In this document: one piece after another, positions 1-64,000 of the stretch | Layout of the letters: every line of letters starts with the position of its first letter | How positions within the stretch are numbered: position 1 is the first letter of the stretch | Origin: Mojavia pulchra JT2-VF2 | GTDB lineage: Bacteria > Cyanobacteriota > Cyanobacteriia > Cyanobacteriales > Nostocaceae | Direction: 5' to 3' | DNA length: 64,000 nucleotides | Assembly (NCBI GenBank): GCA_019359325.1 | Contig: JAHHHN010000012.1 | Span: 5,995 to 69,994, forward strand | The notes under the pieces: generated by a model | Told to the model about the DNA's origin: nothing | The model's input: the letters and a program-made list of their open reading frames with translations, nothing else | The model's database searches: none | Program-made: the position numbers and the translations under genes

Positions 1-245
1 GGAACTCGGAAGTTCGTGTTTGGAACTCGGAAGTTGGTGTTCAGAACTCGGCAGTTCGTGTTTGGAACTCGGAAGTTGGTGTTCGGAACTCGGAAGTTCG
101 TGTTTGGAACTCGGAAGTTTGTGTTCGGAACTCGGAAGTTCGTGTTTGGAACTCGGAAGTTTGTGTTCAAAACTCGGAAGTTTGTGTTCAAAACTCGGCA
201 GTTTGTTTTTGGAACTCGAAAGTTGGTGTTTGGAACTCGGAACAA
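1..245. repeat. Tandem array of a 21-bp unit (ggaactcggaagttcgtgttt), ~11.5 copies, alternating two variants (effective 42-bp period); array may continue upstream of the window
   Basis: Direct reading: units at 1,22,43,64,...,232; the two ORFs 16..267 and 20..271 are periodicity artefacts (heptapeptide repeats). Confidence 0.85.
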
Positions 246-409
246 GAACAATACACCTCTTGCATAAGTGATTTTATCGGTACGGCAGTTGCTTCAACGG
301 GGGGAAACCCCGCAATGCGCTGCCTCGTTTATCTGCGTTTATTGGCGGTTAATTATTTTTTTTGGACTTTTGCAAGAAGTCTAAACATTATCGGATATGT
401 TTGTTTAAT

Positions 410-1423
410 CTAATCCTGTTTTTTATGCCGAGACTGTAATTCCATTACCTGACGGCGTTTTTCTTCCAATTCAATTTGCAAATCCACTGGAATCCGAATT
501 CCATAGGAAGCGGCTTGTTCTTCCAAAATTGCCAATGCTCGTTTTGCTCTTGCGAGTGCAGGTGTTACTACTTCTTGATCGGTCATAATTTTAGGCGAGT
601 CTGGGGTTGAATTTGGTAGTCCTTTCCCTCCCCGCAACATGGCAATGGGGAAATCTTCCATTGCTGTATCAAAAAACGGCGTTTGTTCTTTTTGCCATAG
701 GGTTCTGGCGCTTTCTGGCACAGTTTTACCCAAATGATTGATCAAGTTTGAGAGCATGACTTTGGTATCCCCTGGTTGATTGGCGGCTCCCTGCAATGCC
801 TCAATGAGATGATAAGTGTAGAGGCTCATACTTCCATCAGGACGTATCCAGGAAACCTGATTACCCCTGGAGGAGGTAAACACCGCCCGTCCTTCGCCCT
901 GCTTTAGTGCCTCCACTACCCCCTTGGGCAATGCCGTGGCGATAAAATCAGCAGGTAGTTCGCCTTTAGAAGTCGCCATACCCTCTGCATGACAACTATC
1001 AATTACTACCCACAACCGTTTTGCCTGAATCTGCCGCAAGGCTTGAGTAAATTGTTGGGCAGATAGGGCGCTGTTAGCAATATCTGAGGATTTGAAGTCA
1101 TGTTGCAGCAAATAATAACACTGGCTTGCTAAGTCAAAGCACCCATGACCAGAGTAAAAAACTACAATTGTTGCATTGCGATCGCCAGCAGCTTTTTCCT
1201 GTAATCACGTTAATCCATCCAAAATTGCGCTGCGTGTTGTTTGCTCATTCTGTAATAAGCGAATATGTTCTGAATCATCCAAATAAGCACACAAATTTGG
1301 GTCGATTAGCACCGTCTTCAGCGCTTGCACATCTTTGACTGTGACAGGCAATGACTATTTTGGTTCGGCTGTTCTGCCAACCCCAATTAACAAGGCATAA
1401 CCGTGAGCAAAGTGGTTCGACAT
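410..1423 (-). pseudogene. Caspase-like (peptidase C14, His-Cys dyad) protein gene interrupted by two in-frame stop codons (TAG at 1357..1355, TGA at 1207..1205)
   Basis: Single reading frame from ATG 1423 gives MSNHFAHGYALLIGVGRTAEPK*SLPVTVKDVQALKTVLIDPNLCAYLDDSEHIRLLQNEQTTRSAILDGLT*LQEKAAGDRNATIVVFYSGHGCFDLAS... then track ORF 410..1111 with VVIDSCHAEG; YSGHG and DSCHAEG are the caspase His and Cys motifs. Confidence 0.6.
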
Positions 1424-1434
1424 GATGGCACAGT

Positions 1435-4400
1435 TTATCCTTCATCCTCTTCAATTACTGCACTACGATCAAGTAATAGTAAATTACGGAGTTGGTCTGT
1501 ATCTAGTTCAGTTAACCACTCTTCACCTGCGCCTACGACTTGTTCAGCTAGTTGTTTTTTACTTTCAATCATGTCGTGAATTTTTTCTTCTAATGTGCCA
1601 GTGCAGACAAATTTATGTACTTGCACATTACGGGTTTGCCCAATCCGAAATACTCGGTCTGTGGCTTGATTTTCTACTGCGGGATTCCACCATCTATCAA
1701 AATGGAAGACGTGATTTGCTCTAGTTAAATTTAACCCTACACCACCAGCTTTTAATGAAAGAATCAGAATTGGTGGCCCTTGAGGATCGTGTTGAAAACG
1801 GTCAATCATTTCCTCACGTTGTTTTTTACTAGTGCCACCATACAAAAACAAAGTTTCGCGCCCTAGCTGTTTTTCTAAATGTGGTTTGAGTAATTTGCCC
1901 CATTCAGCAAATTGGGTGAAAATTAAAGCGCGATCGCCTTCTGCCAAAGCCTCTTCTAGCATTTCATCTAAACGCTGAAGTTTAGCTGAATGATATTTGT
2001 CTAACGTCGTTTCTTTTAAATATTGGGCTGGGTGATTGCAGACTTGTTTAAGCTTGATTAGTAAAGCTAAAATCATGCCTCGTCGTTGTAGTCCAGTTGC
2101 ATTATCAATCTCAGCTAAAGACTGTTCCACCACTTTTTGATAAAGTGTAGCTTGTTCGGGAGTAAGACCACAAAATACTGTCATTTCTTGCTTATCTGGC
2201 AAGTCTTGAATAATATCACGATCTGTTTTCAGTCGCCGCAAAATAAAGGGTTGGACTAATGAGCGCAATTGGTTTAAAGAAGCTGCATCACCATACTTTT
2301 CAATCGGCATGGCAAAACGTCGTTGAAAAAATTGCCGATTACCCAAATACCCAGGATTGAGAAAATCTAAAATAGACCATAGTTCTTGCAATCTATTTTC
2401 TACTGGTGTTCCAGTCAAAGCTATACGAAATGTTGCTTCTAATTGTCGGGCTGCCTGTGACTGCTTGGCTTCAGAATTTTTGACATTCTGGGCTTCATCT
2501 AAAACTATTGCTTGCCAAGAAACACTTTGCAATGATTTGACATCTCGGTGAATTAATGAGTAACTAGTCACGACTAAATCATGCTTTTTCACTGCTTCTG
2601 TAAACGCCTTACCTTTGGGGCGTTTATCACCGTGATACTGTAAAACTTTGATTGTAGGAGCAAATTTCTTAACTTCCCGTTCCCAGTTCCCTAAAACAGA
2701 AGTTGGGCAAACTAGCAGAGTTGGTTTTTCCAATGCATCCTGTTCTTTAAGGTGTAGAAGAAAAGCGATGAACTGCACGGTTTTTCCCAGTCCCATATCG
2801 TCGGCCAGACAAGCACCCAAGCCCCAACGTTCTAGGAAAGCAAGCCAAGCCGCACCTCGCTGTTGATAAGGTCGCAACTGTCCTTGAAAATTTTTTGGTG
2901 TTGGCAAAGGCGCGATCGCCTGATTGTTTGTTAGCGCCCCAATTAACTCTTGTAATGCCCCAGATGCCTCAAAACTCACCACAGGTAATTTCTCAATTGC
3001 CTGGGTATCCCCAGTACTCAAGCGCAAAGCATCTTCTAAGGAAAGCGCCATTTGGTCTTTACGAGAGGCAAAAAAGGTTTGAGCTGTCTTAATATCTTGA
3101 GGACGTAACTCCACCCACTCGTTATTGATTTCTACCAGTGGGCTATTCAGCGCTACCAGCCGATCAAACTCAGCTTTAGAAATAGTCTGTCCGCCAATTG
3201 CCAATTTCCACTGAAAATTCAGCAAACTCTGCAATCCCAAGCGCCCTTGTTTTTTGTTTGGCGTTTCGGCAGTAATTTTTAAACCCAAACGATTTGCCCA
3301 TCCCTCACGGTTCGCCAAACTCGGAGGCAAAATCACTCCTAAACCACTATCTTCAAACCTCCAAGCAACAGACTTGATAAATTCGTATGCTTGCATGGGG
3401 TTAAGACTGCAAGATTCGGGATTTTCTGTTTCTAAGCTAGCTGCTAGTGGCGGATACAGTCGGGAAGCTAACCCCAAACCTCGTAAAAAAGTTTCTTGGG
3501 GTTGTTCGATGGTGCGATTTTGATAAGCTAATTGTTCAACTGGGTGCTGCCAAATAGTTGCTGCATCAACCAAAAACTCTGGGTCATCTGCCGCTTGCAG
3601 GTAATATGCCAATGTCCAATCTGTTTTTCCATCATCTGGAGAACGTAATTGCAAGCAGGTACGAAATAAAGCTTTATGAGTCAACTGGTACTGCAACGGC
3701 ATAGTCCAAGACTTTAGTACCGCCTGTAGCCGTTCTACTTCAATTGGATCAGCGTTGACTGTGTTAGATACGTTACTTAAAGCTTGCAACCACTGCCGCA
3801 CCGCAGATGGTAGAGATGCCATGACTCTGGTTTCAATTGGCAGTTGGGAACCAATCATTTCTCGTACTTGAGCATCTATGGTACTGTTGAGAAATTTCAA
3901 AAGTAATTCTTCAGGTGGTAAGGGTAACTCTATATATAGTGGAGATTGGGAAAATTCCTGAGTTCCTGATTCTTGCTGATAAGTGCGACAAGCCAATGGC
4001 ATTAACTGGGAAAACTTTTCCAACCTTGTACCATCGACAGCACTATCTAAAAGTACTTGCCAATTAGCAACTATCGAATCAGCAGATTGTTGAATTGTTG
4101 GTAAAAACTTACACCTTGAGATTAAATCTAAACTCCAACGGGCGACCTGCGACCAGAAACGCAAGTCTCCTCCTAAAAAACTATCCTCGTCGCTAATTGT
4201 ACTTAGAGGAAGAGAAGAAAGAAATTTTATTGCTGTGGCAGGATTGAGATAAAAACCCTCGACTCGCCAAGGGTGAAGATATGGTGATGAGTCTGTTGGT
4301 AGTGAAGATTTTAATTGCGTCTCTACAGCGGCAGAATGTATTGGAAAAATCGCTGTTGTGCCTTGTTGCTCGCTATTTGAGATATCAGTAGGTAGAGCAA

Positions 4401-4707
4401 TTATTTGGGAGTGTGTTGGTATTACTTCTCTAACACTTGTATTTGAGCGTGTTGGCTTAGTTTCTCCTTTCGAGGTTCGCCTAGCACCTAAAGCCACTTG
4501 GGGTTGCTCGATTAAATTGGCAATTTTAATGTTCCGCGATCGCAACCACTCACTCAATTCTATTGATGTCATTGCCAATGGATGTAATTGTATATCTCCA
4601 GAAGCACTAGAATCAAAGTTATCTCTTGACGAACGCCAAGTTTCTCCCCAAATGAATAAACAACTATCTTGATTTTTTTGTAACCAAATACCGTGTAAAA
4701 TTGCCAT
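1435..4707 (-). CDS. SNF2-family helicase/ATPase (SNF2 N-terminal + helicase C domains) with ~550 aa N-terminal extension
   Basis: Motifs DEAQNVKN, LTGTPVENRLQELWSILDFLNPGYL, DLGLGKT (Walker A like), helicase C motifs FTQF...GGVGLNLT..HVFHFDRWWNP. Confidence 0.85.
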   Translation of the reverse strand: MAILHGIWLQKNQDSCLFIWGETWRSSRDNFDSSASGDIQLHPLAMTSIELSEWLRSRNIKIANLIEQPQVALGARRTSKGETKPTRSNTSVREVIPTHSQIIALPTDISNSEQQGTTAIFPIHSAAVETQLKSSLPTDSSPYLHPWRVEGFYLNPATAIKFLSSLPLSTISDEDSFLGGDLRFWSQVARWSLDLISRCKFLPTIQQSADSIVANWQVLLDSAVDGTRLEKFSQLMPLACRTYQQESGTQEFSQSPLYIELPLPPEELLLKFLNSTIDAQVREMIGSQLPIETRVMASLPSAVRQWLQALSNVSNTVNADPIEVERLQAVLKSWTMPLQYQLTHKALFRTCLQLRSPDDGKTDWTLAYYLQAADDPEFLVDAATIWQHPVEQLAYQNRTIEQPQETFLRGLGLASRLYPPLAASLETENPESCSLNPMQAYEFIKSVAWRFEDSGLGVILPPSLANREGWANRLGLKITAETPNKKQGRLGLQSLLNFQWKLAIGGQTISKAEFDRLVALNSPLVEINNEWVELRPQDIKTAQTFFASRKDQMALSLEDALRLSTGDTQAIEKLPVVSFEASGALQELIGALTNNQAIAPLPTPKNFQGQLRPYQQRGAAWLAFLERWGLGACLADDMGLGKTVQFIAFLLHLKEQDALEKPTLLVCPTSVLGNWEREVKKFAPTIKVLQYHGDKRPKGKAFTEAVKKHDLVVTSYSLIHRDVKSLQSVSWQAIVLDEAQNVKNSEAKQSQAARQLEATFRIALTGTPVENRLQELWSILDFLNPGYLGNRQFFQRRFAMPIEKYGDAASLNQLRSLVQPFILRRLKTDRDIIQDLPDKQEMTVFCGLTPEQATLYQKVVEQSLAEIDNATGLQRRGMILALLIKLKQVCNHPAQYLKETTLDKYHSAKLQRLDEMLEEALAEGDRALIFTQFAEWGKLLKPHLEKQLGRETLFLYGGTSKKQREEMIDRFQHDPQGPPILILSLKAGGVGLNLTRANHVFHFDRWWNPAVENQATDRVFRIGQTRNVQVHKFVCTGTLEEKIHDMIESKKQLAEQVVGAGEEWLTELDTDQLRNLLLLDRSAVIEEDEG

Positions 4708-4837
4708 TTTTCAACTATTTATATATTTGCCAAGATGAAGTATTAATCAGTAAAGCTATAAATTCACTTTTGATGCCATTTGCTAATTGTCAACATTTGA
4801 TATAGCCAAATTTCTTATATAATAAATATCTTGACTA

Positions 4838-5410
4838 ATGAAGTGTTCTAAAAAAATATTAATCATGAAATTGCCTCTTCATGAAGTTATAAAAAATGAC
4901 ATTGTAGTAGAACTAGATTATATACATCCTCAAGAGCAGGAGTTAGTTAGAGCATTACTAAATCTAGTAATTATTGAAGGTAGAACTTATCCTCACGAGC
5001 AACCTCTATCTCAAGCAGAATTTGCGGCTTACTGGTTGAGTCATGATGCCTTTGTTGTTAGGAAAATTGAACCAGGCACTACACAAAGATCCAAAGAAGT
5101 GTTAGGGGCATTTTACTTGAAACCAAACTTTCCCGGTCGGTGTAGCCATATTTGTAACGCTGGTTTTATTGTACAACCACAGCTGCGAGGTCAGGGCATA
5201 GGCAAATTTATGGGAGAAGCTATGCTTTTAATAGCAGCTAGCCTTGGCTACGAGGCGGTAATGTTTAATTTGGTCTTTGAAACTAATATACCTTCAATTA
5301 CACTGTGGCAAAAATTAGGATTTGAGACGATTGGGCGCATTCCGCAAGCAGTCAAGCTAGCAGATGGGCAGATGATAGACGCCCTAACAATGTATCGTGC
5401 TTTGCGTTGA
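4838..5410 (+). CDS. GNAT family N-acetyltransferase
   Basis: Acetyl-CoA binding motif QLRGQGIGKFM, size 190 aa. Confidence 0.6.
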   Translation: MKCSKKILIMKLPLHEVIKNDIVVELDYIHPQEQELVRALLNLVIIEGRTYPHEQPLSQAEFAAYWLSHDAFVVRKIEPGTTQRSKEVLGAFYLKPNFPGRCSHICNAGFIVQPQLRGQGIGKFMGEAMLLIAASLGYEAVMFNLVFETNIPSITLWQKLGFETIGRIPQAVKLADGQMIDALTMYRALR

Positions 5411-5511
5411 CAAAGTTGTTTATCTTTGTATGTAGCCCAAGCCAGCCATAGTGCATAAATGTTAGGATTGCCACAGAGAGAGAATAGCGAAAGAGAAGGA
5501 AAAAAAACTGA

Positions 5512-7668
5512 ATGACAGAAGTTGATAAGTCAATATCCTTCGACGGACGGGATATTCGACTGAAGGTTGGCCTACTGGCTCCCCAGGCTGGTGGGTCGGT
5601 TTTGATACAATCAGGGGATACAGCTGTTTTGGTGACGGCTACGCGATCGCAAGCCAGAGAAGGCATTGATTTTCTTCCCCTCACAGTAGATTACGAAGAA
5701 AGATTGTATGCCGCGGGTAGGATTCCTGGAGGAATCATGCGGCGTGAAGGTCGTCCACCAGAAAAAACAATTCTCACCAGCCGTTTGATAGACCGTCCCC
5801 TGCGTCCGCTGTTCCCTTCATGGTTGCGGGATGACTTACAAGTTATTGCCCTAACACTGTCGATGGATGAGCAAGTACCACCCGATGTACTGGCGGTTAC
5901 TGGTGCTTCTATTGCTACCCTGATTGCCCAGATTCCGTTTAACGGCCCAATGGCAGCAGTACGGGTAGGCTTAGTAGGTGATGATTTTGTGATTAATCCT
6001 ACCTACGCAGAAATTGAAGCTGGAGATTTGGATCTGGTAGTAGCAGGTTCACCAGAAGGCGTAATCATGGTAGAGGCGGGAGCCAATCAGTTGCCAGAAC
6101 GAGATATTATCGAAGCGATTGATTTTGGCTATGAAGCAGTAAGGGACTTAATCAAGGCACAACAAGATTTAGTCGCAGAACTAGGTCTAGAAATTGTGAA
6201 AGAAGTGCCCCCAGAGGTAGATTCTACTTTAGAAAACTTTATCCGCGATCGCGCTAGCGATGAGATTAAAAGAATCCTGGCGCAATTTGAATTAGCGAAG
6301 CCAGAACGCGATGCCGCTTTGGATGTTGTTAAAGAAAACATTGCCGCTGCGATCGCTGAACTTCCTGAAGAAGACCCTATCCGTGTTGCTGCAACCGCAA
6401 ATAGCAAGGCACTTGGTAATACTTTTAAAGACATTACCAAACACTTCATGCGCCGTCAAATTATCGAAGACAACGTTCGCGTTGATGGTCGCAAACTAGA
6501 TGAAGTGCGCCCCGTTTCTTGCCTAGTTAGTGTCTTACCTCAAAGAGTTCATGGCAGCGGCTTATTTAACCGGGGACTAACCCAGGTATTATCTGCCTGT
6601 ACCCTTGGTACTCCTGGAGATGCCCAAAACCTCAACGATGACCTGCAAACAGACCAATCTAAACGCTACTTACATCATTACAACTTCCCGCCCTTCTCAG
6701 TTGGCGAAACTAAGCCGATGCGCGCCCCAGGTAGACGTGAAATCGGTCACGGGGCACTAGCAGAACGAGCACTGTTACCTGTGCTACCACCTAAAGAACA
6801 ATTTCCTTACGTAATTCGCGTTGTATCGGAAGTACTTTCTTCCAACGGTTCCACTTCAATGGGTTCAGTATGCGGTTCCACCCTTGCCTTAATGGATGCT
6901 GGTGTGCCAATTCTCAAGCCTGTTAGTGGTGCAGCCATGGGTCTGATTAAAGAAGGCGAAGAAGTGCGCGTCCTAACTGACATTCAGGGAATTGAAGACT
7001 TTCTGGGCGACATGGACTTTAAAGTAGCCGGTACAGATACCGGGATTACTGCCTTGCAAATGGACATGAAAATCTCTGGTTTGTCCTTAGATATCATTGC
7101 CCAAGCCATCCACCAAGCCAAATCAGCTCGTTTGCACATTTTGGACAAAATGCTCCAAACCATCGAGCAACCGCGCACAGAAACCTCACCATACGCCCCA
7201 CGTCTGTTGACTATTAAGATTGATCCAGACATGATCGGTCTGGTCATTGGGCCTGGAGGCAAGACAATTAAGGGCATCACCGAGGAAACAGGTGCAAAAG
7301 TTGACATCGAAGATGATGGCACCGTAACGATTTCCGCTGTAGATGAGAGCAAGGCGAAAAAAGCCCGTAATATCATCCAAGGTATGACCCGCAAGCTCCA
7401 TGAAGGGGATGTCTATGTCGGTCGCGTGACTCGAATTATACCCATAGGCGCGTTTGTAGAGTTTCTGCCTGGCAAAGAAGGCATGATCCATATTTCTCAA
7501 CTAGCTGACTACCGGGTTGGCAAAGTTGAGGATGAAGTAGCAGTTGGCGATGAAGTGATTATCAAAGTCCGTGAGATTGACAATAAAGGCCGGATTAATC
7601 TCACACGCTTAGGTATCCATCCTGATCAAGCAGCTGCGGCGCGAGAAGCAGCAGCAGTAAATCGGTAA
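5512..7668 (+). CDS. pnp: Polynucleotide phosphorylase / polyribonucleotide nucleotidyltransferase
   Basis: 718 aa; two RNase PH domains, KH ([11 protein letters not shown]) and S1 ([20 protein letters not shown]) domains; classic PNPase N-terminus. Confidence 0.95.
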
Positions 7669-7702
7669 ATCGATTTAGGATTTTAGATGTTATCTAAAAT
7701 CC

Positions 7703-7727
7703 GCGATGCCTAAGAAAAAGGCATCGC
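7703..7727 (+). terminator. Rho-independent terminator hairpin downstream of pnp (GCGATGCC-loop-GGCATCGC then T-rich); preceded by a second small hairpin tttagat-gtt-atctaaa
   Basis: Perfect 8-bp stem with 9-nt loop read directly, 35 bp after the pnp stop. Confidence 0.6.
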
Positions 7728-7728
7728 T

Positions 7729-7837
7729 GTATGCTTCTTTAATCAGTTGGCAAGATTATTAGAACTTGGTAATAATTTGCCCATTCGATATCACAAATTC
7801 GTATGCTTCTTTAATCAGTTGGCAAAATTATTAGAAC
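7729..7837. repeat. Two direct copies of a 37-bp sequence (gtatgcttctttaatcagttggcaaRattattagaac) at 7729-7765 and 7801-7837
   Basis: Direct reading; single mismatch between copies. Confidence 0.8.
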
Positions 7838-8263
7838 AGCCGAAAGACTAAAGTTGCGACTAAAAGAACAAAGCCTGCTTTTGCAGGCTTGATAAATTAG
7901 ATAATTTTCCAATCAGAAATTAGGGATTTTTGTTGATGGTGGGTGGTTTGATGACGAATGTAATTAGCTATCTGCATACATCATCTCTAACCGCATCGCC
8001 ATCTGAAAAATTCATGAGGTTTAATTTTATCATGAATCATCAAATGGAGTGTCCACCATATCCGAGTTTTGGTGGGTATAGCCATAATTAAGTGCATTTT
8101 AAAAATCAAATAGTAGTCGGAAGCAGAAACGGGCAAATAAACAGAATTATGCCATCAAACGTAAGGGCTACTAAAACCCTCTCTATTTCTGCTTTCTGCT
8201 TGGACTTAACAATAAATATTTACACCAACCTATTTATACCAGTAGAAAGTCTAAGGTTAAAAA

Positions 8264-8899
8264 ATGATTCAACCCTTACGCAAACTACTAACATTTGAAG
8301 AATTCGCCCACTGGAAACCTGACGGTGAACGCTATGAGCTGCATGATGGAGTAATTGTTAAAATGCCACAACCGTTGGGAGGTCATGAAGAGGTTACAGG
8401 ATTTTTATCTATAGCACTGAGTGTGCAATGCTATCAATCAGGTCTTCCCTATATCATACCTAAAACCGCACTAGTCAAGCCTCCCGAAAATGAATCAGCT
8501 TACTCGCCAGATGTGCTAATAATCAACCAAGCTAATCTTATTAATGAGCCATTTTGGAAAAAAGAATCGACGGTAATTTACGGTACATCAATTCCTCTAG
8601 TGGTTGAAGTTGTCAGTAATAATTGGCGGGATGACTATCACACCAAAGTTGGTAAATATGAAGAAATAGGTATACCTGAATATTGGATTGTAGATTATCT
8701 TGCGCTTGGCGCTCGTAAGTTTATCGGCAATCCCAAACAACCTAGTATCTCTATTTATTTTTTAGTTGAGGATGAATACCAAGTTACTCAATTTAGGGGT
8801 ACAGATCGTATTCAATCACCAACTTTTCCAGAGTTGAATTTAACTGCTCAACAAATATTTCAAGCTGGGAGTAGTCGCACTGCCTCGTCTACTCCGTAG
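8264..8899 (+). CDS. Uma2-family (DUF820) putative PD-(D/E)XK endonuclease
   Basis: N-terminus ...LTFEEFAHWKPDGERYELHDGVIVKMP... and EYWIVD motif typical of the cyanobacterial Uma2 family; paralog at 33227..33874. Confidence 0.65.
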   Translation: MIQPLRKLLTFEEFAHWKPDGERYELHDGVIVKMPQPLGGHEEVTGFLSIALSVQCYQSGLPYIIPKTALVKPPENESAYSPDVLIINQANLINEPFWKKESTVIYGTSIPLVVEVVSNNWRDDYHTKVGKYEEIGIPEYWIVDYLALGARKFIGNPKQPSISIYFLVEDEYQVTQFRGTDRIQSPTFPELNLTAQQIFQAGSSRTASSTP

Positions 8900-9484
8900 T
8901 CAACGTCACTCTAAAAAAGATAGGGTATTCGATTTTTTCTACGTTGTAGCGACTTCAGTCGTTGAGCTTAGACTTAATATAAATTAATTGTTTATTTCAC
9001 GAATAAAGGTCAGCTTCCAGCTTTTTCAAGATTGTTTTATGACTCATATTCTTGGGGTTGGATGTTTAATTGTGTCATAACTTTTAACCTACTTAAAGAG
9101 CTTGGTAACAATACTGCTACTCAACTATCGCTGCTTCTACAAGTGGCTAACAACCGAACAAAGACTCATAACAAAATTGCGAAATTCAGAATCAATAGGG
9201 AAAAACACTCTTGTTGTTCTAGTCTAAATTCCCCTAGTCTGTGGAAGCTAACTGAGTACACTTCACCGTAAAAAGGTTTGGAAATATCAAGGGTTTACTT
9301 CGTTCTACCCAACCTACGATTGATTAAATTCCATACCCTTTTTGTGGTTGACCATACTTAGTCTGTGTCGCTGCGACTTCAGCCGTTTGGCTTAACCTAC
9401 AAATACTCACTTTGTCAGTTTCTAGATTTAAGCTATGTTTGGTAATAAATGAATTAGCCTACGCGGTTAGCTTTTATTCCAAAC

Positions 9485-9763
9485 TTGTTATACAGCATTG
9501 TGAGTGCTAAACGTCTGCCAGAAACCATCGCCCGTGTCAGGATTACCCGCCAATCTTGGCAACACGGCCTTCTTGAGGGCGAAGTGAGTGCGGGTGAATA
9601 TGAGTGGCAGTTCCAATGGCATTTTAGCCGGGGAGAACTGTCTGTGAAGCCTTCCCAAGGTCGCGCCTTAATTAAAGAACCCCTAGGTCGCTTCTTGGAA
9701 AAACAAGATTATCAATTAGAGCCAGGAGGAGACTATGCCTTTACTATTCGAGCTGAACTTTAA
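9485..9763 (+). CDS. Hypothetical protein (92 aa)
   Basis: ORF only; no recognisable motif. Confidence 0.3.
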   Translation: MLYSIVSAKRLPETIARVRITRQSWQHGLLEGEVSAGEYEWQFQWHFSRGELSVKPSQGRALIKEPLGRFLEKQDYQLEPGGDYAFTIRAEL

Positions 9764-9844
9764 TGATTAATTATTTGCCATTTGTCAGTAGAAGCTAACA
9801 AATAGAGATAGTTAGCAAATTATTGCTGACATCAAATTCAGCAA

Positions 9845-10312
9845 TCAAGATTCAGAACTTATACCAGCTAGGCGACTTAAATATCTTTCAATTAAAAGAA
9901 TGGCAACAATGTCATCTATTGGTCGTGGTGGTTGCCGCATGCCCTGTGGTAATAATTTTGTTAGTCCTTTAGGAGGATGCATCTGCCAATAGCGATCGCG
10001 TGCTTCTAAGCTAGTGTAGCGCTCATCCACTAAAACAATATTCAGCGGCTCTGCTAATTCTTGCCGTAGTTGCTTTTTCCACTGCTTGGCGGTAGTTTGA
10101 TCGCCCATTACCATCAAGGAAATAGGAAACTTCTGACGTAGCTTTTCAATCGTAGCGATCGCCTCGCTTGCAGATACAACTTGATGATAATGCAGTTGCC
10201 GATCCAGTCCTAATACCGCTAAACCACACTTATCACGACCGGGATCAAAGCCTAAAATGACTGGTTGTGTCGGTGAGAATTCACGGAGAGTCATAAGTAA
10301 TTCACAATTCAC
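9845..10312 (-). CDS. RuvC/YqgF-like Holliday junction resolvase-fold protein
   Basis: N-terminal ILGFDPGRDKCGLAVL resembles the RNase H-like catalytic start of RuvC/YqgF; 155 aa. Confidence 0.45.
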   Translation of the reverse strand: MNCELLMTLREFSPTQPVILGFDPGRDKCGLAVLGLDRQLHYHQVVSASEAIATIEKLRQKFPISLMVMGDQTTAKQWKKQLRQELAEPLNIVLVDERYTSLEARDRYWQMHPPKGLTKLLPQGMRQPPRPIDDIVAILLIERYLSRLAGISSES

Positions 10313-10512
10313 AATTCAAAATGTAACAACGAATTTCTTATTCAGCTTTCTGGCAATTTATCATCTCCAAGTTATATTTATTTTGAATCCAAAGTTTTTA
10401 TCAAAAAGCTGTTAACTTAATTTCAAACAAAACTACGTATTTAAAGTTGCTATGAAATGATATTAGATAATCAGAAGCTCATTAAACCCTGCTAATATAT
10501 GTTGGTTGTTTT

Positions 10513-12006
10513 TCAGGTGCTAAAAACAACTTGCCCGTTGATTATTGCTATTAATTTGACTTTTAGTGGCCCCGCTGTATAAGTATCTTCTGCCGCGATC
10601 GCTTTGATTTCTATAAGTTGATCGGATTGCCTCAGTTGGGAAACAAAGCGAAGAAAAGTACCATCTATTTGCACATTTTCAATAATTCCAGCATTACGAG
10701 CGCGAAATTGGGAAGCAGAAATCAGCAGATCCAGTCGTTGCCGTAGTTGGTAAGATGTCATGGTTTTGGGATCGGCAGTAGTTGTAGCTAATACCTGTCC
10801 CCCTGAAAAGACTAGTTGATTTCGCGCTGTATCTGCAAAAAATTCTATCTGCTTTTCTCCCCTGACGTAATTACCAGCAGAGAAAATTCGCATCACGTAT
10901 TCTCGTCCATCATCAATCTGCTTGACTAATTGCTCAATTCTATCTTGGGTAATATGCAGCAACTCTAGATTATTTACGCTATTTTCCCCAGGTTCAGTTA
11001 ATTCGAGGTTAGCATTCCGGTTGGCTTCTTGTAGCAGTTGCATAACTGCCTGACGAGCCGCAGCAGCTTGGTTAACCTGAACAACAGCAGCAGCCAAAAC
11101 TTGACCGCGAACCAAGGCAAGCTTACCTAAACGCAGATCCCGGTACGACTGATAATATTTTTCCAGTCTCGCCACTTCTTGTTCTAGATAGTTCTGCTGC
11201 CTTTCCAATTCTCTAAGGCGAGATTCCCGTTTGGCAATTACTTGCTCCCTTGCTGCAACTTCGGCATTGCGCTTTTGAATTAGTTGATCGAGACTGGCAA
11301 TCTTTTGATCCCGTTGTTCAATAGCTTCTTGCCTGTTGGCTAATTCGCGATCGCGTTTTTCAATAGCTGTTTTGGCTTCATCAATGGCTTTTTTGGCTTC
11401 AGCGTACAGTCGTTGCCTTTCTGTTTTGAGTTGTTCAACTGCTGCCTGCAATGCCTTTCTTTGATCGTAAACGCTTTGAAGTTCAGCTATTGCTTTTTGA
11501 TATTGAGCTACAACTTGGTCTAATTCGCTTTGAGTGCGCTGGAGTTGAGCTTGCGTTTGGGCTTGTTGAGAAATAGTACGGTTGAGTTGGGCTTGCGTTG
11601 CCTGTTGTTTGGCATTAGCTGCTTGTAAAGACTGATTAATTGCCTGCAAGTCTCGTTGAGCTTTTACTTGCTCCTTTCTTGCTTGGTTAAGTTCACCCTC
11701 TACTTGGCTTTTCTGAGCTTCCGTGGTTTTTAGCTGTTCACGCTTGTTCCTGAGGTCTGTTTGAATATCTTCTAACTCAAAGACTCCCTTGCGTAACCCT
11801 TCGTCAGCAGCAAATAAAATTGCTAAAGTTGATGCCGAAATTAAAGTTCCAGTAAAAATCGTTACTAGTACAGCCGTATTTTTAGGGCGTAGCTTAAAGA
11901 GTGAGAGGCGCGCCTTGCCAACCCGTGTGCCGATACGATCACCCACGGTGGCAAGCATGCCTCCCAAAATTAAAATTGCTGCGATGAGGATGTACCCGGT
12001 GGTCAT
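10513..12006 (-). CDS. Membrane-anchored coiled-coil protein (N-terminal TM helix, long Q/A/E-rich coiled coil)
   Basis: Hydrophobic N-terminus MTTGYILIAAILILGGMLATV followed by ~300 aa of heptad-like QAQL repeats. Confidence 0.5.
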   Translation of the reverse strand: MTTGYILIAAILILGGMLATVGDRIGTRVGKARLSLFKLRPKNTAVLVTIFTGTLISASTLAILFAADEGLRKGVFELEDIQTDLRNKREQLKTTEAQKSQVEGELNQARKEQVKAQRDLQAINQSLQAANAKQQATQAQLNRTISQQAQTQAQLQRTQSELDQVVAQYQKAIAELQSVYDQRKALQAAVEQLKTERQRLYAEAKKAIDEAKTAIEKRDRELANRQEAIEQRDQKIASLDQLIQKRNAEVAAREQVIAKRESRLRELERQQNYLEQEVARLEKYYQSYRDLRLGKLALVRGQVLAAAVVQVNQAAAARQAVMQLLQEANRNANLELTEPGENSVNNLELLHITQDRIEQLVKQIDDGREYVMRIFSAGNYVRGEKQIEFFADTARNQLVFSGGQVLATTTADPKTMTSYQLRQRLDLLISASQFRARNAGIIENVQIDGTFLRFVSQLRQSDQLIEIKAIAAEDTYTAGPLKVKLIAIINGQVVFST

Positions 12007-12174
12007 CTTCAGCTACCGAAATGCTTCCAGATACAGCCTACTACTTTCAACCATTTTTTGTGGGGGACGAGGGATTGGCAATAGCCGAATTTACTCAATT
12101 TTTTAGATTTACCTCCATGTTAGTGCCATTTCTAAAAACACAATACGTGTCACCTCTGCTTCCCCCAATTGCTT

Positions 12175-12846
12175 TTAAGTGAATTGCCTACTTAAAGTAA
12201 CAGGTTTATGCACAGTAATCTTCTTTTTGTGGATGGAAATCATCTTTTTTTCTCGCAAATCTCCAAGTAACCTGGTGACGGTAACGCGAGTAGAACCGAT
12301 TGCTTCAGCGATCGCCTGATGAGATAGCTTCAAATCAATTGTGATCCCATCAGCGCAAGGAACCCCAAAATCACGGCAGAGAATTAACAAAAAACTCACT
12401 AACCTGGAACCCATATCTCGGTGAGCGAGAGTTTCAATCATCATCTCTGTTTGTAAAATTCGCGAAGACAAACCTCGCAGCATCAACATTGATAATTCTG
12501 GATTTTCCTTGAGTGCTTGCTCCACCTGTTCAATTGGAGCTGACAGTAATTCTACAGGCGTAAATGCAACGGCATGGTAAAACCGATCCGACTTGTTTCC
12601 CGTTAGCAGCGACAACACACCAAAAACGCTATTTTCCCGCAGCAGTGCTACTGTTATTTCTTCTCCTGCCTCGTACACCCTGGAAAGTTTAACAGCACCT
12701 TTCAAAAGAAAATAAACTCGTTCAGCAGGATCGCCAGGAAAAAAGATCGTTTTATTTCGTTCAAACGTTTCCACAACCGGCGGAAAAGCTCCGGTTGCCA
12801 TTTGACGGAAAACATTTGCTAGGGCTTTATCTTGTGTCACGATCAT
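12175..12846 (-). CDS. ntcA: Global nitrogen regulator NtcA (CRP/FNR family)
   Basis: Sequence [72 protein letters not shown]... is the NtcA protein as I recall it from Anabaena; C-terminal [20 protein letters not shown]; start moved to MIVTQDK inside track ORF. Confidence 0.93.
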
Positions 12847-12934
12847 CTCCCTTCCCCTACCCAATGCCGGAAAAACAAAAACTGATTACCTAAGAATACA
12901 CCTGAAAAATCAATAAAGCACCGTCAACCTTTCT

Positions 12935-12948
12935 GTACTTTCCTATAC
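12935..12948. promoter_or_regulatory. Candidate NtcA box GTA-N8-TAC (GTACTTTCCTATAC) ~90 bp upstream of ntcA, consistent with autoregulation
   Basis: Consensus read directly; a -10-like TAN3T would need mapping. Confidence 0.4.
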
Positions 12949-13224
12949 TCAAAATTAATGCTTTATAGTTATTTGTTTATAATGATACATAATTTTTGAT
13001 ATTTTTAGTGATTAATCCTTGAATATGGCTTAAATTAGCTGTATTAAAAAGGTTTTTTAAAGACAAAATCAAGATAAATTGAGAATATATAAAGGATTAA
13101 TCAGTAATTTTATTGTATTAAACTGTCTTACCAATAATCATTTTTACAAATCCTGTAAAAAACAAAGACAAACTAGCCTCAGATTCTAGTATGCTCCTAA
13201 TGATTGTTCACATTAACAATTGCT

Positions 13225-14001
13225 ATGCTAAATCTGACTGGAAAAAATGCCCTTGTCACAGGTATTGCAAATAACCGCTCGATCGCCTGGGGGATCGCTC
13301 AACAACTACACAAAGCCGGAGCTAACTTAGGTATTACCTACTTGCCAGATGAACGAGGCAAGATGGAGAAAAAAGTTGCTGAATTGGTAGAACCCCTTAA
13401 CCCCAGCTTATTTCTTCCCTGTGATGTCCAAAACGACGAACAAATTCAATCTACTTTTGAAACAATCCGCAATAAGTGGGAAAAACTAGATATCCTCGTC
13501 CACTGTCTGGCCTTTGCCAATAAAGATGATTTAAGTGGTGATTTTAGCCAAACATCACGCGCTGGCTTTAACACGGCGCTACAAATTAGCACATACTCAC
13601 TGGTGCAATTGAGTGGTGCAGCTAAACCTTTGATGACAGAAGGAGGAAGTATCCTCACCCTCAGCTATTTAGGCAGCGTCAGGGCAATTCCTAACTATAA
13701 CGTCATGGGTGTTGCTAAGGCAGGATTGGAAGCAAGTGTACGTTACTTAGCTGCTGAAATGGGGCCACAAAATATCCGAGTCAATGCCATCTCCGCCGGG
13801 CCAATCCGTACTTTGGCATCAAGCGCGGTAGGAGGAATTTTAGATATGATTCATCATGTCGAGCAAGTTGCGCCCCTGCGACGCACAGTAACTCAATTAG
13901 AAGTAGGCAATACTGCGGCTTTTTTATGTAGTGACCTGTCCAGTGGTATTACAGGACAAGTCCTATATGTGGATGCAGGATATGAAATCATGGGAATGTA
14001 A
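13225..14001 (+). CDS. fabI: Enoyl-[acyl-carrier-protein] reductase (NADH)
   Basis: LTGKNALVTGIANNRSIAWGIA NAD-binding N-terminus and SDR catalytic Y..K region; start set at MLNLTGKN. Confidence 0.9.
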   Translation: MLNLTGKNALVTGIANNRSIAWGIAQQLHKAGANLGITYLPDERGKMEKKVAELVEPLNPSLFLPCDVQNDEQIQSTFETIRNKWEKLDILVHCLAFANKDDLSGDFSQTSRAGFNTALQISTYSLVQLSGAAKPLMTEGGSILTLSYLGSVRAIPNYNVMGVAKAGLEASVRYLAAEMGPQNIRVNAISAGPIRTLASSAVGGILDMIHHVEQVAPLRRTVTQLEVGNTAAFLCSDLSSGITGQVLYVDAGYEIMGM

Positions 14002-14128
14002 GGAAATTGGGGATTGGGGATTGGGTATTGGGAAGAAGAGGCAGAAAAGAGGAAATGACTGTGAGTTATCCCTGCACTCTTTCCTAGTCCCCAGTCCCTA
14101 GTCTCTAGTCCCTAGCCCCTAGTATCCA
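14002..14128. repeat. STRR-type heptamer repeat cluster (ggggattgg x3 ... ccctagtcc x5) between fabI and hisB
   Basis: Direct reading; CCCCAAT/CCCCAGT-like heptamers typical of heterocystous cyanobacteria. Confidence 0.7.
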
Positions 14129-14134
14129 TTAACT

Positions 14135-14776
14135 ATGCAAATCAGCGATTACCAAATTAATTCACACCACAACCAGTCAATTCCAAACCTGCGGATTGCC
14201 ACTGTCCATCGCACTACCGGCGAAACCGATATACAAGTCACTATCAACCTCGATGGTACAGGGATTTGTAAGGCTGCAACAGGCATTCCATTTTTGGATC
14301 ATATGCTGCATCAAATTGCTTCCCACGGGCTGATTGACTTGGATGTCCAAGCACAGGGAGACTGGGAAATTGATGACCACCACACCAACGAAGATGTGGG
14401 TATTACTTTAGGGCAGGCTTTTAGTAAAGCTCTAGGTGATAGGAAGGGTATTAATCGCTTTGGGAATTTCCTCGCGCCGCTGGATGAGGCATTAGTTCAG
14501 GTAGCACTGGACTTTTCTGGTCGCCCCCACCTCAGTTACGGTTTAGAGATCCCTACACAGCGGGTAGGAAACTATGATACCCAACTGGTACGCGAATTTT
14601 TTGTAGCATTAGTGAACCACAGCCAAATGACATTGCACATTCGTCAGTTAGATGGTATAAATTCCCATCACATCATTGAAGCAACATTTAAGGCGTTTGC
14701 CAGAGCAATGCGGATAGCGGTGGAGATAGACCCCCGTCGTGCTGGCATGATTCCTAGTTCTAAGGGAGTTTTGTAA
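14135..14776 (+). CDS. hisB: Imidazoleglycerol-phosphate dehydratase
   Basis: [24 protein letters not shown] and [10 protein letters not shown] motifs of IGPD. Confidence 0.9.
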
Positions 14777-14933
14777 AGTCATTGTGTGTATCAATTAGCT
14801 ACCCAGTTGCCGATAATTGCCACACTTAGTTGTGTTTGTTATTGCTATCAACTGGGTAACCTGTATTTAATACCGAGTTACAGCTAAGTGTGACTTTGGT
14901 AGTTAGTAATTGCTAATTGATAATTAAACCAAG

Positions 14934-15917
14934 ATGAAGTCTGTTGCAGACGCGCCCGATGCTCTACTGAATACTAGAGACACTCCGCCAGTAGTCCTAA
15001 CTTCTGAGTTGCGGAAAGTTTATCGAACTGGCTTTTGGCTGAATCAAAAAGTTCTGTCTCTTAAAAGCTGTTCTTTAACCGTTTACCAAGGGGAAACTTT
15101 TGGGTTGCTAGGCCCGAATGGTGCTGGTAAAACCACGCTTTTAAAACTATTGCTGGGAATCATTCGCCCTAGTTCTGGGCGAGGATTATTATTAGGTAAA
15201 CCATTAGGCGATCGCAGTGTCAAACAATGCATCGGCTACCTACCAGAAAATCCGTATTTATATGAATATCTCACCGGTTGGGAATTTTTGCAGCTAGCCG
15301 CTGGACTATTCCAAATTCCCCACAGGGTACAACGCCAACGCATTCCCCAACTTCTGGAATTAGTTGGTTTATCCTCGTTCGATACCCGTAAAAAGCAGAT
15401 GCGGCGATACTCTAAAGGTATGCTACAACGTGTCGGTATGGCACAGGCGCTAATTAACGATCCAGAATTGGTATTTCTAGATGAACCAATGTCTGGTTTA
15501 GATCCTGTGGGACGCTACCAAATGCGGGAAATTATCCTAAAGCTAAAAGCAGCAGGTAAAACAATTTTTTTCAATAGTCATATTCTCAGTGAAGTTGAGC
15601 AAGTTTGCGATCGCGTTGCTATCCTTGCTCAAGGTGAATTAATTTGTACTGGTTCCCTCAACGAACTCTTAGGAAGCTCTGGCACATATCATGTTAAAGG
15701 TCAAGGTGGTGACGGCGAAATTCTCAAACAATGGTTACCCAGTTTAGTTTTTAACTCTGATGGTTCTTGGCAAGGTACATTACAAGATGATTACTATGAT
15801 TTTTTATCAAGTCTTCGCCTAATGGGAGGGCAAATTATTACTATGAACTTGTCCCGTACCTCTCTAGAAGAGTTTTTTATCCAACAGATCCAACAAAAAA
15901 ATAATTCACTTCACTAG
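14934..15917 (+). CDS. ABC transporter ATP-binding protein
   Basis: Walker A GPNGAGKTT, signature YSKGMLQRVGMAQAL, Walker B LVFLDEPMSGLD. Confidence 0.9.
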   Translation: MKSVADAPDALLNTRDTPPVVLTSELRKVYRTGFWLNQKVLSLKSCSLTVYQGETFGLLGPNGAGKTTLLKLLLGIIRPSSGRGLLLGKPLGDRSVKQCIGYLPENPYLYEYLTGWEFLQLAAGLFQIPHRVQRQRIPQLLELVGLSSFDTRKKQMRRYSKGMLQRVGMAQALINDPELVFLDEPMSGLDPVGRYQMREIILKLKAAGKTIFFNSHILSEVEQVCDRVAILAQGELICTGSLNELLGSSGTYHVKGQGGDGEILKQWLPSLVFNSDGSWQGTLQDDYYDFLSSLRLMGGQIITMNLSRTSLEEFFIQQIQQKNNSLH

Positions 15918-16394
15918 TACAGCACGGCGTAAATAAACCACCTATTGTAAATGTCTGAAAACCTTGCGAAAAGCTAATTACCAATTCCGCGCAGCGGTAC
16001 TAGTTTAGTTACCGAAGAGCTTTGCAACTCAAAATATACCTAATTATGTTGAAGTAGTGGCCAAGAAGTACAGATTATTTCCGGTTCTACTTCTGCGACT
16101 ATTTTTTGCGATAATATTATCTAGAAAAATGATATTTAAGCTCATATTCCTTGATCCTCTAGCAAAAAATGTAAGTATAATCACAATGAACTTTGTAATC
16201 TTCTTGTATCGAAGCGGATTAAGCTTTAAATTAACTTTACTAAAATTTCAAATTCCATCAATAAATACTCCTCCGGAAAATCAAGTTTTTCTAAGAAAAT
16301 AAGAATGTTGGGAAACTTAAATAATTCCGTATAGTCAAGATTAGAATGTTTAGACAGTACTTTAGCAATCATAGTTTAAGAGCTTTGGGTAAAT

Positions 16395-17867
16395 ATGCTT
16401 AATATAGGTTTGCTGAAATTCCTTACCCAATCAACCATGGGTGTGGCTTTGTTAACGGCTGTCAATCTCGCTGTGCCATCTGCTGGCTCTGCTCAACCAG
16501 GATCACCTAATAGAACTCCAGTATCGCCTACTACTCAGATAGCCCCAGCTACTACATCAATAGATACAAATTATGCATTAGGCGGCGGCGATCTTATACG
16601 TGTAAATGTATTTGAAGTGCCGGAATATACGGGAGAATACCAAATTCCCCCTGGTGGCTCGATCAATCTACCTTTAATCGGTAGCATATCAGTTCTGGGG
16701 CTAACAACCGAACAAGCTGCTGACGAAATTGCTCAAAGATACTCTCGCTTTTTAAAACGTCCGTTGATTTCAGTGAACCTTTTATCACCTCGTCCGATTA
16801 ATATTTTTGTTGCAGGTGAAGTGACACGTCCAGGGGCTTACACTCTAAGCTTGCAAGGAGGCGCTGGAAACAATCCAGGTGTACAATACCCGACTGTATT
16901 GGCAGCACTAACAACAGCTCAAGGTGTGACCTTGGCAGCAGATGTTACCCAAGTTCAATTACGCCGTAAACTTGGACGTAGCGGTGAGCAAACGGTCTCA
17001 CTTAATTTGAAGGAACTCATCCAAACAGGTAGGATAGGGCAGGATATTACCTTAAGAGATGGCGATACCATTGTTGTGCCGACTGCAACTAACTTCAACG
17101 TCGCAGAAGCACGGAATTTGTTTGCAGCTAACTTTGCCGCCGATCCTAGCAGACCCCGTACAGTAGCAGTAATTGGTGAAGTAAACCGTCCAGGTTCATA
17201 TCTTGTTACCTCAGGAGCAACGACTGGACAAGACGGGGGAGCTGCCGGCAGCGGTTTGCCAACTCTAACGCGGGCAATTCAATTAGCTGGTGGGATTACG
17301 CCACAAGCCGATATTCGTAGTCTCAAGCTTCGCCGCCCTACAAGAGTTGGTTCAGAACAAGCTATAGATATTAATCTCTGGCAACTCTTACAAAGTGGTG
17401 ATGTTAACCAAGACGTGATTGTGCAAGACGGAGATACGATTGTAATTCCGACTGCAACTGAGATTAACCCAGCAGAAGCTACTCAATTAGCTACGACTAC
17501 TTTATCTCCCTCAAGAATCCAAGTTGGTGTAGTCGGGGAAGTTAAAAGGCCAGGAACTGTAGAAATTCAACCAAATAGTTCATTAAACCAAGCATTACTA
17601 GCTGCTGGCGGATTTAATGATGCTAGAGCTAAAAGTGGTGCAGTAGATTTGATTCGTCTTAACCCCAATGGTTCTGTAACTAAACGTGTAGTGCAAGTTG
17701 ACTTCTCCAAAGGAATCAACGAGCAAACCAATCCTATACTCCGCAATAATGATGTGGTGGTAGTCAGCCGCAATGGTACAGCTAGAACTGGTGATACCCT
17801 CGGTGTTCTGTTCAATCCTATAGGCTCGATCTTAGGTATTCTCAGAACTTTATTCACCGGATTTTAG
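16395..17867 (+). CDS. Polysaccharide export protein (Wza/KpsD-like, repeated SLBB-type domains) with signal peptide
   Basis: Repeated DGDTIVVPTAT / GEVNRPGSY motifs characteristic of polysaccharide export outer membrane proteins. Confidence 0.7.
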   Translation: MLNIGLLKFLTQSTMGVALLTAVNLAVPSAGSAQPGSPNRTPVSPTTQIAPATTSIDTNYALGGGDLIRVNVFEVPEYTGEYQIPPGGSINLPLIGSISVLGLTTEQAADEIAQRYSRFLKRPLISVNLLSPRPINIFVAGEVTRPGAYTLSLQGGAGNNPGVQYPTVLAALTTAQGVTLAADVTQVQLRRKLGRSGEQTVSLNLKELIQTGRIGQDITLRDGDTIVVPTATNFNVAEARNLFAANFAADPSRPRTVAVIGEVNRPGSYLVTSGATTGQDGGAAGSGLPTLTRAIQLAGGITPQADIRSLKLRRPTRVGSEQAIDINLWQLLQSGDVNQDVIVQDGDTIVIPTATEINPAEATQLATTTLSPSRIQVGVVGEVKRPGTVEIQPNSSLNQALLAAGGFNDARAKSGAVDLIRLNPNGSVTKRVVQVDFSKGINEQTNPILRNNDVVVVSRNGTARTGDTLGVLFNPIGSILGILRTLFTGF

Positions 17868-17978
17868 ATGTGACTATAAGCTGGGGGCACTGTTAATCAT
17901 TTCTGTCCCCAGACTGCAACAAAACCGGATATTGGCCAGTCAACGTTATGAGTTATGAACTACTGTAACTAATAACTA

Positions 17979-19631
17979 ATGGCTAAGATGCAATTTCGGT
18001 TTGGCAAGCAGCAGCGTAAAATTTCCTGGGTGCAAGGGTTACTATGCGGCATGACCATTGCTTTAAGTTGGGCTGGACAAATACCCGCAACTTTAGCAGC
18101 AGAAAAGGTTACTATCCGCTTAGGCCCATTTCAGCAGTCGCTAGCGATCGCTGACTTAGAAAAATTTGCTAAAACAGGGAAACTACCAGAAAATCTGGAA
18201 ATTTTTGGCTCTTTGTTAACTCCCCAAGTGCGAGAATTACTGAATCGGCGTTTACAAGTAGATCCAGCTTTTGCAGATAAATTCATTGACGAATTAGTGC
18301 GATCGCCACAAGGCAAACAATTAGTCGCATCATTAGGAGCGGCAATACCAGGTAGTACAGTAGACAGCCTCCAGGCAGCACTTAACCTCTCGCTACGACA
18401 AATTAACGGTTTGAGTGTTGTTGGCTTTTTGCAAGCCTACCCAGAGGAAAATGTCACCGTAGACGCAACTAAAGCGGTTCAACTCGCCGTAGAATTCAAC
18501 GGCAACTACCTGCAAAGCCAAGCTCTTGGTACTCTACTTGAACGAGAGTTAGCTGTCAAAACTAATACATCCTTTCAGCCTCAATTCGATCCAGCTGCGA
18601 GCGGCAAAAACACAGTTCAACAGCAAACACTTATCCTAAGAGACCAACAACGGAAACGGATTATTCCTGTAGACATTTATTCGAGTCGTGGTGACACACA
18701 AGCACCACTTGTTGTTATTTCCCACGGACTTGGTGCCAACCGCAGATTTTTTAGCTATTTAGCGCGTCATTTAGCTTCTCACGGCATCACTGTTGCTGCA
18801 ATTGAACATCCAGATAGCAATATTAACGCCAACATTACAGCCTCAGAACCAGTTAATTTGGCGAAACTGCTTCCGGCTACCGAATTTATTGAACGGCCAA
18901 AAGATATCAGCTTTTTGCTTAATGAACTAGCGAAACTGAACACCCAATCAGGGCAACTTCAGGGAAAATTTAACACTGAGAAAGTAACTGTTATTGGTCA
19001 TTCCTTGGGTGGTTATACAGCCTTGGCTTTAGCCGGTGCAGAGGTAAACTTAGAGGAATTACGACAATTCTGTCAAACTTCTCTTTCTTTTAACGAAGCG
19101 CCTGGCGATTGGTTGCAGTGTGCAGCCGCTCCTTTAAAAGAGAAGAAACTACAGTTACAAGATGAGCGGGTTAAGAGTGCGATCGCCTTCAATCCTGTGG
19201 TTGGCAAACTCTTCGGTAAAAATGGCCTAGCTCAAGTTACTAACCCAACATTAATATTAAGCGCAACCGAAGACGCTTTAACTCCAGCCTTGAAGCATCA
19301 AATAGCCCCTTTCGCCCAACTGCAAGGCCCAAAGTATTTGATTACTGCCATTGGTGGTACTCACTTGAGTATTAGCGATCCCGCCTATTCTGGAAGTGCA
19401 GCCACTACTCTTATTAAAGAAAAGCGAGGCGAAGAAACTAATTCTTTACGCCAATTGATTCGTGGTGTCACATTAGCATTTACTAAACAACTAACACCAG
19501 AAGCAGGCATTTACCAACCATTTCTGACATCAGACTACGCTCAATCTCTTTCTACGCCTCAATTACCTTTACGGCTTAATTCTGATTTGCCAGGAAGTAT
19601 AAAACCTTGGCTGGGTTTGGTAATTGACTAA
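17979..19631 (+). CDS. Secreted alpha/beta-hydrolase fold protein (lipase-like GHSLGG nucleophile elbow)
   Basis: Signal-like N-terminus, VIGHSLGGYTALALAG motif. Confidence 0.65.
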   Translation: MAKMQFRFGKQQRKISWVQGLLCGMTIALSWAGQIPATLAAEKVTIRLGPFQQSLAIADLEKFAKTGKLPENLEIFGSLLTPQVRELLNRRLQVDPAFADKFIDELVRSPQGKQLVASLGAAIPGSTVDSLQAALNLSLRQINGLSVVGFLQAYPEENVTVDATKAVQLAVEFNGNYLQSQALGTLLERELAVKTNTSFQPQFDPAASGKNTVQQQTLILRDQQRKRIIPVDIYSSRGDTQAPLVVISHGLGANRRFFSYLARHLASHGITVAAIEHPDSNINANITASEPVNLAKLLPATEFIERPKDISFLLNELAKLNTQSGQLQGKFNTEKVTVIGHSLGGYTALALAGAEVNLEELRQFCQTSLSFNEAPGDWLQCAAAPLKEKKLQLQDERVKSAIAFNPVVGKLFGKNGLAQVTNPTLILSATEDALTPALKHQIAPFAQLQGPKYLITAIGGTHLSISDPAYSGSAATTLIKEKRGEETNSLRQLIRGVTLAFTKQLTPEAGIYQPFLTSDYAQSLSTPQLPLRLNSDLPGSIKPWLGLVID

Positions 19632-20281
19632 AATGTACGCCTTATGTGAGTTAAAAATTCCCCAGCAATATCAAAGGTTTTAGCCTTCGCTTTAATTGTA
19701 AGCTCTAGCTCTATGAACGAGACTGTGTTCTTTCAGCCTCAACTCACATAAGTCGTATAGTATAAATAAATGCAAGCAATATATAGTTTAGCCAAGTAAA
19801 GCAACCTGTACCACAGTAATACACATAATCTTAAAAATCTATAGATAAGTACGAGTACTTTTGTGCATTGTGCTTGAAAAGTATTATTTATAAAATCCGA
19901 AGTAGCGATCGCACGCTGCCACACTTGCCAAAATAGTACAAAAGTAATGTGCAAAGCCTCAACTGGCTTGCAACCCAAACAAGCATTATGATTGGGGGAG
20001 TCTGTTATTCTACCTAAAGTTAAGTAGGCAATGTGAGTAAAGTTAATTACGAAAGTAGACCTTGCAAGTAAGTAATCAAGGTGCTTTAATAACGATTGCA
20101 TTCTCACAAACTGCCTTACCTACACAAGAACGCACAAGTCGCGTTGGACTTGTAACTTGATGTTGCTGGTGTTCATAAAATTACAAACTCAAAACATTAG
20201 ACTTATAGTTAGGACATAGTTAGGACAAGGTAGTACCATGTCCATTAAACTAAATTCCCCAAAAGTTAAATAGGAGCATAT

Positions 20282-21124
20282 ATGGAGCCAATCATTGCTA
20301 TAGTCTTAGCGCTTATAGGTTATGCCTTAGGATCTGCAAAACTGATTAATCAAGGCAATGTAGCTCTAGTAGAAAGATTAGGGCGGTATCATCGAAAACT
20401 TAATCCCGGACTAAACTTCATTGTGCCCTTGGTCGATCAAATTGTGATGGAAGATACCACACGAGAGCAGATTTTAGATATCAAGCCTCAGAAGGTAATC
20501 ACTAAAGATAACGTTTACTTAGAGGTTGATGGTGTTGTCACCTGGCAAATTATTAGCATGGAGGACACCTTCTATAAGGTTGACGATATGCAAGTGGCTC
20601 TAGCTAACCTCGTAACAGTTGAACTCCGTGCCCACATTGCTGAGAGAACATTATCGGAAACCATTTCTGCCAGAAATCAAATGAACCAATCACTGTTGCA
20701 GATTGTAAATGACACCAGTAAAAAATGGGGAGTGAACATTATTCGGATAGATATTCAAAGCATCACACCCCCAGAGAGTGTTCAAAGATCAATGGCAGAA
20801 CAACAAGCTGCTGAAATTAGAAAGCAAGCAGCTATTACAGAAGCAGAAGGAGAACGACAAGCTGCAATTAAGAGAGCCGAAGCAACTAAAGAGTCAATTC
20901 GGATACTTTCGGAAGCTGTCACTGCTAGACCAGAAACTAGAGAAATTCTCAGGTATCTGGTAGCGCAAGAACAAGTAGAAGCAAGCCATAAACTTGGTGC
21001 TAGTTCCAATGCCAAAATAGTCTTTCTCAACCCAAGCATATCAGATGGAGCGCTAGATCAAATGCTGGGTGACGCTGTAAGTAGTGAAACTAATGGCAAT
21101 AGTTCTGAGAATGGAACTGTATAG
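20282..21124 (+). CDS. SPFH/band-7 (stomatin/HflC-like) domain protein
   Basis: N-terminal TM then band-7 core and AEQQAAEIRKQAAITEAEGERQAAIKRAEA coiled coil. Confidence 0.8.
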   Translation: MEPIIAIVLALIGYALGSAKLINQGNVALVERLGRYHRKLNPGLNFIVPLVDQIVMEDTTREQILDIKPQKVITKDNVYLEVDGVVTWQIISMEDTFYKVDDMQVALANLVTVELRAHIAERTLSETISARNQMNQSLLQIVNDTSKKWGVNIIRIDIQSITPPESVQRSMAEQQAAEIRKQAAITEAEGERQAAIKRAEATKESIRILSEAVTARPETREILRYLVAQEQVEASHKLGASSNAKIVFLNPSISDGALDQMLGDAVSSETNGNSSENGTV

Positions 21125-21126
21125 TC

Positions 21127-21972
21127 TTAACTATGCCGAAACAATGCATCAGCAACCAATGACACATCGCGCATTTCTTTAACATCATGAACCCGGAGGA
21201 TATCAGCGCCATTAAAAATGGCAGCACAACACGCCGCAGCTGTGCCCCAAACTCGTGCTTTCGGATCTGGCTGATTAAGAATCCTACCTATAAAACTTTT
21301 ACGGGATGCTCCTACTAAAATAGGACAGTTGAGCGCTTTGAATGACCGTAAGCGGCGAAGAATTTCTAAATTTTGCTCATGATTCTTAGCAAAGCCAATA
21401 CCAGGATCAATGATCATTTTCTGCTGTTCAATGCCCGCAGTAATTGCAGCTGCAATTTGCTTTGCTAAAAAACTATTAATCTCTGCTATTAAATCTTGAT
21501 AATCAGTTAGTTTTTGCATAGTCTGTGGGTTGCCTCGAATGTGCATCAACACAATAGGCACACTTAAATCGGCTACTGTTGGTAACATTTCGGAGTCAAA
21601 CGTACCACCAGAAATATCATTAATTAAATCCGCACCAGCAGCTACAGATGCCCTAGCCACAGATGCCCTAGTTGTATCTACAGAAATCGGTACTGAAATG
21701 TGTTGCCGTAGCTCCTGCACTACAGGTACCACTCGCTCCATTTCTTCTGCAAGAGTTATTTGCTCTGCGCCTGGTCGAGTTGATTGACCACCGACATCAA
21801 TAATGTCAGCACCAGATGCTACCAGTGCTTGCGCTTGTGCTACAGCAGCAGTAGTAGTACTAAACTCGCCACCATCACTAAAGCTATCAGGCGTCACATT
21901 CAACACGCCCATTAGATAAGTCTGCTTTCCCCATTGGAAACAGCGACCCCGAATTATCAACTCACTATGCAT
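21127..21972 (-). CDS. folP: Dihydropteroate synthase
   Basis: GVLNVTPDSFSDGG pterin-binding motif, 281 aa. Confidence 0.9.
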   Translation of the reverse strand: MHSELIIRGRCFQWGKQTYLMGVLNVTPDSFSDGGEFSTTTAAVAQAQALVASGADIIDVGGQSTRPGAEQITLAEEMERVVPVVQELRQHISVPISVDTTRASVARASVAAGADLINDISGGTFDSEMLPTVADLSVPIVLMHIRGNPQTMQKLTDYQDLIAEINSFLAKQIAAAITAGIEQQKMIIDPGIGFAKNHEQNLEILRRLRSFKALNCPILVGASRKSFIGRILNQPDPKARVWGTAAACCAAIFNGADILRVHDVKEMRDVSLVADALFRHS

Positions 21973-22072
21973 ATAATCTACCTTTTTGGACAGATAGGGA
22001 GATGGGGAGATGGGGAGATGGGGTAAACTTCCCCCTGCTCCTTGATCCTCTTGTTTCCCCTTGTCCCAAAAG

Positions 22073-22813
22073 TTACTTATAGTTCACAATCCTGGCGAAA
22101 CTTTCAGGTTCCAGGCTTGCTCCTCCCACTAGCACACCATCAATTTCTGGTTGAGCCATGATTTCATCAATATTGTTGGGTTTGACTGAGCCACCATATT
22201 GAATTGAAACATTGGGATTAGTTAATTGGCTGCGAATTAAGCCAATTACCCGATTTGCTTCTGTTGCTTCACAAGTGTCTCCTGTGCCAATTGCCCAAAT
22301 TGGTTCGTAGGCAATCACTAAATTATTTTGATCGACATCTACCAAGTCTTTTTCTAACTGGGTGGTAATCAGTGATTCAGTCTCCCCTGCATCTCGTTGT
22401 TGTTTGGTTTCGCCTACACATAAAATAGGAGTAAGACCATACTTTTGGGCAGCTTTTAGGCGTAGATTTACGGTCGCGTCCGTTTCGCCAAAGTATTGCC
22501 GTCGTTCACTATGACCGACAATTACAAAGCGCACGCCAATTTCTGTCAGCATGAGGCCAGAAATTTCACCAGTATAGGCTCCATTTTCTTCCCAGTGGAC
22601 GTTTTGTGCCCCAAGTTGGATACGGCTACCATGCAAACTCTTAGACAAAATGCTTAAGTCAGTGAATGGGGGGCACAATACAACTTCTCGCTCTTGGGGG
22701 GTTTCCTCCAAGTAGGGCAGAAATCCCTGTAAAAAATCCTGGGACTCTGCCTGAGTTTTGAACATTTTCCAGTTACCGGCAATAACTATTTTCCGCACAG
22801 ATAATTTAGTCAA
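22073..22813 (-). CDS. tpiA: Triosephosphate isomerase
   Basis: IAGNWKM, catalytic E in [12 protein letters not shown], 246 aa. Confidence 0.93.
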
Positions 22814-22892
22814 GATCCTAACGCTACTAGATGCATTTTTCAGTGTATGACTTTTTGCTTGTCATTAATCATTAGCTGTCCCCTTTGTCTCT

Positions 22893-23050
22893 AGGACTTA
22901 CGCACCCAAGCCTGAAACCCCGATCCCCCCTAGCCCCCCTTTTTAAGGGGGGAACGTCTAAAGCCACGCCACTGAGGGAGTCGCTTAACCCGCAAGGGCG
23001 CAGGGCTGCCCCTTTCTAAGGGGGTTGGGGGATCTGAGTGCGTAAGTTCT
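22893..23050. repeat. MITE-like dispersed repeat copy 1 (~158 bp, terminal inverted repeats GGACTTACGCAC...GTGCGTAAGTTC, internal palindrome ccccttttaaaagggggg)
   Basis: Near-identical copy at 34055-34202; both lie in divergent intergenic regions. Confidence 0.8.
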
Positions 23051-23144
23051 GGTCTCTTATCTCTCGAATCTCCTGCTAAAAATCACTAGGATAAGAAACG
23101 AGGTCTATCTCATATCTCACATCCATCACATAACCAAAATCCGT

Positions 23145-24626
23145 ATGAATTCGACATTGCCCTTGCCTGATCCGCATCAGAGTGATTCGTCCAACACTGA
23201 TGCTACTTCCCTAAACTGGGAGGAAGAACTTGATAGTGCAATTTTCAGTTTTGAAGACATTCAGACGGAACTCAACTACAAACAAGCACAAACAGCACTG
23301 CGAAGATTGGTAGCCAATCTCGACCTCACTCCCCAGGAAAAGCATGGTTTAGAGACAGAGATTACTGATTTGGAAATGATGTTGGGGAAGTTAGACCGCA
23401 TGGTGGTGCAGATTGCTGCTTTTGGGATGGTAGGACGCGGTAAATCTTCCTTACTCAATGCCTTGGTTGGGCAACCAGTGTTTGAAACTGGGCCTTTGCA
23501 TGGGGTGACTCGTGCAGCACAAAGCGTTAATTGGAGTATTAACGAAGAGGCGATTGGCAAAACGGAACGTGCTTTACGAGTAACCCTGCCAGCAGTTGGT
23601 CAATCTCAGGTGGAATTAATTGATACACCTGGGTTAGACGAAATAGATGGAGATACCCGTGCAGCATTAGCTGAACAGGTAGCAAAACAGGCAGATTTAA
23701 TTTTGTTTGTGATTGCTGGTGACATGACTAAGGTAGAACAGGTTGCTCTTTCTCAGTTGCGGGAAGCTGGTAAACCGATAATTTTGGTGTTTAACAAAGT
23801 AGACCAGTATCCAGAAGCAGACCGGATGGCAATTTACCACAAAATCCGGGATGAACGGGTTAAAGAGTTACTCTCACCTCTAGAAATTGTCATGGCAGCG
23901 GCATCACCATTAGTGAAAACGGCGATTCTGCGCCCTGATGGTAGCAGGGGGTTACAATTACGGACAGGTAATGCCCAAATCGATGAACTGAAGCTCAAAA
24001 TTCTAGAGATTCTGCACCGTGAGGGTAAAGCTTTGGTTGCTCTCAACACAATGCTTTATGCCGATACCGTGAATGAGCAATTGGTACAGCGAAAACTGAT
24101 GATTCGGGAACAGAATGCTAATGAGCTAATTTGGAAAGCGGTAATGACTAAGGCATTAGCGATCGCTCTTAATCCTGTAACTGTAGTAGATATACTTAGT
24201 AGTATTGTTATTGATATTTTTCTAATTTTAGGTTTATCTAAACTCTACGGCATTCCAATGACCGAAGCTGGTGCTGTAAAATTACTCCAAAAAATTGCCT
24301 TGAGTATGGGCGGTATTGGTGTTAGTGAACTACTAGCTAACTTAGGTTTAAGTGGGTTGAAAACTTTACTTGGTATCTCTGCATCAGCTACGGCTGGTGC
24401 TGCCATTGGCCCCTATATCTCAGTGGCGGTAACTCAAGCCGGCGTAGCTGGTGTTTCTTCTTACGGTATTGGACAAGTGACCAAAGCTTATTTAGCCAAT
24501 GGCGCAACTTGGGGGCCTGATGGGCCAAAGGCAGTCATCAGTAAGATTTTGGCAACCTTGGATGAGGCCTCAATTCTCAGCCGCATTAAAGACGAATTGC
24601 TCTACAAAATGAAATTTAGCAAATAA
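23145..24626 (+). CDS. GTP-binding protein (P-loop GTPase domain followed by C-terminal hydrophobic/membrane region)
   Basis: G1 GMVGRGKSSLLNALVG, G3 DTPGLDE, G4 NKVD; C-terminal 150 aa hydrophobic. Confidence 0.7.
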   Translation: MNSTLPLPDPHQSDSSNTDATSLNWEEELDSAIFSFEDIQTELNYKQAQTALRRLVANLDLTPQEKHGLETEITDLEMMLGKLDRMVVQIAAFGMVGRGKSSLLNALVGQPVFETGPLHGVTRAAQSVNWSINEEAIGKTERALRVTLPAVGQSQVELIDTPGLDEIDGDTRAALAEQVAKQADLILFVIAGDMTKVEQVALSQLREAGKPIILVFNKVDQYPEADRMAIYHKIRDERVKELLSPLEIVMAAASPLVKTAILRPDGSRGLQLRTGNAQIDELKLKILEILHREGKALVALNTMLYADTVNEQLVQRKLMIREQNANELIWKAVMTKALAIALNPVTVVDILSSIVIDIFLILGLSKLYGIPMTEAGAVKLLQKIALSMGGIGVSELLANLGLSGLKTLLGISASATAGAAIGPYISVAVTQAGVAGVSSYGIGQVTKAYLANGATWGPDGPKAVISKILATLDEASILSRIKDELLYKMKFSK

Positions 24627-24890
24627 TGCATAGAAGCGGAGCATCTTGTTGTCAGATATCGCCCTCAAAACTTGAAACTTTGGGCTGAGAACTCCAAAAA
24701 TTGAGCTTGAAGCGCAAAATTCAAAATTTCAGCTTTGAACTTGGAATGCCACTTTTACGCTTAATATCCAAGCTCAAAGCTTTGGCTTTCAACTTCTCAA
24801 GCAGAATTGCCAAAATATTGCCTACACTTCTGATGCTTGCAACTGCACTTTCTGATTTATAGGTAAAACTGTGCCACAAAACTTTGACTT

Positions 24891-26543
24891 TTACCCTTTG
24901 CTTTTAAAAGAATCTAGCCACTCTCGGACTTGTTCGCGGGCAATATCACGACCACCAAGACCAAAGGCTAAAGCAATAGCAACGGCGATCGCACCTAGTA
25001 AAAGCCCAAATGCTAAATTCACAATATCGCTGGCAACGCCAATCTGCCGCAGTGCCATTGCTGAGACTAGGGTAATAATGGCAATCCGCGCCACCTGTCC
25101 TAAAATCCTTGCCTGGGGGTTATTAGAACTGGTAATGATGCTAAAAGCCAGATTTGCCAAGAACAAACCAATGCCAAATACGATTAATCCCGATAAAATC
25201 CGCCCAAATATAATCAAAATCCCGGACACCAAGGCTGTCAGCGCGGCAATATTGAGAATATTTACTGCTGCGACTGTCGCAAACAGCATAATGCCCACTA
25301 AGACGATAATCCCGACAATTTCTGATGGGGTACGGGTTGGTGTTGATACTGGTGCGCCTGCTTGTGTGTATACGGCTGTTTGTCTAGGTGATGGCAGACC
25401 CAGCACAGCAAAAATGTTATTGAAACCAAAACTGGTGAGGATACTCGTGACCAGATCCGAAACAAACCTCCCCACGAAATAGCCAATAATCAGAATTGCT
25501 ATGGCTGTAAAAATTGCAGGTAGAGCATTCAGAATTTGTTGCAGCATGGCGATCGCTGGAACTGAAATCGCCTCAATTTTCAGAGCATTGAGCGCGGCGA
25601 TCGCAACTGGAATTAAAATCAAAATATAGACAAGCGTGCCGACAATATTCGACAGAGATTGTCCCCCTACAGATGAAGACAGTCCAAAACGGCTACCCAA
25701 ATGGTCGATTCCAGTGGTTAACAATAAGTTGGTAACAATTCGGCAAACTATATTAGCTATAAACCAGCCGACAGCAGCAATTAGTGTCGCTGCTAAGATG
25801 TTTGGCAGAATTGAAAGAATCTGTGTTATTAAAGCTTTTACTGGTTGTAGCGCCTCCCTTAACCCCAGAGTATCTAGAACTGGGACGAGAAAAAGTAGAA
25901 AGATGAACCAATAAAGCGCATTGCCAATCGTTTCGCTTAAAGACAACTGATTGAGTCCAGGTGTACCATCCTGTGTTTCTTGATTCAAACGTTCATCCAG
26001 CCTCAATACCTGGAGTCCGCGTATCGTTGCAATCTTCACAATGGTAGCTAATAACCAAGCAACACCCAAAAGAATTCCTGCACCAACCAACTTTGGTAAA
26101 AAGCCCACAAGTTGATCGAGAAAATTATTGAGTGGTCGAGAGGCTACCTCCAGTCCTAAAGTCTGTAAAACCGCTACCGCAGTCAACAGAATAATGCCCC
26201 AAAAGACTAAGCTGGAGATTAATTGTTCCACCTGAGGAACATCGTTACGACCAGTCACTCCTGTAGCAATGCGGTTATCTATGTTTGTGCGGTTGAGGAT
26301 TTTCCGTGTTACTACAGCCACAATCGCAGCAATCAACCAACCTACTAGCAAAATTGCCGTTGCCCCTAGCAAACGGGGTGTAAACAGAAGGATCTGTTCA
26401 ACAATGCCTTGTACATCAGCAATTCCCTGCTTTATCCCTGGTTGATAGGGTGGTAGGTTGGGCGATTGTGCCAAAAATTGTTGCACCCTCATCGACAAAC
26501 CCACTTCTATTACCTGGGTTATTCCTGGCCAAGCTGTGTTCAT
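24891..26543 (-). CDS. Polytopic membrane protein with repeated conserved TM-helix modules (MscS-associated type repeat)
   Basis: 550 aa, ~10 hydrophobic helices with recurring G..L..L.....G motif; family call uncertain. Confidence 0.45.
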   Translation of the reverse strand: MNTAWPGITQVIEVGLSMRVQQFLAQSPNLPPYQPGIKQGIADVQGIVEQILLFTPRLLGATAILLVGWLIAAIVAVVTRKILNRTNIDNRIATGVTGRNDVPQVEQLISSLVFWGIILLTAVAVLQTLGLEVASRPLNNFLDQLVGFLPKLVGAGILLGVAWLLATIVKIATIRGLQVLRLDERLNQETQDGTPGLNQLSLSETIGNALYWFIFLLFLVPVLDTLGLREALQPVKALITQILSILPNILAATLIAAVGWFIANIVCRIVTNLLLTTGIDHLGSRFGLSSSVGGQSLSNIVGTLVYILILIPVAIAALNALKIEAISVPAIAMLQQILNALPAIFTAIAILIIGYFVGRFVSDLVTSILTSFGFNNIFAVLGLPSPRQTAVYTQAGAPVSTPTRTPSEIVGIIVLVGIMLFATVAAVNILNIAALTALVSGILIIFGRILSGLIVFGIGLFLANLAFSIITSSNNPQARILGQVARIAIITLVSAMALRQIGVASDIVNLAFGLLLGAIAVAIALAFGLGGRDIAREQVREWLDSFKSKG

Positions 26544-27089
26544 GGTTGTTCAGAATTAAGGTTTATTGTTGGGTGTTAACACTTAAGATGCTTCTGGAGT
26601 AGATTGTTGTATGCAATCGTGCCCCCGTAAGTTCACTAGTGTTTTGCCTAACAATTTACCAGGAAAAAGATATATATCATTCTGATTAAGAGCAATCTTT
26701 GAATTTATTAAATATTTTTTTGTTATGTTAATTAATTATTACAAAATGCTATTTGTTATAAAATATTTGATATTAATTTTTATGTTTAGACATATCTTAA
26801 AATTCAAAACTAAAAATAAAGAAGTAAAAGCTAGGTAAAGATAAAATTTCATCTCAATTGTGAATGAAAGCTCCTAGTATCTCTTGCATTTAGTAATTCT
26901 GCCAGCAGTGAAGAAAGCAGAAGCAGACAGGAAAAATTGTAATTTTATCTGTTGTACCTTTAGATCTTTATCTAACTTATACAAGTTTATTGATTTTTAC
27001 AATCTAGTAAATTGTCGTATTGATGTAATGTAATGGCAGCGCTTAATTTTGCGTTAATCTAATTGCAGCAACAGCATTAAAAATGTAGA

Positions 27090-27545
27090 ATGCCCCAAGT
27101 TTTGGAACAATCGATTCAAATTAATGCCACAGCTACAGTGGTAGAGCGTTGTTTTACCGATTTAACTCTCATGCATCGCTGGCTTAACCCTGTACTCCGT
27201 TGTGAACCTGTGGGCGGAACTTGGAGTACCGATGTTGGCAGTCAAAGCCGCTTTTTGATTCAAATTCCTGTAATTCAACCGGCTCTCAAGAGTGTTGTTG
27301 TAGAAAGGCAACCGGGTTTAGTCGTGTGGGAGTTTCAGGGATTTTTCAAAGGGCGCGATCGCTGGGAATGTCTACCAATCGAGAAGGGAACAAGCCTGCT
27401 GAATAGGTTTGAGTTTGAAATTCCCAACCCCTTAATCAGTTGGGGTTTTAATACCTTTGCAGCATCTTGGACAAAACAAGATATGCAAGCCCAACTGCGC
27501 CGCCTCAAACGAGTAGCAGAGGAAGTACAACAAAGACTTCGTTAA
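27090..27545 (+). CDS. Hypothetical protein, possibly SRPBCC (START/Bet v1-like) fold
   Basis: 151 aa ORF with good cyanobacterial codon usage; weak family resemblance only. Confidence 0.35.
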   Translation: MPQVLEQSIQINATATVVERCFTDLTLMHRWLNPVLRCEPVGGTWSTDVGSQSRFLIQIPVIQPALKSVVVERQPGLVVWEFQGFFKGRDRWECLPIEKGTSLLNRFEFEIPNPLISWGFNTFAASWTKQDMQAQLRRLKRVAEEVQQRLR

Positions 27546-27588
27546 TGTTGTCAATTTTGAAAATTCCGATTTTTAAATTTTGAATTTT

Positions 27589-28416
27589 TTACTTTCTCTT
27601 CAACTCAGCAAGTAGCCGCCGAATTGCGCTTGCATCATCAGCATCAGGAACCTTAGCTAGATAACTTTGCAAGTCGTCAGCAGCTTGTGGATAATGACCA
27701 AGTTGATAGTAAATCAGACCGCGATCGCGCAATTCTAAGCCCACCCCAGGAAACAGCAGCAAAATTCGCTCAACTGCTGCTAGAGTTTTTTCCAAATTTT
27801 GCTTTTTCAGGTAAATATATTTCAGGTTCGTGAGCATCCGTGCTAAAAATTGCCGATGGCTTACCGGAGCTAAAAATTCTGGTTTTAGCTGCACAGGTTG
27901 CTGAAACATCTGAGAAAGCCGTTCCTGGCAATCTTGTGTAAATAAAACCTCACCGCGATTGAATGCATCAACGAAAATCTCCATATCTGAGATATTCGGA
28001 CGAATCAGGAAATGCCCTGGCATCCCGATACCCATCATTGGAAAATCAATTCGGCGGGATACCTCCAAGTAGACTAGCGCTAAAGTAATAGGTATCCCTA
28101 AGCGCCGATCAATCACATCATTTAAAAAGCTGTTGCGGGGATCGTAGTAGTCTGTTTGATTGCCAGCAAATCCCAAGTCATCGTATAAATAACTACTTAT
28201 ATTTTGAATCACCCGCAGCGGATACCGTGAAGAAGGCAACCGTTCTTGTAGTTCTGCTGCCATTGTGTCGAAGGCATTAAGGTATTCTTCGGGGTCAAGG
28301 TTGGGATATTCTTCTTGGGCAATATATAAAGCAGCTTTTGCCAGGTCGATATCCTCGTCAGGCTGCTGAATCTCTTGGTAAAAATATTGTCGCGCTGACG
28401 AGAAATTCATAAGCAA
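27589..28416 (-). CDS. Transglutaminase-like/TPR protein (SirB1/YchA family, UPF0162)
   Basis: MGIGMPGHFLIRP core and C-terminal TPR-like helices resemble enterobacterial YchA. Confidence 0.5.
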   Translation of the reverse strand: MLMNFSSARQYFYQEIQQPDEDIDLAKAALYIAQEEYPNLDPEEYLNAFDTMAAELQERLPSSRYPLRVIQNISSYLYDDLGFAGNQTDYYDPRNSFLNDVIDRRLGIPITLALVYLEVSRRIDFPMMGIGMPGHFLIRPNISDMEIFVDAFNRGEVLFTQDCQERLSQMFQQPVQLKPEFLAPVSHRQFLARMLTNLKYIYLKKQNLEKTLAAVERILLLFPGVGLELRDRGLIYYQLGHYPQAADDLQSYLAKVPDADDASAIRRLLAELKRK

Positions 28417-28801
28417 TTGCTCGATGGAGTGATAAGGATGAAGCGGGTAAACTGACAGCAGTTTTCTGTACCTATCTTTATCTTAGAGACCTTCGCCCGG
28501 ATTGGAAAATGTCAGAAATACAAATAGCAAGATAAAGCTAAAGTCGCAGTTGAGGTAGTTAACGACCTCTAGTATTTTGCGCTTGCCGTGTTTAGATATC
28601 ATCAGACCCAGCAGTTTTTGATTTTGAGATGATTGCACGGAGCGCAGTGCCGGAGGCGATCGCAGCTAATTTTAAACTTAGCCTGATTTTGATCCCCAGA
28701 CACCACTCTTAAGGATCAATTTATGGCGGAGAGTGGGGTCGTTCAGTGTTAATCTGAAAGGTGACATTACTTCATATTATGTCTTCTACGACCCTATCTG
28801 A

Positions 28802-30277
<1,476 letters not shown>

Positions 30278-30368
30278 TTCGTTAGTCGTCAGTAGTTAGT
30301 GGTCAATAGTTTTGAACAACTGGCGACTGACTACTGACAACCGACAACTGACAACTGACACATCATAT

Positions 30369-30782
30369 ATGACACTAACCGTTCGTGTAGTTTCTCCAGA
30401 TAAAACAGTGTGGGATGCCCAAGCTGAAGAAGTAGTTTTGCCTAGCACTACTGGTCAGTTAGGTATCCTGAGTGGACACGCACCACTTTTGACTGCTCTA
30501 GATACTGGTGTGCTGCGAGTACGTGCCAGCAAAAATCAGGATTGGCAAGCGATCGCCCTTTTAGGCGGTTTTGCTGAAGTTGAACAAGATGAAGTCACAA
30601 TCCTGGTGAACGGCGCTGAACGTGGCGATACCATTAACTTAGAAGAAGCTCGTACTGCTTACAGCCAAGCACAAACACGTCTCAATCAGGTGACACCAGG
30701 CGATCGCCAAGCACAAATCCAGGCGACCCAAGCCTTCAAACGCGCCCGCGCTCGGTTTCAAGCAGCTGGCGGTTTGGTCTAA
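30369..30782 (+). CDS. atpC: ATP synthase F1 epsilon subunit
   Basis: [44 protein letters not shown] is the epsilon N-terminal beta-sandwich; start moved to MTLTV inside track ORF. Confidence 0.9.
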
Positions 30783-30920
30783 AATTTTCTACTGTGCTTC
30801 AACTTTTTAGGGTGGACAAATAGCCCACCCTAAATAATATTTATTTATATTGCTAAAAAAATTACACCAAGTTTAAGAAATTTAGTCCAGTCCAAGTGAA
30901 GTGTTAATTTAGATAATTAG

Positions 30921-33059
30921 TTGCCCAAAAGGGCACAATTTATGAAAAGTTCTTCAACTTCCCTTGGTAAGCGGAAACAAAATAAATTAGGTCGTTTTGC
31001 CGGATCTGTAGTAGCAGCATTAGCAATAGCTAGCAGTGTGAATTGTGCTAGTGCTACTAATGTAAAAGACGTAAAAACATTTACAACAAAAGATATCGCC
31101 TCAGTATCAGTCCCATCTGTACAGACAAAACCCATCATTGCCCAGTTACCAACCAACAGTACTCAATATCAGGCAATGCAACTGTCACCTGGGGGACTCA
31201 TCCCGATTATTTTGGTGGGTGGTGTAGTCATATTTGTCCCACTGTTCTTTGGCGGACTGGTGGTTATTGGCGAACGTGAAGTTGGCATTGTAGTTAGAAA
31301 ATTTACCTTATCTGGGCGCGGACTGCCAGCAGGAAGGCTGATTGCCTTGAACGGTGAAGCTGGCTTGCAGGCAGATACTCTGGCTCCTGGCTGGCATTGG
31401 GGCTATTGGCCTTGGCAATACTCGGTTCGCAAGGAGCATGTAGTCGTTGTACCCCAAGGTGAAATTGCCTTGATTGTGGCAGCAGATGGTGCATCCAACC
31501 CGCCAGAACGCATTTTAGGCAAAATCGTTGATTGTGATAATTTCCAAGATGCCCGAAAATTCCTTACCCAAGGTGGGGAAAAAGGTCGTCAGATGGGTTT
31601 TCTCACGGCTGGTACGTACCGCATCAACACCGCCCTGTTTAAAGTCATCATGGCGTCGAATGCCACTGGTCATGGCATGAATCCAGAACATTTGCGGGTG
31701 TACAGTGTTAACTCTGACAAAGTTGGCATCGTTACTACGCTCGATGGTCTGCCAATTCCGGCTGGTGAGCTTGCAGGCCCAATAATTCCTGGACACGATA
31801 ACTTCCAGAGTGGTCAGAAATTCATTGATGGTGGTGGACGAAGGGGTTTGCAAGAGCAGATATTGCTTTCTGGTTCTTGGAACTTGAATCCTTGGTTTGT
31901 CCAGGTTGAGCAAGTGCCGATGACAGAAATTCCCATTGGATATGTGGGGGTAGTAATTTCTTTCGTGGGTAAAGCCCAAGAAGATGTCAGCGGTGCAGCC
32001 TTTACCCATGGAAACTTGGTTAATCAAGGACATAAGGGTGTGTGGGTGGAACCACTTTATCCTGGGAAGCACCCGATCAATTCGCGGATCATGAAGATTG
32101 AATTAGTGCCAACCACTAACATAGTTTTAAACTGGTCAGGTCGCACTGAACGCCATAGTTATGATGCTCAACTAGCTTCCTTAACAGTGCGATCGCGCGA
32201 CGGGTTTGCCTTCGATTTAGAAGTAGCGCAAATTATCCATGTGGGTGCATTGGATGCTCCGAAGGTGATTTCTCGCGTAGGTTCGATGCAAAATTTAGTA
32301 GACCATGTATTAGAACCAACTATTGGTAATTACTTCCGCAACTCCGCGCAAGATTATACTGTACTAGATTTTCTTACTGCCCGGAGCGAACGCCAAGTAG
32401 AGGCTGCGGAGTATATTAAAATAGCGTTGCGGGCTTATGACGTGCAAGCGATCGACACCCTAATCGGTGATATTCTGCCACCGGCGACGCTCATGCAGAC
32501 ACAAACAGACCGGAAAATTGCTGAAGAACAGCGCAAGACTTATGAAGTTCAGCAAGTAGCGCAAACTCAACGGCAAAAACTCGTTAGAGAAACGGCGCTG
32601 GCTGATATTCAGCAAGAAATGGTGAAATCAGAGCAGAATGTGCAGATTGCCGACTTAAAAGCGCAAGCAGCAATTAAGCACGCTAACGGTGAAGCAGAGG
32701 CTACAAAACTGCGAGCAATTGCTGAAGCTGAAGGTATTCGGGCCACAGGTAATGCCAAAGCTGAAACCTACCGTACTGGTGTGGAAGCCTTGGGAACACA
32801 AGGTTATACCGCAATGCAGCTAATGCAAATTATCGGCGATCGCAATGTTCGTCTAATTCCAGATATCCTTGTTGGTGGTAGTAATGGCAGCACTAACGGC
32901 TTGGTAGATGGGCTACTATCAATGATTTTATGGAATCAAACTGGCAAGCAAGGTGAGGCATTACCAACACCTTTGCATCCACAACCAGTAGTCAAAACTC
33001 AACCAAACGGACAAAGCAGTTTTCCGCCAATAGTTGTTGATTTTCCTGTAGATAAGTAA
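30921..33059 (+). CDS. Flotillin-like SPFH domain protein (large, N-terminal signal/TM, C-terminal EA-rich coiled coil)
   Basis: Band-7 core plus AEEQRKTYEVQQVAQTQRQK...AEAEGIRATGNAKAE flotillin-type repeats; true start possibly 30942. Confidence 0.65.
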   Translation: MPKRAQFMKSSSTSLGKRKQNKLGRFAGSVVAALAIASSVNCASATNVKDVKTFTTKDIASVSVPSVQTKPIIAQLPTNSTQYQAMQLSPGGLIPIILVGGVVIFVPLFFGGLVVIGEREVGIVVRKFTLSGRGLPAGRLIALNGEAGLQADTLAPGWHWGYWPWQYSVRKEHVVVVPQGEIALIVAADGASNPPERILGKIVDCDNFQDARKFLTQGGEKGRQMGFLTAGTYRINTALFKVIMASNATGHGMNPEHLRVYSVNSDKVGIVTTLDGLPIPAGELAGPIIPGHDNFQSGQKFIDGGGRRGLQEQILLSGSWNLNPWFVQVEQVPMTEIPIGYVGVVISFVGKAQEDVSGAAFTHGNLVNQGHKGVWVEPLYPGKHPINSRIMKIELVPTTNIVLNWSGRTERHSYDAQLASLTVRSRDGFAFDLEVAQIIHVGALDAPKVISRVGSMQNLVDHVLEPTIGNYFRNSAQDYTVLDFLTARSERQVEAAEYIKIALRAYDVQAIDTLIGDILPPATLMQTQTDRKIAEEQRKTYEVQQVAQTQRQKLVRETALADIQQEMVKSEQNVQIADLKAQAAIKHANGEAEATKLRAIAEAEGIRATGNAKAETYRTGVEALGTQGYTAMQLMQIIGDRNVRLIPDILVGGSNGSTNGLVDGLLSMILWNQTGKQGEALPTPLHPQPVVKTQPNGQSSFPPIVVDFPVDK

Positions 33060-33226
33060 CATCAACAGAACTGATTAGTTTGTAGGTAGTTAGCACTTTA
33101 GCAATCAAAAAGCACTAAAGTGCTGATACTGTAATTATCTAAAAAACACTGTATTACGTATGCGATCGCTAGTTTTTTTGATTAAATAATGAATTTTAAG
33201 CACAGGAGAGTATCAACCTAACAGCC

Positions 33227-33874
33227 TTACTCCTTGACTGAACCAGAAATTTGCCCCTTAACCCAAGTGCGAAAAGCACGGGTTGTAGTGATTTCTCCAT
33301 TCTGTTTACTCTCTTGAATAAATCGAGGAATTTCCCTCACTGCTACAGACGTAAAGATAGGGCTAACTTGGACTTCTAAATATTGTCCACCTTCAAGTCT
33401 ATAAATTTGCAACACACTGCCGTTGTAGCGCCAAAATTCAGGAATTCCCATTGAGGCATAAAGCTGCAACTTGTCGATTTTAGATCTGGAGTATTCGACC
33501 TCTAGCACAAGGTCTGGGGGTGGGTCAGAAGCCAAGTCTATATTTTCCTTGTCTCTAACTAAAAATTCGTTTTGGATGTAGTAGCTGCTATCTGGCTCTC
33601 CCCCACGTTCTAAATCATCCCGCGTTAATGTCAGAGATCCAGTCCTTTTAATTTCCAATCCCAACTCTTCGCACAGTACACCAACAAAAACCTCAATGAG
33701 ACGGTTTGAGTTTTCGTGCGGCATGAGTGGAGTCATAATTTCTATTGTGCCATTGTCATAAGCAAGTCTATTTTTGCGTTCTGAACCCATCTCAGCCAGC
33801 ATAGTTTTGAATGTCTGCCAGCTAATGTTCTCAAGTAAGACTCTCATTTCTGCGGGTGTTGCTGTGGTCACCAT
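33227..33874 (-). CDS. Uma2-family (DUF820) putative endonuclease, second paralog
   Basis: Same family signature as 8264..8899 (PEFWRY...). Confidence 0.6.
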   Translation of the reverse strand: MVTTATPAEMRVLLENISWQTFKTMLAEMGSERKNRLAYDNGTIEIMTPLMPHENSNRLIEVFVGVLCEELGLEIKRTGSLTLTRDDLERGGEPDSSYYIQNEFLVRDKENIDLASDPPPDLVLEVEYSRSKIDKLQLYASMGIPEFWRYNGSVLQIYRLEGGQYLEVQVSPIFTSVAVREIPRFIQESKQNGEITTTRAFRTWVKGQISGSVKE

Positions 33875-34054
33875 TGTTCAGTTCTGTTTTGCTTTTAGCT
33901 GAGGGAATTTTGATTTTCTGGGTGTGGTGTTCATGATTTACCTACCTTAACCTGCCCCCATCGAGAGTATTGGACGGTAACTAGCAGAAAGATGAGGACG
34001 TAAGAAAGCTACAGTTATATCGAAATTAGTATTACTACATTTATGTTAAATCTT

Positions 34055-34202
34055 AGGACTTACGCACTCAAGCCTGAAACCCCGATCCCCCCTTAAAAAG
34101 GGGGGAACGTCTAAAGCCACGCCACTGAGGGAGTCGCTTAACCCGCAAGGGCGCAGGGCTGCCCCTTTCTAAGGGGGTTGGGGGATCTGAGTGCGTAAGT
34201 TC
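34055..34202. repeat. MITE-like dispersed repeat copy 2
   Basis: Aligns base-for-base with 22893-23050 apart from a few substitutions and a 7-bp indel. Confidence 0.8.
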
Positions 34203-34236
34203 TGAATCTAATCTGGCTGATAACTTTGGCAGGAAA

Positions 34237-36102
34237 ATGCTGATACAAAACCGTTATCGTTTACTTCAGCTGATTGGCAAAGGGGGATTCTGCAAAACCT
34301 ACCTCGCTGTAGATGAAAATCAATTTCCCCCAGTTCCTTGTGTTGTGCAACAATTGTCACGCCAAAATCAAACACCAGAAACCTTTGTACAAAAGGCGCA
34401 ACAGCTAAAAGTAGTAGGTCAACATCCTCAAATTCCTGCTTTACTGGAACACTTCCAAGAAAATACCCACTACTACTTAGTACACGAGTTTATCGCAGGC
34501 AGTAATTTAGTTACTCTATTGGAAGATGAAGGAACTTTTAGTGAAAATCAAATTTGGCAACTTTTAGCAAATTTATTACCAGTTCTGAAATTTATTAGCG
34601 ATCGCAACATTATTCACCGCGATATTAAACCAGAAAATATTATTCGCAAATCCTCTGGAGATTTAGTTTTAGTTGATTTTGGTGCAGCTAAACTTGCCAA
34701 TGAAATTGACCAGTTAACAACTGAAAACTGCATCGGTAGCCCAGAATATATTGCACCCGAACAAGTAAGAGGAAAAGCAATTTTCGCCAGCGATCTTTAC
34801 AGTCTGGGTGTAACTTGCATTTCCCTACTAGCCCAGATTCCTCCCTTTGATTTATTTGATGTGGCTAATGATTGCTGGGCTTGGCAAGATTTTCTGCCAA
34901 ATAGCATCAGCAATCGCCTGACACAAATCCTTAACAAGCTGCTGCAAAATTCGGTCAGCCGACGTTTTCAATCGGCTGATGAAGTTATGCAAGCAATGGG
35001 GATTGCAGATACATATAATTACCCAACGATCAATTCGGATAATTATCTGCGTGCATCTGCGTTTATCGGCGGTTCAAAATTCCACATCCACAATTCCCCG
35101 TGGCAATGCATACATACATTAATTGGGCTTCCTAGCACTGCTGGGATAAATGCCCTTACCTTCAGCCCTGATGGTAAAACTTTAGCCAGTGGCAATGATG
35201 ACAAACTCATCAGAATATGGGATTTAAATACTCAAAAAGTGCTAGCCACCCTATCAGGACATTCCCAAGCGGTGAAATCACTTGCCTACAGTCCTGATGG
35301 CAATATACTAGCAACGGCTAGCGACGATAAAACTATCAAATTGTGGGATATTAATAGATTCCAGGAAGATTTGACCCTCATAGGACACTCACACGCTGTA
35401 AAAGCAGTGGCTTTCAGTCCTGACGGGCAGATTCTTGCTAGTGGCAGTTGGGATAAGACAGTTAAACTCTGGGATGTCAATACTGGTAAAGAAATTTTTA
35501 CTCTTACCGGACACCATTTACAGGTGAATTCAGTAGCATTTACTTCTCAAGGACGGATTTTGGCCAGCACGAGTTTTGATAGAACAATTCGCCTGTGGCA
35601 ACTACCTACAACAAATATGTTGCTGAAATCTAGCCGGAATACAGAATTTGAAGCAACAGAGGACATCTCTCGATTAATCAGCAGCGAAGAATTTGAAAAC
35701 CGCCCAGACTGCACCTTGTTAGGAATCTTTTCAGGTCATGCATGGGCGGTTTTAACGATCGCTTTTAGTCCCGATGGGAAAATTTTGGCAACGGGTAGCG
35801 ACGATAACACTATTAAATTATGGCAGGTAAACACTGGTCAGGTAATTACCACACTGTTAGGCCATTCTTGGTCAGTTGTAGCCTTGGCTTTCACTGCTGA
35901 TGGCGAAATGCTGGTTAGCGCCAGTCGGGATCAGACAATTAAACTCTGGAGGGTTAGCACAGCAGAAGAAATTGCTACTCTCTCTGGACATTTAGACTCT
36001 GTATCTACCGTTGCTGTTAGCCCTGATGCACGACTGATTGCTAGCGGCAGCAGGGACAAGACCATCAAATTGTGGCAACTTGTAGAACAGCAGGGGGGCT
36101 AA
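34237..36102 (+). CDS. Serine/threonine protein kinase fused to WD40 repeat beta-propeller
   Basis: Kinase subdomains [15 protein letters not shown]; C-terminal seven+ WD repeats (GH...WD). Confidence 0.9.
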
Positions 36103-36112
36103 TTGGGCAGTT

Positions 36113-36412
36113 TCAAGCGCTACCTGTAAAGGCAACTTCTGGAAATTTCAGCTGGGCTTCTGCCATTGGACGGTTTCTGCCTTCCTCTTGCCAGTAGTTA
36201 ATCACTTCTGTGGCTTTGTTGAGTAGCTCAACACGATCCAGGTCGCTAATCCAATGTTTGGATTCGAGTTCCTTCTTTAACTCTTCCCAAGCATCGTTTC
36301 TTGGCCAGAAAAAGTACTTGGTTAAAGGACTTGTGCCTTTGCCTACAACTTGATCAACTGCAAGAGCAACGTTCTCGTCCAACCAAAGAATTTTCAAAAT
36401 AAACTTGGTCAA
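36113..36412 (-). CDS. Probable 30S ribosomal protein PSRP-3 / Ycf65 homolog
   Basis: [44 protein letters not shown] matches the Ycf65 family signature as I recall it. Confidence 0.65.
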
Positions 36413-36540
36413 TCACACCTCCGGGAATATCCAGGCATTCTTACTAAGTCAGCGATCGCTTATTTTAACGCAATACCTTACCAGATGGCTAAATAGTTAT
36501 TGGGAATGGGGGATTGGCATGGGTCATTGGGAATCATAAG

Positions 36541-36658
36541 GATTATTTCAGCACAAGTTGTGTGAGAAGACCTGATTTTGAGGATTTAGAAGTATATAAA
36601 CTTGCTGAGAGGCTAGCAATTGAAATTTGGCAGATTATGAAGGGATGAGATAATTTCT
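36541..36658 (+). pseudogene. Short remnant resembling the N-terminus of a four-helix-bundle (23S rRNA IVS-type) protein, terminated prematurely
   Basis: Translation ...FEDLEVYKLAERLAIEIWQIMKG* ; only 27 aa recognisable. Confidence 0.3.
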
Positions 36659-36761
36659 TTTAAGCAGATTCAAACCAATTCTTGATGAATTGTTACCCAA
36701 ACTCAATGCTTATCTAAAAGCTATAGGAAACAGAGAATAGAGAAAAACTTCTTTATTCCTT

Positions 36762-37616
36762 ATGCCCAATGCCCCATGCCCAATACCCTATCCTATGACC
36801 AAACAATTCTTACCAAGTGCGATCGCCGTTTTTGATATTGATGGTGTTGTACGTGATGTCAGTGGTTCTTATCGTCGAGCGCTCGCGGATACTGTAGAGT
36901 ATTTTACTGCTCAAGCTTATCGTCCCACACCAGTAGACATTGACCAGTTGAAGTCTGAAGGCATTTGGAATAATGATTGGGAGGCATCCCAAGAATTAAT
37001 TTACCGTTACTTTCAAACTCAAGGACAGCCCCGTGAACAACTGCAAATTGACTACAACAATGTAGTTAGTTTTTTTCAATCTCGTTACCGAGGGACAGAT
37101 CCTGATAATTTCACCGGATATATCTGTAATGAACCCTTATTATTACAACCTAGCTACTTAGAACACCTGACACAAGCTGGAATTGCTTGGGGATTTTTTA
37201 GCGGTGCAACTCGTGGTTCTGCTAACTATATCTTAGAAAAACGCTTAGGCTTGCAGTCTCCAGTATTGATTGCGATGGAGGATGCACCAGGTAAGCCAGA
37301 CCCCACCGGGCTTTTTGCTACTGTTCACCTACTAGAGAAAGGGTACGATTGCGCGGAGCGCAGCGCCGAGGGCGATCGTTTGCCTACTGTCTTGTATGTT
37401 GGAGACACAGTAGCTGATATGTACACAGTTGAGAAAGCACGCAATCTCCATCCACAACGTACTTGGATTGGGGTAGGTGTTTTACCGCCTCATGTGCAAG
37501 AAACCGCGACGCGTCGTGATGCTTATGCCGAAACGCTAAAAAAAGCGGGAGCAGCAGTAGTGTTGAGTAATGTACAGGAATTAAGCCCAGGAAAGATACA
37601 AGAATTGGTGAGTTGA
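36762..37616 (+). CDS. HAD-superfamily hydrolase
   Basis: Motif I AVFDIDGVV, motif III/IV VGDTVADM. Confidence 0.7.
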   Translation: MPNAPCPIPYPMTKQFLPSAIAVFDIDGVVRDVSGSYRRALADTVEYFTAQAYRPTPVDIDQLKSEGIWNNDWEASQELIYRYFQTQGQPREQLQIDYNNVVSFFQSRYRGTDPDNFTGYICNEPLLLQPSYLEHLTQAGIAWGFFSGATRGSANYILEKRLGLQSPVLIAMEDAPGKPDPTGLFATVHLLEKGYDCAERSAEGDRLPTVLYVGDTVADMYTVEKARNLHPQRTWIGVGVLPPHVQETATRRDAYAETLKKAGAAVVLSNVQELSPGKIQELVS

Positions 37617-37823
37617 TCACCTCGATCCATGTTCTAAGATTCTAGATGTGCATCGTACATCTGTGGTTCTTTTTAGTATTATTTGGATTTTTGCAATAAG
37701 CCTATTAGTTCATTGCATTAATTCTGATGGATGTATTAGTTGTTAGGACTTTAGTCTTGGAATGTTTTAAGTATTAAAGTGCTGGCTACAAAAGAGCAAA
37801 ATCTGTGCGATGAACCATTGACT

Positions 37824-39107
37824 TTAAGCTTGACCAGATATAACAGGTTTGCCAGTAGATACAGCCTGCTCGATAATATCAGCGGCTCGGCTCACTCCTC
37901 CAGCACGGTGAGTAGCTTCTTGTAACCTGAGCGCATTCTGTTTATAAGATTTTTCTGTCAACACCTGCCTTACAGCATTTCGCAACCTGGGGACAGTCAA
38001 TTTCTTGAGTGTGACAAACTCACCCGCTCCTGTCCAAGCGATACGTGCTGCTACTCCTGGCTGGTCATTAGCAACTGGAATTGCCACCATTGGCACTCCT
38101 TTCTTTACACATTCCATAGTCGTATTCATGCCCGCATGAATAATCATGAGGGTGGCTTTTTCTAGCACTTCTAATTGAGGTGCATACTCAACTACTAAAG
38201 GATTTCCTGGCAGGTTTGGGAGTGATTCGGGTTTTGCGGAACCTCCTAGAGAAATTACTAACTGGGCATCCAATCCCTCACAAGCTGAAGCAATAGTCTC
38301 AAAAACCCAAGTCAGACGATTTTGCAATGTTCCCATCGAAGCGTAAATTAACGGTTTCCCCGTCAATTTTTCATAGGGAAAAGGAACAGCTACCCGGTTA
38401 GCTGAAGTGTGGTAGCTTCCTGTGAAATGGAACCAGGGAGGTAGTTCCTGCCTGGGATATTCAAACTCAGCAGGTGCATTGCTTATTTGAGCCAGTTGAG
38501 AGTAGCCATCATTAAGAGCAGAGTACAAGGGTAATTTCCACTGTCGGCGATACTCATCTATCAAGTCTCCAAGTGGTTTAGCAATACGGCTCACCAACGT
38601 GTAACCCAGTTCGTTGCGTAAACGTGCCCATCTAGCTGGACTATACTTCCAAGTGGTAAAAAAGGGAGGAATGCTAGGTTCTCGATTCAGCACTACGGCG
38701 CTGCACACGGTCACAAAAGGAATTTCGAGAAAATCAGCAATCGTCCCTCCCTCCACAGAACTTTGGTTAACTAGCAAAGCTTCTACACCTGCGGCTTTAA
38801 TTGCTGCTGGAGCATCTTGGAGCGTAATAGCCGAGACTTGCTTGAGTAAATCAATCGTATATTGCAATGCAGCCAGCCCACGGAGTTCTCCCAACTTTAC
38901 GAAAGATTCTGCTGTTGCGCCCACGGGAAAATCTTTCTCACCAATTGATTGGAATTCTATCCCTGCTGCTAGTGCCTTTGGTTGAGTATCGGGTGTTCCG
39001 AAGAGGGTGACGCGATGACCGCGGCGTTGCAGTTCCTGCCCCAAGGGAAGCATGGTGTTGAGTGGGCCAGTTGCTGCACCAGGGCTAAGAATACCAAAAT
39101 GAGTCAT
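37824..39107 (-). CDS. GT1-family glycosyltransferase (MGT/UDP-glycosyltransferase type)
   Basis: C-terminal UDP-sugar binding region IIHAGMNTTMECVKKGVPMVAIPVANDQ typical of GT1/MGT enzymes. Confidence 0.75.
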   Translation of the reverse strand: MTHFGILSPGAATGPLNTMLPLGQELQRRGHRVTLFGTPDTQPKALAAGIEFQSIGEKDFPVGATAESFVKLGELRGLAALQYTIDLLKQVSAITLQDAPAAIKAAGVEALLVNQSSVEGGTIADFLEIPFVTVCSAVVLNREPSIPPFFTTWKYSPARWARLRNELGYTLVSRIAKPLGDLIDEYRRQWKLPLYSALNDGYSQLAQISNAPAEFEYPRQELPPWFHFTGSYHTSANRVAVPFPYEKLTGKPLIYASMGTLQNRLTWVFETIASACEGLDAQLVISLGGSAKPESLPNLPGNPLVVEYAPQLEVLEKATLMIIHAGMNTTMECVKKGVPMVAIPVANDQPGVAARIAWTGAGEFVTLKKLTVPRLRNAVRQVLTEKSYKQNALRLQEATHRAGGVSRAADIIEQAVSTGKPVISGQA

Positions 39108-39118
39108 AGTTAATGCCT

Positions 39119-39925
39119 CTACTTGATTTGTAAGAACTTATCCAAAGCAGTCACCATGCTAGGAGGCCAACGGCGAATATTTGTTACCCAGTTGATATCT
39201 TTGTAGCGGGTATCAAGTCCGACTGCGGCTACCCAGTTACTTTCGGCTTCGCCTTTTTGTCCAGTTACCCAGTAGGTTGCTGTGAGGGCGGCACGCATAT
39301 CGGCAAATTTAGGATATTTACGGACTATATTCCGCATCTCGCGGATTGCTTGGTCGATTTGTCCTGTTTCGTAAAGGGCAAGGGCATAGTTAGCACGGGC
39401 AAAGGCGAAATTTGGGGCGATTTCAAAGGATTTTTTGTAGTCTGCGATCGCATCTTCCCATTTTCCCAAACCTGCTTTGGCATTGCCGCGATTGTTATAT
39501 GCCATGGCATCTTTGGGATCAAGTTCTAGAATATGATTGTAATCTGCGATCGCATCTTCCCATTTTCCCAAACCTTCCAACGCTGTACCGCGATTTAAAT
39601 AAGAATCGGTAACATTCGGCGCAAGTTCTATGGCTTTGTTGTAATCTGTCAGCGCTGCTTGTAACTTGTTCTGACTTACTCTAGAGTTTCCCCGATTACT
39701 CCATGCGCCTGCATTTGTAGGAAATTGTTCAATTATCTGTGTCCAGTAACTTTCTGCCGTGACAAAATCACCTTGATTCGTAGCTGCAAAAGCTTGATTA
39801 GCTAACTCATCGCCTTGTTCCAACTGTTCTTGTGTAATACTAGGCGGTTGGGATAGCGCCATGACTGGTTCACCCCAGCCAAACACAAGCAACAGACTGA
39901 GAAAAATACTGATTAACTGAATCAT
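39119..39925 (-). CDS. TPR-repeat protein with N-terminal signal peptide
   Basis: Repeated W-DAIADYN-ALELDP-A-AYNNRGNA TPR units. Confidence 0.8.
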   Translation of the reverse strand: MIQLISIFLSLLLVFGWGEPVMALSQPPSITQEQLEQGDELANQAFAATNQGDFVTAESYWTQIIEQFPTNAGAWSNRGNSRVSQNKLQAALTDYNKAIELAPNVTDSYLNRGTALEGLGKWEDAIADYNHILELDPKDAMAYNNRGNAKAGLGKWEDAIADYKKSFEIAPNFAFARANYALALYETGQIDQAIREMRNIVRKYPKFADMRAALTATYWVTGQKGEAESNWVAAVGLDTRYKDINWVTNIRRWPPSMVTALDKFLQIK

Positions 39926-39950
39926 CTGGCTTTACCTGTGTCTATCTGTA

Positions 39951-40107
39951 ATGGGAATGGGGCATTGGGCGCTGGGCATAGGGCATTGGGGACTGGGGAT
40001 TGGGAAAAAAAGGTACAGGATTTGTACTTGTAATACCAATTTTCTAAAAGCCAGCTATTAATCATTCTCCCCTGCCACCATGCCCTATGCCCCATGCTCT
40101 ATGCCCT
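39951..40107. repeat. Inverted pair of STRR-like blocks (gggcattggg... / ...ccctatgcccc) forming a potential long hairpin between ruvB and the TPR gene
   Basis: Block 39951-40014 is the approximate reverse complement of 40069-40107. Confidence 0.6.
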
Positions 40108-40126
40108 AAACTTTTATCTAAAATCA

Positions 40127-41227
40127 TCACAGCAAGGATAACTGTTCATTAGGGGGAGTAAAGCCTAAATGCTTATAAGCTGCTTTTGTCGCTATCCTGC
40201 CGCGGGGAGTCCGGCTTAAATAACCAATCTGCATGAGATAAGGTTCATAGACTTCTTCAATCGTTTGGGTATCTTCACCTGTAGCGGCAGCAATTGTTTC
40301 CAATCCTACTGGCCCACCATTAAATTGTTCAATAATGACACTTAACATTTTGCGGTCTGTCCAATCTAAACCGCATGGATCTACTTGGAATAGTTGTAAT
40401 GCTTCCGCTGCAACGCTTTCATTAATCTCACCTGATATTTTCACCTCCGCATAATCACGTACTCGCTTCAGTAACCTATTGGCAATTCGTGGCGTTCCCC
40501 GCGATCGCCGCGCAATTTCTGTAGCACCATCTTCTGTAATTGGGGTTTGAAGCAATTGAGCAGTTCTGAGTACAATTTGGGTGAGTTCATCAACTTCATA
40601 AAATCGCAGTTTTTGCACTAAGCCAAAGCGATCGCGTAGTGGTGAAGTTAAAGCACCTACACGAGTTGTCGCTCCCACTAAGGTAAACTTTGACAGAGGC
40701 AAACTTCTGATGCGGGCGCTCGAACCTTTGCCAATGGTAATATCTAAGCGATAATCTTCCATCGCCGGATAAAGAATTTCCTCGGTCATCCGTGAGAGGC
40801 GATGAATTTCATCCACAAAGAGAATATCCCCTGGTTTTATGTTCACCAGTAGCCCTACAATATCCCGTGGACGTTCTAGTGCTGGCGCACTAGTAATTTT
40901 ATAGTTTACCCCCATCTCCGATGCTAAAATCATTGCCATTGTGGTTTTACCCAATCCTGGCGGCCCGTAGAGTAGCAAATGATCCAGCACTTCACCTCGT
41001 GACTTGGCTGCTTTGATGGCAATATCTAGCACATCTTTTAAGTCTTTTTGCCCAATGTAATCCGCAAATCGCTGCGGTCGAATACTCTCTTCTTGCTTAC
41101 CTTGTTCATCAATAGCAGCTTCGGCTTGCAAAAGGTCTTGATTGGGAGAGGCTTTTGCCGACTCCTTTTGCTGCTTTGATTCTCCATTGGGTTCTTGAGG
41201 CTGTTTTTTCGAGGAGATAATCGCCAT
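40127..41227 (-). CDS. ruvB: Holliday junction branch migration helicase RuvB
   Basis: AAA+ Walker [10 protein letters not shown], Walker [12 protein letters not shown]-terminal winged helix. Confidence 0.95.
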
Positions 41228-41381
41228 AATTCAGCTATCTAGTTTGACTTGAGAACTGTGTAAGCGCCATTTTGTCTACAAAAGTGCGAATCAACAAGGG
41301 ATGCGAAAATTTTCTTTTGCGAAGACACGCGCCAATTTAAAATTTAAATTCCGGACAATTACCCAGGAGTAAAAAGTTGTC

Positions 41382-42155
41382 ATGTTATCTAAAAGAATTT
41401 TACCGTGCTTAGATGTGAAGGCGGGAAGGGTTGTCAAAGGAGTTAACTTTGTCAACCTCAAGGATGCAGGCGATCCGGTAGAACTGGCAAAGGTTTACAA
41501 CGAAGCCGGTGCGGATGAGTTAGTATTTCTGGATATTACGGCGACTCATGAAGACCGTGACACAATTATTGACGTGGTGTATCGTACCGCTGAACAGGTC
41601 TTTATTCCGTTAACTGTGGGTGGTGGTATTCAATCCTTAGAAAATGTTAAAGCTTTGTTACGCGCAGGAGCAGACAAGGTTAGTATTAATTCTGCGGCAG
41701 TACGCGAACCAGACTTGATTAATCGGGCGAGCGATCGCTTTGGTAATCAGTGCATAGTTGTTGCTATTGATGCCAGACGAAGAGTTGACCCCAACAATCC
41801 AGGTTGGGATGTATACGTGCGAGGTGGTAGAGAAAATACAGGTAAAGATGCCTTACTTTGGGCACAAGAAGTAGAAAAGCGCGGTGCAGGAGAACTATTG
41901 GTGACAAGTATGGATGCTGATGGCACTCAAGCAGGTTATGACCTGGAACTGACAAAATCTATCGCTAATGCAGTTCAAATTCCCGTGATTGCTTCTGGTG
42001 GCGCAGGTAATTGTGAACATATCCACGCCGCATTAACTGAAGGCAGGGCAGAAGCCGCTTTACTGGCATCACTTTTACATTATGGGCAATTAAGCGTATC
42101 CCAAATTAAAAATTATTTACGCGATCGCGCTGTACCAGTACGAATACTTACCTAA
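41382..42155 (+). CDS. hisF: Imidazole glycerol phosphate synthase cyclase subunit
   Basis: [18 protein letters not shown] and phosphate-binding motifs; 257 aa. Confidence 0.95.
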
Positions 42156-42254
42156 ACTATTAGCTATCTTTTATGCACATCTATCTATGGTCAGAGACAG
42201 TTCCTAAAAACAGTGTTAATATAAATTAACTACTATTAATATATATTAAAAAAT

Positions 42255-42446
42255 ATGTTGATTCCTATTTTGTTGTTTGATGTAGCGCTGGTAGCTTGGT
42301 CGCTGCACCTAATGGAAAAAGCTTTCGAGAGTAAGGAATTCTCACTCATGTTAGCTGGTACATTGGTGGCTCTTGCTGCTGCTGCCATGTTAGTAGTGTA
42401 CTTTCTCATGGGGCATTGTATGAGCTATTTGCTTCAAGTATCTTAA
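42255..42446 (+). CDS. Small hydrophobic protein (63 aa, two predicted TM helices)
   Basis: ORF only. Confidence 0.25.
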   Translation: MLIPILLFDVALVAWSLHLMEKAFESKEFSLMLAGTLVALAAAAMLVVYFLMGHCMSYLLQVS

Positions 42447-42555
42447 ATAAATAACTAAGTATTTAGTTCTGAGTGGCAGCAATTATAAATTAGATTTTAG
42501 TCAAATATCTTGACAATTTATTAATTATTAAGGCATACTAGAGAACGCATCTCAA

Positions 42556-42628
42556 GGGGTTATAGCTCAGTTGGTAGAGCGCTGCAATGGCATTGCAGAG
42601 GTCAGCGGTTCGAACCCGCTTAGCTCCA
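42556..42628 (+). tRNA. tRNA-Ala (anticodon GGC)
   Basis: Cloverleaf folded by hand: acceptor GGGGTTA/TAGCTCC with G3:U70, D-arm GCTC/GAGC, anticodon stem CTGCA/TGCAG with loop ATGGCAT (GGC at 42589-42591), T-arm AGCGG-TTCGAAC-CCGCT, discriminator A73; CCA not encoded. Confidence 0.85.
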
Positions 42629-42660
42629 TCCCTTAATAACTACTATCCCGCATTAAATTT

Positions 42661-42756
42661 TGTGACTTTACCCATAACTTTGCCGCAATGGCAAGCTTAT
42701 GGTTCCAGTAGAAGGCGGCAAAGTTATGGTTCCAATTTCTGGGTAATTTTTAAGCT
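42661..42756. repeat. tnsD-proximal transposon end with ~3 closely spaced TnsB-type binding repeats
   Basis: tgtgactttacccataactttgccgc, aagcttatggttcca, ggcggcaaagttatggttcca. Confidence 0.75.
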
Positions 42757-44232
42757 TCATAACTCAAGTTCGCGATTCGCTTCTCTAAGAGCTAATCTAA
42801 CTTTTTTGTATCGGAAGTACCCTGGTCTGGAAACTAGCTCTGAAACAGCAGATTCAGTAGGATATTTACCCTGATTATGTAGCTCAAAAGCAACTAGTCG
42901 CACTTCCTGGCAGCATTCCTCTATTATTTTCTTATGGTAATCTTTCTGATAGCTGTCATACTTGGCAGAGATAGCACGACATAAATCTGGAAAATGTTTG
43001 TAAATCGTTTTTCTATTAACTTCTAACTGCCTAGCAACTTCCTCCATAGATAAAGGAGGAGACTCATCATTTTTGAGTAGCTCTTCTAAATAGAATTTGA
43101 CTCTCTCAGCATTAAATGGCTTATTCCTTGTTCTTAATGTAGTTTTAGCTTCCGTTGCTCCCAATTTCTTTGAGAGAGATAAATTATTATTTTCTTCGGT
43201 CAAAAAGCTTAGAATTGATACTCCAAAACAGTAACAAATATTTGTCAGTGCTTCAAGAGAAGGTAAATTTTTACCTTTACACCATAGCCAAACTGTATTT
43301 CTGGGAACATTAATCTGACGAGCGAATTCAGCTATATTTCCTTCTGCAATTTGCTCAACCCACTTCGATAGAGTGAGAGCGATTGTAGTAGGAGATAGAG
43401 CATCATTCAAATATGGAGTAGCAGCAATTAATTCTCCAAGAGCCTTAGCAGACCATATTTTCTGCTCTAGCTCATTTTTTTTCAAAGCATTCCTATTAGC
43501 TGATTCTTGGGATAGAATCAGTCCTAACCACTCTCCACATTTTGAACAATATCCTGGTTGCGATCGCCAAGCTAGCGTAGTGTTTTTTTGATGACAATGA
43601 GGACACTCACAAATTAATTGATGGTGGTGATAGGGGCATATTTTTACTACATCTAGCGACCAAAGTAAAGGCTCATAAATTAATTGTTTTTTCTCATACC
43701 ATTCTTGATAACAACTCGGACACCAAGCCCGAACAGAGCGTAGTAAATTTCTAGAAGGGAATAGTTTGTCCCAAGTTAGTAAAGTAAGAAAGCATAAGTC
43801 GTCACGGAGCGTTAATTTCTGTAGAGCTTGAACTAAGTCCTTTGCCATGACACCGCTACCGTTGAGTGCGGTAGTGTAATTATATATTCTGTGTAAATTG
43901 GCACCTCCATACTCTTTGTTAACAAGCGTTGCGAGTTGCTTCTCCATTAAAACCCCTGGATTAACACAATGAGCTTCTGCTAACCGAGATATATAACCAG
44001 TTAAACTTTCCACTAATGGAGTGCCAATACCAACAGGCTGTAATTGATACAAGCGACTACGAGATGGAATAGAAAGCTTTTTTAAATCCCAAGATTCGTA
44101 TGTTTCTAATACACTAGCTAACATCTTGCTGCACTCCGATGGGATCTCTTTTAGGTTTGCGTTTGCCAACCTTTCCTGGCGGACGAGTAGTTTTTGGGGT
44201 TTCTTCGGGTAGCACAATTGGTTTTGCGCCAA
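42757..44232 (-). CDS. tnsD: TnsD-like target selector (TniQ N-terminal domain with Zn-finger plus C-terminal HTH extension)
   Basis: WCPSCYQEW...CPYHHHQLICECPHCHQ zinc ribbon shared with the short TniQ at 48449; C-terminal HTH NIAEFARQINVPRNTVWLWCKG; 5' end overlaps tnsC so true start may be internal. Confidence 0.8.
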   Translation of the reverse strand: MAQNQLCYPKKPQKLLVRQERLANANLKEIPSECSKMLASVLETYESWDLKKLSIPSRSRLYQLQPVGIGTPLVESLTGYISRLAEAHCVNPGVLMEKQLATLVNKEYGGANLHRIYNYTTALNGSGVMAKDLVQALQKLTLRDDLCFLTLLTWDKLFPSRNLLRSVRAWCPSCYQEWYEKKQLIYEPLLWSLDVVKICPYHHHQLICECPHCHQKNTTLAWRSQPGYCSKCGEWLGLILSQESANRNALKKNELEQKIWSAKALGELIAATPYLNDALSPTTIALTLSKWVEQIAEGNIAEFARQINVPRNTVWLWCKGKNLPSLEALTNICYCFGVSILSFLTEENNNLSLSKKLGATEAKTTLRTRNKPFNAERVKFYLEELLKNDESPPLSMEEVARQLEVNRKTIYKHFPDLCRAISAKYDSYQKDYHKKIIEECCQEVRLVAFELHNQGKYPTESAVSELVSRPGYFRYKKVRLALREANRELEL

Positions 44233-45265
44233 GTCCTAATGCAGAGCGTAAGTTTTGTATATCTGTTTCTGTTTCAGATAATTGTCGTTCGCCCTCTTGA
44301 ATTTCCTTGAACATTCTCTGACACTGAGCAACCGACCAAGCACGTTTTTGTAAGTCTTTGAGAGTGATTGTTGTTGCTTCCCGATCCAGAGCATCTTTAA
44401 GAGCGCGTGTTAGCCAATTTTTCAGTATGCCAACACATCCTAATGTACGTTCATAAAAATATTCCCAATGAGTAACTAAATCTGGATGCTCTGCAAGTGG
44501 CATCTGCTGTTGAAAAGTCAACAATACACTTTTAAAAGCCTGTACATCATCTGAATTGTCAGCACAATAACGGCGGAAATGAATATCGACGCTACGGCGT
44601 GAGAGTTGACCGCTCAAGTTACGGAATGTAAGTAGTTCGTATGTTCCTAATAGACAGTGCAAAATGCCTGTCATATTTGCCACAGATTTAAGGCAGTCTA
44701 ATTGATCTTGTAGCTTGTATCCGCTTGCCATCTTGCCAAAATGTTGTGCTTCATCTACAAAAAATACGTCTGGATGACGGTGGATGAGGGCATTTTCTAA
44801 AGCTCTGCGTAGAGCAGGTGCAACTACTTTCGACTCAACATTAATTTTTCCAAAATTATCGCGAGAGATACCACGCACACCATAATCAAACTTGTGATCG
44901 ATTAAGGGTTCCTCTAAGGCGATTAAGGCGCGTGTGTAGTAATCTTTCCAGTTGAAGTTTCTCGATTCTGGGGCTACAGCCTCAACACCAACAACAGGAA
45001 CACGACTGCGATCGCTTTCCAGTTTAGGTAATGCTAGTTCTGTTAATTTCTGCTCAACGCGGAGTCGCAAAGTTGTTTTACCAACACCACTAGCACCGTA
45101 AACAAAGATAAATGAAGCTCCTGCTGGTTCGGCAATCGTTCGCATGAGAATTTCATAGACTTCTTTAAGTCGAGGATGCGCTACGGTGTAATTCTCAAAG
45201 TAAGCAAGCCTTTCTGGAGCAGGTCGTGTGAGGAGTTCAAGCGGAAATCCAGTAGTTGGTGTCAT
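44114..45265 (-). CDS. tnsC: TnsC-like AAA+ ATPase transposition regulator
   Basis: Walker A VYGASGVGKTT, Walker B VFFVDEAQH. Confidence 0.8.
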   Translation of the reverse strand: MTPTTGFPLELLTRPAPERLAYFENYTVAHPRLKEVYEILMRTIAEPAGASFIFVYGASGVGKTTLRLRVEQKLTELALPKLESDRSRVPVVGVEAVAPESRNFNWKDYYTRALIALEEPLIDHKFDYGVRGISRDNFGKINVESKVVAPALRRALENALIHRHPDVFFVDEAQHFGKMASGYKLQDQLDCLKSVANMTGILHCLLGTYELLTFRNLSGQLSRRSVDIHFRRYCADNSDDVQAFKSVLLTFQQQMPLAEHPDLVTHWEYFYERTLGCVGILKNWLTRALKDALDREATTITLKDLQKRAWSVAQCQRMFKEIQEGERQLSETETDIQNLRSALGLGAKPIVLPEETPKTTRPPGKVGKRKPKRDPIGVQQDVS

Positions 45266-45267
45266 AA

Positions 45268-47964
45268 TTAAAACTCCTCATACACTACAAGTGTTTCTGG
45301 GACGATTGCTTCATCTTCAGCCACTTGAGTATCAGTATTTTCAAAAGGAACTTGAATAACCTTTGGTTTTTCGTTACGGCTTGTTGTCGCTTTTCCGCCC
45401 TCAATTACCCTAAAGACTTCCCTAGCTTCTGCATCATAGGAACGCTGTTCTAGTAGAGCTTCTTGTGCCTCTACCGATGCTAAAAATTCTGCTAAATTCT
45501 TAGCTGAAACTTGAGATTGTCGTCCATGATTAGAGGAGCGTTTGCGTAACTCAGCACTAGCTAACTTCAATTCTTTTTCTGAGCGACCTTGGAGTTCTGC
45601 ATAATATTGAGAAATACACTGTACCCACTGTCCTCGAACAAAGGCATAAGCGATACCAATATTAAACGGGTCATATCTTATCTGAACAGAGGTATTTTCA
45701 ATTTGCGGATCGCGAAAACTATTAGACCAGTAGTAGATTGAGTTAATTTTTACGCCGCGTCCTGCTTGAACTTTTGCTTTTCCCTCTGAGGTGGTAGGTA
45801 GGGTAAGAATCTGAAAGTTTTCATCGTAAGGAATCATGCGGTGAATCCGACTACCACCAATCGCCATACCCGCAGCAAACGCATCCCTCGGACTCTGGAA
45901 AAGTGCCGGATGTTCGTCTGTATCGTAAACTTCGTAAGCCCAAGCACAAAGATATTCATAAAGTAAACCAAGTGTCCATACAGCTTGATTTTTAGGGTTA
46001 ACTAACTTGGTGACTTGGCGGACGTTACGAGTTATTTGTGTATTACCAAGTAAGTTATGGACAAATTGAGTATTGGAAGTTCCAAATAGGCGCTCGCAAA
46101 CCGAACCAAAACGAGCTTTGGCTGGGGGTCTTTGCTTTTTTGTACATTCAAAAGTAGCTAGTAGTGTCTCGAAGTAAACGCTGTGAAACTCTGTACCGTT
46201 ATCTACGACTACAATTTGTGGGAGTCTACCATGACGCTTGACACAAATTCTTAGCACCATTAAGCAAGAACGATATGAGGGTGAATCAAACGTTAGGTAA
46301 ACTGCCAGCAATCGCCGTGAGTAAGCATCTACTAAAAATGTTGCCCAAGGTCTGCCAAGATTGCGACCTATACGGGAGCAAACTAGCTCTACATCTAACT
46401 GAGTATGGTCGATATGCCCAATTTCAAAGGGGCGATCGCCGTGTCTTGGGGTAGTTTGGGAAAGTTCCCAATAGAAGGATTCATGCTGGTAAGCGGCACG
46501 CCGACCTTGGCGTTTTTTCGTCTGTTCGTAACCAGTACGGCGTTTTACTTCTTTAGTAAATGCTTTGTAACTCGGAGCAATTACACCAGATTGTTCGCAA
46601 GCTCGAACTAAAGCCCCGTAAACCTCCCACATTCTTTTTTGTTTAAGCGTTTCATAGTCTTCTAAAATAAATTTCTCCATAATTGCTAAGGTGTCTTCCG
46701 GCAGCTTGCGCTGACGATTACCTTTGACACTGCGATGGGACAAAAGCCCAATGTAGCCGCAACCGTATTTTTGATGTGCAGTTAGATATTTAGCTTTCCA
46801 GTCACGAATGGTACGGGCTGGTATTGTTTCGTTTTCTGGGGGATGTCCGTTTAAGTAAGGTTCGATAGTTCTGTAGCGTTCAAGAGCTTCTGCTTGGTCT
46901 TCAGGACTAGCTTGATAAAATCGCTGCCAAGATTCTGTGCTAATAGCTGTTTTTTCTGGTGTTTGGAGACTTGTGATTTTTCCTTGGCGAACCAGATTCT
47001 CAAATATAGCTTTCTTGAGTTCAATTAACTGATTATTTTCTGCGCTAAGTATAACCTCTGTTTCGCCAACATGGATGATATTTAAACCTTTGCCGTCCCA
47101 ACTAACAGGTGTTCCAGTGGCAAGATTGATTACAGGAGAGATAGCCGGAAGATGTACACTTGGCTGCTCAACCATTAATCTATAAGCACTAGCAGTTTGT
47201 TCGTCACGGAAGATGAGACATCTTTCTGGTTCAGCAAGTGGTGCAGCATTTAAATCAAAATAGATTTGCTCTTGAGCAATTAAGGTGTAAATATCGTCAG
47301 ATTTAGCTCCTGTTGGCTGATTGAGTAGTTCTGCTAAAGTGATTCCTGGTTGAGATGACACAATTGCAAGTAATGATTGAGCAATTGTTTCTTCCACTGC
47401 TAGGGATTCTGAGCGATAGTAATCTTCTAAAAATTGCAAATTACGTTGCAGAACCCAGTTTATTTCTCTATCTGAACGAATGCGGTAATAAAGCCCAAAC
47501 TGGTTAGCATATACTTCTCCTGGCGGACAATGCCATTGATTATCTTCTTGAGAGCAAAAGTAACGATTGGGGTTTTTCTCTGCTAATTTTTTCAAATCCT
47601 GCTCAGTTTTACACTCTTCCCAACCAGCCGAATTAGTTCGGATGACAAAGAAATCTGGGGTTTGTAAAACGCCTAATCTACGTCCGTTACTTGCTTGATA
47701 GTCAAGTTTAATTTGCGGTGGTTGATCGTAGAATTCTAGAACATCTTCATCATGTTCTAACTGATAGATAATTGGCAGTTCAACTCGATGAGACTCAAAT
47801 TGAATCGTGACTCCCATCTTGCGACTAGGGTAGCGTCCCGAAACATTTTTACTACCGCCACCAACCCGGCGGGATGGTTCAGATGTGCGGACTTTCTCAA
47901 TAATTTTTTGCCCTGCCTCGGATATTTGAAGGCAAGCAACCCATTGTTCAAATTGCTCTTTCAT
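45268..47964 (-). CDS. tnsAB: TnsA-TnsB fusion transposase (N-terminal PD-ExK TnsA-like endonuclease domain + DDE TnsB transposase)
   Basis: N-terminal ...TPDFFVIRTNSAGWEECK (PD...ExK) within first ~200 aa; central DDE region HIDHTQLDV...VVVDNGTEFHS; 898 aa. Confidence 0.8.
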   Translation of the reverse strand: MKEQFEQWVACLQISEAGQKIIEKVRTSEPSRRVGGGSKNVSGRYPSRKMGVTIQFESHRVELPIIYQLEHDEDVLEFYDQPPQIKLDYQASNGRRLGVLQTPDFFVIRTNSAGWEECKTEQDLKKLAEKNPNRYFCSQEDNQWHCPPGEVYANQFGLYYRIRSDREINWVLQRNLQFLEDYYRSESLAVEETIAQSLLAIVSSQPGITLAELLNQPTGAKSDDIYTLIAQEQIYFDLNAAPLAEPERCLIFRDEQTASAYRLMVEQPSVHLPAISPVINLATGTPVSWDGKGLNIIHVGETEVILSAENNQLIELKKAIFENLVRQGKITSLQTPEKTAISTESWQRFYQASPEDQAEALERYRTIEPYLNGHPPENETIPARTIRDWKAKYLTAHQKYGCGYIGLLSHRSVKGNRQRKLPEDTLAIMEKFILEDYETLKQKRMWEVYGALVRACEQSGVIAPSYKAFTKEVKRRTGYEQTKKRQGRRAAYQHESFYWELSQTTPRHGDRPFEIGHIDHTQLDVELVCSRIGRNLGRPWATFLVDAYSRRLLAVYLTFDSPSYRSCLMVLRICVKRHGRLPQIVVVDNGTEFHSVYFETLLATFECTKKQRPPAKARFGSVCERLFGTSNTQFVHNLLGNTQITRNVRQVTKLVNPKNQAVWTLGLLYEYLCAWAYEVYDTDEHPALFQSPRDAFAAGMAIGGSRIHRMIPYDENFQILTLPTTSEGKAKVQAGRGVKINSIYYWSNSFRDPQIENTSVQIRYDPFNIGIAYAFVRGQWVQCISQYYAELQGRSEKELKLASAELRKRSSNHGRQSQVSAKNLAEFLASVEAQEALLEQRSYDAEAREVFRVIEGGKATTSRNEKPKVIQVPFENTDTQVAEDEAIVPETLVVYEEF

Positions 47965-48137
47965 ATAGTCCTTACTAAGCGCTTTGCGCTTGATTTTATG
48001 AATCTATCAAAATCAGACCATAAAGTTAGGAACTTGTTTACCTGATGCTATACTGCTTAACTTTATAACACTTATAGTGTGCAAAAAACCACTGATAGTA
48101 GGTAGATTTAACAGCGATACTGCTTCAGTATTGTTTT

Positions 48138-48398
48138 GTGACACAGAAACACTTCAGTATTGAGTACCGCTTTGGCAAAGCGATTAGGCGGCGAAGGCGA
48201 GAGCTAGATTTATCCCAAGAAGAACTGGCTGAAAAGTCAGGGCTTCACCGCAACTACATCTCAGGTATCGAAAACGGAGAGCGTAACCCTTCGTTAAAAA
48301 ATATTGTTAAGTTAGCGGCAGCTTTGGAGATATCTGTCTCCGCTCTCTTTGTTAATTACGGCATTGAGGTTAAAAGTGAATCGGAAACTAATTCCTGA
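48138..48398 (+). CDS. XRE-family helix-turn-helix transcriptional regulator (86 aa), divergent from tnsAB and upstream of tniQ
   Basis: LSQEELAEKSGLHRNYISGIENGERNPSLKNIVKLAAAL HTH_XRE signature. Confidence 0.75.
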   Translation: MTQKHFSIEYRFGKAIRRRRRELDLSQEELAEKSGLHRNYISGIENGERNPSLKNIVKLAAALEISVSALFVNYGIEVKSESETNS

Positions 48399-48448
48399 AA
48401 TTTGGCTGTTAAAACTAAAATACTAGCCTTTAGGTTAATCCCAGAGGG

Positions 48449-49438
48449 ATGACTATTTACTCAGAAAATTGGAACCTAAAACCTCCAGAAATCCCGCAAC
48501 GGAGTCGGTTATTTTCTCTTGAACCTGTGGCTGTGGGAGCTCCCTATGCAGAAAGTCTTAGTAGCTATCTCCATCGTCTAGCGCAGGCGCATTGTTTAAG
48601 CTCTCAAAAGCTCGTTATGGGAGAAATTGCGCCACTTATTCTCAAAGATGAGGATAAATCTGAGCTATTAGAACAAAATCTAAGTCACCTATTAGGAAAT
48701 AGCGACGCTAAACCTGCTATCAACGGAATGCGAGAAATGACAGGAAAGTTAGTCACTGTCTTAGAAGAGTTAACAATGCGTCAGGATTTACGCTTTTTGA
48801 CCCTTTTAAGCTGGAAAGGAATGATTTATGACAAGGGGTTATTTCGGAACTATCGCGCTTGGTGTCCTTGTTGTTGGCAAGAGTGGAAGCAGGAGAACAA
48901 AACTATTTATGAACCATTATTATGGTCATTTAAGGATGTAGAATTTTGTTTGATTCACAAACAGCGATTAATAGAAGAATGTCCTCATTGTGGTTCGCGT
49001 TTACCTGTGATGGCTAGGCTTTCACCTGCGGGATTTTGCTCTCGTTGTTACGGGTGGTTAGGACAGGAAATTAAAGGCGAAGAGGAAATAGAGAAATATC
49101 AAATTAATATTCAAGGAATTAGCGAATTAATTACACTTACTCCCCAATTAGGATATAAACCCATCCCGATTGAGTTAACCCGAAAATTACAATTGATTTT
49201 GTTAGTGTTTGAACAAGCAATTGGAAAGGATGTGAAGTTATTGGGAGATTTAGGGGGAATCATGGAATCGTTGAGGATAGCCTCAACAAGAAATCAAAGT
49301 CAACCTTATCATTTGGTGAAGTTGATTATTCCTGTGTGCGAGAAGGCGAAGATTACTGTATCCCAGCTGTTTGGGTCAGATTTTAAGGAATTGGGCAAGA
49401 TATTGTTCGGTAATTTTAGTCTGGAATTAAAGTTATAG
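48449..49438 (+). CDS. tniQ: Short TniQ-family protein (Cascade-associated targeting factor)
   Basis: N-terminal 200 aa align closely with the tnsD product (RSRLFSLEPVAVGAPYAESLSSYLHRLAQAHC; WCPCCWQEW...CPHCGSRL) but lacks the C-terminal HTH extension. Confidence 0.8.
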   Translation: MTIYSENWNLKPPEIPQRSRLFSLEPVAVGAPYAESLSSYLHRLAQAHCLSSQKLVMGEIAPLILKDEDKSELLEQNLSHLLGNSDAKPAINGMREMTGKLVTVLEELTMRQDLRFLTLLSWKGMIYDKGLFRNYRAWCPCCWQEWKQENKTIYEPLLWSFKDVEFCLIHKQRLIEECPHCGSRLPVMARLSPAGFCSRCYGWLGQEIKGEEEIEKYQINIQGISELITLTPQLGYKPIPIELTRKLQLILLVFEQAIGKDVKLLGDLGGIMESLRIASTRNQSQPYHLVKLIIPVCEKAKITVSQLFGSDFKELGKILFGNFSLELKL

Positions 49439-50045
49439 AAGTTTAGTATAAATAAAGATTTATGCTTAAAGGAGTTTAGAAGAGAAGAGACAATTGCTTT
49501 CCTAGATCGGTTCAGTCTGTGATTTTTGTATGGTTATACGACATTTATCATAAGTTAGCAGTTAAATTGGATAAGTACCTTTTGCTCCTTCACAACTGCG
49601 ATCGCCAATATAAACACCAACGATTTTTCGTGTGTTGACATCCTTATATTTTTACTGGGGCGATCGCACTCTTGCCCCCTCACGCAGCCCAATCTTTACA
49701 CAGCAATTCTGCCTGTTGCAGCACTGTCACCATCGCTTTCTCCTGCTTTTCTGGTGGATGTCGTATTTCCGAAGTAAAAGCTTGACTAATGGGCGGAAAT
49801 GTAGTTAAACGCTTTATGTGTCCAGTCGATAATAACGTTGCAGCGAACTGTTTCTACAAGGTCACGAGCGATTGCTACTACGAGAAACAATTATTATAGA
49901 TTCACTCTGTTTACAAATTCAGAGAAATGGCGGCAATATAGTGATTTGTAACTAAGATTAAGTGTCATCGAAAGCCATCACAAAAACTGCTGGAAAAATA
50001 GTTGACGCAGCAGATACCCCTTAGGGGTAAGATAAATTTTCGCTT

Positions 50046-51503
50046 ATGAGTACCACGACCTACGACCTAATTGCCAAGCTCTGGAATCTCTGTAACGTCC
50101 TCAAAGATGATGGCGTGACGTATCACCAATACGTTATTGAACTGACGTACCTGCTGTTTCTGAAGATGGCGAAAGAGACCCGCACTGAAAACCTGCTTCC
50201 AGAGGGTTATCGGTGGGACGATCTGGAAGGCAAGGCAGCAAATGAGCGTCTGGATTTTTACAAATTGCTGTTGATCCACCTTGGTAGTCGCGGTTCCACA
50301 CTTGTTAAAGAAATTTTTGCCAACGCCAATTCCTCTATCAACAAGCCCAATACACTTTCTACACTAGTTACTGAGATTGACAAGCTTGACTGGTATAGCG
50401 CCCGGCAAGAAGGATTGGGCGACGTGTATGAAGGGCTGCTGGAGAAGAACGCTAATGAAAAGAAATCCGGTGCTGGTCAGTACTTTACACCCCGTCCGCT
50501 GATCGATAGTATGGTGCATGTTATGCGCCCTACGTTGAAGGATGTTATTCAAGACCCCGCAGCAGGAACAGGCGGTTTTTTAATCGCCGCCAATCGCTAC
50601 ATACGCGAAAACAGTGACCCGGATATCTGGACAGAAAAACAGCAACGCAAGTACCGTAGCAATACCTTCTACGGTATGGAGCATGTGCAGGACACGCACC
50701 GTCTGGCTTTAATGAATCTAATGCTGCATGGGCTAGAGTTTGACCCGCAAGGGGCAGGTATCCGCTACGGCGATACGCTTTCGCCAGAGGGAGAAGCATT
50801 GCCGAAAGCAACGCTGATCCTTACCAATCCACCTTTCGGCTCCAAGAAAGGGGGTGGTCTACCTACTCGCAAAGACTTCACTTTTTCTACCAGTAATAAA
50901 CAATTTTGCTTTCTGCAACACATTTATGGTGGTCTCAAGCCTGGTGGTCGTGCTGCGGCAGTTTTTCCAGACAGTGTGTTATTTGACAGCAATGTCGGTA
51001 AGCAGATTCGCACTGAATTGATGGAAAAGTGCAACCTACATACCATCTTGCGCCTACCAAGTGGTATTTTTTATGCTCCAGGTGTTAAGACTAACGTGCT
51101 GTTTTTCACACGTGGTAAAAAAGAAAACGGTAATACCCAAGAAGTTTGGGTATACGATCTGCGTACTAACATATCGCAGTTTGGCAAGCGAACTCAACTT
51201 ACACGTAAGCACTTTGCCGAGTTTGAAGTTGCCTTTGGCGATGACCCTCTTGGTATGCCAGAAAGTCTTGCCAAGCGTGTAGATACTGGCGAGCAAGGGC
51301 GTTTTAGAAGATTTACCCGTGATTTGATCGCCAAACGCGGTGAAAACTTGTATATTGCTTGGCTTAAGGATGAAAACGAAGAGAATAATAGCAAACTCAC
51401 CGAACCAGAGTTGCTTGTACAAGAAGCGATGAGTGAACTGGAAGCTGCTCTGACAGAATTGCAGGAAATTCTAGAGGAGTTGGGTGAGGAGATTGAAGCA
51501 TGA
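50046..51503 (+). CDS. hsdM: Type I restriction-modification N6-adenine DNA methyltransferase subunit
   Basis: HsdM N-terminal domain, AdoMet motif DPAAGTGGFL, catalytic NPPFG. Confidence 0.9.
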   Translation: MSTTTYDLIAKLWNLCNVLKDDGVTYHQYVIELTYLLFLKMAKETRTENLLPEGYRWDDLEGKAANERLDFYKLLLIHLGSRGSTLVKEIFANANSSINKPNTLSTLVTEIDKLDWYSARQEGLGDVYEGLLEKNANEKKSGAGQYFTPRPLIDSMVHVMRPTLKDVIQDPAAGTGGFLIAANRYIRENSDPDIWTEKQQRKYRSNTFYGMEHVQDTHRLALMNLMLHGLEFDPQGAGIRYGDTLSPEGEALPKATLILTNPPFGSKKGGGLPTRKDFTFSTSNKQFCFLQHIYGGLKPGGRAAAVFPDSVLFDSNVGKQIRTELMEKCNLHTILRLPSGIFYAPGVKTNVLFFTRGKKENGNTQEVWVYDLRTNISQFGKRTQLTRKHFAEFEVAFGDDPLGMPESLAKRVDTGEQGRFRRFTRDLIAKRGENLYIAWLKDENEENNSKLTEPELLVQEAMSELEAALTELQEILEELGEEIEA

Positions 51504-53164
51504 GTGAGCTTCCAGATGGGTGGATCATGACTCCGCTTGAGGATCTCGGCAACTGGGGTAGTGGAGGAACCCCCAAGAGAACTAATCCACGTTTCTATGT
51601 GAACGGTACTATCCCGTGGCTTGTCATTGGAGATCTAAATGACGGAATAGTTACGTATGCCCAAACCCACATTACTGAGGAGGGACTACTTAATAGCTCA
51701 GCACAACTTTTACCACCAAAAACATTGCTAGTTGCCATGTACGGTTCTATCGGCAAACTTGGCATTACTGGTATCACATGTGCAACAAATCAGGCAATCG
51801 CATTTTGCTGTACATATCAGGAAGTTATAGAACTGCGCTACCTATTCCACGCACTCAAAAATGCTAGGGATCTATTGGTTGCTAAAGGGCAGGGAGGAGC
51901 CCAACAGAACATAAACCAAACTATTCTAAAGGCTCATCAGATTCCGCTAGCCCCCCTCAACGAACAAAAACGCATCGCCGATAAGCTCGATGTCCTGCTG
52001 ATGCGGGTAGATGCCTGTCAAGAGAGACTAGATCGTGTGCCGCGCATTCTCAAACGTTTCCGCCAAAACATTCTTGATTTAGCAGTATCGGGAAAGCTAA
52101 CGGAAAGCTGGCGAGAAGACAATACTGTCAGAATCAGTAACACAGTTGAATTAATACAGATCGAACCTATAGGTGATTTTCTTAGTGCAATCAATTCGCT
52201 TGATTATGTTATTCCTGATGGTTGGGTATGGCTCAATCCTGACTTAATTAAATTTTCTGAAAAGCACTCACTTTCAATTGGTCCATTCGGAAGCAACCTG
52301 ACTGTTAAAGATTATAGAGATGCAGGTATTCCATTGGTATTTGTGCGAGATATACGCAGGAAAAATTTTGGTAACGAAACAACAAAGTTTATAAGTGAAC
52401 AAAAAGCTCAAGAACTATGGGCACATAGAGTCGAACCCGGTGATCTACTAATTACTAAAATGGGTGATCCACCCGGAGATGTCGCAGTCTTCCCTCTAGA
52501 TAGACCTATTTCAGTGATTACAGCCGATTGTATACGGATAAAAGTTAATCCTGAAATAGTAAGTATAAAACTGTTGTCACTGTTTATCGAGAGTAGTTTG
52601 ATTAGATCGCTAATAAAGGAGATAACTGCTGGCGTTGCCCAACAAAAAATAAGCTTGCAAAGATTCCGTTCTATGCCCCTACCTATTCCGCCACTTGATG
52701 AACAGCAAGAAATTGTTCGTCGTGTCGAATCGCTGTTCGCTTATGCTGATCGCCTCGAAGCCCACTATCAAGCCGCCTGTACTCAGATCGAGCGTTTAAC
52801 ACCAGTACTCTTGGCTAAAGCCTTTCGTGGCGAACTCGTACCCCAAGACCCCAATGATGAATCAGCATCTGTGCTGTTGGAGCGGATTCACGCTGAGCGA
52901 GCAGCACAACCCGCCAAAGCTAAGAGAGACATAACTTCTAGAAAACCAGCCATGACCAAAATGACCAAAGAATCTGTCAAAGAAGCAATTCGGCAATTAC
53001 CTCAGAACAAATTTTCATTCGATGAACTGCGTGAAAACCTCACTGGTGATTATGACTCACTAAAAGATATCCTGTTTACACTCCTCAGTGAAGCCAAGCC
53101 AATTCTTACCCAGGTCTTCGATCAAGAGGAGCAAGCGATGCGTTTTTTTCGGGCAGGCAAATGA
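51500..53164 (+). CDS. hsdS: Type I restriction-modification specificity subunit (two target recognition domains)
   Basis: Conserved HsdS central and C-terminal coiled regions (LPPLDEQQEIVRRVESLFAYADRLEA...LAKAFRGELV) flanking two variable TRDs; start overlaps hsdM stop. Confidence 0.85.
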   Translation: MSELPDGWIMTPLEDLGNWGSGGTPKRTNPRFYVNGTIPWLVIGDLNDGIVTYAQTHITEEGLLNSSAQLLPPKTLLVAMYGSIGKLGITGITCATNQAIAFCCTYQEVIELRYLFHALKNARDLLVAKGQGGAQQNINQTILKAHQIPLAPLNEQKRIADKLDVLLMRVDACQERLDRVPRILKRFRQNILDLAVSGKLTESWREDNTVRISNTVELIQIEPIGDFLSAINSLDYVIPDGWVWLNPDLIKFSEKHSLSIGPFGSNLTVKDYRDAGIPLVFVRDIRRKNFGNETTKFISEQKAQELWAHRVEPGDLLITKMGDPPGDVAVFPLDRPISVITADCIRIKVNPEIVSIKLLSLFIESSLIRSLIKEITAGVAQQKISLQRFRSMPLPIPPLDEQQEIVRRVESLFAYADRLEAHYQAACTQIERLTPVLLAKAFRGELVPQDPNDESASVLLERIHAERAAQPAKAKRDITSRKPAMTKMTKESVKEAIRQLPQNKFSFDELRENLTGDYDSLKDILFTLLSEAKPILTQVFDQEEQAMRFFRAGK

Positions 53165-54786
53165 AGCTTTTAAGGGTTCACATCATTTATGCTAAAACTT
53201 GCGGGGGGCTACTTGATGGACTGAACTTACAGTTACGAAGTCCATTTAGTGGCTATTCTGGGTTTGATCCTTTATGTCTTATTGGTCCGAATGGCGCAGG
53301 AAAATCTCAATTCTTGCAAGTGCTAACAGAAATTTTTCAGTCTGTTTTCCACACATGCCTTCCCAATGAAGAACGTTCCGAAGGGCCAGACTTGCATTTC
53401 GAGCTTGAGTACCTCATTCACCCAGAAGATGAGCAGCTACCTGTCCGTGTCCGCATTTCACGGAAAGCCAGTCGTAAAAATCGTCCAAGCCTTGTAATTG
53501 AGCGGAGAGATGAAGATGAATACGACTGGATAGAATGTGACCTCAAAGCTCCTGAAACCCATAAACTTTTACCTCAAAAGATTGTTGGCTATACGTCAGG
53601 CGATAATGAAACGCTTAGTTTGCCGTTCCTCTTAAGTCGCAGTGGGTACGCGAAGGATGTAACCGAAAGTGCATTACACGAGCCAAAACGCGTTCCCGAT
53701 ACTCGGCTAATGCTGATTGACTATGGAACGCACCTTGAAGTTTTTGTGGCAAATCTCCTGTTGGGTGATGCTTCCCAGTGGGATTTTCTGCTACAGGATG
53801 CAAAACTGCAAAACCTGCACTCATTTCGTTGCATAGTCCAACTTGCACACAGTGCAGCCCCGAAGATTCCAAGTAGGAGAGGCTCACAAAGTACGCGAAA
53901 AGGAATACAACTTACCAAGGAACTGGAAGATTATCTCGATCAGCTCCAACGTTGCGCTACCTGCTACACCTATGACGATAAAACAGAGACGTATACCTTT
54001 GACTATTGGATAAATGACCAGACAAGAGAAGCGTTTCGCTCCTTTTGGAACAACACGCTTGATTTGTACTCGTCATTCCACAAGTTCGCAATGTTAAACG
54101 ACTTGGTACTTCCCAAGAAAACCCGTGAGCGGTTTCGGAAAGACACCAAATCGAGAAGGTTTGCTTCACGTCTTCCAGAGCCTCAGGATGAAGATAAGGT
54201 TTTCCGATTTGAAAGCGTTATGTTTACTGCTCAAAGGACTGGCAAAGAGGTAGACTACGTATCGCTTTCCGATGGCGAGCATCAGCTTGGGCAGATTCTT
54301 GGAACATTTTGTATGTTGTCATTTCCTAATGTACTTTTCCTGCTTGATGAGCCTGAGTCGCATTTCAATCCGCTATGGCGGGTGAAATTCATTTCACGCA
54401 TATTGGATCTGCCTACTACACATGGCGATCGCAGAGAATCAGCTAAAGCTACTGAACAAGAGTGCTTACTAACAACACACTCGCCTTTCGTCCCCTCTGA
54501 TATGCATAGAGACAAAGTTTTTATTTTTAGCAAAGACGAAGAAGGGAAGATTCAAGTCCAAAATCCTAATATTGAGACATTTGGCACTACATTCGACACA
54601 ATCATTGAGGAATGCTTTAACGTTCGCCCGCCTATGTCACAAGTTCCTCATGATGAGATTAAAAGGCTTATGGAGAGTGAAAATCCCGAAGAGATTAGGG
54701 CAGGGATGCAGCATCTAGGTGATTCTGTTGAGAAAGCATTTCTTGTTGATCGACTGTTGCAGCTAACAAATAGGGATGAGGTGTAG
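53161..54786 (+). CDS. ABC/SMC-like ATPase of the AAA_15/AAA_21 type (Septu PtuA-like) translationally coupled to hsdS
   Basis: Walker A LIGPNGAGKSQ, signature-like LSDGEHQ, Walker B LFLLDEPESHFNP, H-loop LLTTHSP; ATGA overlap with hsdS stop. Confidence 0.7.
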   Translation: MKLLRVHIIYAKTCGGLLDGLNLQLRSPFSGYSGFDPLCLIGPNGAGKSQFLQVLTEIFQSVFHTCLPNEERSEGPDLHFELEYLIHPEDEQLPVRVRISRKASRKNRPSLVIERRDEDEYDWIECDLKAPETHKLLPQKIVGYTSGDNETLSLPFLLSRSGYAKDVTESALHEPKRVPDTRLMLIDYGTHLEVFVANLLLGDASQWDFLLQDAKLQNLHSFRCIVQLAHSAAPKIPSRRGSQSTRKGIQLTKELEDYLDQLQRCATCYTYDDKTETYTFDYWINDQTREAFRSFWNNTLDLYSSFHKFAMLNDLVLPKKTRERFRKDTKSRRFASRLPEPQDEDKVFRFESVMFTAQRTGKEVDYVSLSDGEHQLGQILGTFCMLSFPNVLFLLDEPESHFNPLWRVKFISRILDLPTTHGDRRESAKATEQECLLTTHSPFVPSDMHRDKVFIFSKDEEGKIQVQNPNIETFGTTFDTIIEECFNVRPPMSQVPHDEIKRLMESENPEEIRAGMQHLGDSVEKAFLVDRLLQLTNRDEV

Positions 54787-55870
54787 GATGCTGTTTGGGT
54801 ATCCCGTTTCGGCAACAGCGGAAAATTGGCTTCACGAATGCTTACGCGAGATTCTGTGTTCAATTCATACAAGCCTAAAAGCAGCAGCCACTCTGCCAGC
54901 ATGGCCTGAAATTATTCCAGCGCAATACCGAAAAAGGTTGGAAAAACGCCGAGGGCTGGAAGATAGGTTGAATAATTACAAGACAGCTTTAGAAAAGCTT
55001 ACCACCGCAGAACAGAACCGAATTCTTCAAGCATTCCATGACCAAAATCAGATTGATCTTCTCTTGTCTTGCCAATTGAACTGTGAAGCTATCGGTGATT
55101 TGCCAGAAGTCATTCATGAGCCAGTAAAAAAACTTTTTGAATTTGGGTTTGAACTTCTCACAAAACTGGAAATCCGCGATAAGCACTACAAGGTAATTTA
55201 TGATGCGGCTCCCTCTCATACATGTCCTTTCTGTGGGTGTGAGTACTTTGATGCACCAGAAGCACCCCGTGAAGCATTGGATCATTACCTGGCAGAAAGC
55301 AAATACCCATTTGCTGCTTCAAATTTGCGTAACCTTGTTCCAATGGGAAATAAATGTAACTCTCGCTACAAACTTGCGAAGGATATTCTCTTGAGGAATG
55401 ACGGCACTCGTCGCAAATCGTTTGACCCTTACAACTGTACAGGAATCAGACTCTCTCTCGAAAACAGTCAGCCTTTTGCTGGTACACTTGCACCAACTGG
55501 TCAACTACCGCGATGGCAAATCGAGTTTGGCCCAAACACTGAAGAGGTGATTACTTGGGATGAAGTGTTCCATATCAGAGAACGATATGAAAGAGACGTG
55601 CTAAACGCTGAATTTATAAGTTGGCTAAGGTATTTCCAGTCTTGGTGCAAATCTGCGAAAATTGCGCCTAGTTCTGACCAAGAATTGATGGATGCGCTCA
55701 ATCGTTGTGCAACCCACTGCGAAGAGATGGGGATTAGCGATCGCGCGTTCTTAAAAGCCGCTGTATTCCGAATGTTGCACACACATTGCCAGCAAGGTGA
55801 TCAACGACTTATTTCATTGATCATGAGTATTGTGAACCCAGGACAAACCAATTTGCGGCAAGCCCCGTAA
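54776..55870 (+). CDS. HNH-family nuclease (Septu PtuB-like) overlapping the ATPase gene end
   Basis: HTCPFCGC...ALDHYLAESKYP...NLVPMGNKCNSRYK = Cys pair, His, Asn-Asn of HNH motif. Confidence 0.65.
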   Translation: MRCRMLFGYPVSATAENWLHECLREILCSIHTSLKAAATLPAWPEIIPAQYRKRLEKRRGLEDRLNNYKTALEKLTTAEQNRILQAFHDQNQIDLLLSCQLNCEAIGDLPEVIHEPVKKLFEFGFELLTKLEIRDKHYKVIYDAAPSHTCPFCGCEYFDAPEAPREALDHYLAESKYPFAASNLRNLVPMGNKCNSRYKLAKDILLRNDGTRRKSFDPYNCTGIRLSLENSQPFAGTLAPTGQLPRWQIEFGPNTEEVITWDEVFHIRERYERDVLNAEFISWLRYFQSWCKSAKIAPSSDQELMDALNRCATHCEEMGISDRAFLKAAVFRMLHTHCQQGDQRLISLIMSIVNPGQTNLRQAP

Positions 55871-55972
55871 ACTAAATCAATTTTGACGCGATCGCTTTTA
55901 TCCTACATCCTCATAGTTTGTAAACTGTAGTAGCCCAAAATTCTACTATTTGTTTACTGGTGTAGCTATTAT

Positions 55973-56266
55973 ATGAGCGATAAGGGTAAAAAAGAAACAA
56001 AAATGTATATTTATATTACAGATGTTGTATTCGTTGCTTGGAATAAAGACAGAGGAGAGCTTTTAAAGCGATTGCGTGGGAAAAAATCGCGGCAGAAACT
56101 AGCTGATGAAATTGCAGCCAAGGGAGGTGAATGCTCCCATCAAAACATTAAAAAACTAGAGTATGGTGAGTCTGAAAGTGTTTCTATAAAAGTATTAGAG
56201 GCTATTTGTGCTGCATTGAATATTTCTCTGAGCGACTTCCTTAGCGTTGTAGAAGTGACTCATTAA
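55973..56266 (+). CDS. XRE-family HTH regulator (97 aa)
   Basis: SRQKLADEIAAKGGECSHQNIKKLEYGE...LEAICAALNISLSDFL HTH signature. Confidence 0.65.
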   Translation: MSDKGKKETKMYIYITDVVFVAWNKDRGELLKRLRGKKSRQKLADEIAAKGGECSHQNIKKLEYGESESVSIKVLEAICAALNISLSDFLSVVEVTH

Positions 56267-56317
56267 AGTTTTGGATATCTTCTTGCTTTTTAGCTACTAA
56301 AGTTACTAATATATCTT

Positions 56318-56701
56318 ATGAAATCAAAAAGGCGATCGCCCTCCGGCAAGAGAAATGCGATCGCCTTTTGTTCAACCCCGTTAATGAGGTCACTCATGAT
56401 GATTGTACAAGATGACTTTAGCAACTCAGCCTTGGCTGAATCAGAGTTTGAGGAATATATTGACCACCTGGCCGACCCAGTAGCACCAGAAATTGAAATT
56501 GACTCAGTAGCAGATGACTTGGGTGAACTGTATCGAGTCTGGAATGGTTCTCAACTACTTGGCACTTTCTACCAAAATCTGGAAAGTAAATGGATAGCAC
56601 AACCCTGTAATAGCGATGACAGGCAATGCTGTGACACTCCTTTGGCAGCGCAAATAATCATCATCGCTGTTAATGGCTTACTTGTAGCCGACGTAGCATA
56701 A
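56318..56701 (+). CDS. Hypothetical acidic protein (true start probably internal, ~100 aa)
   Basis: ORF only; N-terminal 20 codons contain two HIP1 sites and look non-coding. Confidence 0.3.
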   Translation: MKSKRRSPSGKRNAIAFCSTPLMRSLMMIVQDDFSNSALAESEFEEYIDHLADPVAPEIEIDSVADDLGELYRVWNGSQLLGTFYQNLESKWIAQPCNSDDRQCCDTPLAAQIIIIAVNGLLVADVA

Positions 56702-56893
56702 CACACAAAGCATTTATCCCATCGACTTGGAGAGGTGATTCAATCACCTCTCTTTTTTGTATGCTTTGTCAAGTTCACTTTCTAGAAATGCACTGGCTCT
56801 TTGAGAACAGTTTTCTCGCAAAGCAGCAACTCTGACAACCTTCCAGCGCATAATTTCTTCTCTACATTCATCAAGCTGCTTGATTCGCCCTAG

Positions 56894-57076
56894 TTTGAGC
56901 AACGCCTAACGGCATCAAGCCACGAATCACAAATTTGTCTACCCCGTTCGTACCATTCTTCTCTATTTTGAGCAACGCCTAACGGCATCAAGCCACGAAT
57001 CACCTGCAAAAAAGGAATTTGTGCTTGTTGAGACCCGTACTTGAGCAACGCCTAACGGCATCAAGCCACGAATCAC
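56894..57076. CRISPR. CRISPR mini-array: 3 x 37-bp repeats ([T/C]TTGAGCAACGCCTAACGGCATCAAGCCACGAATCAC) at 56894-56930, 56967-57003, 57040-57076 with two 36-bp spacers
   Basis: Direct reading; third repeat differs at its first base. The array lies ~250 bp downstream of cas5 on the minus strand, so it is probably transcribed on the minus strand (repeat then reads GTGATTCGTGG...GTTGCTCAAR). Confidence 0.85.
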
Positions 57077-57324
57077 AGCAAAGCTGAAAATCCTTAACTG
57101 AGGAAGGCTCATTTACAATCTTACAAGTACCTTCCAGATCAAGAAACCAAAAACTCAAAACCTACCAAAGTTTCCCTTATTTTCAGCCCCTCAAACCCAG
57201 TGCTGATCAACTTTTCCAAAAATAGCAAGCACCTTTTTCCTTGCCTCAATTCCCATATCCCTTACCGTGTAAACCTTGCCGCCATTCTTTTACCCTGAAT
57301 TCCCTTTCCAATAAGAGATACTTG

Positions 57325-57963
57325 TCAAATTGGAGATTGAATCATCGTCCACGCCAAATCAGGAGGAGGTGAGCTTGACATTTCCTCAATCCGATACCTC
57401 AAAAATCGGGTATTTCTTGACCCCACATGGTCAACCCAATAGGGTAAGGTTAACCTACCTCGATTATCCCTAATTACCCACTGTCTCACCCCCCCAAGAT
57501 AATCTTGGGAGACAAGTTTGATTGATTTAATCAACTGATCACTTTCTCCTAAAAATAAACAACCAAATCGTCTTACTAGCTCAGGATGGTCAAACGCTAA
57601 CTGTATCCTCTCCCTTAAACTTGGTTGTATTTTCTCCCCCTCAGAACGAACCCAAATCAAACACTTGAGATTAGACAAAATTTCTTGATAACCGGGAATA
57701 ACATTCTCTGGATGGCTAAAATCAGCATTTTTAAACCGTCTCATTTGACGCAAAATTCGCGACTTTTTGGGGCTAGATAACATTGCGATCGCCAATTCTA
57801 CCCCACAGTGGCGATAAACATCCGTTTCCCCTACCAAAGACAACAACATCCCATACACTGTTGCTGGAGATGGGACAGGATAGGTTTTTCCCATTTCTCT
57901 TGCATGGGACTCCCGAAAAGTCGCAAAGGGAACATCCAAATAGAGAATTAATGGTGCAATCAT
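57325..57963 (-). CDS. cas5: Cas5 (type I Cascade subunit)
   Basis: N-terminus MIAPLILYLDVPFATFRESHAREMGKTYPVPSPATVYGMLLSLVGE is the Cas5 RAMP signature. Confidence 0.75.
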   Translation of the reverse strand: MIAPLILYLDVPFATFRESHAREMGKTYPVPSPATVYGMLLSLVGETDVYRHCGVELAIAMLSSPKKSRILRQMRRFKNADFSHPENVIPGYQEILSNLKCLIWVRSEGEKIQPSLRERIQLAFDHPELVRRFGCLFLGESDQLIKSIKLVSQDYLGGVRQWVIRDNRGRLTLPYWVDHVGSRNTRFLRYRIEEMSSSPPPDLAWTMIQSPI

Positions 57964-58928
57964 TTTGATTCTTCTAAGCCCAAATCTCTTTTAATGACTG
58001 TTTTCAAGTCTTCAATCAGTTCATTTCGATTACGATAAATATGCGCCTTATTAAAAGTGGAATTCTCAAAATTATCCAATTCCTGTAACTCTTTGACCAT
58101 TGTTCCCCCAATCCACAATTGGCTAGGGTCAATCTGTCCGCATTCCACTTCATCGATAAATTCTTTTGTAAATTTTGCTTCCTTACTCTTAGGCTCACAA
58201 TATTCAAAGCAATAGGAAATGTATGAAGCAAAATTATTTGTCCATTGCAATACCAAACTATCGGGACAGAAAGGATAGTTAAAAATATTGCTACTCCCTC
58301 CTACCTTGGGTAATTCCATAATCCCATCTATCAGAGGTAAAATCCGCGAATAGTTTTTGAGATGAGTGGCATTAATTCCAAAATAATATTGATATCGAGT
58401 TGCGTGATATTCTGTAATATGGAGCGATGTACTATCCTTTTCCCTGCCACTTTTCGCCCCTAACTTGACTGCACCATCATAAGGCGTTAGCGAAACAGCC
58501 ATATTCATCGCTAAAGCACCAATTCGCTGATTAGGAGTGCTGGTTTTTTTTTGTTTCTTTTTTCTCTTTGTTGTTGAAGTCTCCTCCTCTGTCTCCGCAG
58601 ACTCTAATAAAGCAAACCCAAAAATATCATCATCATAAAATTGTTCTGGATCAAAATCTTCACTTGTTAACCGATTAATATGTTCATCTTCATCCCAAAC
58701 TCGATTAACTAAATAACCTTGCTTTTGAAGATAAAAGCGTAACGCCCAACGAATCGCGCTAGAACCTACAAAAGAATGAATTTTACCATTCCAATAGCCT
58801 TTTTGTAGAATAGTTTTATTTCCTCGTCTGATGTCATGATTTAAGGAGGCTAACCCATAACGAGTGAGGACTGTTCCGTAAAGATAATAATTGGGGATAT
58901 TATTGTCATTCTTCTTCTGACTCATCAT
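57960..58928 (-). CDS. cas7: Cas7 (type I-B Cascade backbone subunit)
   Basis: YLYGTVLTRYGLASLNHD...GSSAIRWALR N-terminus and glycine-rich thumb; 322 aa; start overlaps cas8 end. Confidence 0.75.
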   Translation of the reverse strand: MMSQKKNDNNIPNYYLYGTVLTRYGLASLNHDIRRGNKTILQKGYWNGKIHSFVGSSAIRWALRFYLQKQGYLVNRVWDEDEHINRLTSEDFDPEQFYDDDIFGFALLESAETEEETSTTKRKKKQKKTSTPNQRIGALAMNMAVSLTPYDGAVKLGAKSGREKDSTSLHITEYHATRYQYYFGINATHLKNYSRILPLIDGIMELPKVGGSSNIFNYPFCPDSLVLQWTNNFASYISYCFEYCEPKSKEAKFTKEFIDEVECGQIDPSQLWIGGTMVKELQELDNFENSTFNKAHIYRNRNELIEDLKTVIKRDLGLEESK

Positions 58929-60537
58929 TCACTTCTTCTGGTTTTTGATTGTTTGTAGATAAACTATCATCCCCACTGGTGGATTTATCTTTGGGTTTAT
59001 AACTGGCGATCGCTAACAATGACCAAATTCTTAGTTCTTGCCAAGGTGATTTTTTGATTAGTAGTGAAATTTCTTCTTGATGCTGATTAAAATACTTATT
59101 TAATCCCCCTCTTACTAAAAAGTCAGATAAATATTCCTTAAACGACAATTCATCATAACAATAGTTTAGCTCCGCCCTTAATCGTTCAACCTTCTTCTTA
59201 ATGGGAGGGTCTTTCCCTTCCTCAGCTTTAGCATACATTTTAGCAAAATTGCCTTTCATCGCTTGCTGAAATACCTTGATAAAAATAAGATACTGCTTGT
59301 CTTCTTCGCTATTCTCTGCCATTCTTATGAATCCTTCCCGATTGGGAAATATTTGGTTAAATAAGTATTCTTTTGAATCCTCTATCACCAATTTTTCCCA
59401 AAAATTAGACCACCAATGAATTCCCGTCACTAAATTATCAGCAATCAGCGAGCGAATTGGATTTACGTTAATAAAAATTTGCTTAGGTTTAATCTTCTGA
59501 TAATTTGCTTGAAAATATTTTTGAACCTGTTGATAAGTGATTAAAGTATTTTTATCAATTTCAATTTCTTGTATACTCATCAATGTTCTTTGACGAGAAG
59601 CTTGATTCATTTTTTCATATAACCAAACTTGACAAGCTTGATAGTAGTCGCCTTCAAGCTGAATATCGTCTAAGCTGTAATAAAGTAATCCTGCTTCACC
59701 AAGGCTACTAACATGAAGCTGTTTTGTTTCTAATTGCTGTAATCGCCATCTTCTTTGAGAAGCGTCTTCAAAATCCTTGATTTCTGGAATCACCACCAGG
59801 TAGCGATGGGGTTTCTTTCCCTTCAAGTCTTCTGATGGGATATGAAGTAAGCAATAATGACAAACTACTGGTACAAATAATAATGCTAAGGCGTATTCAG
59901 GTTTCTCTTCTAGTTTTGTAGTATTCTGCGTCCTAGCATGGCGAACAATTCCCCCTAAATACAACCAACTGGTTATTTGAACATAATCATGTCTGAGTTG
60001 TTGGGTATCTACTTCGTATAACTTCTCTGCAAAGGTTTGATGTGCGTACCAAGTTAGGGATTTGTATTGATACTCGACTTTTTTTTCTTCAAACTTTAGT
60101 TCAGTGTTAACTATCTCTCCCGCTTGATAAAACTGGTTATGACGCAGAAAAACAGCACACATTCCCTCATGAATATGAATTTTCTGACTTAAATCTATTG
60201 CATCATTGTCTAATCCTGTTAAATGAATTAAACCTGTATCATCTAATTGAAAAGACCCTTTAATTAACCAAGATAGGGCGACAAAAACACTTCCTTGCCA
60301 GAATAATTCAATAGTATCAGCAGTCAAAGACCATGATATATGTCCTCCGCGTTGACGAGATGAGGGATATTGCTTTTCTAATCGCTTTAAAGTCATGTAT
60401 AGTCCCGTCATTCCCACGCGGTGCATTATTGTCGTATCCGCAGCATTGAGAGATAGGGAGATTTTGGGTTGGGTAGCAACCATGATCAGGTTTCCTCTTC
60501 TTCCTTGCTGCGAGTCGCTGGGACAAATATTCCACAC
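58906..60537 (-). CDS. cas8: Cas8b-like large subunit
   Basis: 543 aa protein encoded between cas6 and cas7 in an overlapping operon; no strong motif, assignment by position and size. Confidence 0.6.
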   Translation of the reverse strand: MWNICPSDSQQGRRGNLIMVATQPKISLSLNAADTTIMHRVGMTGLYMTLKRLEKQYPSSRQRGGHISWSLTADTIELFWQGSVFVALSWLIKGSFQLDDTGLIHLTGLDNDAIDLSQKIHIHEGMCAVFLRHNQFYQAGEIVNTELKFEEKKVEYQYKSLTWYAHQTFAEKLYEVDTQQLRHDYVQITSWLYLGGIVRHARTQNTTKLEEKPEYALALLFVPVVCHYCLLHIPSEDLKGKKPHRYLVVIPEIKDFEDASQRRWRLQQLETKQLHVSSLGEAGLLYYSLDDIQLEGDYYQACQVWLYEKMNQASRQRTLMSIQEIEIDKNTLITYQQVQKYFQANYQKIKPKQIFINVNPIRSLIADNLVTGIHWWSNFWEKLVIEDSKEYLFNQIFPNREGFIRMAENSEEDKQYLIFIKVFQQAMKGNFAKMYAKAEEGKDPPIKKKVERLRAELNYCYDELSFKEYLSDFLVRGGLNKYFNQHQEEISLLIKKSPWQELRIWSLLAIASYKPKDKSTSGDDSLSTNNQKPEEVNDESEEE

Positions 60538-61148
60538 ATCATTTTTCGTTTCCCGCCAATTCCCTGTTCTTGCAACGTTAAGGAATCTTCTGGGTTGAGT
60601 GAGCTAATTTTTATGCCAAATCCTCTAACTTTAAACTGTTTCCCTTTTTGATTGATGGTTAATTGTCTTTTTTGAGGTGTTCCATCTTGTCGGGTAAGAA
60701 GTTCAATTTTTCCTTGTATTCCTTTATTATCCAGTTGCCGTTGCACAGCTTCAATAAAGTTAGTCGAGTCTTGAAAACCTGTAATTATGACTAATCTGGA
60801 ATAGACACTTTCTGAAGAAATTAACGGTTTGTAGTCGGGAATATCTAGTTGATAAGAATTTTGACCTATGTGAAAAGCTTGACCTGCTAAATAAAGATAA
60901 ATTAAAGGAATTTGTTGATGATGAATCCGAATTTTGAGGCGAGATTGAGCAGTAAGTTCAAGCAAATTATTTCTTGTCGGTATTCCAGCAATCGGATGAA
61001 TACCAATAGACTCTAGTTCGTGAAGGATAGGACAAATCCTGCACAATGCGCTATAGATAACATAACCATTATCAAGAGGAATCGGTGCGCCTCTGAGCTT
61101 AAACGTTAAGTCTACATATTCCTCACTTTGAATTAATATGGCTGCCAT
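60486..61148 (-). CDS. cas6: Cas6 crRNA endoribonuclease
   Basis: C-terminal glycine-rich loop GIGGKRKMMCGIFVP and ferredoxin-like N-terminus; 220 aa. Confidence 0.75.
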   Translation of the reverse strand: MAAILIQSEEYVDLTFKLRGAPIPLDNGYVIYSALCRICPILHELESIGIHPIAGIPTRNNLLELTAQSRLKIRIHHQQIPLIYLYLAGQAFHIGQNSYQLDIPDYKPLISSESVYSRLVIITGFQDSTNFIEAVQRQLDNKGIQGKIELLTRQDGTPQKRQLTINQKGKQFKVRGFGIKISSLNPEDSLTLQEQGIGGKRKMMCGIFVPATRSKEEEET

Positions 61149-61419
61149 AGATGGAAATTTCGAGAAAAATTTAAAGATGGCAGAGTTTGTTTAATACATC
61201 AACATTCTCTTGTGCAAAATTGCTCTCATTGTCATCGCCAACTAATTTGGTTAGACTAGCAATCCAGTTTAGGCTATTGTTCGCAATGTTCTCAATGGTT
61301 AGGAGGATATTATACTACTCCAGTAGTTACTCACAACAGTTCGATAGCCGAAAGTCTCTATCCCATACCAGCATGAACCGCTTCTGCTCCCTTCTAAAAA
61401 AATCCGGCGCTTTCCTGCT

Positions 61420-61595
61420 TTCTATGCTTAATTGGACTCACGGCAAGCTTATCCTTCCAACTGGGACTTGCGGCAAATTTATGGTTCCAAACTGGCAATT
61501 GCATCCAAAATTAGCTGACGCAAGAATGAGGGTTATAGTGACATTGACGGCAAAGTTATGGTTCCAGTAGCGGCAAAGTTATGGGTAAAGTCACA
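61420..61595. repeat. cas6-proximal transposon end with 4-5 dispersed TnsB-type repeats (cggcaagcttatccttcca, gcggcaaatttatggttcca, gacggcaaagttatggttcca, gcggcaaagttatgggtaaagtcaca)
   Basis: Direct reading; terminal 26 bp exact inverted repeat of 42661-42686. Confidence 0.75.
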
Positions 61596-61805
61596 AAATT
61601 TTGTGGCAACTTATGCTTGTTGTCACAAAATCGCAGTTTATGCTTGTAAGTCTCGGTAGTGTGCATGATGCTAAATCGCATGGCTGTACTCTAAATGTGC
61701 TGTTTTCAATCATTTGGAGCAAGCGAATAACCATAATGACAGGCATTATGGAAAAAGGTTGAATTTAATGGCTTATTGGCTGTTATTCAGTTCTATAAAT
61801 AACTC

Positions 61806-64000
61806 TCAGTATCATGACTATTGCTCAGTCCGATCGCCGTCTCCTGACTGCGCTAAAAGCAACTTCCCAGGTTTGCAGCTTTGGCGTTGTCTTTATCGGC
61901 TGCGTTGTGCTGCTTGGTTGGGTGTTTGACATCGATGTTTTAAAGGGTATCTTGCCTCAGTGGGTGACGATGAAACCCAATACAGCAGCGGGCTTTGTGC
62001 TGTCGGGTTTGGCGTTGTATTTTTTACAATCAACCAGAAAAATTAAACGGCAGTTGGCTAAGGGTTGTGCCTTAGTTGTTGCTATTATGGGTCTGCTGAC
62101 TCTGAGTGAGTATTTGTTCGGCTGGAACCTGGGGATAGATCAACTGCTGTTTCCAGAAGAACCAGGAGCCATTGCGACCTCTAGCCCAGGTCGGATGTCA
62201 CCCGTATCAGCATTCAACTTTACCCTGCTTGGTACTGCTTTGTCGCTCCTGACTAGCAGGATTGTCCGTTATCGGCTGGTTCAATTGGCAGCACTCAGCA
62301 CAGCTTTAATAAGTCTCCAGATTTTAATCGGCTATACTTATGGAGCCAAACCGATATTAGGTCTAGCATCGTATACGTATGGTGCTTTCCATACTGCGAT
62401 CGCATTTGTGATGCTCTCGGTTGGGATATTGTTTGCAGCTCCCGATCAAGGGTGGATGAGCCTATTTGCCAGCAATACGGCTGGTGGAATCACAGCGCGG
62501 GTGCTGTTACCCGCGGCGGTTGCTGTCCCCTTCACGCTGGGATGGCTGCGGTTGCTGGGAGAAAGAATTGGCTGGTTTGATGCTTTCTTTGGACTTTCCC
62601 TCCATGTGACGGGTAACGTGCTTGCCTTTATGGGGTTAACTTGGTACTGTGCAAAAGGGCTGTATCGATTAGATATCAAGCGTCAACAAGCAGAGTCAGC
62701 ATTAAGAGATGCCTATGCTGAACTAGAAATGAGGGTAGAGCAACGCACGGCTGAACTATCTCAAGCAAATCAAATTCTAGAACAAGAAATTGCCGAGCGA
62801 ATGCGGACAGAAGCGGCTTTGCAACAATCCCTGAAGGATCTGGCAGATATTAAGTTTGCGTTGGATGAATCCTCAATCGTAGCAATTACAGATGCTAAAG
62901 GAATTATTACTTATATTAATGACAAATTCTGTGAGCTTTCTGGGTACTCCAGAGAAGAATTAATTGGGCAAACCCATCGTATTATCAATTCTGGCTATCA
63001 CCCAAAGACGTTTTTTCAGCAGATGTGGGCAACCATTGCTAGGGGGCAAGTTTGGCAAGGAGAGATTAAAAACCGCGCCAAGGATGGTACATACTACTGG
63101 GTGGCAACCACTATCGTGCCGTTTTCGGATGACACGGGCAAGCCATATCAATATATTGCCATTCGCTTTGATATCACCAACCGCAAGCAGGCGGAAGAAG
63201 CTTTACGTCAGAGCGAAGAACGCTTTCGTAAGGCTATCCTTGATGCTCCCCTGCCCATAATCCTGCACACTGAAGATGGGGAAGTACTGCAAATTAACCA
63301 TGCCTGGACAGAGATTACAGGTTACAGCATCGAAGATATTCCCACAATTGCAGCCTGGACAGAAAGAGCCTATAGCGATCGCCAAGAACAAGTGCTAGCT
63401 GCGATCTCCAGCGTCTTCCCCCTAGAATCCCGAACTTCTATGGGAGAATATTCCATCACTACCTATACTAGTGAAACCCGGATTTGGGATTTCTATGCTG
63501 CCCCTGTCGGTCAGTTGTCGGATGGCAGGAGGCTGGTGATTGTAACAGCGATCGATGTGACCAAACGCAAGCAAACCGAACAAGAGCGCAATCAGTTCTT
63601 TACCCTTTCCCTTGATATGCTGTGCATTGCTGGGGTCGATGGCTACTTCAAGCAGCTTAACCCGGCTTGGGAGAGAGTTCTAGGCTACAGCCAAGCAGAA
63701 CTTTTGGCTGAACCGTATATTAACTTTGTGCATCCTGAAGACCAGGAAAAGACAATTGTAGAAGCTGAAAACGTGGTACTGGGTAATTCTACATTCGTCT
63801 TTGAAAATCGTTACCGTTGTAAAGATGGGTCATACAAGTGGTTTTCTTGGTCATCAGTTTTAACTCCTGAAAACGGCTTAGTATATGCCGTGACGCGAGA
63901 TGTGACGGCTCAAAAGCAAGCAGAACAGCAGCTAGCGCAACAAGCAGCGATATTGCAAAGGCAAGCTGACCTCCTTGAGTTGACATACGAAGCGATCATC
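61806..64000 (+). CDS. Sensor protein, partial (N-terminal polytopic membrane sensor domain followed by multiple PAS domains and coiled coil); continues beyond window
   Basis: Open frame from ATG 61806 to window end with no stop; PAS S-box motifs ([26 protein letters not shown]..., [18 protein letters not shown]). Confidence 0.75.

Follow-up and report, generated by a model that had tools for sequence, protein, structure and literature searches.

Gene content of the element

The 64-kb stretch of DNA analysed here (the window) contains one tRNA gene, for tRNA-Ala with anticodon GGC, and beside it a Tn7-like element of ~18.9 kb (42661-61595) with the termini TGT...ACA. The features of the locus are collected in Table 1. 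The gene closest to the tRNA is tnsD, which is transcribed towards it. The TnsD product has 455 aa, counted from M37 of a 491-aa open reading frame (ORF) that reaches 44232; residue 1 of PmcTnsD, from the PmcCAST element (Tn7744, a type I-B2.1 CAST of the Peltigera membranacea cyanobiont 210A), aligns to this methionine. TnsD carries a TniQ domain at its N-terminus and HTH regions towards its C-terminus, and the element encodes a second TniQ-family protein that is small and consists of the TniQ domain alone (TniQ). TnsA and TnsB are joined in a single 898-aa polypeptide. The genes tnsAB, tnsC and tnsD follow one another on the minus strand (47964 to 42757), with tniQ divergent on the plus strand; a tnsAB-tnsC-tnsD operon with a separate tniQ is the definition of type I-B2.1 (10.1101/2021.10.18.464778). 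The small XRE-type HTH gene directly upstream of tniQ is possibly a regulator.

The CRISPR part is a minimal Cascade (Cas6, Cas8 with an internal Cas11 region, Cas7 and Cas5) with a short array and without cas1, cas2 or cas3; in the ORF inventory of the element no ORF is of sufficient size for cas1 or cas3. The two array spacers had no match in a plasmid collection. The eight ORFs for transposition and Cascade are each full length and free of frameshifts.

Several of these proteins are near-identical to chains of the PmcCAST structures: TnsAB to 9bw1_M (residues 1-898, 1911.6 bits), TniQ to 8fcu_P (residues 1-329, 695 bits) and Cas8 to 8fcj_I over 525 aa, with the Cas11 region matching 8fcj_J (scores for the latter two in Table 1). 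TnsD matches PmcTnsD (8v32_J/9bw1) over its full length but is diverged (E = 5e-138, 464 bits over 453 aa). The two elements have in common the fused TnsAB, the tnsAB-tnsC-tnsD operon, the divergent tniQ, the Cas6/8(11)/7/5 set, the short array and a position ~30 bp downstream of a tRNA gene, which the tnsD-proximal end faces; they differ in cargo and in the att site, which is tRNA-Val for PmcCAST and tRNA-Ala(GGC) here. Judged by its sequence, the element is an intact type I-B2.1 CAST with a PmcCAST-like core.

The cargo gave PADLOC hits to MTase_I (675 bits), Specificity_I (338 bits) and PtuA (157 bits), with a weak hit to PDC-M62B/PtuB. It holds HsdM and HsdS without HsdR, and the Septu-like PtuA/PtuB pair comes next.

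Table 1. Features of the tRNA-Ala(GGC) site and of the element beside it, in window coordinates.
Feature	Coordinates	Strand	Evidence
tRNA-Ala(GGC) gene, intact	42556-42628	+	ARAGORN, Rfam, sequence reading
Spacer from tRNA 3' end to transposon end, 32 bp	42629-42660		Sequence
Left copy of putative target-site duplication	42655-42659 (AAATT) or 42656-42660 (AATTT)		Last 5 bp of spacer
tRNA-proximal transposon end	42661-42738		Inverted repeat I1, direct-repeat family D2
tnsD, large TniQ-family target selector	42757-44124	-	Pfam TniQ (E = 7.7e-18), HTH matches
tnsC, AAA+ regulator	44114-45265	-	Pfam AAA_22, TniB
tnsAB, fused endonuclease-transposase, 898 aa	45268-47964	-	Pfam TnsA N and C, rve, Mu-transposase C
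Small XRE-type HTH gene	48138-48398	+	Pfam HTH_3 (E = 3.9e-20)
tniQ, small TniQ, 329 aa	48449-49438	+	Pfam TniQ
Cargo: HsdM, HsdS, Septu-like PtuA ATPase, PtuB-like partner	50046-55870	+	Pfam, PADLOC
CRISPR array, three 37-nt repeats and two 36-nt spacers	56890-57076	-	Repeat family D1, sequence
Type I-B Cascade operon	57325-61148	-	Pfam, structure-chain matches, ORF inventory
cas5	57325-57963	-	Weak Pfam Cas5
cas7	57960-58928	-	Gene position and homologues only; no Pfam match
cas8, internal Cas11 region at residues 406-543	58906-60537	-	8fcj_I (1068 bits); Cas11 region 8fcj_J (265 bits)
cas6	60486-61148	-	Pfam Cas6 (E = 1e-66)
Distal transposon end, four repeat copies	61442-61595		D2 repeats, inverted repeat I1, sequence
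Right copy of putative target-site duplication	61596-61600 (AAATT) or 61597-61601 (AATTT)		Compared with 42655-42660
Remnant, 26 bp, terminus of another Tn7-like element (L013/L017/L050 type)	61602-61627		Match to L013 end

Transposon ends and flanks

The borders of the element are marked by an inverted repeat of 45 nt, 87% complementary, in which 42655-42699 pairs with 61557-61601. The element starts with TGTGAC at 42661 and its far terminus is GTCACA, ending at 61595. The tRNA-proximal end (the "left end" in the naming used in a passage of PMC11837452) has the terminal sequence TGTGACTTTACCCATAACTTTGCC and two repeats resembling transposase sites (42690-42711 and 42717-42738); the distal end has repeats at 61442-61463, 61472-61493 and 61549-61570 and a terminal copy at 61572-61595. 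The tRNA-proximal terminus recurs in other loci of the survey described below (L001-L004, L006, L009-L011 and others), and the terminal sequence is the same as that of elements at tRNA-Val(GAC). The hexamer AAATTT stands at both borders (42655-42660 and 61596-61601) and is compatible with a target-site duplication of 5 bp (AAATT or AATTT) that can be read in two registers 1 bp apart; against the strict TGT...ACA definition of the element the duplication is 1 bp out of register at one end. The ends are thus of the Tn7 type, with several transposase-site repeats and a 5-bp duplication of 1-bp ambiguous register.

The right flank (61596-64000) showed no DNA similarity to any of the fetched loci, and no pseudogene of any element protein. 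Directly after the right duplication copy lies the remnant listed in Table 1, whose reverse complement agrees with the end of the element at L013 at 27/30 positions, including the exact 18-mer GACAACAAGCATAAGTTG; its tip is directed away from the tRNA-Ala(GGC) gene. Intact elements of the remnant's lineage (L013, L017 and L050) are also found at tRNA-Ala genes, which suggests that this site has been used more than once.

The probable tRNA-Ala(GGC) attachment site

An earlier note, made from the letters of the window, had folded the tRNA by hand, assigned it to tRNA-Ala(GGC) and placed the element 32 bp downstream with its tnsD-proximal end facing the tRNA. Each of these points agrees with our results. 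ARAGORN calls Ala, an isotype on which the earlier reading depended, and Rfam places RF00005 at the same interval (65.9 bits, E = 3.9e-14). Direct reading of the acceptor stem gives the pairs G1-C72, G2-C71, G3-T70, G4-C69, T5-G68, T6-A67 and A7-T66, so that G3:U70 is present, as is the discriminator base A73. The offset between the 3' end of the tRNA gene and TGTGAC is 32 bp, and tnsD is the gene that adjoins the tRNA. The T-loop box GGTTCGAACC occupies 42607-42616, 45-54 bp from the element end. The whole tRNA gene is identical to the tRNA-Ala(GGC) genes at three loci of the survey (L005, L050 and L053). From this arrangement we infer that the tRNA-Ala(GGC) gene is the recognition target (att site) of TnsD.

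Survey of TnsD homologue loci

To place this arrangement among others, TnsD was aligned with 27 homologues and 80 loci were taken from species-representative genomes. A tRNA gene lies directly beyond tnsD in 66 of the 80 loci, always on the strand opposite to tnsD, so that the tRNA association on which the earlier note had staked its reading extends to the homologous elements. ARAGORN called these tRNAs at 49 loci. Sixteen further loci, together with L044 where the sequence is variant, have the element ~31 bp after the 3' exon of an intron-containing tRNA-Leu(UAA) gene (Leu*), a type of site that ARAGORN misses; at L016 the group I intron of the tRNA-Leu gene was confirmed by Rfam (75.9 bits). 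The apparent lack of a tRNA at some loci is mostly due to such intron-containing tRNA-Leu sites, and at most of the remaining loci without a tRNA the contig stops a few hundred bases or less from tnsD.

Spacing, measured from the discriminator base of the tRNA to the first base of the element, is 29-34 bp across loci, the exception being L067 (25 by regex). Tabulated by tRNA, it is 31-33 bp at the 21 tRNA-Ala(GGC) loci, 29-32 bp at the 15 tRNA-Val(GAC) loci and 29-34 bp at the Val(CAC), Val(TAC), Pro(GGG), Ala(TGC), Thr(TGT) and Leu(CAA) loci, making 50 loci of eight tRNA types at 29-34 bp; the 16 Leu* loci, L067 apart, have 30-32 bp. The Ala(GGC) site occurs in many cyanobacterial genera: Stigonema, Brasilonema, Nostoc, Rivularia, Aulosira, Richelia, Stenomitos, Oculatella, Elainella, Crocosphaera, Pleurocapsa and others. 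[quoted passage not shown] With the same tRNA, in the same strand relation to tnsD, at 31-33 bp in 21 independent species-level genomes and across unrelated spacers, the adjacency is not due to chance; independent insertions stand at a fixed distance from, and in a single orientation to, a conserved gene. One of these loci, L072 in Richelia, holds a second I-B2 CAST at tRNA-Ala(GGC), whose Cas8, Cas7 and Cas5 are 81-91% identical to those of the window element (Cas7 and Cas5, 90-91%).

Target choice follows tnsD

The tRNA type at a locus tracks TnsD phylogeny. When 44 full-length TnsDs were placed in a neighbour-joining tree, those of Ala(GGC) sites, the window TnsD among them, grouped in one large clade and those of Val(GAC) sites in another. 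The rest of the transposition machinery behaves otherwise. Compared with elements at tRNA-Val(GAC) (L006, L010, L011, L014, L015 and L057), the window TnsC, TnsAB and TniQ have 88-97% amino acid identity, but for TnsD the figure is only 51-54%. Ala(GGC), Val(GAC) and intron-containing Leu(UAA) sites, and once a Thr(TGT) site, are occupied by cores whose TnsAB identity is at least 91%.

The discordance is visible along the DNA. In a comparison with a 100-nt sliding window, identity to two Val elements (L010 and L015) and a Leu* element (L016) is 85-100% across tnsAB, tnsC and the start of tnsD (~100 nt), and falls abruptly near window position 44000 to 46-68% over the remainder of tnsD, with no more than a partial recovery at the transposon end. 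L003, a relative at an Ala site, is 82-99% identical all along. A single long BLAST HSP had given a breakpoint in the middle of tnsD, a placement that we discarded when the sliding-window alignment put it at the 5' end of the gene. Elements whose tnsAB/tnsC DNA is 85-100% identical are therefore found at tRNA-Ala, at tRNA-Val or at intron-containing tRNA-Leu, and differ only in a swapped tnsD cassette. This pattern of identity along tnsAB-tnsC-tnsD means that tnsD behaves as an exchangeable cassette with which the attachment site goes; in the tree, in the discordant identities and in the breakpoints alike, the target co-varies with the selector and not with the rest of the machinery.

As a generalization, we offer tentatively, at somewhat less than even chances, the reading that PmcCAST-type cores carry interchangeable tnsD cassettes that retarget homing between tRNA-Ala(GGC), tRNA-Val(GAC), intron-containing tRNA-Leu(UAA) and possibly tRNA-Thr(UGU), with one cassette breakpoint ~100-120 nt into tnsD and the other at the transposon end.

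Candidate discriminating bases were sought in the tRNA genes, and candidate residues in TnsD. Only six positions in the last 28 nt distinguish the Ala(GGC) gene from the Val(GAC) gene; they lie in the T-stem (AGCGG/CCGCT in Ala vs ACTGG/CCAGT in Val) and in the acceptor strand (TAGCTCC in Ala vs TACGTCC in Val); there are more differences in the anticodon arm. The six T-stem and acceptor 3'-strand positions are candidate discriminators for TnsD. On the protein side, the Ala and Val groups of TnsD are most diverged at ORF residues 246-370 (33-36% identity), while the 33 alignment columns that are group-specific are mildly enriched at ORF residues 107-141. These columns did not cluster in the HTH regions, and with a Val group this shallow they neither localise the reading head nor support a convincing prediction of it.

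Proposed homing mechanism and alternatives

We conclude that the interval is very probably the chromosomal attachment site of a type I-B2.1 CAST homed by TnsD to tRNA-Ala(GGC). The survey of loci, the swapped tnsD cassette and the lack of any spacer matching the tRNA together give good support to TnsD-directed homing, that is, to the proposal that the element sits 32 bp downstream of tRNA-Ala(GGC) because TnsD recognises that gene. The earlier note had drawn the same inference from the geometry at this one site; fixed spacing and orientation across loci, and an att site that tracks the tnsD cassette, now bear it out.

By homology with PmcCAST, RoCAST, McCAST and CyCAST, for which TnsAB, TnsC and TnsD suffice and insertion falls at 29-33 bp, the following course may be proposed. 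The large TniQ-family TnsD would bind double-stranded DNA in the 3' part of the tRNA-Ala(GGC) gene and nucleate a TnsC ring; TnsC would recruit the TnsAB transposase, and insertion by TnsAB would take place in a single orientation, ~31-32 bp past the last base of the tRNA. The tnsD-proximal end would then face the tRNA, whose gene would stay intact, and 5 bp would be duplicated. The small TniQ, coupling Cascade to TnsC, would serve together with Cascade and the two-spacer array in a separate RNA-guided pathway.

A possible objection is that the site is a fossil: homing by TnsD would be ancestral, and the present copy would be vertically inherited and immobile, with no bearing on current specificity. 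We did not find an empty site among the few related contigs retrieved; a search through the flanking HisA-like protein matched the source contig and one short contig, which is also occupied and breaks 24 bp inside the element. The remnant of another element's end beside the right end likewise shows that the site has a history. Against this, the eight transposition and Cascade ORFs are intact, as are both termini and the flanking duplication, and the closest relatives (L001-L004 and L072) have wholly different flanks, a sign of separate insertions and not of one inherited event. We therefore regard a fossil site as improbable.

A second alternative is crRNA-guided homing, as in V-K, I-F3 and some I-B1 elements, in which a spacer matching the tRNA would steer Cascade-TniQ and TnsD would not be the selector. 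The element does have the parts for this, namely a CRISPR array, a small TniQ and Cascade in full, and V-K CASTs, when guided by crRNA, usually home to tRNA genes (PMC11406308). But the RNA-guided insertions published for I-B2 elements are less precise and lie 83-92 bp downstream of the PAM (PMC11915506), and elements whose TniQ is 90-94% identical have different att sites according to their tnsD cassette. When the spacers and the sequence after the last repeat were compared with 42450-42700, the best ungapped match was 20/36; the 11-mers common to the att region and the element lie only inside the tniQ and tnsAB coding sequences and none is beside a repeat. No spacer complementary to the att site was found next to any repeat anywhere in the element. 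Such spacer and k-mer matches are only noise, and on this ground we reject crRNA-guided homing, which we consider very improbable.

tRNA genes are classic integration sites of integrase-borne islands and prophages. A passage of PMC11837452 likewise notes them as such. That the locus is an island of this kind, placed by a tyrosine or serine recombinase and carrying Tn7-like genes as mere cargo, nevertheless has a negligible likelihood: neither the ORF inventory nor Pfam finds an integrase or other recombinase between 42661 and 61595, the element lies 32 bp past the tRNA gene and not within it, no copy of the tRNA 3' end is found at the far junction (61596-61760), and inverted TGT...ACA termini of the Tn7 type, flanked by a 5-bp repeat, form the borders.

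Relation to known elements

TnsD-directed homing to a tRNA gene, our preferred reading, has several precedents. Sequence-specific binding of PmcTnsD to tRNA-Val DNA is known from literature cited in a passage of PMC11837452. With TnsABC and TnsD alone, RoCAST (I-B2.2, Rippkaea orientalis) homes to tRNA-Leu, 31 bp downstream (10.1101/2021.10.18.464778), and the type I-D elements McCAST and CyCAST insert 29 +/- 1 bp (PMC9881144, in a passage on McCAST) and 30-33 nt (PMC10293859) from a tRNA. The earlier note had given glmS or tRNA-Val as the homing sites of type I-B CASTs, which leaves out the tRNA-Leu site of RoCAST. It had also proposed a different TnsD specificity for the tRNA-Ala site. This stands in that the site differs from the tRNA-Val of PmcCAST (TnsD identity 51-54%), but the specificity is not new in kind. 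Hsieh & Peters 2023 state, in a passage of PMC9881144, that most TnsAB-fusion elements are at diverse tRNA attachment sites recognised by TnsD, and the legend to Fig. 6C of a 2025 paper in Mob DNA (PMC11837452) gives the tRNA targets of the TnsD family as "Val, Ala, Leu or Leu*". Going by that legend and by the diverse tRNAs reported, the tRNA-Ala site is a further member of a documented pattern. The window element has the same protein family and the same tRNA-adjacent geometry as the cyanobacterial TnsAB-fusion, tRNA-targeting clade described in passages of these two sources. For the tRNA-targeting TnsD clade PMC11837452 also describes a motif that is conserved at 40-50 bp from the tRNA-proximal (left) end; the T-loop box of the window tRNA is at roughly this position.

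RoCAST, McCAST and CyCAST resemble the window element in their fixed position 29-33 bp downstream of a tRNA and in having a second, small TniQ for the RNA-guided pathway. Their target is tRNA-Leu, whereas here it is tRNA-Ala(GGC). RoCAST further differs in gene order, with tnsAB-tnsC-tniQ together and tnsD separate; McCAST and CyCAST have a I-D Cascade and share only ~50% identity with PmcCAST in their core proteins.

In Tn7 it is the end by tnsA, on the 5' side of the tns genes, that faces glmS. The window element is unlike it here, since tnsD, the last gene of the operon, is closest to the target. Tn7 differs also in having a protein-coding target gene and separate TnsA and TnsB. At attTn7 (glmS) it is nonetheless like the window element in that a TniQ-family selector binds the 3' end of a conserved gene, and in inserting in one orientation at a fixed distance downstream, with a 5-bp duplication and the gene left intact (PMC2918618; PMC11406308).

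Implications

Docking beside a tRNA is already known for this family; the window element is an ordinary but clean new example, which leaves the current understanding of CAST homing unchanged. Our literature search, which covered the text of indexed papers, found none that combines tRNA-Ala with Tn7-like and TnsD, and no report of an experiment on any Ala-specific TnsD. What the element adds is a natural candidate TnsD selector for tRNA-Ala(GGC), to a core that has already been engineered and structurally solved. Together with its relatives it forms a clean natural swap series, in which TnsAB, TnsC and TniQ are the same and the tnsD cassettes and tRNA targets are different; such a series could help in deciphering tRNA-gene recognition by the selectors, or in constructing orthogonal protein-guided landing sites. 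If the cassette exchange is newly described here and the Ala cassette is functional, these elements would amount to a natural set of orthogonal protein selectors for a single TnsABC, and if the exchange is real, the six differences between the Ala and Val genes would make the selector code directly testable.

A possible trace of an earlier occupant

Just outside the right end of the type I-B2.1 CAST, directly adjoining the right-hand target duplication, we found a short remnant of the terminus of another Tn7-like lineage, its tip directed away from the tRNA. The match is to the end of the element at locus L013, with 27 of 30 positions alike, including the exact 18-mer GACAACAAGCATAAGTTG. After the remnant comes AAATC, compared with AAATT in the element's own duplication. 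Elements of this end type that are still intact (L013, L017 and L050) are located at tRNA-Ala genes, which suggests that the remnant is the trace of an earlier occupant of the same tRNA-adjacent att site, nearly all of which would have been deleted.

At the element's tRNA-proximal end (42661-42738), the outermost transposase-site-like repeat pairs with its neighbour as a near-palindrome, CCATAACTTTGCC GCAA TGGCAAGCTTATGG, instead of a simple direct array. This near-palindromic arrangement is also present in the ends of relatives.

Features of the CAST, its right flank and the related locus L063 (window positions, except L063, which has its own numbering)
Feature	Position	Strand	Remark
Small XRE-type HTH gene	48138-48398	+	directly upstream of tniQ
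Cargo	50046-55870		HsdM, HsdS, PtuA, PtuB/PDC-M62B-like
Small XRE-type HTH gene	55973-56266	+	between cargo and CRISPR array
CRISPR array	56890-57076		two 36-nt spacers
Cas11-like region inside cas8	58906-59322	-	match to 8fcj_J
Remnant of other Tn7-like terminus, 26 bp	61602-61627		similarity to L013 end
L063 tnsD	10001-11365		Symbiobacteriaceae MAG
L063 tRNA-Ala(TGC)	11557-11632		Symbiobacteriaceae MAG

Likely start and cassette breakpoint of the target selector gene

The mechanically called reading frame of tnsD (42757-44232, - strand), the large TniQ-family gene nearest the tRNA, opens with a TTG that lies 36 codons ahead of the probable true start. M37 (44124) is where residue 1 of PmcTnsD and nearly all of the ~455-aa homologues begin to align and is likely the true start; from there, the overlap with tnsC is just 11 nt.

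Comparison with elements at tRNA-Val (L010, L015) and tRNA-Leu (L016) and with the Ala-site relative L003 placed a recombination breakpoint of the tnsD cassette ~100-120 nt into the gene, within 43990-44124. Upstream of the breakpoint, elements at other tRNAs share 85-100% identity with the window; downstream of it they share 46-68%, up to the transposon end. The first ~40 codons of tnsD are therefore carried along with tnsC rather than with the specificity module.

RNA-guided module and cargo

Residues 406-543 of the Cas8 reading frame match what is a separate Cas11 chain in the PmcCAST Cascade structure (265 bits), which implies that Cas11 would be made by internal translation within cas8, as it is in PmcCAST. 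Neither spacer of the CRISPR array matched the plasmid collection at E ≤ 0.01 or the att region of the window. Among the cargo genes are those for a type I methyltransferase and specificity subunit, with no HsdR within the element. After them come genes for a Septu-like PtuA ATPase, scored by PADLOC at 157 bits, and for a protein that weakly resembles PtuB/PDC-M62B; together these may constitute a composite defence cargo. The two XRE-type genes might regulate the RNA-guided module.

tRNA sites among relatives

ARAGORN reported no tRNA just downstream of tnsD in one set of relatives (L016, L022, L024-L026, L029, L030, L032, L033, L035, L044, L046, L065, L067, L068, L071 and L076). These elements lie ~31 bp past the 3' exon of a tRNA-Leu(UAA) gene that carries a group I intron (in L016, Rfam Intron_gpI scores 75.9 bits), and surveys using tRNA finders alone would mis-score such loci as non-tRNA sites. 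Elsewhere, tRNA-Ala(GGC) lies 7-8 kb downstream of tnsD (L051, L077) or is present twice, at 11506 and 19420, about 8 kb apart (L064); these cases might be explained by elements arranged in tandem at a single att site, or by cargo located between tnsD and the end.

The TnsD homologue of L063 (35% identity) is accompanied by TnsC and TnsAB homologues, with the tRNA-Ala(UGC) gene 33 bp away. This genome is non-cyanobacterial, so the tRNA-homing family extends beyond cyanobacteria.

Follow-up and report, generated by a model that had tools for sequence, protein, structure and literature searches.

A CRISPR-associated Tn7-like transposon related to PmcCAST downstream of a tRNA-Ala gene in Mojavia pulchra JT2-VF2

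Mojavia pulchra JT2-VF2 carries an intact CRISPR transposon of 18.9 kb at 42661-61595 of the window, i.e., the whole 64,000-nucleotide stretch of DNA analyzed in the present study. With high confidence, we assign the element as an intact type I-B2 CRISPR-associated Tn7-like transposon (CAST) of the I-B2.1 layout and as a close sibling of PmcCAST (Tn7744), the I-B2.1 element of Nostoc sp. "Peltigera membranacea cyanobiont" 210A (as named by the depositors), which is the closest known system. The gene set is full: fused tnsAB, tnsC, tnsD, a short tniQ, cas6-cas8(+cas11)-cas7-cas5, and a three-repeat array. The two elements differ in their TnsD proteins, and the type of TnsD tracks the neighboring tRNA gene among related elements.

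Gene content and relatives of the element

The features of the element and its surroundings are as follows.

42556-42628, + strand: tRNA-Ala(GGC), attachment-site gene, outside the element (ARAGORN; Rfam tRNA, 65.9 bits)
42655-42660, unstranded: left copy of the target-site duplication, AAATTT, identical to 61596-61601; outside the element according to sibling copies
42661-42738, unstranded: left end; terminal 26-bp site inverted, then two opposite-orientation TnsAB-binding-type sites (42690, 42717)
42757-44124, - strand: tnsD, homing selector, 455 aa (Pfam TniQ 7.7e-18, plus C-terminal HTH DNA-binding domains)
44114-45265, - strand: tnsC, AAA+ regulator, 383 aa (AAA_22 2.5e-14; TniB-like ATPase)
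45268-47964, - strand: tnsAB, fused endonuclease-transposase, 898 aa (Pfam TnsA_N, TnsA_C, rve, Mu-transpos_C)
47965-48137, unstranded: divergent control region between tnsAB and xre; two conserved perfect palindromes (alignment with four sibling loci)
48138-48398, + strand: XRE-family HTH gene (xre), 86 aa, directly upstream of tniQ (HTH_3 3.9e-20)
48449-49438, + strand: tniQ, short selector coupling Cascade to TnsC, 329 aa (Pfam TniQ 2.7e-21)
50046-51503, + strand: hsdM (Pfam; PADLOC MTase_I 1.5e-203)
51500-53164, + strand: hsdS (Pfam; PADLOC Specificity_I 1.3e-101)
53161-54786, + strand: PtuA-like ATPase (Pfam; PADLOC PtuA 2.7e-46)
54776-55870, + strand: PtuB-like HNH protein (Pfam; PADLOC PDC-M62B/PtuB)
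55973-56266, + strand: HTH protein, 97 aa (HTH_26 1.6e-09)
56318-56701, + strand: cargo ORF, 127 aa (no family match in Pfam or PADLOC)
56729-56753, + strand: strong terminator-like hairpin between cargo and array, 11-bp stem and T-run
56894-57076, - strand: CRISPR array, three 37-nt repeats (GTGATTCGTGGCTTGATGCCGTTAGGCGTTGCTCAAR) and two 36-nt spacers
57325-57963, - strand: cas5 (Cas5/DevS; TIGR02586 4.4e-39)
57960-58928, - strand: cas7 (Cas7/DevR; TIGR02585 4.1e-16)
58906-60537, - strand: cas8 (Cas8a1/Csx13; TIGR03485 and TIGR03486)
60486-61148, - strand: cas6 (Pfam Cas6 1.1e-66; TIGR02807, Cas6/Cmx6)
61442-61595, unstranded: right end; three same-orientation sites (61442, 61472, 61549) and the terminal site 61570-61595
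61596-61601, unstranded: right copy of the target-site duplication, AAATTT, identical to the left copy
61602-61657, unstranded: scar of an older element, outside the CAST; second tRNA-Ala-homing end family

An earlier note, made from the sequence alone, had recognized a type I-B CAST architecture, with a fused tnsA-tnsB, tnsC, two TniQ proteins, cas6-cas8-cas7-cas5, and an array. Profile searches placed all of these products, including the 898-aa, 383-aa, and long TniQ proteins, in the matching rather than unrelated families. TnsAB is 92.8% identical over its full length to that of PmcCAST (PDB 9bw1_M) and retains the motifs HIDHT (517), VVVDNG (585), and VCERLF (622), while TnsC shows 92.4% identity to its counterpart, with the Walker A motif GASGVGKT at residue 57 and the Walker B motif FFVDEAQ at residue 168. 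The 329-aa TniQ, which contains the TniQ domain (PF06527) only, is 93.0% identical to PmcCAST TniQ (PDB 8fcu_P), its best match in the PDB. The Cas proteins are of the I-B "MYXAN" type (NCBIfam I-MYXAN/I-B models), and Cas6 and Cas5 are 91.8% and 92.0% identical to those of PmcCAST, respectively. Cas7 scored 683 bits against PmcCAST Cas7 (PDB 8fcj_C), and the scores of the cas8 product were 1068 bits with PmcCAST Cas8 and 265 bits with PmcCAST Cas11, its residues 406-543 (58906-59322) also matching the separate Cas11 chain. For cas8, the probable start codon is the ATG at 60483, from which the product has 525 aa. Measured against the functional PmcCAST proteins, the nine machinery genes are all of full length, and no frameshift was found in TnsAB, TnsC, TniQ, Cas6, or Cas5.

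The gene content described in the earlier note held up except for the length of TnsD and the size of the array, which has no more than three repeats and two spacers. The 491-aa version of TnsD is the longest ORF, from a TTG; the start at the ATG at 44124, giving 455 aa, matches that of PmcCAST TnsD. In agreement with the note, cas3, cas1, cas2, and cas4 are absent from the ORFs of the element, and neither the ORF list nor the profile searches gave any further cas-like ORF inside it beyond cas6, cas8(+cas11), cas7, and cas5. The element thus has the features of I-B2 CASTs: fused TnsA and TnsB; two TniQ-family selectors, i.e., a long TnsD, in which the PF06527 match is followed by C-terminal HTH domains forming the DNA-binding region, and a short TniQ that has no such region; a Cascade without cas3 or adaptation genes; and a short internal array. 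The tnsAB-tnsC-tnsD operon with a separate tniQ is the published gene order of the I-B2.1 branch. The cargo operon (50046-55870, + strand), whose genes are joined by overlapping stop and start codons, does not contain hsdR.

PmcCAST shares with the Mojavia element this operon and the separate tniQ, the order cas6-cas8/11-cas7-cas5 plus array, the fused transposase, homing to a tRNA, and near identity of the core (92-93% in TnsAB, TnsC, TniQ, Cas6, and Cas5, with Cas7 and Cas8 similarly close), whereas the cargo, the host, and TnsD, at 49.5% identity, are different. RoCAST (I-B2.2) and McCAST/CyCAST (I-D) also have fused TnsAB and dual TniQ/TnsD selectors and home to positions 29-31 bp past a tRNA gene, but RoCAST has a tnsAB-tnsC-tniQ operon with tnsD beside the cas genes, and McCAST and CyCAST have a I-D Cascade and Tns proteins only ~50% identical to those of PmcCAST. 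Escherichia coli Tn7 resembles the element in its TGT/ACA ends, multiple asymmetric TnsB sites, TnsC adaptor, and TnsD homing to an invariant position behind a conserved gene; it differs in having separate TnsA and TnsB, glmS as the attachment site, and TnsE in place of the Cascade/TniQ pathway. The description of such elements as rare in the earlier note was overstated, given that the 90%-identity clusters containing TnsAB and TniQ of this element have 102 and 94 members, respectively, across Nostocales.

Ends of the element and its position behind tRNA-Ala

The termini are Tn7-like, TGT...ACA. The left terminus (42661-42686, TGTGACTTTACCCATAACTTTGCCGC) and the right terminus (61570-61595, GCGGCAAAGTTATGGGTAAAGTCACA) are exact reverse complements, which bears out the perfect 26-bp terminal inverted repeat (TIR) noticed earlier. 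The internal TnsB-type repeats also held up: the site GGCAARNTTATGGTTCC occurs six times in the window against 0.10 expected, a number reached in none of 100 shuffles, and five of the six matches are the extra sites at 42690, 42717, 61442, 61472, and 61549. Their arrangement is asymmetric between the ends. The two left-end sites are spaced 27 nt apart, and a left end in which sites face both ways is a published hallmark of the fused-TnsAB family, reported for cyanobacterial tRNA-targeting members including McCAST. The left end (42661-42738) is 93% identical to that of sibling L086, and metagenome loci such as L101, L118, L122, and L134 have the right-end sequence next to unrelated flanks.

The AAATT(T) reported on both flanks proved to be AAATTT, identical over 6 bp, but not a clean 5-bp duplication. 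The 5-mers adjacent to the ends differ (AATTT at the left, AAATT at the right), and a canonical 5-bp duplication therefore requires a 1-nt offset; the target-site duplication can be taken as 6 bp long, or as 5 bp long if the copies are shifted by one base. Because AAATTT is its own reverse complement, the sequence by itself would permit it to be read as part of the TIR. That reading was ruled out by sibling copies, which begin with TGTG directly after unrelated flanks (..CCTGG/TGTG in L085 and ..CCAAG/TGTG in L086, the slash marking the boundary), and AAATTT is thus flank rather than element.

The left end lies 32 nt past the 3' end of the tRNA-Ala(GGC) gene, the presumed recognition target of TnsD, and it is this tRNA-proximal end that has sites in both orientations. 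The distance agrees with the 29-31 bp published for TnsD homing insertions, and we counted it as support for the CAST assignment and for the tRNA homing suggested in the earlier note; related left ends lie 29-33 nt past many tRNA genes. The hisF-tRNA-Ala(GGC) synteny is kept across cyanobacteria. In contrast, a search of 80 related genomes (species-level relatives) gave no example of the empty-site allele, in which the PAS kinase gene would come immediately after tRNA-Ala; among their loci, the left-flank homology ends at the 3' end of the tRNA and the right flank is unmatched. The boundaries were instead fixed by the sibling copies with different flanks, and the recent insertion proposed in the earlier note is not supported.

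The scar of an older element exists at the same tRNA-Ala site. It contains the only two YTTATGCTTGT sites of the window (0.13 expected), which are spaced by 27 nt, and it matches the spacer and second site of the left end of L006 at 34 of 40 positions. This end family occupies the same tRNA in L006, L037, and L084.

TnsD exchange and the divergent control region

The best PDB match of TnsD is PmcCAST TnsD, and the identity between them is distributed unevenly, the first 50 aa being 82% identical and the C-terminal half 28-52% identical. At the DNA level, the element and sibling L086 are 87% identical between 49445 and 43943, show no similarity over 43942-42735, and agree again in the conserved left end. 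A cassette of ~1.2 kb, from about codon 61 of tnsD to its stop, is thus swapped while the rest of the element is conserved, with one breakpoint near codon 61 and the other in the interval that separates the tnsD stop from the innermost left-end site.

The type of TnsD tracks the neighboring tRNA: Ala(GGC), Val(GAC), or Thr(UGU), and tRNA-Val for PmcCAST, the tRNA gene present on its target plasmid. The four sibling copies at tRNA-Ala(GGC) (L095, L085, L120, and L154), which are candidate CASTs, have in common with the Mojavia element the tns core, the 26-bp left terminus, and a TnsD 81-91% identical to Mojavia TnsD, although their flanks and cargo differ; L085 lies at the same hisF/tRNA-Ala site in an 8.7-Mb genome, and L095 is from a Brasilonema angustatum MAG. 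L092 at tRNA-Val(GAC), on the other hand, has a TnsD only 50% identical despite 94% identity in TnsAB, 96% in TnsC, and 92% in TniQ, and TnsD of L086 at tRNA-Thr(UGU) is 47% identical. This correlation suggests a tRNA-Ala specificity of Mojavia TnsD, and we propose that the replaced cassette retargets homing relative to PmcCAST. No experimental characterization of Ala(GGC) homing specificity was found in the literature, while promiscuous exchange of TniQ partners in CASTs has been published.

A conserved XRE gene adjoins tniQ. It is 88-97% conserved and occupies the same position in L085, L086, L092, and L154, and the control region in front of it contains the palindromes ATACTG-AAG-CAGTAT (48117-48131) and ACACT-ATA-AGTGT (48068-48080), both conserved in the four-sibling alignment. 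The putative xre switch can be likened to RtaC/RtbC of I-F3 and CvkR of V-K systems. We lean slightly toward a joint view in which these elements, sharing a PmcCAST-type core (at least 86% identity in TnsAB, TnsC, and TniQ) and the same ends, form a natural, nearly isogenic series whose interchangeable tnsD cassettes, exchanged at fixed breakpoints, retarget homing to different tRNA genes, and in which xre and the palindromes constitute the missing transcriptional switch of I-B2 CASTs.

Proposed mechanism, alternatives, and significance

In I-B2 CASTs, TnsD serves tRNA homing and TniQ serves RNA guidance, with ATG as the PAM. By analogy with the published work on PmcCAST, RoCAST, and McCAST, the element would be expected to transpose by both targeting mechanisms with a similar PAM and similar insertion distances, and the 92-93% identity to active PmcCAST proteins makes both crRNA-guided, TniQ-dependent transposition and TnsD-dependent homing plausible. 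Fused TnsAB would bind the asymmetric sites at both ends and carry out cutting and joining of the element, while TnsC would be contested by the two selectors. The C-terminal DNA-binding half of TnsD would bind the tRNA-Ala(GGC) gene and insert the element ~32 nt past the tRNA with its left end leading, which is vertical "homing." TniQ would dock on a nuclease-free I-B Cascade (Cas6, Cas8, Cas11, Cas7, and Cas5) with crRNA from the two-spacer array and direct insertion ~80-90 bp beyond a matching protospacer, permitting horizontal spread. Since adaptation genes are absent from the element, new spacers would have to be supplied in trans.

One alternative is that the element is a fixed relic, structurally complete but silenced or inactive and vertically inherited at the tRNA-Ala site. 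The tniQ gene of L085, a closely related copy at the same site, is frameshifted, which shows that copies in this lineage do decay; the array has just two spacers, neither with a target detected in plasmid, phage, and IMG/VR collections; and the lack of an empty site in the 80 genomes points the same way. The full-length machinery genes, the perfect TIR with identical flanks, and the presence of the Walker and DDE-region motifs all argue against a relic, however, and we regard this explanation as rather unlikely.

It also seems very improbable that a crRNA from a homing spacer, the mode used by V-K and some I-B1 CASTs, rather than TnsD, guided the insertion behind tRNA-Ala. Cyanobacterial V-K CASTs do usually use tRNA genes as crRNA-guided homing sites, but here, with up to 11 mismatches allowed, the spacers and the 36 nt past the last repeat have no match elsewhere in the window; since neither spacer matches the tRNA or the rest of the window, homing does not appear to be crRNA-guided. 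The window contains no extra or degenerate repeat unit and no other repeat copy at 23/37 identity or above, the 32-nt spacing is the distance of TnsD and not the ~80-90 bp of a type I guide, and a TnsD with DNA-binding domains, of a type that co-varies with the tRNA, is present. Tn7-like elements often carry defense systems, this one also having hsdMS and Septu-like genes, and the cas genes and array might by the same token be defensive cargo on a plain Tn7-like element instead of a targeting module. This idea is hardly credible in view of the missing cas3, cas1, cas2, and cas4 and the 92-93% identity of Cascade and TniQ to those of PmcCAST, whose Cascade-TniQ-TnsC complex has been solved and shown to guide transposition.

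The element leaves the general knowledge of CASTs unchanged, because the swapping of TniQ/TnsD partners as modules has already been published for this family. PmcCAST is the structural and biochemical model of type I-B2 RNA-guided transposition, and the Mojavia element is a complete natural variant of it, with the core kept at 92-93% and the homing protein and attachment tRNA swapped. Together, the two elements offer a natural pair for specificity swaps, ready to use and with the recombination breakpoints mapped, which may serve to reveal how TnsD reads a tRNA gene and to develop orthogonal tools for safe-harbor insertion.

Gene content and identity to PmcCAST

Profile searches, which the earlier note had proposed as a check, placed the proteins in question in the expected families. 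The 898-aa protein has both the N- and the C-terminal domain of TnsA together with an rve core and the C-terminal domain of Mu transposase; the 383-aa protein was placed among AAA_22/TniB-like ATPases; and two proteins have a TniQ domain, one with C-terminal helix-turn-helix regions and the other, of 329 aa, without them. The cas set consists of Cas6/Cmx6, Cas8a1/Csx13, Cas7/DevR, and Cas5/DevS, of the I-B “MYXAN” flavor. The Walker A and B motifs of TnsC and the DDE-region motifs of the transposase are present, and cas3, cas1, cas2, and cas4 are absent from the ORFs of the element, as had been claimed. The long TniQ protein, TnsD, had been read as 491 aa, the length of the longest ORF when a TTG is taken as the start; with the ATG at 44124, which both the JGI gene call and PmcCAST TnsD use, it is 455 aa. 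Rfam returned the tRNA only, with no match to a CRISPR-DR family, and the array was delimited as follows.

56894-57076, minus strand: CRISPR array of three 37-nt repeats and two 36-nt spacers

Searching the sequences of solved structures allowed comparison with PmcCAST (Tn7744), the reference I-B2 CAST, whose source is given by the depositors as Nostoc sp. “Peltigera membranacea cyanobiont” 210A.

Table. Proteins of the Mojavia element compared with those of PmcCAST
TnsAB: 92.8% identical, 898/898 residues aligned
TnsC: 92.4% identical
TniQ: 93.0% identical
Cas6: 91.8% identical
Cas5: 92.0% identical
Cas7: 683 bits
Cas8: 1068 bits
Cas11 (residues 406-543 of the cas8 ORF): 265 bits
TnsD: 49.5% identical

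At the level of sequence, these values show that the Mojavia element is nearly the model system PmcCAST itself, and the type I-B CAST assignment made from the DNA was correct. The element also shares the published arrangement of PmcCAST-type I-B2.1, in which tnsAB, tnsC, and tnsD form an operon and tniQ stands apart. Clusters at 90% identity, which contain 102 members for TnsAB, 94 for TniQ, and 14 for TnsD and span Nostoc, Calothrix, Desmonostoc, Dolichospermum, and Brasilonema, indicate that the core is common in Nostocales. Among the papers searched, none linked Mojavia pulchra to “transposon”; the element may already be listed in published supplementary tables.

Regulatory gene and cargo

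Two conserved features lie between the divergent tnsAB and tniQ genes, and a cargo operon follows.

47965-48137: shared control region with two conserved perfect palindromes, ATACTG-AAG-CAGTAT (48117-48131) and ACACT-ATA-AGTGT (48068-48080)
48138-48398, plus strand: XRE-family helix-turn-helix gene (xre, 86 aa), immediately before tniQ and oriented divergently to tnsAB
50046-55870, plus strand: cargo operon hsdM-hsdS-ptuA-like-ptuB-like, translationally coupled, with overlapping stop and start codons

The xre gene occupies the same position in four related loci (L085, L086, L092, and L154), with 88-97% of amino acids conserved, and may encode a regulator of I-B2 CASTs; in a 2024 review, I-F3 and V-K CASTs are the only ones for which co-opted regulators are named. 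The cargo can be read in two ways, as the methylase and specificity pair of a type I system coupled with a Septu-like pair of an ATPase and an HNH protein, or as a type I system that lacks R and has a Septu embedded in it; hsdR was found nowhere in the element, and no paper describing the hsdM-hsdS-ptuA-ptuB combination was found in the literature. Promoter-like matches occurred at chance level, and the sole feature to stand out from the promoter and terminator scan was a hairpin at 56729-56753. A promoter-like TTGTGA-16-TATAAT is seen upstream of cas6 on the minus strand (61336-61309).

Element ends and the tRNA-Ala attachment site

61187-61570, plus strand: 127-aa ORF that overlaps the right-end TnsB sites
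61602-61657: scar of a second end family, directly after the right duplication

The perfect 26-bp inverted repeat with TGT/ACA termini that had been claimed bounds 42661-61595: the left end is TGTGACTTTACCCATAACTTTGCCGC, of which the right end, terminating in ACA, is the exact reverse complement. The internal TnsB-type repeats reported at both ends were likewise borne out: a scan of the 64 kb for GGCAARNTTATGGTTCC with up to 2 mismatches gave six matches, five of them at the element ends against 0.10 expected. Both inner sites of the left end (GGCAAGCTTATGGTTCC at 42690 and GGCAAAGTTATGGTTCC at 42717) are opposite in orientation to the terminal site, while the three of the right end (61442, 61472, and 61549) are co-oriented with theirs. 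Left-end sites in both orientations are a published peculiarity of the cyanobacterial fused-TnsAB family, and the tRNA-proximal end is for that reason named the left end. The 127-aa ORF, which had no family match, is probably not a gene.

The supposed AAATT(T) duplication stands insofar as AAATTT is found on both flanks (42655-42660 and 61596-61601), but the 5-mers adjacent to the ends differ, being AATTT at the left end and AAATT at the right, so the duplication measures either 6 bp or, with one base of an A/T run left ambiguous, 5 bp. Since AAATTT is its own reverse complement, the window alone would also allow it to be read as an extension of the inverted repeat. That reading is ruled out by sibling copies: the identical 26-mer is preceded by ..AACCTGG in L085 and by ..AACCAAG in L086, and both types of end start at TGTG behind unrelated sequence in dozens of loci from metagenomes. 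As to 5 versus 6 bp, no clean duplication was found in L130 and L157, two loci with both ends, or in palindromic scars of ~55 bp. The latter are seen at tRNA sites in the metagenome loci L088, L093, L127, and L139. In each, 3 nt separate the left-end 26-mer from a terminal site of the right-end type, and the interior is gone; the scars are consistent with deletion between two direct repeats, namely the second site of the left end and the terminal site of the right end. In two other metagenome loci (L087, at 2084-2149, and L118), the same left-end sequence is inserted 18 nt behind a CRISPR repeat whose end reads GATGCCGTTAGGCGTTGCTCAA. This repeat belongs to the repeat family of the array in the window, and the arrangement is reminiscent of a Tn7-like family described as targeting CRISPR repeats (PMC11837452).

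The earlier note had also proposed comparison with an empty allele in which tRNA-Ala is followed directly by the PAS kinase gene. Genome contigs were scanned with the neighboring HisF-family (His_biosynth) protein, and among the resulting 80 loci from species-level relatives there was no such allele: the PAS-kinase flank and a precise empty site were each found in 0/80. Most of these relatives retain the hisF-tRNA-Ala(GGC) synteny, their homology to the window ends at the 3' end of the tRNA, and none matches the right flank. The tRNA-Ala site is a hot spot, occupied in L005, L006, L037, L085, and several metagenome loci, with end remnants in L008 and L035. The occupied loci include those of the two relatives with the most similar HisF (96% identical), Aulosira sp. 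DedQUE10 (L005) and Nostoc carneum NIES-2107 (L006). At 11.4-20.3 kb, L005 and L006 have other fused-TnsAB Tn7-like elements at the same tRNA-Ala, each with two long tandem TnsD-like genes; a short TniQ and cas genes are absent from the 10 kb examined.

The scar on the right of the Mojavia element contains the only two YTTATGCTTGT sites in the window, 27 nt apart, and is identical to the left end of L006 at 34/40 positions; this second end family is found at the same tRNA-Ala in L006, L037, and L084. In the sequence as it stood before insertion, the TGTG of the scar lies exactly where a left end would be expected. The CAST therefore appears to have inserted at the junction of an earlier element that homed to tRNA-Ala and has since been deleted, which would explain why no relative has tRNA-Ala adjoining the PAS kinase gene. 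The position of the scar implies that the attachment site has been used repeatedly, with no immunity conferred by the remnant.

Targeting and the tnsD cassette

42556-42628: tRNA-Ala(GGC), with 32 nt from its 3' end to the element

From homology to PmcCAST and to RoCAST and McCAST, related CASTs with published homing data, TnsD would bind the tRNA-Ala(GGC) gene and, via TnsC, recruit TnsAB for left-end-first insertion ~32 nt downstream. Cascade loaded with crRNA and bound to TniQ would recruit the same TnsC-TnsAB to targets with an ATG PAM, with insertion ~80-90 bp downstream. From these systems we infer that the Mojavia copy is active in transposition. As far as can be judged from sequence, homing by a crRNA is excluded: with up to 11 mismatches allowed, the window has no match to either spacer or to the sequence past the last repeat, and no degenerate or extra repeat or homing spacer was found there. 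Spacer targets were likewise not found by blastn in PLSDB plasmids or INPHARED phages, or with 22-nt seeds in IMG/VR.

The divergence of TnsD from its PmcCAST counterpart is uneven: identity falls from 82% in residues 1-50 to ~56% in the remainder of the TniQ domain and is 28-52% in the C-terminal DNA-binding half. Related copies were collected by exact-protein look-ups, from the hisF-neighbor genome scan, and by scanning metagenomes for the left-end 20-mer. In this family, the left end follows a tRNA gene (tRNA-Val, -Lys, -Ala, -Leu, -Glu, or -Thr) at a distance of 29-33 nt. In copies at tRNA-Ala(GGC) (L095, L085, L120, and L154), TnsD is 81-91% identical to that of the window, and even in remoter elements at this tRNA (L005, L006, and L037) it is 55-60% identical, despite TnsAB identities of 49-57%. 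Behind tRNA-Val(GAC), L092 has TnsAB, TnsC, and TniQ that are 94%, 96%, and 92% identical and a TnsD that is 50% identical, and L086, behind tRNA-Thr(UGU), has a TnsD that is 47% identical; the PmcCAST target plasmid carries tRNA-Val. Comparison of these sequences indicates that TnsD type tracks the neighboring tRNA. The DNA of L086 is 87% identical to the window from the tniQ stop (49445) via tnsAB and tnsC to 43943, ~60 codons into tnsD, beyond which similarity is undetectable as far as the left end, whose 74 bp are 93% identical. These breakpoints delimit an exchanged unit of ~1.2 kb, from tnsD codon ~61 to the stop, and the Mojavia copy carries a naturally swapped homing cassette.

Follow-up and report, generated by a model that had tools for sequence, protein, structure and literature searches.

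Known relatives and layout of the element

Dual targeting by TnsD and TniQ has been known in type I-B2 CASTs since 2021, and cryo-EM structures exist. In PmcCAST (Tn7744), the type I-B2 CAST of Nostoc sp. 'Peltigera membranacea cyanobiont' 210A, TnsD has the tRNA role and TniQ the Cascade role (PMC11915506, PMC9881144, PMC11406308), and the solved complexes comprise TniQ-Cascade (8FCU) and TnsD-TnsC-DNA (8V32). In both PmcCAST and McCAST, TnsD and TnsABC direct insertion at the tRNA site without another selector, and TniQ has been reported to depress the TnsD pathway (PMC9881144). The type I-D CASTs (McCAST, Tn7575; CyCAST, Tn7745) belong to the same transposon subfamily, have a TnsAB fusion, and likewise pair a tRNA-targeting TnsD with a small TniQ that couples to Cas proteins; their left ends carry sites of both orientations (PMC9881144, PMC10293859). 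The type I-B1 CAST (AvCAST, Tn7743) and Tn7 follow the same logic, in which TnsD directs insertion to a safe chromosomal site and mobile targets fall to a second selector, but differ in their separate TnsA and TnsB, their glmS attachment site, and the C-terminal architecture of TnsD.

The window analysed here is a stretch of 64,000 nucleotides from Mojavia pulchra JT2-VF2. It contains an element of 18.9 kb (42661–61595), inserted 32 bp downstream of a tRNA-Ala(GGC) gene, with the following features.

42556..42628, + strand: tRNA-Ala(GGC), the attachment-site gene (ARAGORN; Rfam tRNA, 65.9 bits)
42655..42660, no strand: AAATTT flanking repeat, left copy (read from the sequence)
42661..42736, no strand: left (tRNA-proximal) transposon end (repeat search)
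42757..44124, − strand: tnsD, 455 aa (Pfam TniQ and weak HTH matches; homologue of PDB 8V32_J)
44114..45265, − strand: tnsC, AAA+ adaptor (Pfam AAA_22 and TniB)
45268..47964, − strand: tnsAB fusion transposase, 898 aa (Pfam TnsA N and C domains, rve, Mu-transpos_C)
47965..48137, no strand: divergent control region between tnsAB and xre (alignment of 19 loci)
48138..48398, + strand: xre, 86-aa Cro/C1-type HTH protein (Pfam HTH_3, E 3.9e-20; PADLOC Control_protein, E 1.9e-20)
48449..49438, + strand: tniQ, 329 aa, putative Cascade-coupling selector (PDB 8FCU_P match)
50046..55870, + strand: cargo of four overlapping genes: type I methylase, S subunit, PtuA-like ATPase, HNH-like protein (PADLOC, Pfam)
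56858..57076, − strand: CRISPR array (repeat search, sequence)
57325..61148, − strand: cas6-cas8(with internal cas11)-cas7-cas5, type I-B (Myxan) Cascade operon (NCBIfam, PDB matches)
61434..61595, no strand: right transposon end (repeat search, TRF, sequence)

This order and orientation are those of PmcCAST (locus L021): tRNA, left end, tnsD-tnsC-tnsAB, xre-tniQ on the other strand, cargo, CRISPR-cas5-cas7-cas8-cas6, and right end. The TnsAB, TnsC, XRE, and TniQ proteins of the two elements are 92–94% identical (tnsC, 92%), the end repeats are the same, and both elements are inserted about 30 bp downstream of a tRNA gene. In contrast, the TnsD of PmcCAST has 462 aa and is only 49% identical to the 455-aa TnsD here, its attachment site is tRNA-Val(TAC) rather than tRNA-Ala(GGC), and the cargo and spacers differ. 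The layout, ends, and gene content thus fit a type I-B2 CAST, whereas the tRNA species differs from that of the type element. We are highly confident that this region holds the transposition core of an intact type I-B2 CAST of the PmcCAST family, in which two paralogous selectors feed one TnsC/TnsAB. It is a known system, correctly read; what is specific here is a different version of TnsD and tRNA-Ala instead of PmcCAST's tRNA-Val. It matters little as a discovery, and its modest value is practical.

The terminal repeats form a perfect 26-bp inverted pair. The left end, which is nearly identical across all related loci, begins with the terminal repeat TGTGACTTTACCCATAACTTTGCCGC (42661–42686) and continues with two internal TnsAB-site-like repeats in opposite orientation (42690–42709 and 42715–42736); left-end sites in both orientations have been reported for this transposon clade (PMC9881144). 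The right end has four TnsAB-site-like repeats in a single orientation and terminates in ...GCGGCAAAGTTATGGGTAAAGTCACA; the count of TnsB-site repeats is thus three on the left, in both orientations, and four on the right. The hexamer AAATTT recurs directly after the right end (61596–61601), and these flanks are a target-site duplication, for which 5 bp are expected and 6 nt are identical here. Among the related loci, the insertion point is fixed at 30–32 bp from the 3' end of the tRNA, with intervening sequence that varies between hosts; the published distance is 29 ± 1 bp (PMC9881144). An Rfam scan of positions 42000–62500 detected nothing besides the tRNA. The DNA just beyond the right end resembles a decayed Tn7-like end and had no match in the fetched loci.

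The Cas proteins matched the NCBIfam families Cmx6, Cmx1/Csx13, DevR, and DevS, with the I-MYXAN models exceeding their cutoffs for Cas6, Cas8, and Cas5. Cas8 and Cas7 matched PDB 8FCJ over nearly their full lengths (1068 and 683 bits), and the Cas11 chain of that structure matched Cas8 residues 406–543. Assignment to the type I-D CASTs, which use Cas10d/Cas7d/Cas5d, was rejected because the Cas proteins here are I-B/Myxan (NCBIfam); the TniQ is of the I-B2 clade. Every ORF of at least 80 aa within 42661–61595 is accounted for, and neither cas3 nor cas1/2/4 was found in the element. The array consists of three 37-nt repeats (GTGATTCGTGGCTTGATGCCGTTAGGCGTTGCTCAAA, a repeat also found in related loci) and two 36-nt spacers, with a possible third spacer before a degenerate fourth repeat. 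The three spacers yielded no protospacer in plasmid and phage collections and no match in the window outside the array, attachment region included, or in all fetched loci. The cargo had initially been called restriction cargo, but it is not a complete restriction system: the type I methylase and S subunit lack an HsdR and are followed by the PtuA-like ATPase and the HNH-like protein.

The activity of the present copy is a prediction, and the copy could be silent or immobilised. That the element, although correctly read, is a fossil that no longer moves seems unlikely. Its array of just 2–3 spacers without identifiable targets is compatible with such a state, but none of the nine core ORFs is shortened compared with its solved orthologue, and both the inverted terminal pair and the flanking duplication are intact.

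Two paralogous selectors

The initial annotation recognised two TniQ-family paralogs, and this relationship is confirmed by BLASTP (40% identity and 57% positives over 250 aa, E 6e-56) and by Pfam TniQ (PF06527), for which both proteins scored above the gathering cutoff of 27 bits (65.9 and 77.1 bits). The double zinc ribbon is common to both, as had been noted (AWCPSCYQEW and AWCPCCWQEW, plus ECPHC in each), and its eight Zn ligands (in TniQ, C139, C142, C167, H170, C178, C181, C197, and C200) are invariant in both family alignments. The resemblance is not confined to the zinc ribbon, and the alignment runs well beyond it: hhalign paired TniQ 6–310 with TnsD 10–310 at a probability of 100%. 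The shared collinear domain therefore stands, but its restriction to the N-terminal domain does not, the collinearity reaching residue 310 of TniQ. Furthermore, the AF2 model of TnsD (pLDDT 83.5) was superposed by Foldseek on the solved PmcCAST TniQ (8FCU_P) over 325 columns, with a TM score of 0.74 normalised by the target. Together with the collinearity, this match indicates that an equivalent of the first, XRE-like helical domain exists in the short protein as well. The C-terminal HTH extension attributed to the long copy alone must accordingly be narrowed to the second HTH/helical module, the first XRE-like domain being common to both proteins.

Both genes lie where they had been placed, but the product of the long copy has 455 rather than 491 aa. 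The 491-aa version is the maximal ORF from a TTG codon, which extends to 44232 and overlaps tnsC by 119 nt, so that its first 36 codons fall within tnsC. The gene callers, all homologues, and the PDB chain place the start at M37 (MLASVLETYESW). In TnsD, a TniQ core bearing two zinc ribbons is joined by an XRE-like HTH domain and, at the C terminus, by an HTH/helical domain. The part found only in TnsD spans roughly residues 335–455 (455-aa numbering) and consists of a second HTH, with Pfam HTH_11/TetR_N-like matches, and long C-terminal helices. The 49% identity to the PmcCAST TnsD (8V32_J), which was solved on DNA with TnsC, extends over the full length. tnsD is the last gene of the tnsAB-C-D operon, whose transposase has TnsA and TnsB fused in a single polypeptide and matches PDB 9BW1_M over residues 1–898 (1911 bits).

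TniQ aligns over residues 1–329 with the TniQ of PDB 8FCU_P/8FCV/8FF4 (E 1.6e-208) and shares 93% identity, end to end, with the PmcCAST TniQ whose structure was determined with Cascade bound (8FCU; tblastn to L021). A length of exactly 329 aa is retained in more than 50 clusters of TniQ homologues, the most distant at 69% identity, and 60-odd columns are invariant, all the Zn ligands among them. AF2 modelling of TniQ from an alignment of 26 sequences gave a mean pLDDT of 61, too poor for a fold search, and what is said here of TniQ structure derives from the solved orthologue.

Proposed division of labour of the two selectors

The dual pathway that had been proposed, with TnsD for the tRNA site and TniQ with Cascade for crRNA-guided sites, is supported insofar as it has been shown, by experiment and by structure, for the orthologous PmcCAST, of whose proteins those in the window are close orthologues. 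The fixed distance of insertion from the tRNA and the lack of spacer matches to the attachment region lend it independent support, as does the correlation of TnsD class with the tRNA. By analogy with the published PmcCAST work, from which both the roles and the complexes are carried over, TnsD would bind the tRNA-Ala(GGC) gene via its C-terminal HTH domains and nucleate TnsC, and TnsAB would then insert the element about 30 bp past the tRNA, with the left end leading. TniQ, with the same core minus the last ~120–140 aa DNA-binding module, would dock on the crRNA-loaded I-B Cascade (Cas6/Cas8/Cas11/Cas7/Cas5), and TniQ-Cascade would recruit TnsC at protospacers, leading to insertion there. That this TniQ couples Cascade to TnsC, and that RNA-guided insertion depends on it, is predicted from its 93% identity to the 8FCU protein. 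Selection of the tRNA-Ala attachment site is predicted to fall to TnsD: tRNA-Ala(GGC) also stands beside all three other loci with a TnsD of the 455-aa class, an association that covers only four loci. The correlation between TnsD class and tRNA lends indirect support to homing by TnsD alone.

Homing to the tRNA site could in principle be crRNA-guided, as in the type V-K and most I-F3 CASTs, with the long protein acting as a transcription factor. Its homologues are indeed annotated as 'TetR family transcriptional regulator' or 'transcriptional regulator with XRE-family HTH domain', and the degenerate fourth repeat of the array might be taken in the same sense. We nevertheless consider this reading very unlikely: the three spacers find no match in the window beyond the array itself, the long protein has a full TniQ core and ends the transposition operon, its orthologue was solved in a TnsD-TnsC-DNA complex, and the tRNA identity is tracked by TnsD class and not by array content.

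It is just as improbable that Cascade is not the partner of the short TniQ, which would instead serve another selector, such as an unrecognised partner encoded in the cargo, with the gap of about 8 kb reflecting functional uncoupling. TniQ cores do pair with varied partners (PMC10293859), and tniQ does not adjoin the cas operon, its end lying 7.9 kb from the nearest cas gene (cas5, 57963–57325). However, the layout that had been called unusual, with xre-tniQ divergent from tnsAB and cargo between tniQ and CRISPR-cas, is the norm of the family: it recurs in some 30 further loci and in PmcCAST, which shows the same separation and whose TniQ-Cascade complex is solved. Among loci, the distance ranges from 1.7 kb to >10 kb and is set only by the cargo, and wherever the contig extends far enough, there is an I-B cas operon in convergent orientation that has the same CRISPR repeat (L018, L032, L034, L041, and L046). 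Finally, although TniQ is ~126 aa shorter than TnsD and lacks the C-terminal HTH module, the idea that it is a truncated, decaying tnsD copy without a function of its own is already refuted by its conserved length and sequence, the 329 aa being those of the solved, functional protein and of dozens of homologue clusters, and tniQ has an upstream gene and a start of its own.

The tnsD cassette and the divergent control region

In our reading, tnsD is the exchangeable specificity cassette, swapped here relative to the tRNA-Val element PmcCAST while the remaining backbone stayed >90% identical. In 21 related loci, TnsD class and adjoining tRNA correlate perfectly, with 455-aa TnsDs beside tRNA-Ala(GGC), 462-aa TnsDs beside tRNA-Val(TAC), and 465-aa TnsDs beside tRNA-Val(GAC). 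The other 455-aa TnsDs, at least 84% identical to the present one, are those of L013 and L050, plus a fragment in L034, all beside tRNA-Ala(GGC). The DNA identity to PmcCAST is 86–99% over 44011–49438 and 52–63% over 42811–44010, and the cassette has sharp limits, with one edge near codon 40 of tnsD and the other just within the left end. On this sequence comparison, tnsD is a swapped cassette within a conserved PmcCAST-like backbone. The practical value lies in the pairing of such a backbone with a TnsD of different, predicted specificity for tRNA-Ala(GGC), which, with the two tRNA-Val classes, could help to define how TnsDs read tRNA genes and whether an exchange of tnsD can retarget protein-guided insertion.

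As had been noted, tniQ is preceded by its own XRE gene, directly upstream and divergent from tnsAB. In all loci with the divergent layout, xre occupies this position and is 91–97% conserved. It is a candidate regulator, so far unaddressed, of a system relevant to engineering. XRE probably represses the divergent tnsAB-C-D and xre-tniQ promoters, although this regulatory step is the weakest link of the explanation because a literature search found no paper on the XRE of I-B2 elements. A scan of the tnsAB-xre intergenic region for promoters detected no sigma-70-like consensus. There was no second copy of ACACTTATAGTGTGCAAAA elsewhere in the element, and the palindrome ATACTGNNNCAGTAT occurred only at chance level outside the intergenic region, so co-regulation of the cas operon is unsupported.

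We tentatively propose that the I-B2 backbone has been naturally retargeted among tRNA-Val(TAC), tRNA-Val(GAC), and tRNA-Ala(GGC) by swaps of the tnsD cassette, and that the separately transcribed xre-tniQ unit sets the balance between the selectors; as a whole, we regard this as quite possible rather than probable. If true, a single backbone with three natural TnsD/tRNA pairs, combined with the 8V32 structure, would provide a map of the DNA-recognition code of TnsD, and the xre-tniQ unit would constitute a previously uncharacterised regulatory switch for I-B2 CASTs. The Xre-family regulators of I-F3 CASTs (RtaC/RtbC) and CvkR of V-K CASTs are likewise small CAST-encoded transcription factors near transposition or targeting genes (PMC11406308, PMC9938897). 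The I-B2 XRE is likened to them by position and is known here from its conservation and the nearby palindromes; it resembles the control (C) proteins of restriction-modification systems. Two palindromes conserved in the tnsAB-xre region, ACACTtatAGTGT (48068–48080) and ATACTGcttCAGTAT (48117–48131), are candidate XRE operators.

Architecture of the element at tRNA-Ala(GGC)

In its gene content and ends, the element downstream of tRNA-Ala(GGC) is built like a type I-B2 CAST. A 26-bp terminal repeat (TGTGACTTTACCCATAACTTTGCCGC) starts at 42661 and its exact inverse finishes at 61595, with AAATTT bordering the element on both sides. The left end contains two more repeats in the orientation opposite to that of the terminal repeat, and such a mixed-orientation left end has been reported for the clade (PMC9881144); the right end contains four repeats in a single orientation.

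Features of the element and its attachment site
42556-42628, tRNA-Ala(GGC), attachment site (tRNA prediction; Rfam)
42757-44232, minus strand, tnsD ORF, 491 aa (ORF listing; Pfam TniQ, PF06527)
44114-45265, minus strand, tnsC, 383 aa (ORF listing; Pfam AAA_22/TniB)
45268-47964, minus strand, tnsAB, TnsA-TnsB fusion, 898 aa (Pfam TnsA N and C domains, rve, Mu-transpos_C)
48138-48398, plus strand, xre, 86 aa (Pfam HTH_3, E 3.9e-20)
48449-49438, plus strand, tniQ, 329 aa (ORF listing; Pfam TniQ, PF06527)
50046-55870, plus strand, cargo, four overlapping genes (PADLOC)
56890-57076, CRISPR array, three 37-nt repeats
57325-61148, minus strand, cas6, cas8, cas7 and cas5 (NCBIfam I-MYXAN (I-B) models)

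In the ORF listing, xre and tniQ (plus strand) are divergent from tnsD, tnsC and tnsAB (minus strand), and neither cas3 nor cas1/2/4 was found in the element. Searches against PDB sequences aligned TniQ (residues 1-329) with the TniQ of the I-B CAST Cascade-DNA-TniQ-TnsC structures 8FCU, 8FCV and 8FF4, the whole of TnsD with its counterpart in 8V32 and 9BW1, and TnsAB (1-898) with 9BW1_M. Cas8, an internal Cas11 (406-543) and Cas7 matched chains of 8FCJ. Specifically, the C-terminal 138 residues of Cas8 (window 58906-59322, minus strand) matched the separate Cas11 chain, suggesting a cas11 translated internally within cas8, as in PmcCAST, the characterised type I-B2 element of a Nostoc cyanobiont. 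Every core ORF has its full length, and neither the ends nor the duplication is damaged, so the element is probably active.

The cargo combines a methylase (MTase_I in PADLOC, E 1.5e-203) and an S subunit, both of type I, with an AAA ATPase resembling PtuA (E 2.7e-46) and an HNH-like protein similar to PDC-M62B/M01B/PtuB. No HsdR was found in the element, and the cargo is not a classical R-M system of type I but a methylase/specificity pair plus a Septu-like pair. Just past the trailer end of the CRISPR array (55973-56701, plus strand) are another small gene for an XRE-like protein (97 aa) and an ORF of 101-127 aa with no annotation. Two related loci, L007 and L031, have homologues that are 81-84% identical, but such homologues are not present throughout the I-B2 loci. 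At 56821-56893 (minus strand), a possible third spacer, CTAGGGCGAATCAAGCAGCTTGATGAATGTAGAGAA, precedes a degenerate fourth CRISPR repeat (approximately 19/37 matches by eye); this spacer had no target in the window or in plasmid and phage collections. Just outside the right end (61600-61650), TGTGGCAACTTATGCTTG and TGTCACAAAATCGCAGTTTATGCTTG resemble the decayed terminal repeats of a different Tn7-like element formerly at the same tRNA site, and had no match among the fetched loci. A 21-nt tandem repeat at window positions 1-242 (GGAACTCGGAAGTTCGTGTTT, 11.5 copies) is unrelated to the transposon.

Relationship and roles of TnsD and TniQ

The initial annotation recognised two related TniQ-family proteins. 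Both match Pfam TniQ, BLASTP aligned them with 40% identity across 250 aa (E 6e-56), the motifs it quoted were found, and eight Cys/His zinc ligands were invariant within both families in the alignments; the paralogy is therefore real and far above chance. The length of 491 aa given for the long copy must be revised, in that gene callers applied to the identical public contig give 455 aa, the ORF that starts at TTG runs 119 nt into tnsC, and all homologues and the solved chain start at MLASVLETYESW.

The N-terminal domains are collinear, as proposed, but the resemblance is not limited to them, because profile-profile alignment paired TniQ 6-310 with TnsD 10-310. An AlphaFold model of TnsD (pLDDT 83.5) superposed on the solved PmcCAST TniQ over 325 columns (target-normalised TM 0.74) and also matched Cro/C1-type HTH domains, such as those of C.BclI, ClgR and DdrO. 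Taken together, these results make the short TniQ equivalent to approximately residues 1-315 of TnsD, with a counterpart of the first HTH-like domain of the long protein. The C-terminal HTH extension is indeed confined to the long copy: following a disordered linker (312-333), a TnsD-only module (approximately residues 335-455) contains a second HTH (Pfam HTH_11/TetR_N-like matches) and long helices.

The proposed division of labour, with TnsD serving the tRNA site and TniQ with Cascade serving crRNA-guided sites, is very probably the right reading and is established for PmcCAST and McCAST. In those elements, TnsD with TnsABC inserts downstream of a tRNA, insertion at RNA-guided sites is directed by TniQ together with Cascade and a crRNA, a TnsC heptamer serves both selectors, and TniQ expression reduces the TnsD pathway (PMC11915506, PMC9881144, PMC11406308). 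The dual TnsD/TniQ system in the window is thus an already known one. No spacer matched the window, indicating that homing is most probably protein-guided and not crRNA-guided.

Gene layout and the tnsAB-xre intergenic region

The proteins were mapped onto 63 related loci, obtained by scanning one genome per species and including L021, from the PmcCAST host Nostoc sp. 'Peltigera membranacea cyanobiont' 210A. PmcCAST and approximately 30 other loci proved to have an identical layout, with tnsD-tnsC-tnsAB and xre-tniQ on opposite strands. In loci with this layout, convergent cas genes are located 1.7 kb to >10 kb past tniQ, at a distance set by the cargo, and the separation of tniQ from cas, previously described as unusual, is the family norm. 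A second layout, tnsAB-tnsC-tniQ, is collinear, lacks xre and has a TnsAB only 43-45% identical. In 10 such loci (L018, L029-L031, L036, L040-L042, L044 and L046), the TniQ directly after tnsC belongs to the same clade (70-91% identical), indicating that the Cascade-coupling TniQ has moved between distant TnsAB backbones. This layout is consistent with the module exchange of PMC9881144. Damaged or tandem elements were seen in L024, L026, L034, L035, L038, L043 and L050, with split or truncated tnsAB, tnsC or tniQ in some of these loci and a frameshifted tniQ in L050.

The XRE protein resembles restriction-modification C-proteins (PADLOC, E 1.9e-20), and alignment of the loci revealed conserved palindromes, at 48068-48080 and 48117-48131, in the 173-bp tnsAB-xre spacer, which spans 47965-48137. 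No consensus promoter was found in this spacer, and no second copy of its motif elsewhere in the element. Judging from the sequence, the conserved XRE might control the divergent tnsAB and xre-tniQ promoters. No paper on an I-B2 XRE was found in the literature searched.

The tnsD cassette and tRNA class

Compared with PmcCAST, the window TnsAB, TnsC, XRE and TniQ are 92-94% identical (TniQ, 93% by tblastn), whereas TnsD is only 49% identical. DNA identity is 86-99% from 44011 to the end of tniQ, 52-63% over 42811-44010, and higher again in the terminal repeats; this sharp drop delimits a bounded tnsD cassette. Among the related loci, the TnsD classes sorted perfectly with the adjacent tRNA.

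TnsD classes and adjacent tRNAs
455 aa (at least 84% identical to the window), tRNA-Ala(GGC): window, L013, L050 and a fragment in L034
462 aa, tRNA-Val(TAC): PmcCAST and relatives
465 aa, tRNA-Val(GAC): remaining loci

In all loci of the three classes, the element starts 30-32 bp past the 3' end of the tRNA, even though the intervening host sequence differs; TnsD-directed insertion has been reported at 29 +/- 1 bp (PMC9881144). The tRNA-Ala(GGC) TnsD class is the distinguishing feature of the window element, and its TnsD presumably reads tRNA-Ala(GGC). Natural retargeting by the tnsD cassette, together with an XRE that switches the element from one selector pathway to the other, is plausible. 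In L034, a TnsAB-site-like remnant (3409-3440) lies between the tRNA and the element.

Follow-up and report, generated by a model that had tools for sequence, protein, structure and literature searches.

What does a type I DNA methyltransferase do when, in place of the usual three-gene set, it is transcribed with an ATPase and a nuclease? This question is raised by a four-gene operon in the 64-kb stretch of cyanobacterial DNA analysed here in full (the window). A preliminary description of this DNA had proposed that HsdM and HsdS discriminate self from non-self while the ATPase and HNH proteins act as the effector in place of HsdR.

The operon and the transposon that carries it

The four genes lie on the plus strand in one tight operon to which no further genes belong (Table 1). 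The first two were described as a textbook type I pair, and our searches agree. HsdM matched Pfam N6_Mtase (1.6e-72) and HsdM_N as well as PADLOC MTase_I (1.5e-203), and its motif I (DPAAGTGGF) and motif IV (NPPF) are both intact. HsdS contains Pfam Methylase_S in two stretches (2.1e-31) and matched PADLOC Specificity_I (1.3e-101).

Table 1. Features of the cargo operon and of the surrounding transposon (window coordinates).
Feature	Position	Strand	Description
hsdM	50046..51503	+	type I N6-adenine DNA methyltransferase subunit, 485 aa
hsdS	51500..53164	+	specificity subunit, two target-recognition domains, 554 aa
HsdS C-terminal tail	52907..53161	+	about 80-85 aa past the AFRGELV helix; FSFDEL..DYxSLKDxLFxLL..QxFD
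ABC-type ATPase	53161..54786	+	541 aa; TIGR04435 member; distant PtuA relative
HNH (beta-beta-alpha-metal) nuclease-like protein	54788..55870	+	PtuB-like fold, 360 aa from ATG 54788
CAST tRNA-proximal end	42655..42699	.	terminal inverted repeat I1, 45 nt; TGTGAC terminus at 42661
CAST distal end	61557..61601	.	inverted-repeat partner; GTCACA terminus at 61595
Transposition genes	42757..47964	-	TnsD-like TniQ 42757-44232; TnsC 44114-45265; TnsA-TnsB fusion 45268-47964
HTH regulator and second TniQ	48138..49438	+	48138-48398 and 48449-49438; immediately upstream of cargo operon
Minimal type I-B (I-MYXAN-like) CRISPR module	56890..61148	-	cas6 60486-61148; cas8a1 58906-60537; cas7 57960-58928; cas5 57325-57963
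CRISPR array	56890-57076		3 repeats; within CRISPR module

The identities first given to the other two genes, an SMC/ABC-type ATPase and an HNH protein, were also borne out. The ATPase carries Walker A (GPNGAGKS), LSDGEHQ, Walker B (LFLLDEPESH) and TTHSP motifs. The HMM searches that had been suggested for it returned AAA_21 from Pfam (3e-15) and the PADLOC PtuA model PDLC00293 (2.7e-46, residues 38-489). It is a full member of NCBIfam TIGR04435, the "restriction system-associated AAA family ATPase", scoring 480.7 bits where the cutoff is 300, with residues 1-535 aligned to positions 1-566 of the 568-position profile; the identical protein in Mojavia pulchra JT2-VF2 bears this name at NCBI. 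Its nearest solved relatives are PtuA proteins (1e-12 to 1e-15 against PDB chains, with AriA at 7e-7), and it scores 38.5 bits with the NCBIfam PtuA equivalog, far under the cutoff of 500. The AF2 model (pLDDT 65) was too poor for fold comparison. Domain and motif analysis found no nuclease domain at the ATPase C-terminus.

The HMM search proposed for the fourth gene gave no Pfam match. Across 21 diverse homologues, however, the core CxxCG...DH...N(L)xP...CN...K is invariant, and it is of the HNH (beta-beta-alpha-metal) type; the top fold matches are PtuB proteins. PtuB models themselves matched at 4e-4 only. Whereas the PtuB of Septu has about 200-280 aa, the HNH partner here has about 355-360 aa, with large helical N- and C-terminal domains.

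Stop and start codons were said to overlap at three junctions. Two of these are ATGA overlaps, between hsdM and hsdS (51500-51503) and between hsdS and the ATPase gene (53161-53164). The third, 54776/54786, is probably an artefact of the mechanical start codon at 54776, since HNH homologues all begin with ML(F)xY, corresponding to ATG 54788. This probable true start lies 1 nt past the ATPase TAG (54784-54786) and is preceded by GAGGTG at 54778-54783. The ATPase and HNH genes are tightly coupled even without an overlap.

The element at 42655-61601 (18.9 kb) is a type I-B CAST, and the operon is its sole cargo. The operon had been recognised as CAST cargo, and this was confirmed: terminal inverted repeats enclose it, together with Tn7-like TnsA/B, TnsC and TniQ/TnsD, Cas5-8 and a short array. 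The terminal repeats are 87% complementary, 22-mer repeats (D2) occur at both ends, and the left end is situated about 32 nt downstream of tRNA-Ala (42556-42628). Pfam domains of the transposition proteins are TniQ, AAA_22/TniB and TnsA_N/TnsA_C/rve/Mu-transpos_C; the HTH regulator matched HTH_3 (3.9e-20) and the second TniQ matched TniQ (2.7e-21). NCBIfam profiles identified Cas6/Cmx6 (2.4e-56), Cas8a1/Cmx1 (5.8e-75), Cas7 (4e-16) and Cas5 (4.4e-39), and with these profiles cas3 and cas1-2 were absent from the module.

Linkage to hsdS and the distribution of hsdR

We surveyed the neighbourhoods of about 32 related loci, judging linkage on members with enough flank. The ATPase gene directly follows hsdS in every such TIGR04435-family locus (about 30-32). 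The preliminary description had suggested asking whether the ATPase-HNH pair is equally common without hsdMS; among these loci it never occurs without hsdS/hsdM. The two proteins can also be one: all nine long relatives tested were Methylase_S plus AAA_21 proteins, and in-frame HsdS-ATPase fusions were found in at least 17 protein clusters. In 17 cluster representatives, the HsdS helix is joined to the ATPase N-terminus by 40-70 linker residues rich in Pro, Ser and Lys. Several fusions keep the ATPase's own initial Met, and one was recovered in two assemblies.

HsdS itself ends in a tail that is atypical for this subunit. The tail is conserved in loci with TIGR04435-type ATPases, is replaced by another in loci with canonical PtuA and by the flexible linker in the fusions, and is absent where no ATPase adjoins hsdS. 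We infer that it may be a docking domain for the ATPase. Judged from the sequences, the association of the pair with hsdMS is one of coupling and not of chance juxtaposition, because the pair never occurs in these loci without hsdS/hsdM, fusions exist and the HsdS tail varies with the type of ATPase.

The survey also bears on a simpler account, in which a type I operon hosts an autonomous Septu-like pair for the sake of co-regulation and co-transfer, with no physical or functional dependence on HsdM-HsdS, and hsdMS is an orphan methylase whose hsdR was lost. Independent defence genes are often embedded in type I, BREX and DISARM loci (10.1101/2024.01.29.577857), and PIN toxin-antitoxin and GIY-YIG genes are also inserted in the operons studied here. 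In L054 a nearly identical HsdM (3e-260) is paired with a different, canonical PtuA, as would be expected of exchangeable modules. Nevertheless, the constant position after hsdS with a start/stop overlap, the linkage to hsdS/hsdM in about 30 loci, the fusions and the matching tails all speak against such independence, and we regard this account as improbable.

The absence of hsdR from the element, noted at the outset, extends to the whole 64-kb window, where tblastn with five HsdR seeds gave no match. Domain searches of the transposon found no ResIII/HSDR_N protein, and the only large helicase in the window is an SNF2/DUF3670 protein (1435-4707), 45 kb from the operon. The idea that the pair stands in hsdR's place did not survive. 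In about 12 of the 32 related loci an EcoEI-type hsdR (HSDR_N, ResIII and EcoEI_R_C domains) lies directly upstream of hsdM in the same operon, as it does in all three of the closest non-cyanobacterial relatives. It is absent from about 20 of the 32. Since so many loci keep hsdR, the pair is, on this comparative evidence, an add-on to the type I core and not a general HsdR substitute. Loss of hsdR is scattered over at least five clades of the ATPase tree, and hsdR-less loci also occur on plasmids and as CAST or Tn7-like cargo. The operon in the window is thus the HsdR-less form of a widespread module, (hsdR)-hsdM-hsdS-ATPase-HNH.

Could this form be incomplete or decaying? An EcoEI-family HsdR elsewhere in the Mojavia genome might serve HsdM-HsdS in trans, in which case the whole would be an ordinary type I system plus accessory pair, or the module might be a non-functional remnant that lost hsdR when captured by the transposon. 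Judging from its nearest relatives with hsdR (62-66% ATPase identity), the ancestor of the clade probably had hsdR, and degenerate copies do occur, with fragments only (L068), split genes (L015) or a deleted hsdM (L002). However, four intact ORFs with conserved catalytic motifs are found in many cyanobacterial genomes at 70-95% identity and in differing genomic contexts, and plasmid pHsw2 (41.5 kb) harbours the hsdR-less module and encodes no hsdR at all. We rate decay or service in trans as unlikely.

Comparison with known systems

With classical type I restriction-modification systems (EcoAI/EcoEI-like, family IB) the operon shares HsdM, a two-domain HsdS and translational coupling; it differs in the missing HsdR, the extra HsdS tail and the two added genes. 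We therefore did not class it as a complete system of this kind, HsdR being absent from the window. An autonomous two-gene Septu likewise fits the TIGR04435 family poorly: Septu is normally autonomous, whereas this ATPase family is always tied to hsdM-hsdS in loci with enough flank, and is in places fused to HsdS. The PtuAB proteins of Septu and of retron I-A ('Septu type II' effectors) are effectors that a sensor partner keeps in check. Of all Septu systems, just 0.7% lie embedded within Hma (10.1101/2024.01.29.577857).

Among the guardians of restriction-modification systems, PrrC (the paradigm) and PARIS are established examples that rely on ABC ATPases (PMC12707154; 10.1101/2024.01.29.577857). 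PrrC, of the type IC EcoprrI locus, is likewise an ABC-type ATPase effector beside hsdS that is thought to be controlled by the restriction-modification complex. However, PrrC has its anticodon-nuclease domain in the one polypeptide and rarely occurs without hsdR, whereas here the HNH protein is separate and hsdR is often absent. The PrrC-type arrangement, with an ATPase-anticodon nuclease between hsdS and hsdR, does not apply, as the ATPase lacks a nuclease domain and the relatives' hsdR lies upstream of hsdM. The only homology shown between this ATPase and PrrC is the ABC fold.

Ronin consists of HsdMS without HsdR and a 61-aa RonA toxin; it is triggered by Ocr, ArdA or Aop1, independently of methyltransferase catalysis, and occurs close to full restriction-modification systems as well as in genomes that lack hsdR (Silas et al., 10.1101/2023.04.06.535777). 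Like our operon, it links type I M and S without HsdR tightly to a different effector. The two systems are analogous in architecture but differ in effector: that of Ronin is a tiny membrane toxin, in a system largely limited to E. coli, whereas ours is an ATPase-nuclease pair, and we claim no relationship in sequence between the two effectors.

MADS of Pseudomonas aeruginosa also combines type I-like M and S with an ABC-type ATPase and no HsdR, and its methylation-based discrimination at a bipartite motif was shown by experiment (10.1101/2023.03.30.534895). It has eight genes, of which MAD6-8 are mandatory and are absent from the window operon. Scores with NCBIfam MAD2 (92.8 against 720 bits), MAD3 (19.9 against 420) and MAD5 (56.3 against 400) place the operon outside MADS.

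PADLOC candidates matched by the window proteins were PDC-M62A (1.2e-13), PDC-M62B (2.9e-12), PDC-M01A (5.9e-14) and PDC-M01B (8e-11). PDC-M62 and PDC-M01 are pairs of an ATPase (A) and an HNH-type protein (B), listed as untested 'guilt by embedding' candidates (10.1101/2024.01.29.577857). As the matches span only the C-terminal half of the ATPase and the HNH core, we consider these a related family and not the same one. The arrangement had been thought uncharacterised, which is half right. The module family is widespread, its ATPase is already curated and named for its association with restriction systems, PADLOC lists related pairs, and Ronin and MADS are published; the function of the family itself is a prediction.

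Putative modes of action

One possible function is the methylation-gated restriction first envisaged. HsdM2-HsdS bound to its bipartite site on unmethylated foreign DNA would recruit or activate the ATPase, the HNH protein would cut that DNA, and host DNA would be shielded by m6A; the pair would be an alternative restriction module that coexists with HsdR in some lineages. In keeping with this, the core conserved among the loci is M-S-ATPase-HNH, and about 20 of the 32, among them entire plasmids and CAST/Tn7-like cargo, have no hsdR. NPPF and the AdoMet motif are retained in all hsdR-less loci, target-recognition domains have undergone the shuffling seen in active type I systems, the effector is attached, in some cases covalently, to the subunit that recognises DNA, and MADS offers a precedent (10.1101/2023.03.30.534895). 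On the other hand, about 12 loci keep a complete EcoEI-type hsdR, which would give one M-S core two nucleases, and shuffling of these domains should also be neutral in the absence of any restriction. A further objection is that we know of no PtuA/PtuB relative that works as a site-directed, methylation-sensitive restriction enzyme. We consider this mechanism possible but somewhat doubtful. The same doubt attaches to the broader proposal that M-S-ATPase-HNH represents a new class of methylation-gated restriction enzyme, sufficient by itself and with HsdR as an optional second effector. If it were true, a Septu-derived ATPase and HNH protein docked on the HsdS tail would replace the HsdR translocase-nuclease, in a 5.8-kb restriction module compact enough for CRISPR-guided transposons and small plasmids to carry as their only cargo.

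By analogy with PrrC or Ronin, we tentatively favour a scheme in which HsdM-HsdS is a sensor and the ATPase-HNH pair its latent effector. Once assembled, HsdM2-HsdS would be an m6A methyltransferase with sequence specificity and catalytic competence. The ATPase would dock on the family-specific HsdS tail, or be held by the flexible linker in the lineages where the two are fused, and would carry the HNH nuclease as PtuA carries PtuB. An anti-restriction protein from a phage or plasmid, whether a DNA mimic like Ocr and ArdA or a peptide of the Stp type, might then occupy or distort the M-S DNA-binding groove. This perturbation would change the state of the ATPase and free the HNH nuclease, which could cut DNA or tRNA and so abort the infection; both trigger and substrate are taken from the analogous systems. 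Covalent HsdS-ATPase fusions exclude activation by release, so the effector would need to be activated allosterically.

In loci with hsdR, the pair would guard a working type I enzyme, like PrrC. Without it, as in the window, M-S would be mainly bait, like that of Ronin, and might also methylate DNA. A guard able to degenerate into a decoy would yield the mixed pattern of about 12 loci with hsdR and about 20 without, as is also seen for Ronin. The scheme draws too on the fixed place of the ATPase after hsdS, on the fusions, on the tails that vary with ATPase type, and on canonical Septu PtuA/PtuB pairs (PADLOC 560-680 and 270-310 bits), which take up the position behind hsdS in further type I operons. 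As sole cargo, such a module would give the host a benefit from carrying the CAST.

Two observations count against this scheme. In two assemblies of Trichormus variabilis, hsdM is reduced to a remnant while hsdS and the ATPase and HNH genes are intact, which is awkward for simple sequestration of a toxin by M-S. In addition, HsdS target-recognition domains have been swapped between modules otherwise 91-93% identical, and NPPF is intact in 28 of the 28 hsdM genes examined. This suggests that DNA specificity and methylation matter, which counts against a pure decoy, as that would need neither.

Composition of the operon

The module comprises four genes in tandem, all on the + strand, and their coordinates agree with the preliminary description. 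Inspection of the sequence showed ATGA start/stop overlaps at both the hsdM/hsdS and the hsdS/ATPase junctions. The third proposed overlap, between the ATPase gene and gene 4 (54776/54786), is probably absent, because all homologues of gene 4 begin with ML(F)xY, which places its start at ATG 54788. This codon lies one base past the ATPase TAG (54784-54786), and GAGGTG at 54778-54783 is the likely ribosome-binding site of gene 4. Promoter and terminator scans returned fewer matches than shuffled sequence and were uninformative. HsdM contains both DPAAGTGGF and NPPF and is, by these motifs, a standard type I methylase, while HsdS ends in an unusual C-terminal tail of ~80 residues.

Features of the module and of the CRISPR-associated transposon (CAST) that carries it
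Feature	Position	Strand	Remarks
hsdM	50046-51503	+	ORF; N6_Mtase 1.6e-72, PADLOC MTase_I 1.5e-203
hsdS	51500-53164	+	ORF; two Methylase_S domains
ATPase	53161-54786	+	ORF; TIGR04435 member
Gene 4 (HNH)	54776-55870 as ORF	+	likelier start ATG 54788
CAST inverted repeats	42655-42699 and 61557-61601		45 nt each; repeated 22-mers at both ends
Mini CRISPR array	56890-57076	-	three 37-nt repeats (GTGATTCGTGGCTTGATGCCGTTAGGCGTTGCTCAA+1), two spacers of ~36 nt

Every ABC motif reported earlier was found in the ATPase, which matches NCBIfam TIGR04435 ("restriction system-associated AAA family ATPase") over its full length (480.7 bits, cutoff 300). It also matched the PADLOC PtuA model PDLC00293 (2.7e-46) and, among PDB sequences, the solved PtuA chains of Septu and of retrons Ec78/Ec83 (1e-12 to 1e-15), followed by AriA of PARIS (7e-7). 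Gene 4 had no match in Pfam or NCBIfam, and its profile gave nothing meaningful against PDB sequences. Its core, C-x2-C-G ... D-H ... N-L-x-P ... C-N ... K, is invariant in 21 homologues, the most distant at 17% identity, and by sequence is an HNH (beta-beta-alpha-metal) signature. The nearest PADLOC models were PDC-M62B (2.9e-12) and PDC-M01B (8e-11). The resemblance to Septu noted earlier therefore stands as kinship, though by curated thresholds not as membership: the ATPase scored only 38.5 bits against the NCBIfam PtuA equivalog (cutoff 500) and gene 4 reached 4e-4 against PtuB, and we regard the pair as a diverged relative of Septu. An AF2 model of the ATPase reached a poor pLDDT of 65 on a shallow alignment (>= 70% identity) and was left out of the analysis. 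The exact ATPase protein is on record from the cyanobacterial MAG Mojavia pulchra JT2-VF2, and a search of a phage collection found no homologue. At residue 191 of the HNH protein (ORF numbering), the third Cys of the C-x2-C ... C-x2-C-N zinc-finger pair is Gly in the window's clade (PMGNKCNS); this Cys is retained in more distant family members (PMCSECNS, PICDYCNK).

In the preliminary description, this exact arrangement was not known to be characterised. The ATPase family in fact already has a curated entry whose name states the association (TIGR04435), and related ATPase-HNH pairs are listed as PADLOC candidates. As to the operon itself, we found no literature on hsdM-hsdS-ATPase-HNH operons, on "restriction system-associated AAA" or TIGR04435, or on the family's HsdS fusions, HsdS tail or hsdR-less CAST and plasmid forms; PDC-M62 and PDC-M01 appeared in census papers only.

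Coupling of the ATPase and HNH protein to HsdS

As the preliminary description suggested, the link with hsdMS goes beyond mere juxtaposition; it is seen in gene position, in fusions, in the HsdS tail and in the occurrence of Septu in the same slot. Wherever a related locus had sufficient flanking sequence, the order hsdS, ATPase, HNH gene was uninterrupted; this was so in cyanobacteria, ~25 diverse genomes from a GTDB scan and three plasmids. None of the related loci examined had the family pair without hsdS/hsdM. That the pair is independently nested in a type I operon is thus an unlikely reading.

An exhaustive search of cluster representatives (E <= 1e-30) gave 227 clusters at 50% identity, and among the best 150 of these, at least 17 proteins were 800-1150 aa long. 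All nine long proteins tested combined Methylase_S with AAA_21. In 17 fusions, a unique 40-70-residue linker rich in Pro, Ser and Lys connects the C-terminal helix of HsdS with the N-terminus of the ATPase, and in several the Met-Lys-Leu start of the ATPase itself remains in frame. The longest sequence of a cluster may become its representative, which would enrich false fusions. Frameshift artefacts at the ATGA overlap are nevertheless ruled out by the unique linkers that replace the HsdS tail, by the in-frame ATPase start and by one fusion that is identical in two assemblies. Judged by these features, the HsdS-ATPase fusions are real gene fusions.

The tail itself varies with the neighbouring gene. 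The tail FSFDEL..DYxSLKDxLFxLL..QxFD is common to HsdS proteins ahead of TIGR04435-type ATPases; those ahead of canonical PtuA have a different one, those without an adjoining ATPase end right after the AFRGELV helix, and the fusions have a flexible linker where the tail would be. This is the pattern expected of a docking domain, and we infer that the tail may serve as one for the ATPase.

Bona fide Septu pairs (PADLOC PtuA 560-680 bits, PtuB 270-310 bits) occupy the same slot after hsdS in other type I operons. These GTDB loci (L033, L037, L039, L040, L045, L047, L050, L052-L054) often have the order hsdR-hsdS-ptuA-ptuB-hsdM, and their HsdS has its own distinct C-terminal tail (..EIDxFYxQLKxEV..GWI..). 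Embedding within module operons is layered, because further genes are inserted between hsdM and hsdS: a small ORF and a PIN toxin-antitoxin pair in one case (L072/L073, 7768-8421), and a hypothetical protein and GIY-YIG nuclease on Sphingobium plasmid pKN1 (L079, 4710-6427) in another.

Distribution of hsdR and possible mode of action

hsdR is absent from the element, as reported before, and from the rest of the window: tblastn with five HsdR seeds gave no match in its 64 kb. The only large helicase, an unrelated SNF2 protein with DUF3670 encoded at 1435-4707 (-; 1090 aa), lies outside the element and was rejected as a stand-in for the R subunit. The proposal that the pair stands in place of HsdR does not hold in general, as ~12 family loci contain hsdR (L008, L009, L010, L017, L018, L019, L026, L028, L029, L066, fusion locus L076 and Sphingobium plasmid pKN1). 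The three closest non-cyanobacterial relatives (Syntrophaceae, Myxococcales and Hydrogenophaga; 62-66% ATPase identity) encode an HsdR with HSDR_N, ResIII and EcoEI_R_C directly upstream of hsdM and overlapping it.

No hsdR was found in ~20 loci, with flanks of up to 10 kb examined. These include every cyanobacterial locus examined, loci of Stutzerimonas, Acidobacteriaceae, Paludibacter, two Chryseobacterium, Flavobacterium, Algoriphagus and Alistipes, a second fusion locus and a Priestia plasmid. Hymenobacter swuensis plasmid pHsw2 (41.5 kb, L081/L082) carries the hsdR-less module and has hsdR nowhere on the plasmid; it is mobilisable, has phage-like genes for terminase, tape measure and primase, and encodes two RelE/ParE toxin-antitoxin pairs. 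The Stutzerimonas, Acidobacteriaceae, several Bacteroidota and the Priestia and Hymenobacter plasmids rule out hsdR loss as a cyanobacterial peculiarity. A cryptic HsdR among the large ORFs of hsdR-less loci was likewise ruled out, these being Mfd, a protease, a VgrG-like protein, an IS66 transposase and similar.

In an ATPase neighbour-joining tree, the hsdR-less state occurs in at least five separate clades, and the cyanobacterial clade is nested beside hsdR-containing relatives. Because hsdR-less loci are spread over these clades, the conserved core is M-S-ATPase-HNH, from which hsdR has probably been lost repeatedly. The four-gene form is the norm within cyanobacteria, in unrelated contexts: at chromosomal sites, beside tnsB/tnsC/tniQ of V-K CAST-typical sizes, and here in an I-B CAST. 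It is unlikely that HsdR is supplied in trans or that the module is decaying. Decay was seen elsewhere, in Trichormus with its deleted hsdM (below), in one genome with fragments only and in Citrobacter with split genes; NPPF is intact in 28/28 hsdM genes examined, and the ATPase and HNH motifs are retained in hsdR-containing and hsdR-less loci alike.

For the mechanism, beyond the observed composition and coupling of the module, we tentatively favour, by analogy, one in which the HsdM-HsdS complex would be a sensor and the ATPase-HNH pair a latent effector. HsdM2-HsdS would keep the pair latent via the HsdS tail, and anti-restriction proteins that disturb the DNA-binding groove of the complex would activate the nuclease. 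The module would be a PrrC-like guard where hsdR is present and a Ronin-like decoy where it is absent. PrrC and PARIS have been described as guardians of restriction-modification systems (PMC12707154), and type I loci with embedded ABC ATPase effectors are reported to be common (10.1101/2024.01.29.577857). Ronin consists of HsdMS without HsdR plus a toxin and is triggered by Ocr, ArdA or Aop1 (10.1101/2023.04.06.535777); similarly, the module here has HsdMS without HsdR plus an effector. In Trichormus variabilis (L002/L003, 6027-8516), hsdM is cut to a 47-aa remnant in two assemblies, with hsdS, the ATPase and the HNH gene intact. This deletion and the fusions argue against simple toxin sequestration and release.

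The main rival is the model of the preliminary description, methylation-gated restriction without HsdR, which we consider possible, if doubtful. The Mojavia and Nostoc cf. commune SO-36 modules share 93% identity in HsdM and 91% in each of the ATPase and the HNH protein. HsdS is 49% identical overall, with 7-37% in the target-recognition domains and 62-95% in the conserved regions, and another relative has only the first target-recognition domain in common. By these comparisons, this is classic type I target-recognition domain shuffling. Such shuffling fits methylation-gated restriction, as do the conservation of NPPF, the covalent attachment of the effector in the fusions to the subunit that recognises DNA and the precedent of MADS (10.1101/2023.03.30.534895). 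That the pair often coexists with hsdR speaks against its simply replacing HsdR.

Guardians of restriction-modification, decoys and methylation-associated defence without HsdR are already published as concepts; the notable points here are that the pair is coupled to HsdS and that HsdR has probably been lost more than once. Should the coupling prove functional, the type I M-S core would be a reusable sensor that drives effectors besides HsdR, here a Septu-type ATPase-nuclease, and would join hitherto separate lines: type I restriction, Septu, guardians and decoys (PrrC, Ronin) and methylation-associated systems (MADS). The family extends over Cyanobacteria, Proteobacteria, Bacteroidota, Acidobacteria and Bacillota. 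Since this large family already carries annotation in genomes, under an uninformative name, one functional experiment would give many genes a function.

The CAST carrying the module

The operon is indeed CAST cargo, as first described, being enclosed by transposon ends, Tns/TniQ genes, Cas genes and an array. The element encodes a TnsD-like TniQ, TnsC, a TnsA-TnsB fusion, an HTH protein and a second TniQ, together with Cas6, Cas8a1/Cmx1, Cas7 and Cas5; neither cas3 nor cas1-2 was found in it. Because it combines inverted repeats, this Tns/TniQ set, Cas5-8 without cas3 or cas1-2 and a short array, its sequence identifies it as a complete type I-B CAST of ~18.9 kb. Its left end lies ~32 nt downstream (3') of tRNA-Ala(GGC), and the four-gene operon is essentially its sole cargo. 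For CAST biology, this is an 18.9-kb type I-B element carrying the module alone, with relatives beside tnsB/tnsC/tniQ of V-K CAST size, the Trichormus locus among them.

The termini are TGTGAC (42661) ... GTCACA (61595), with AAATTT flanking both sides. The tnsAB-tnsC-tnsD operon has an unusual orientation, being read outward in the direction of the tRNA-proximal end, and the cargo separates the second tniQ from cas6-cas8-cas7-cas5. An extra partial end motif just outside the distal inverted repeat (61608-61631; cf. 61576-61599 and 42657-42680) may be left over from a previous insertion or represent an additional TnsB-binding site. In Nostoc cf. commune SO-36 (L001, 14111-15964), the interval from the module to a TnsA-TnsB-like transposase and tnsC contains a GmrSD_N (type IV restriction) gene, which may be a second defence cargo of a related element. 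Outside the element, the window also encodes a Ser/Thr kinase fused to seven WD40 repeats (34237-36102, +). HIP1 palindromes (GCGATCGC), whose abundance is typical of cyanobacteria, are frequent all over the window.
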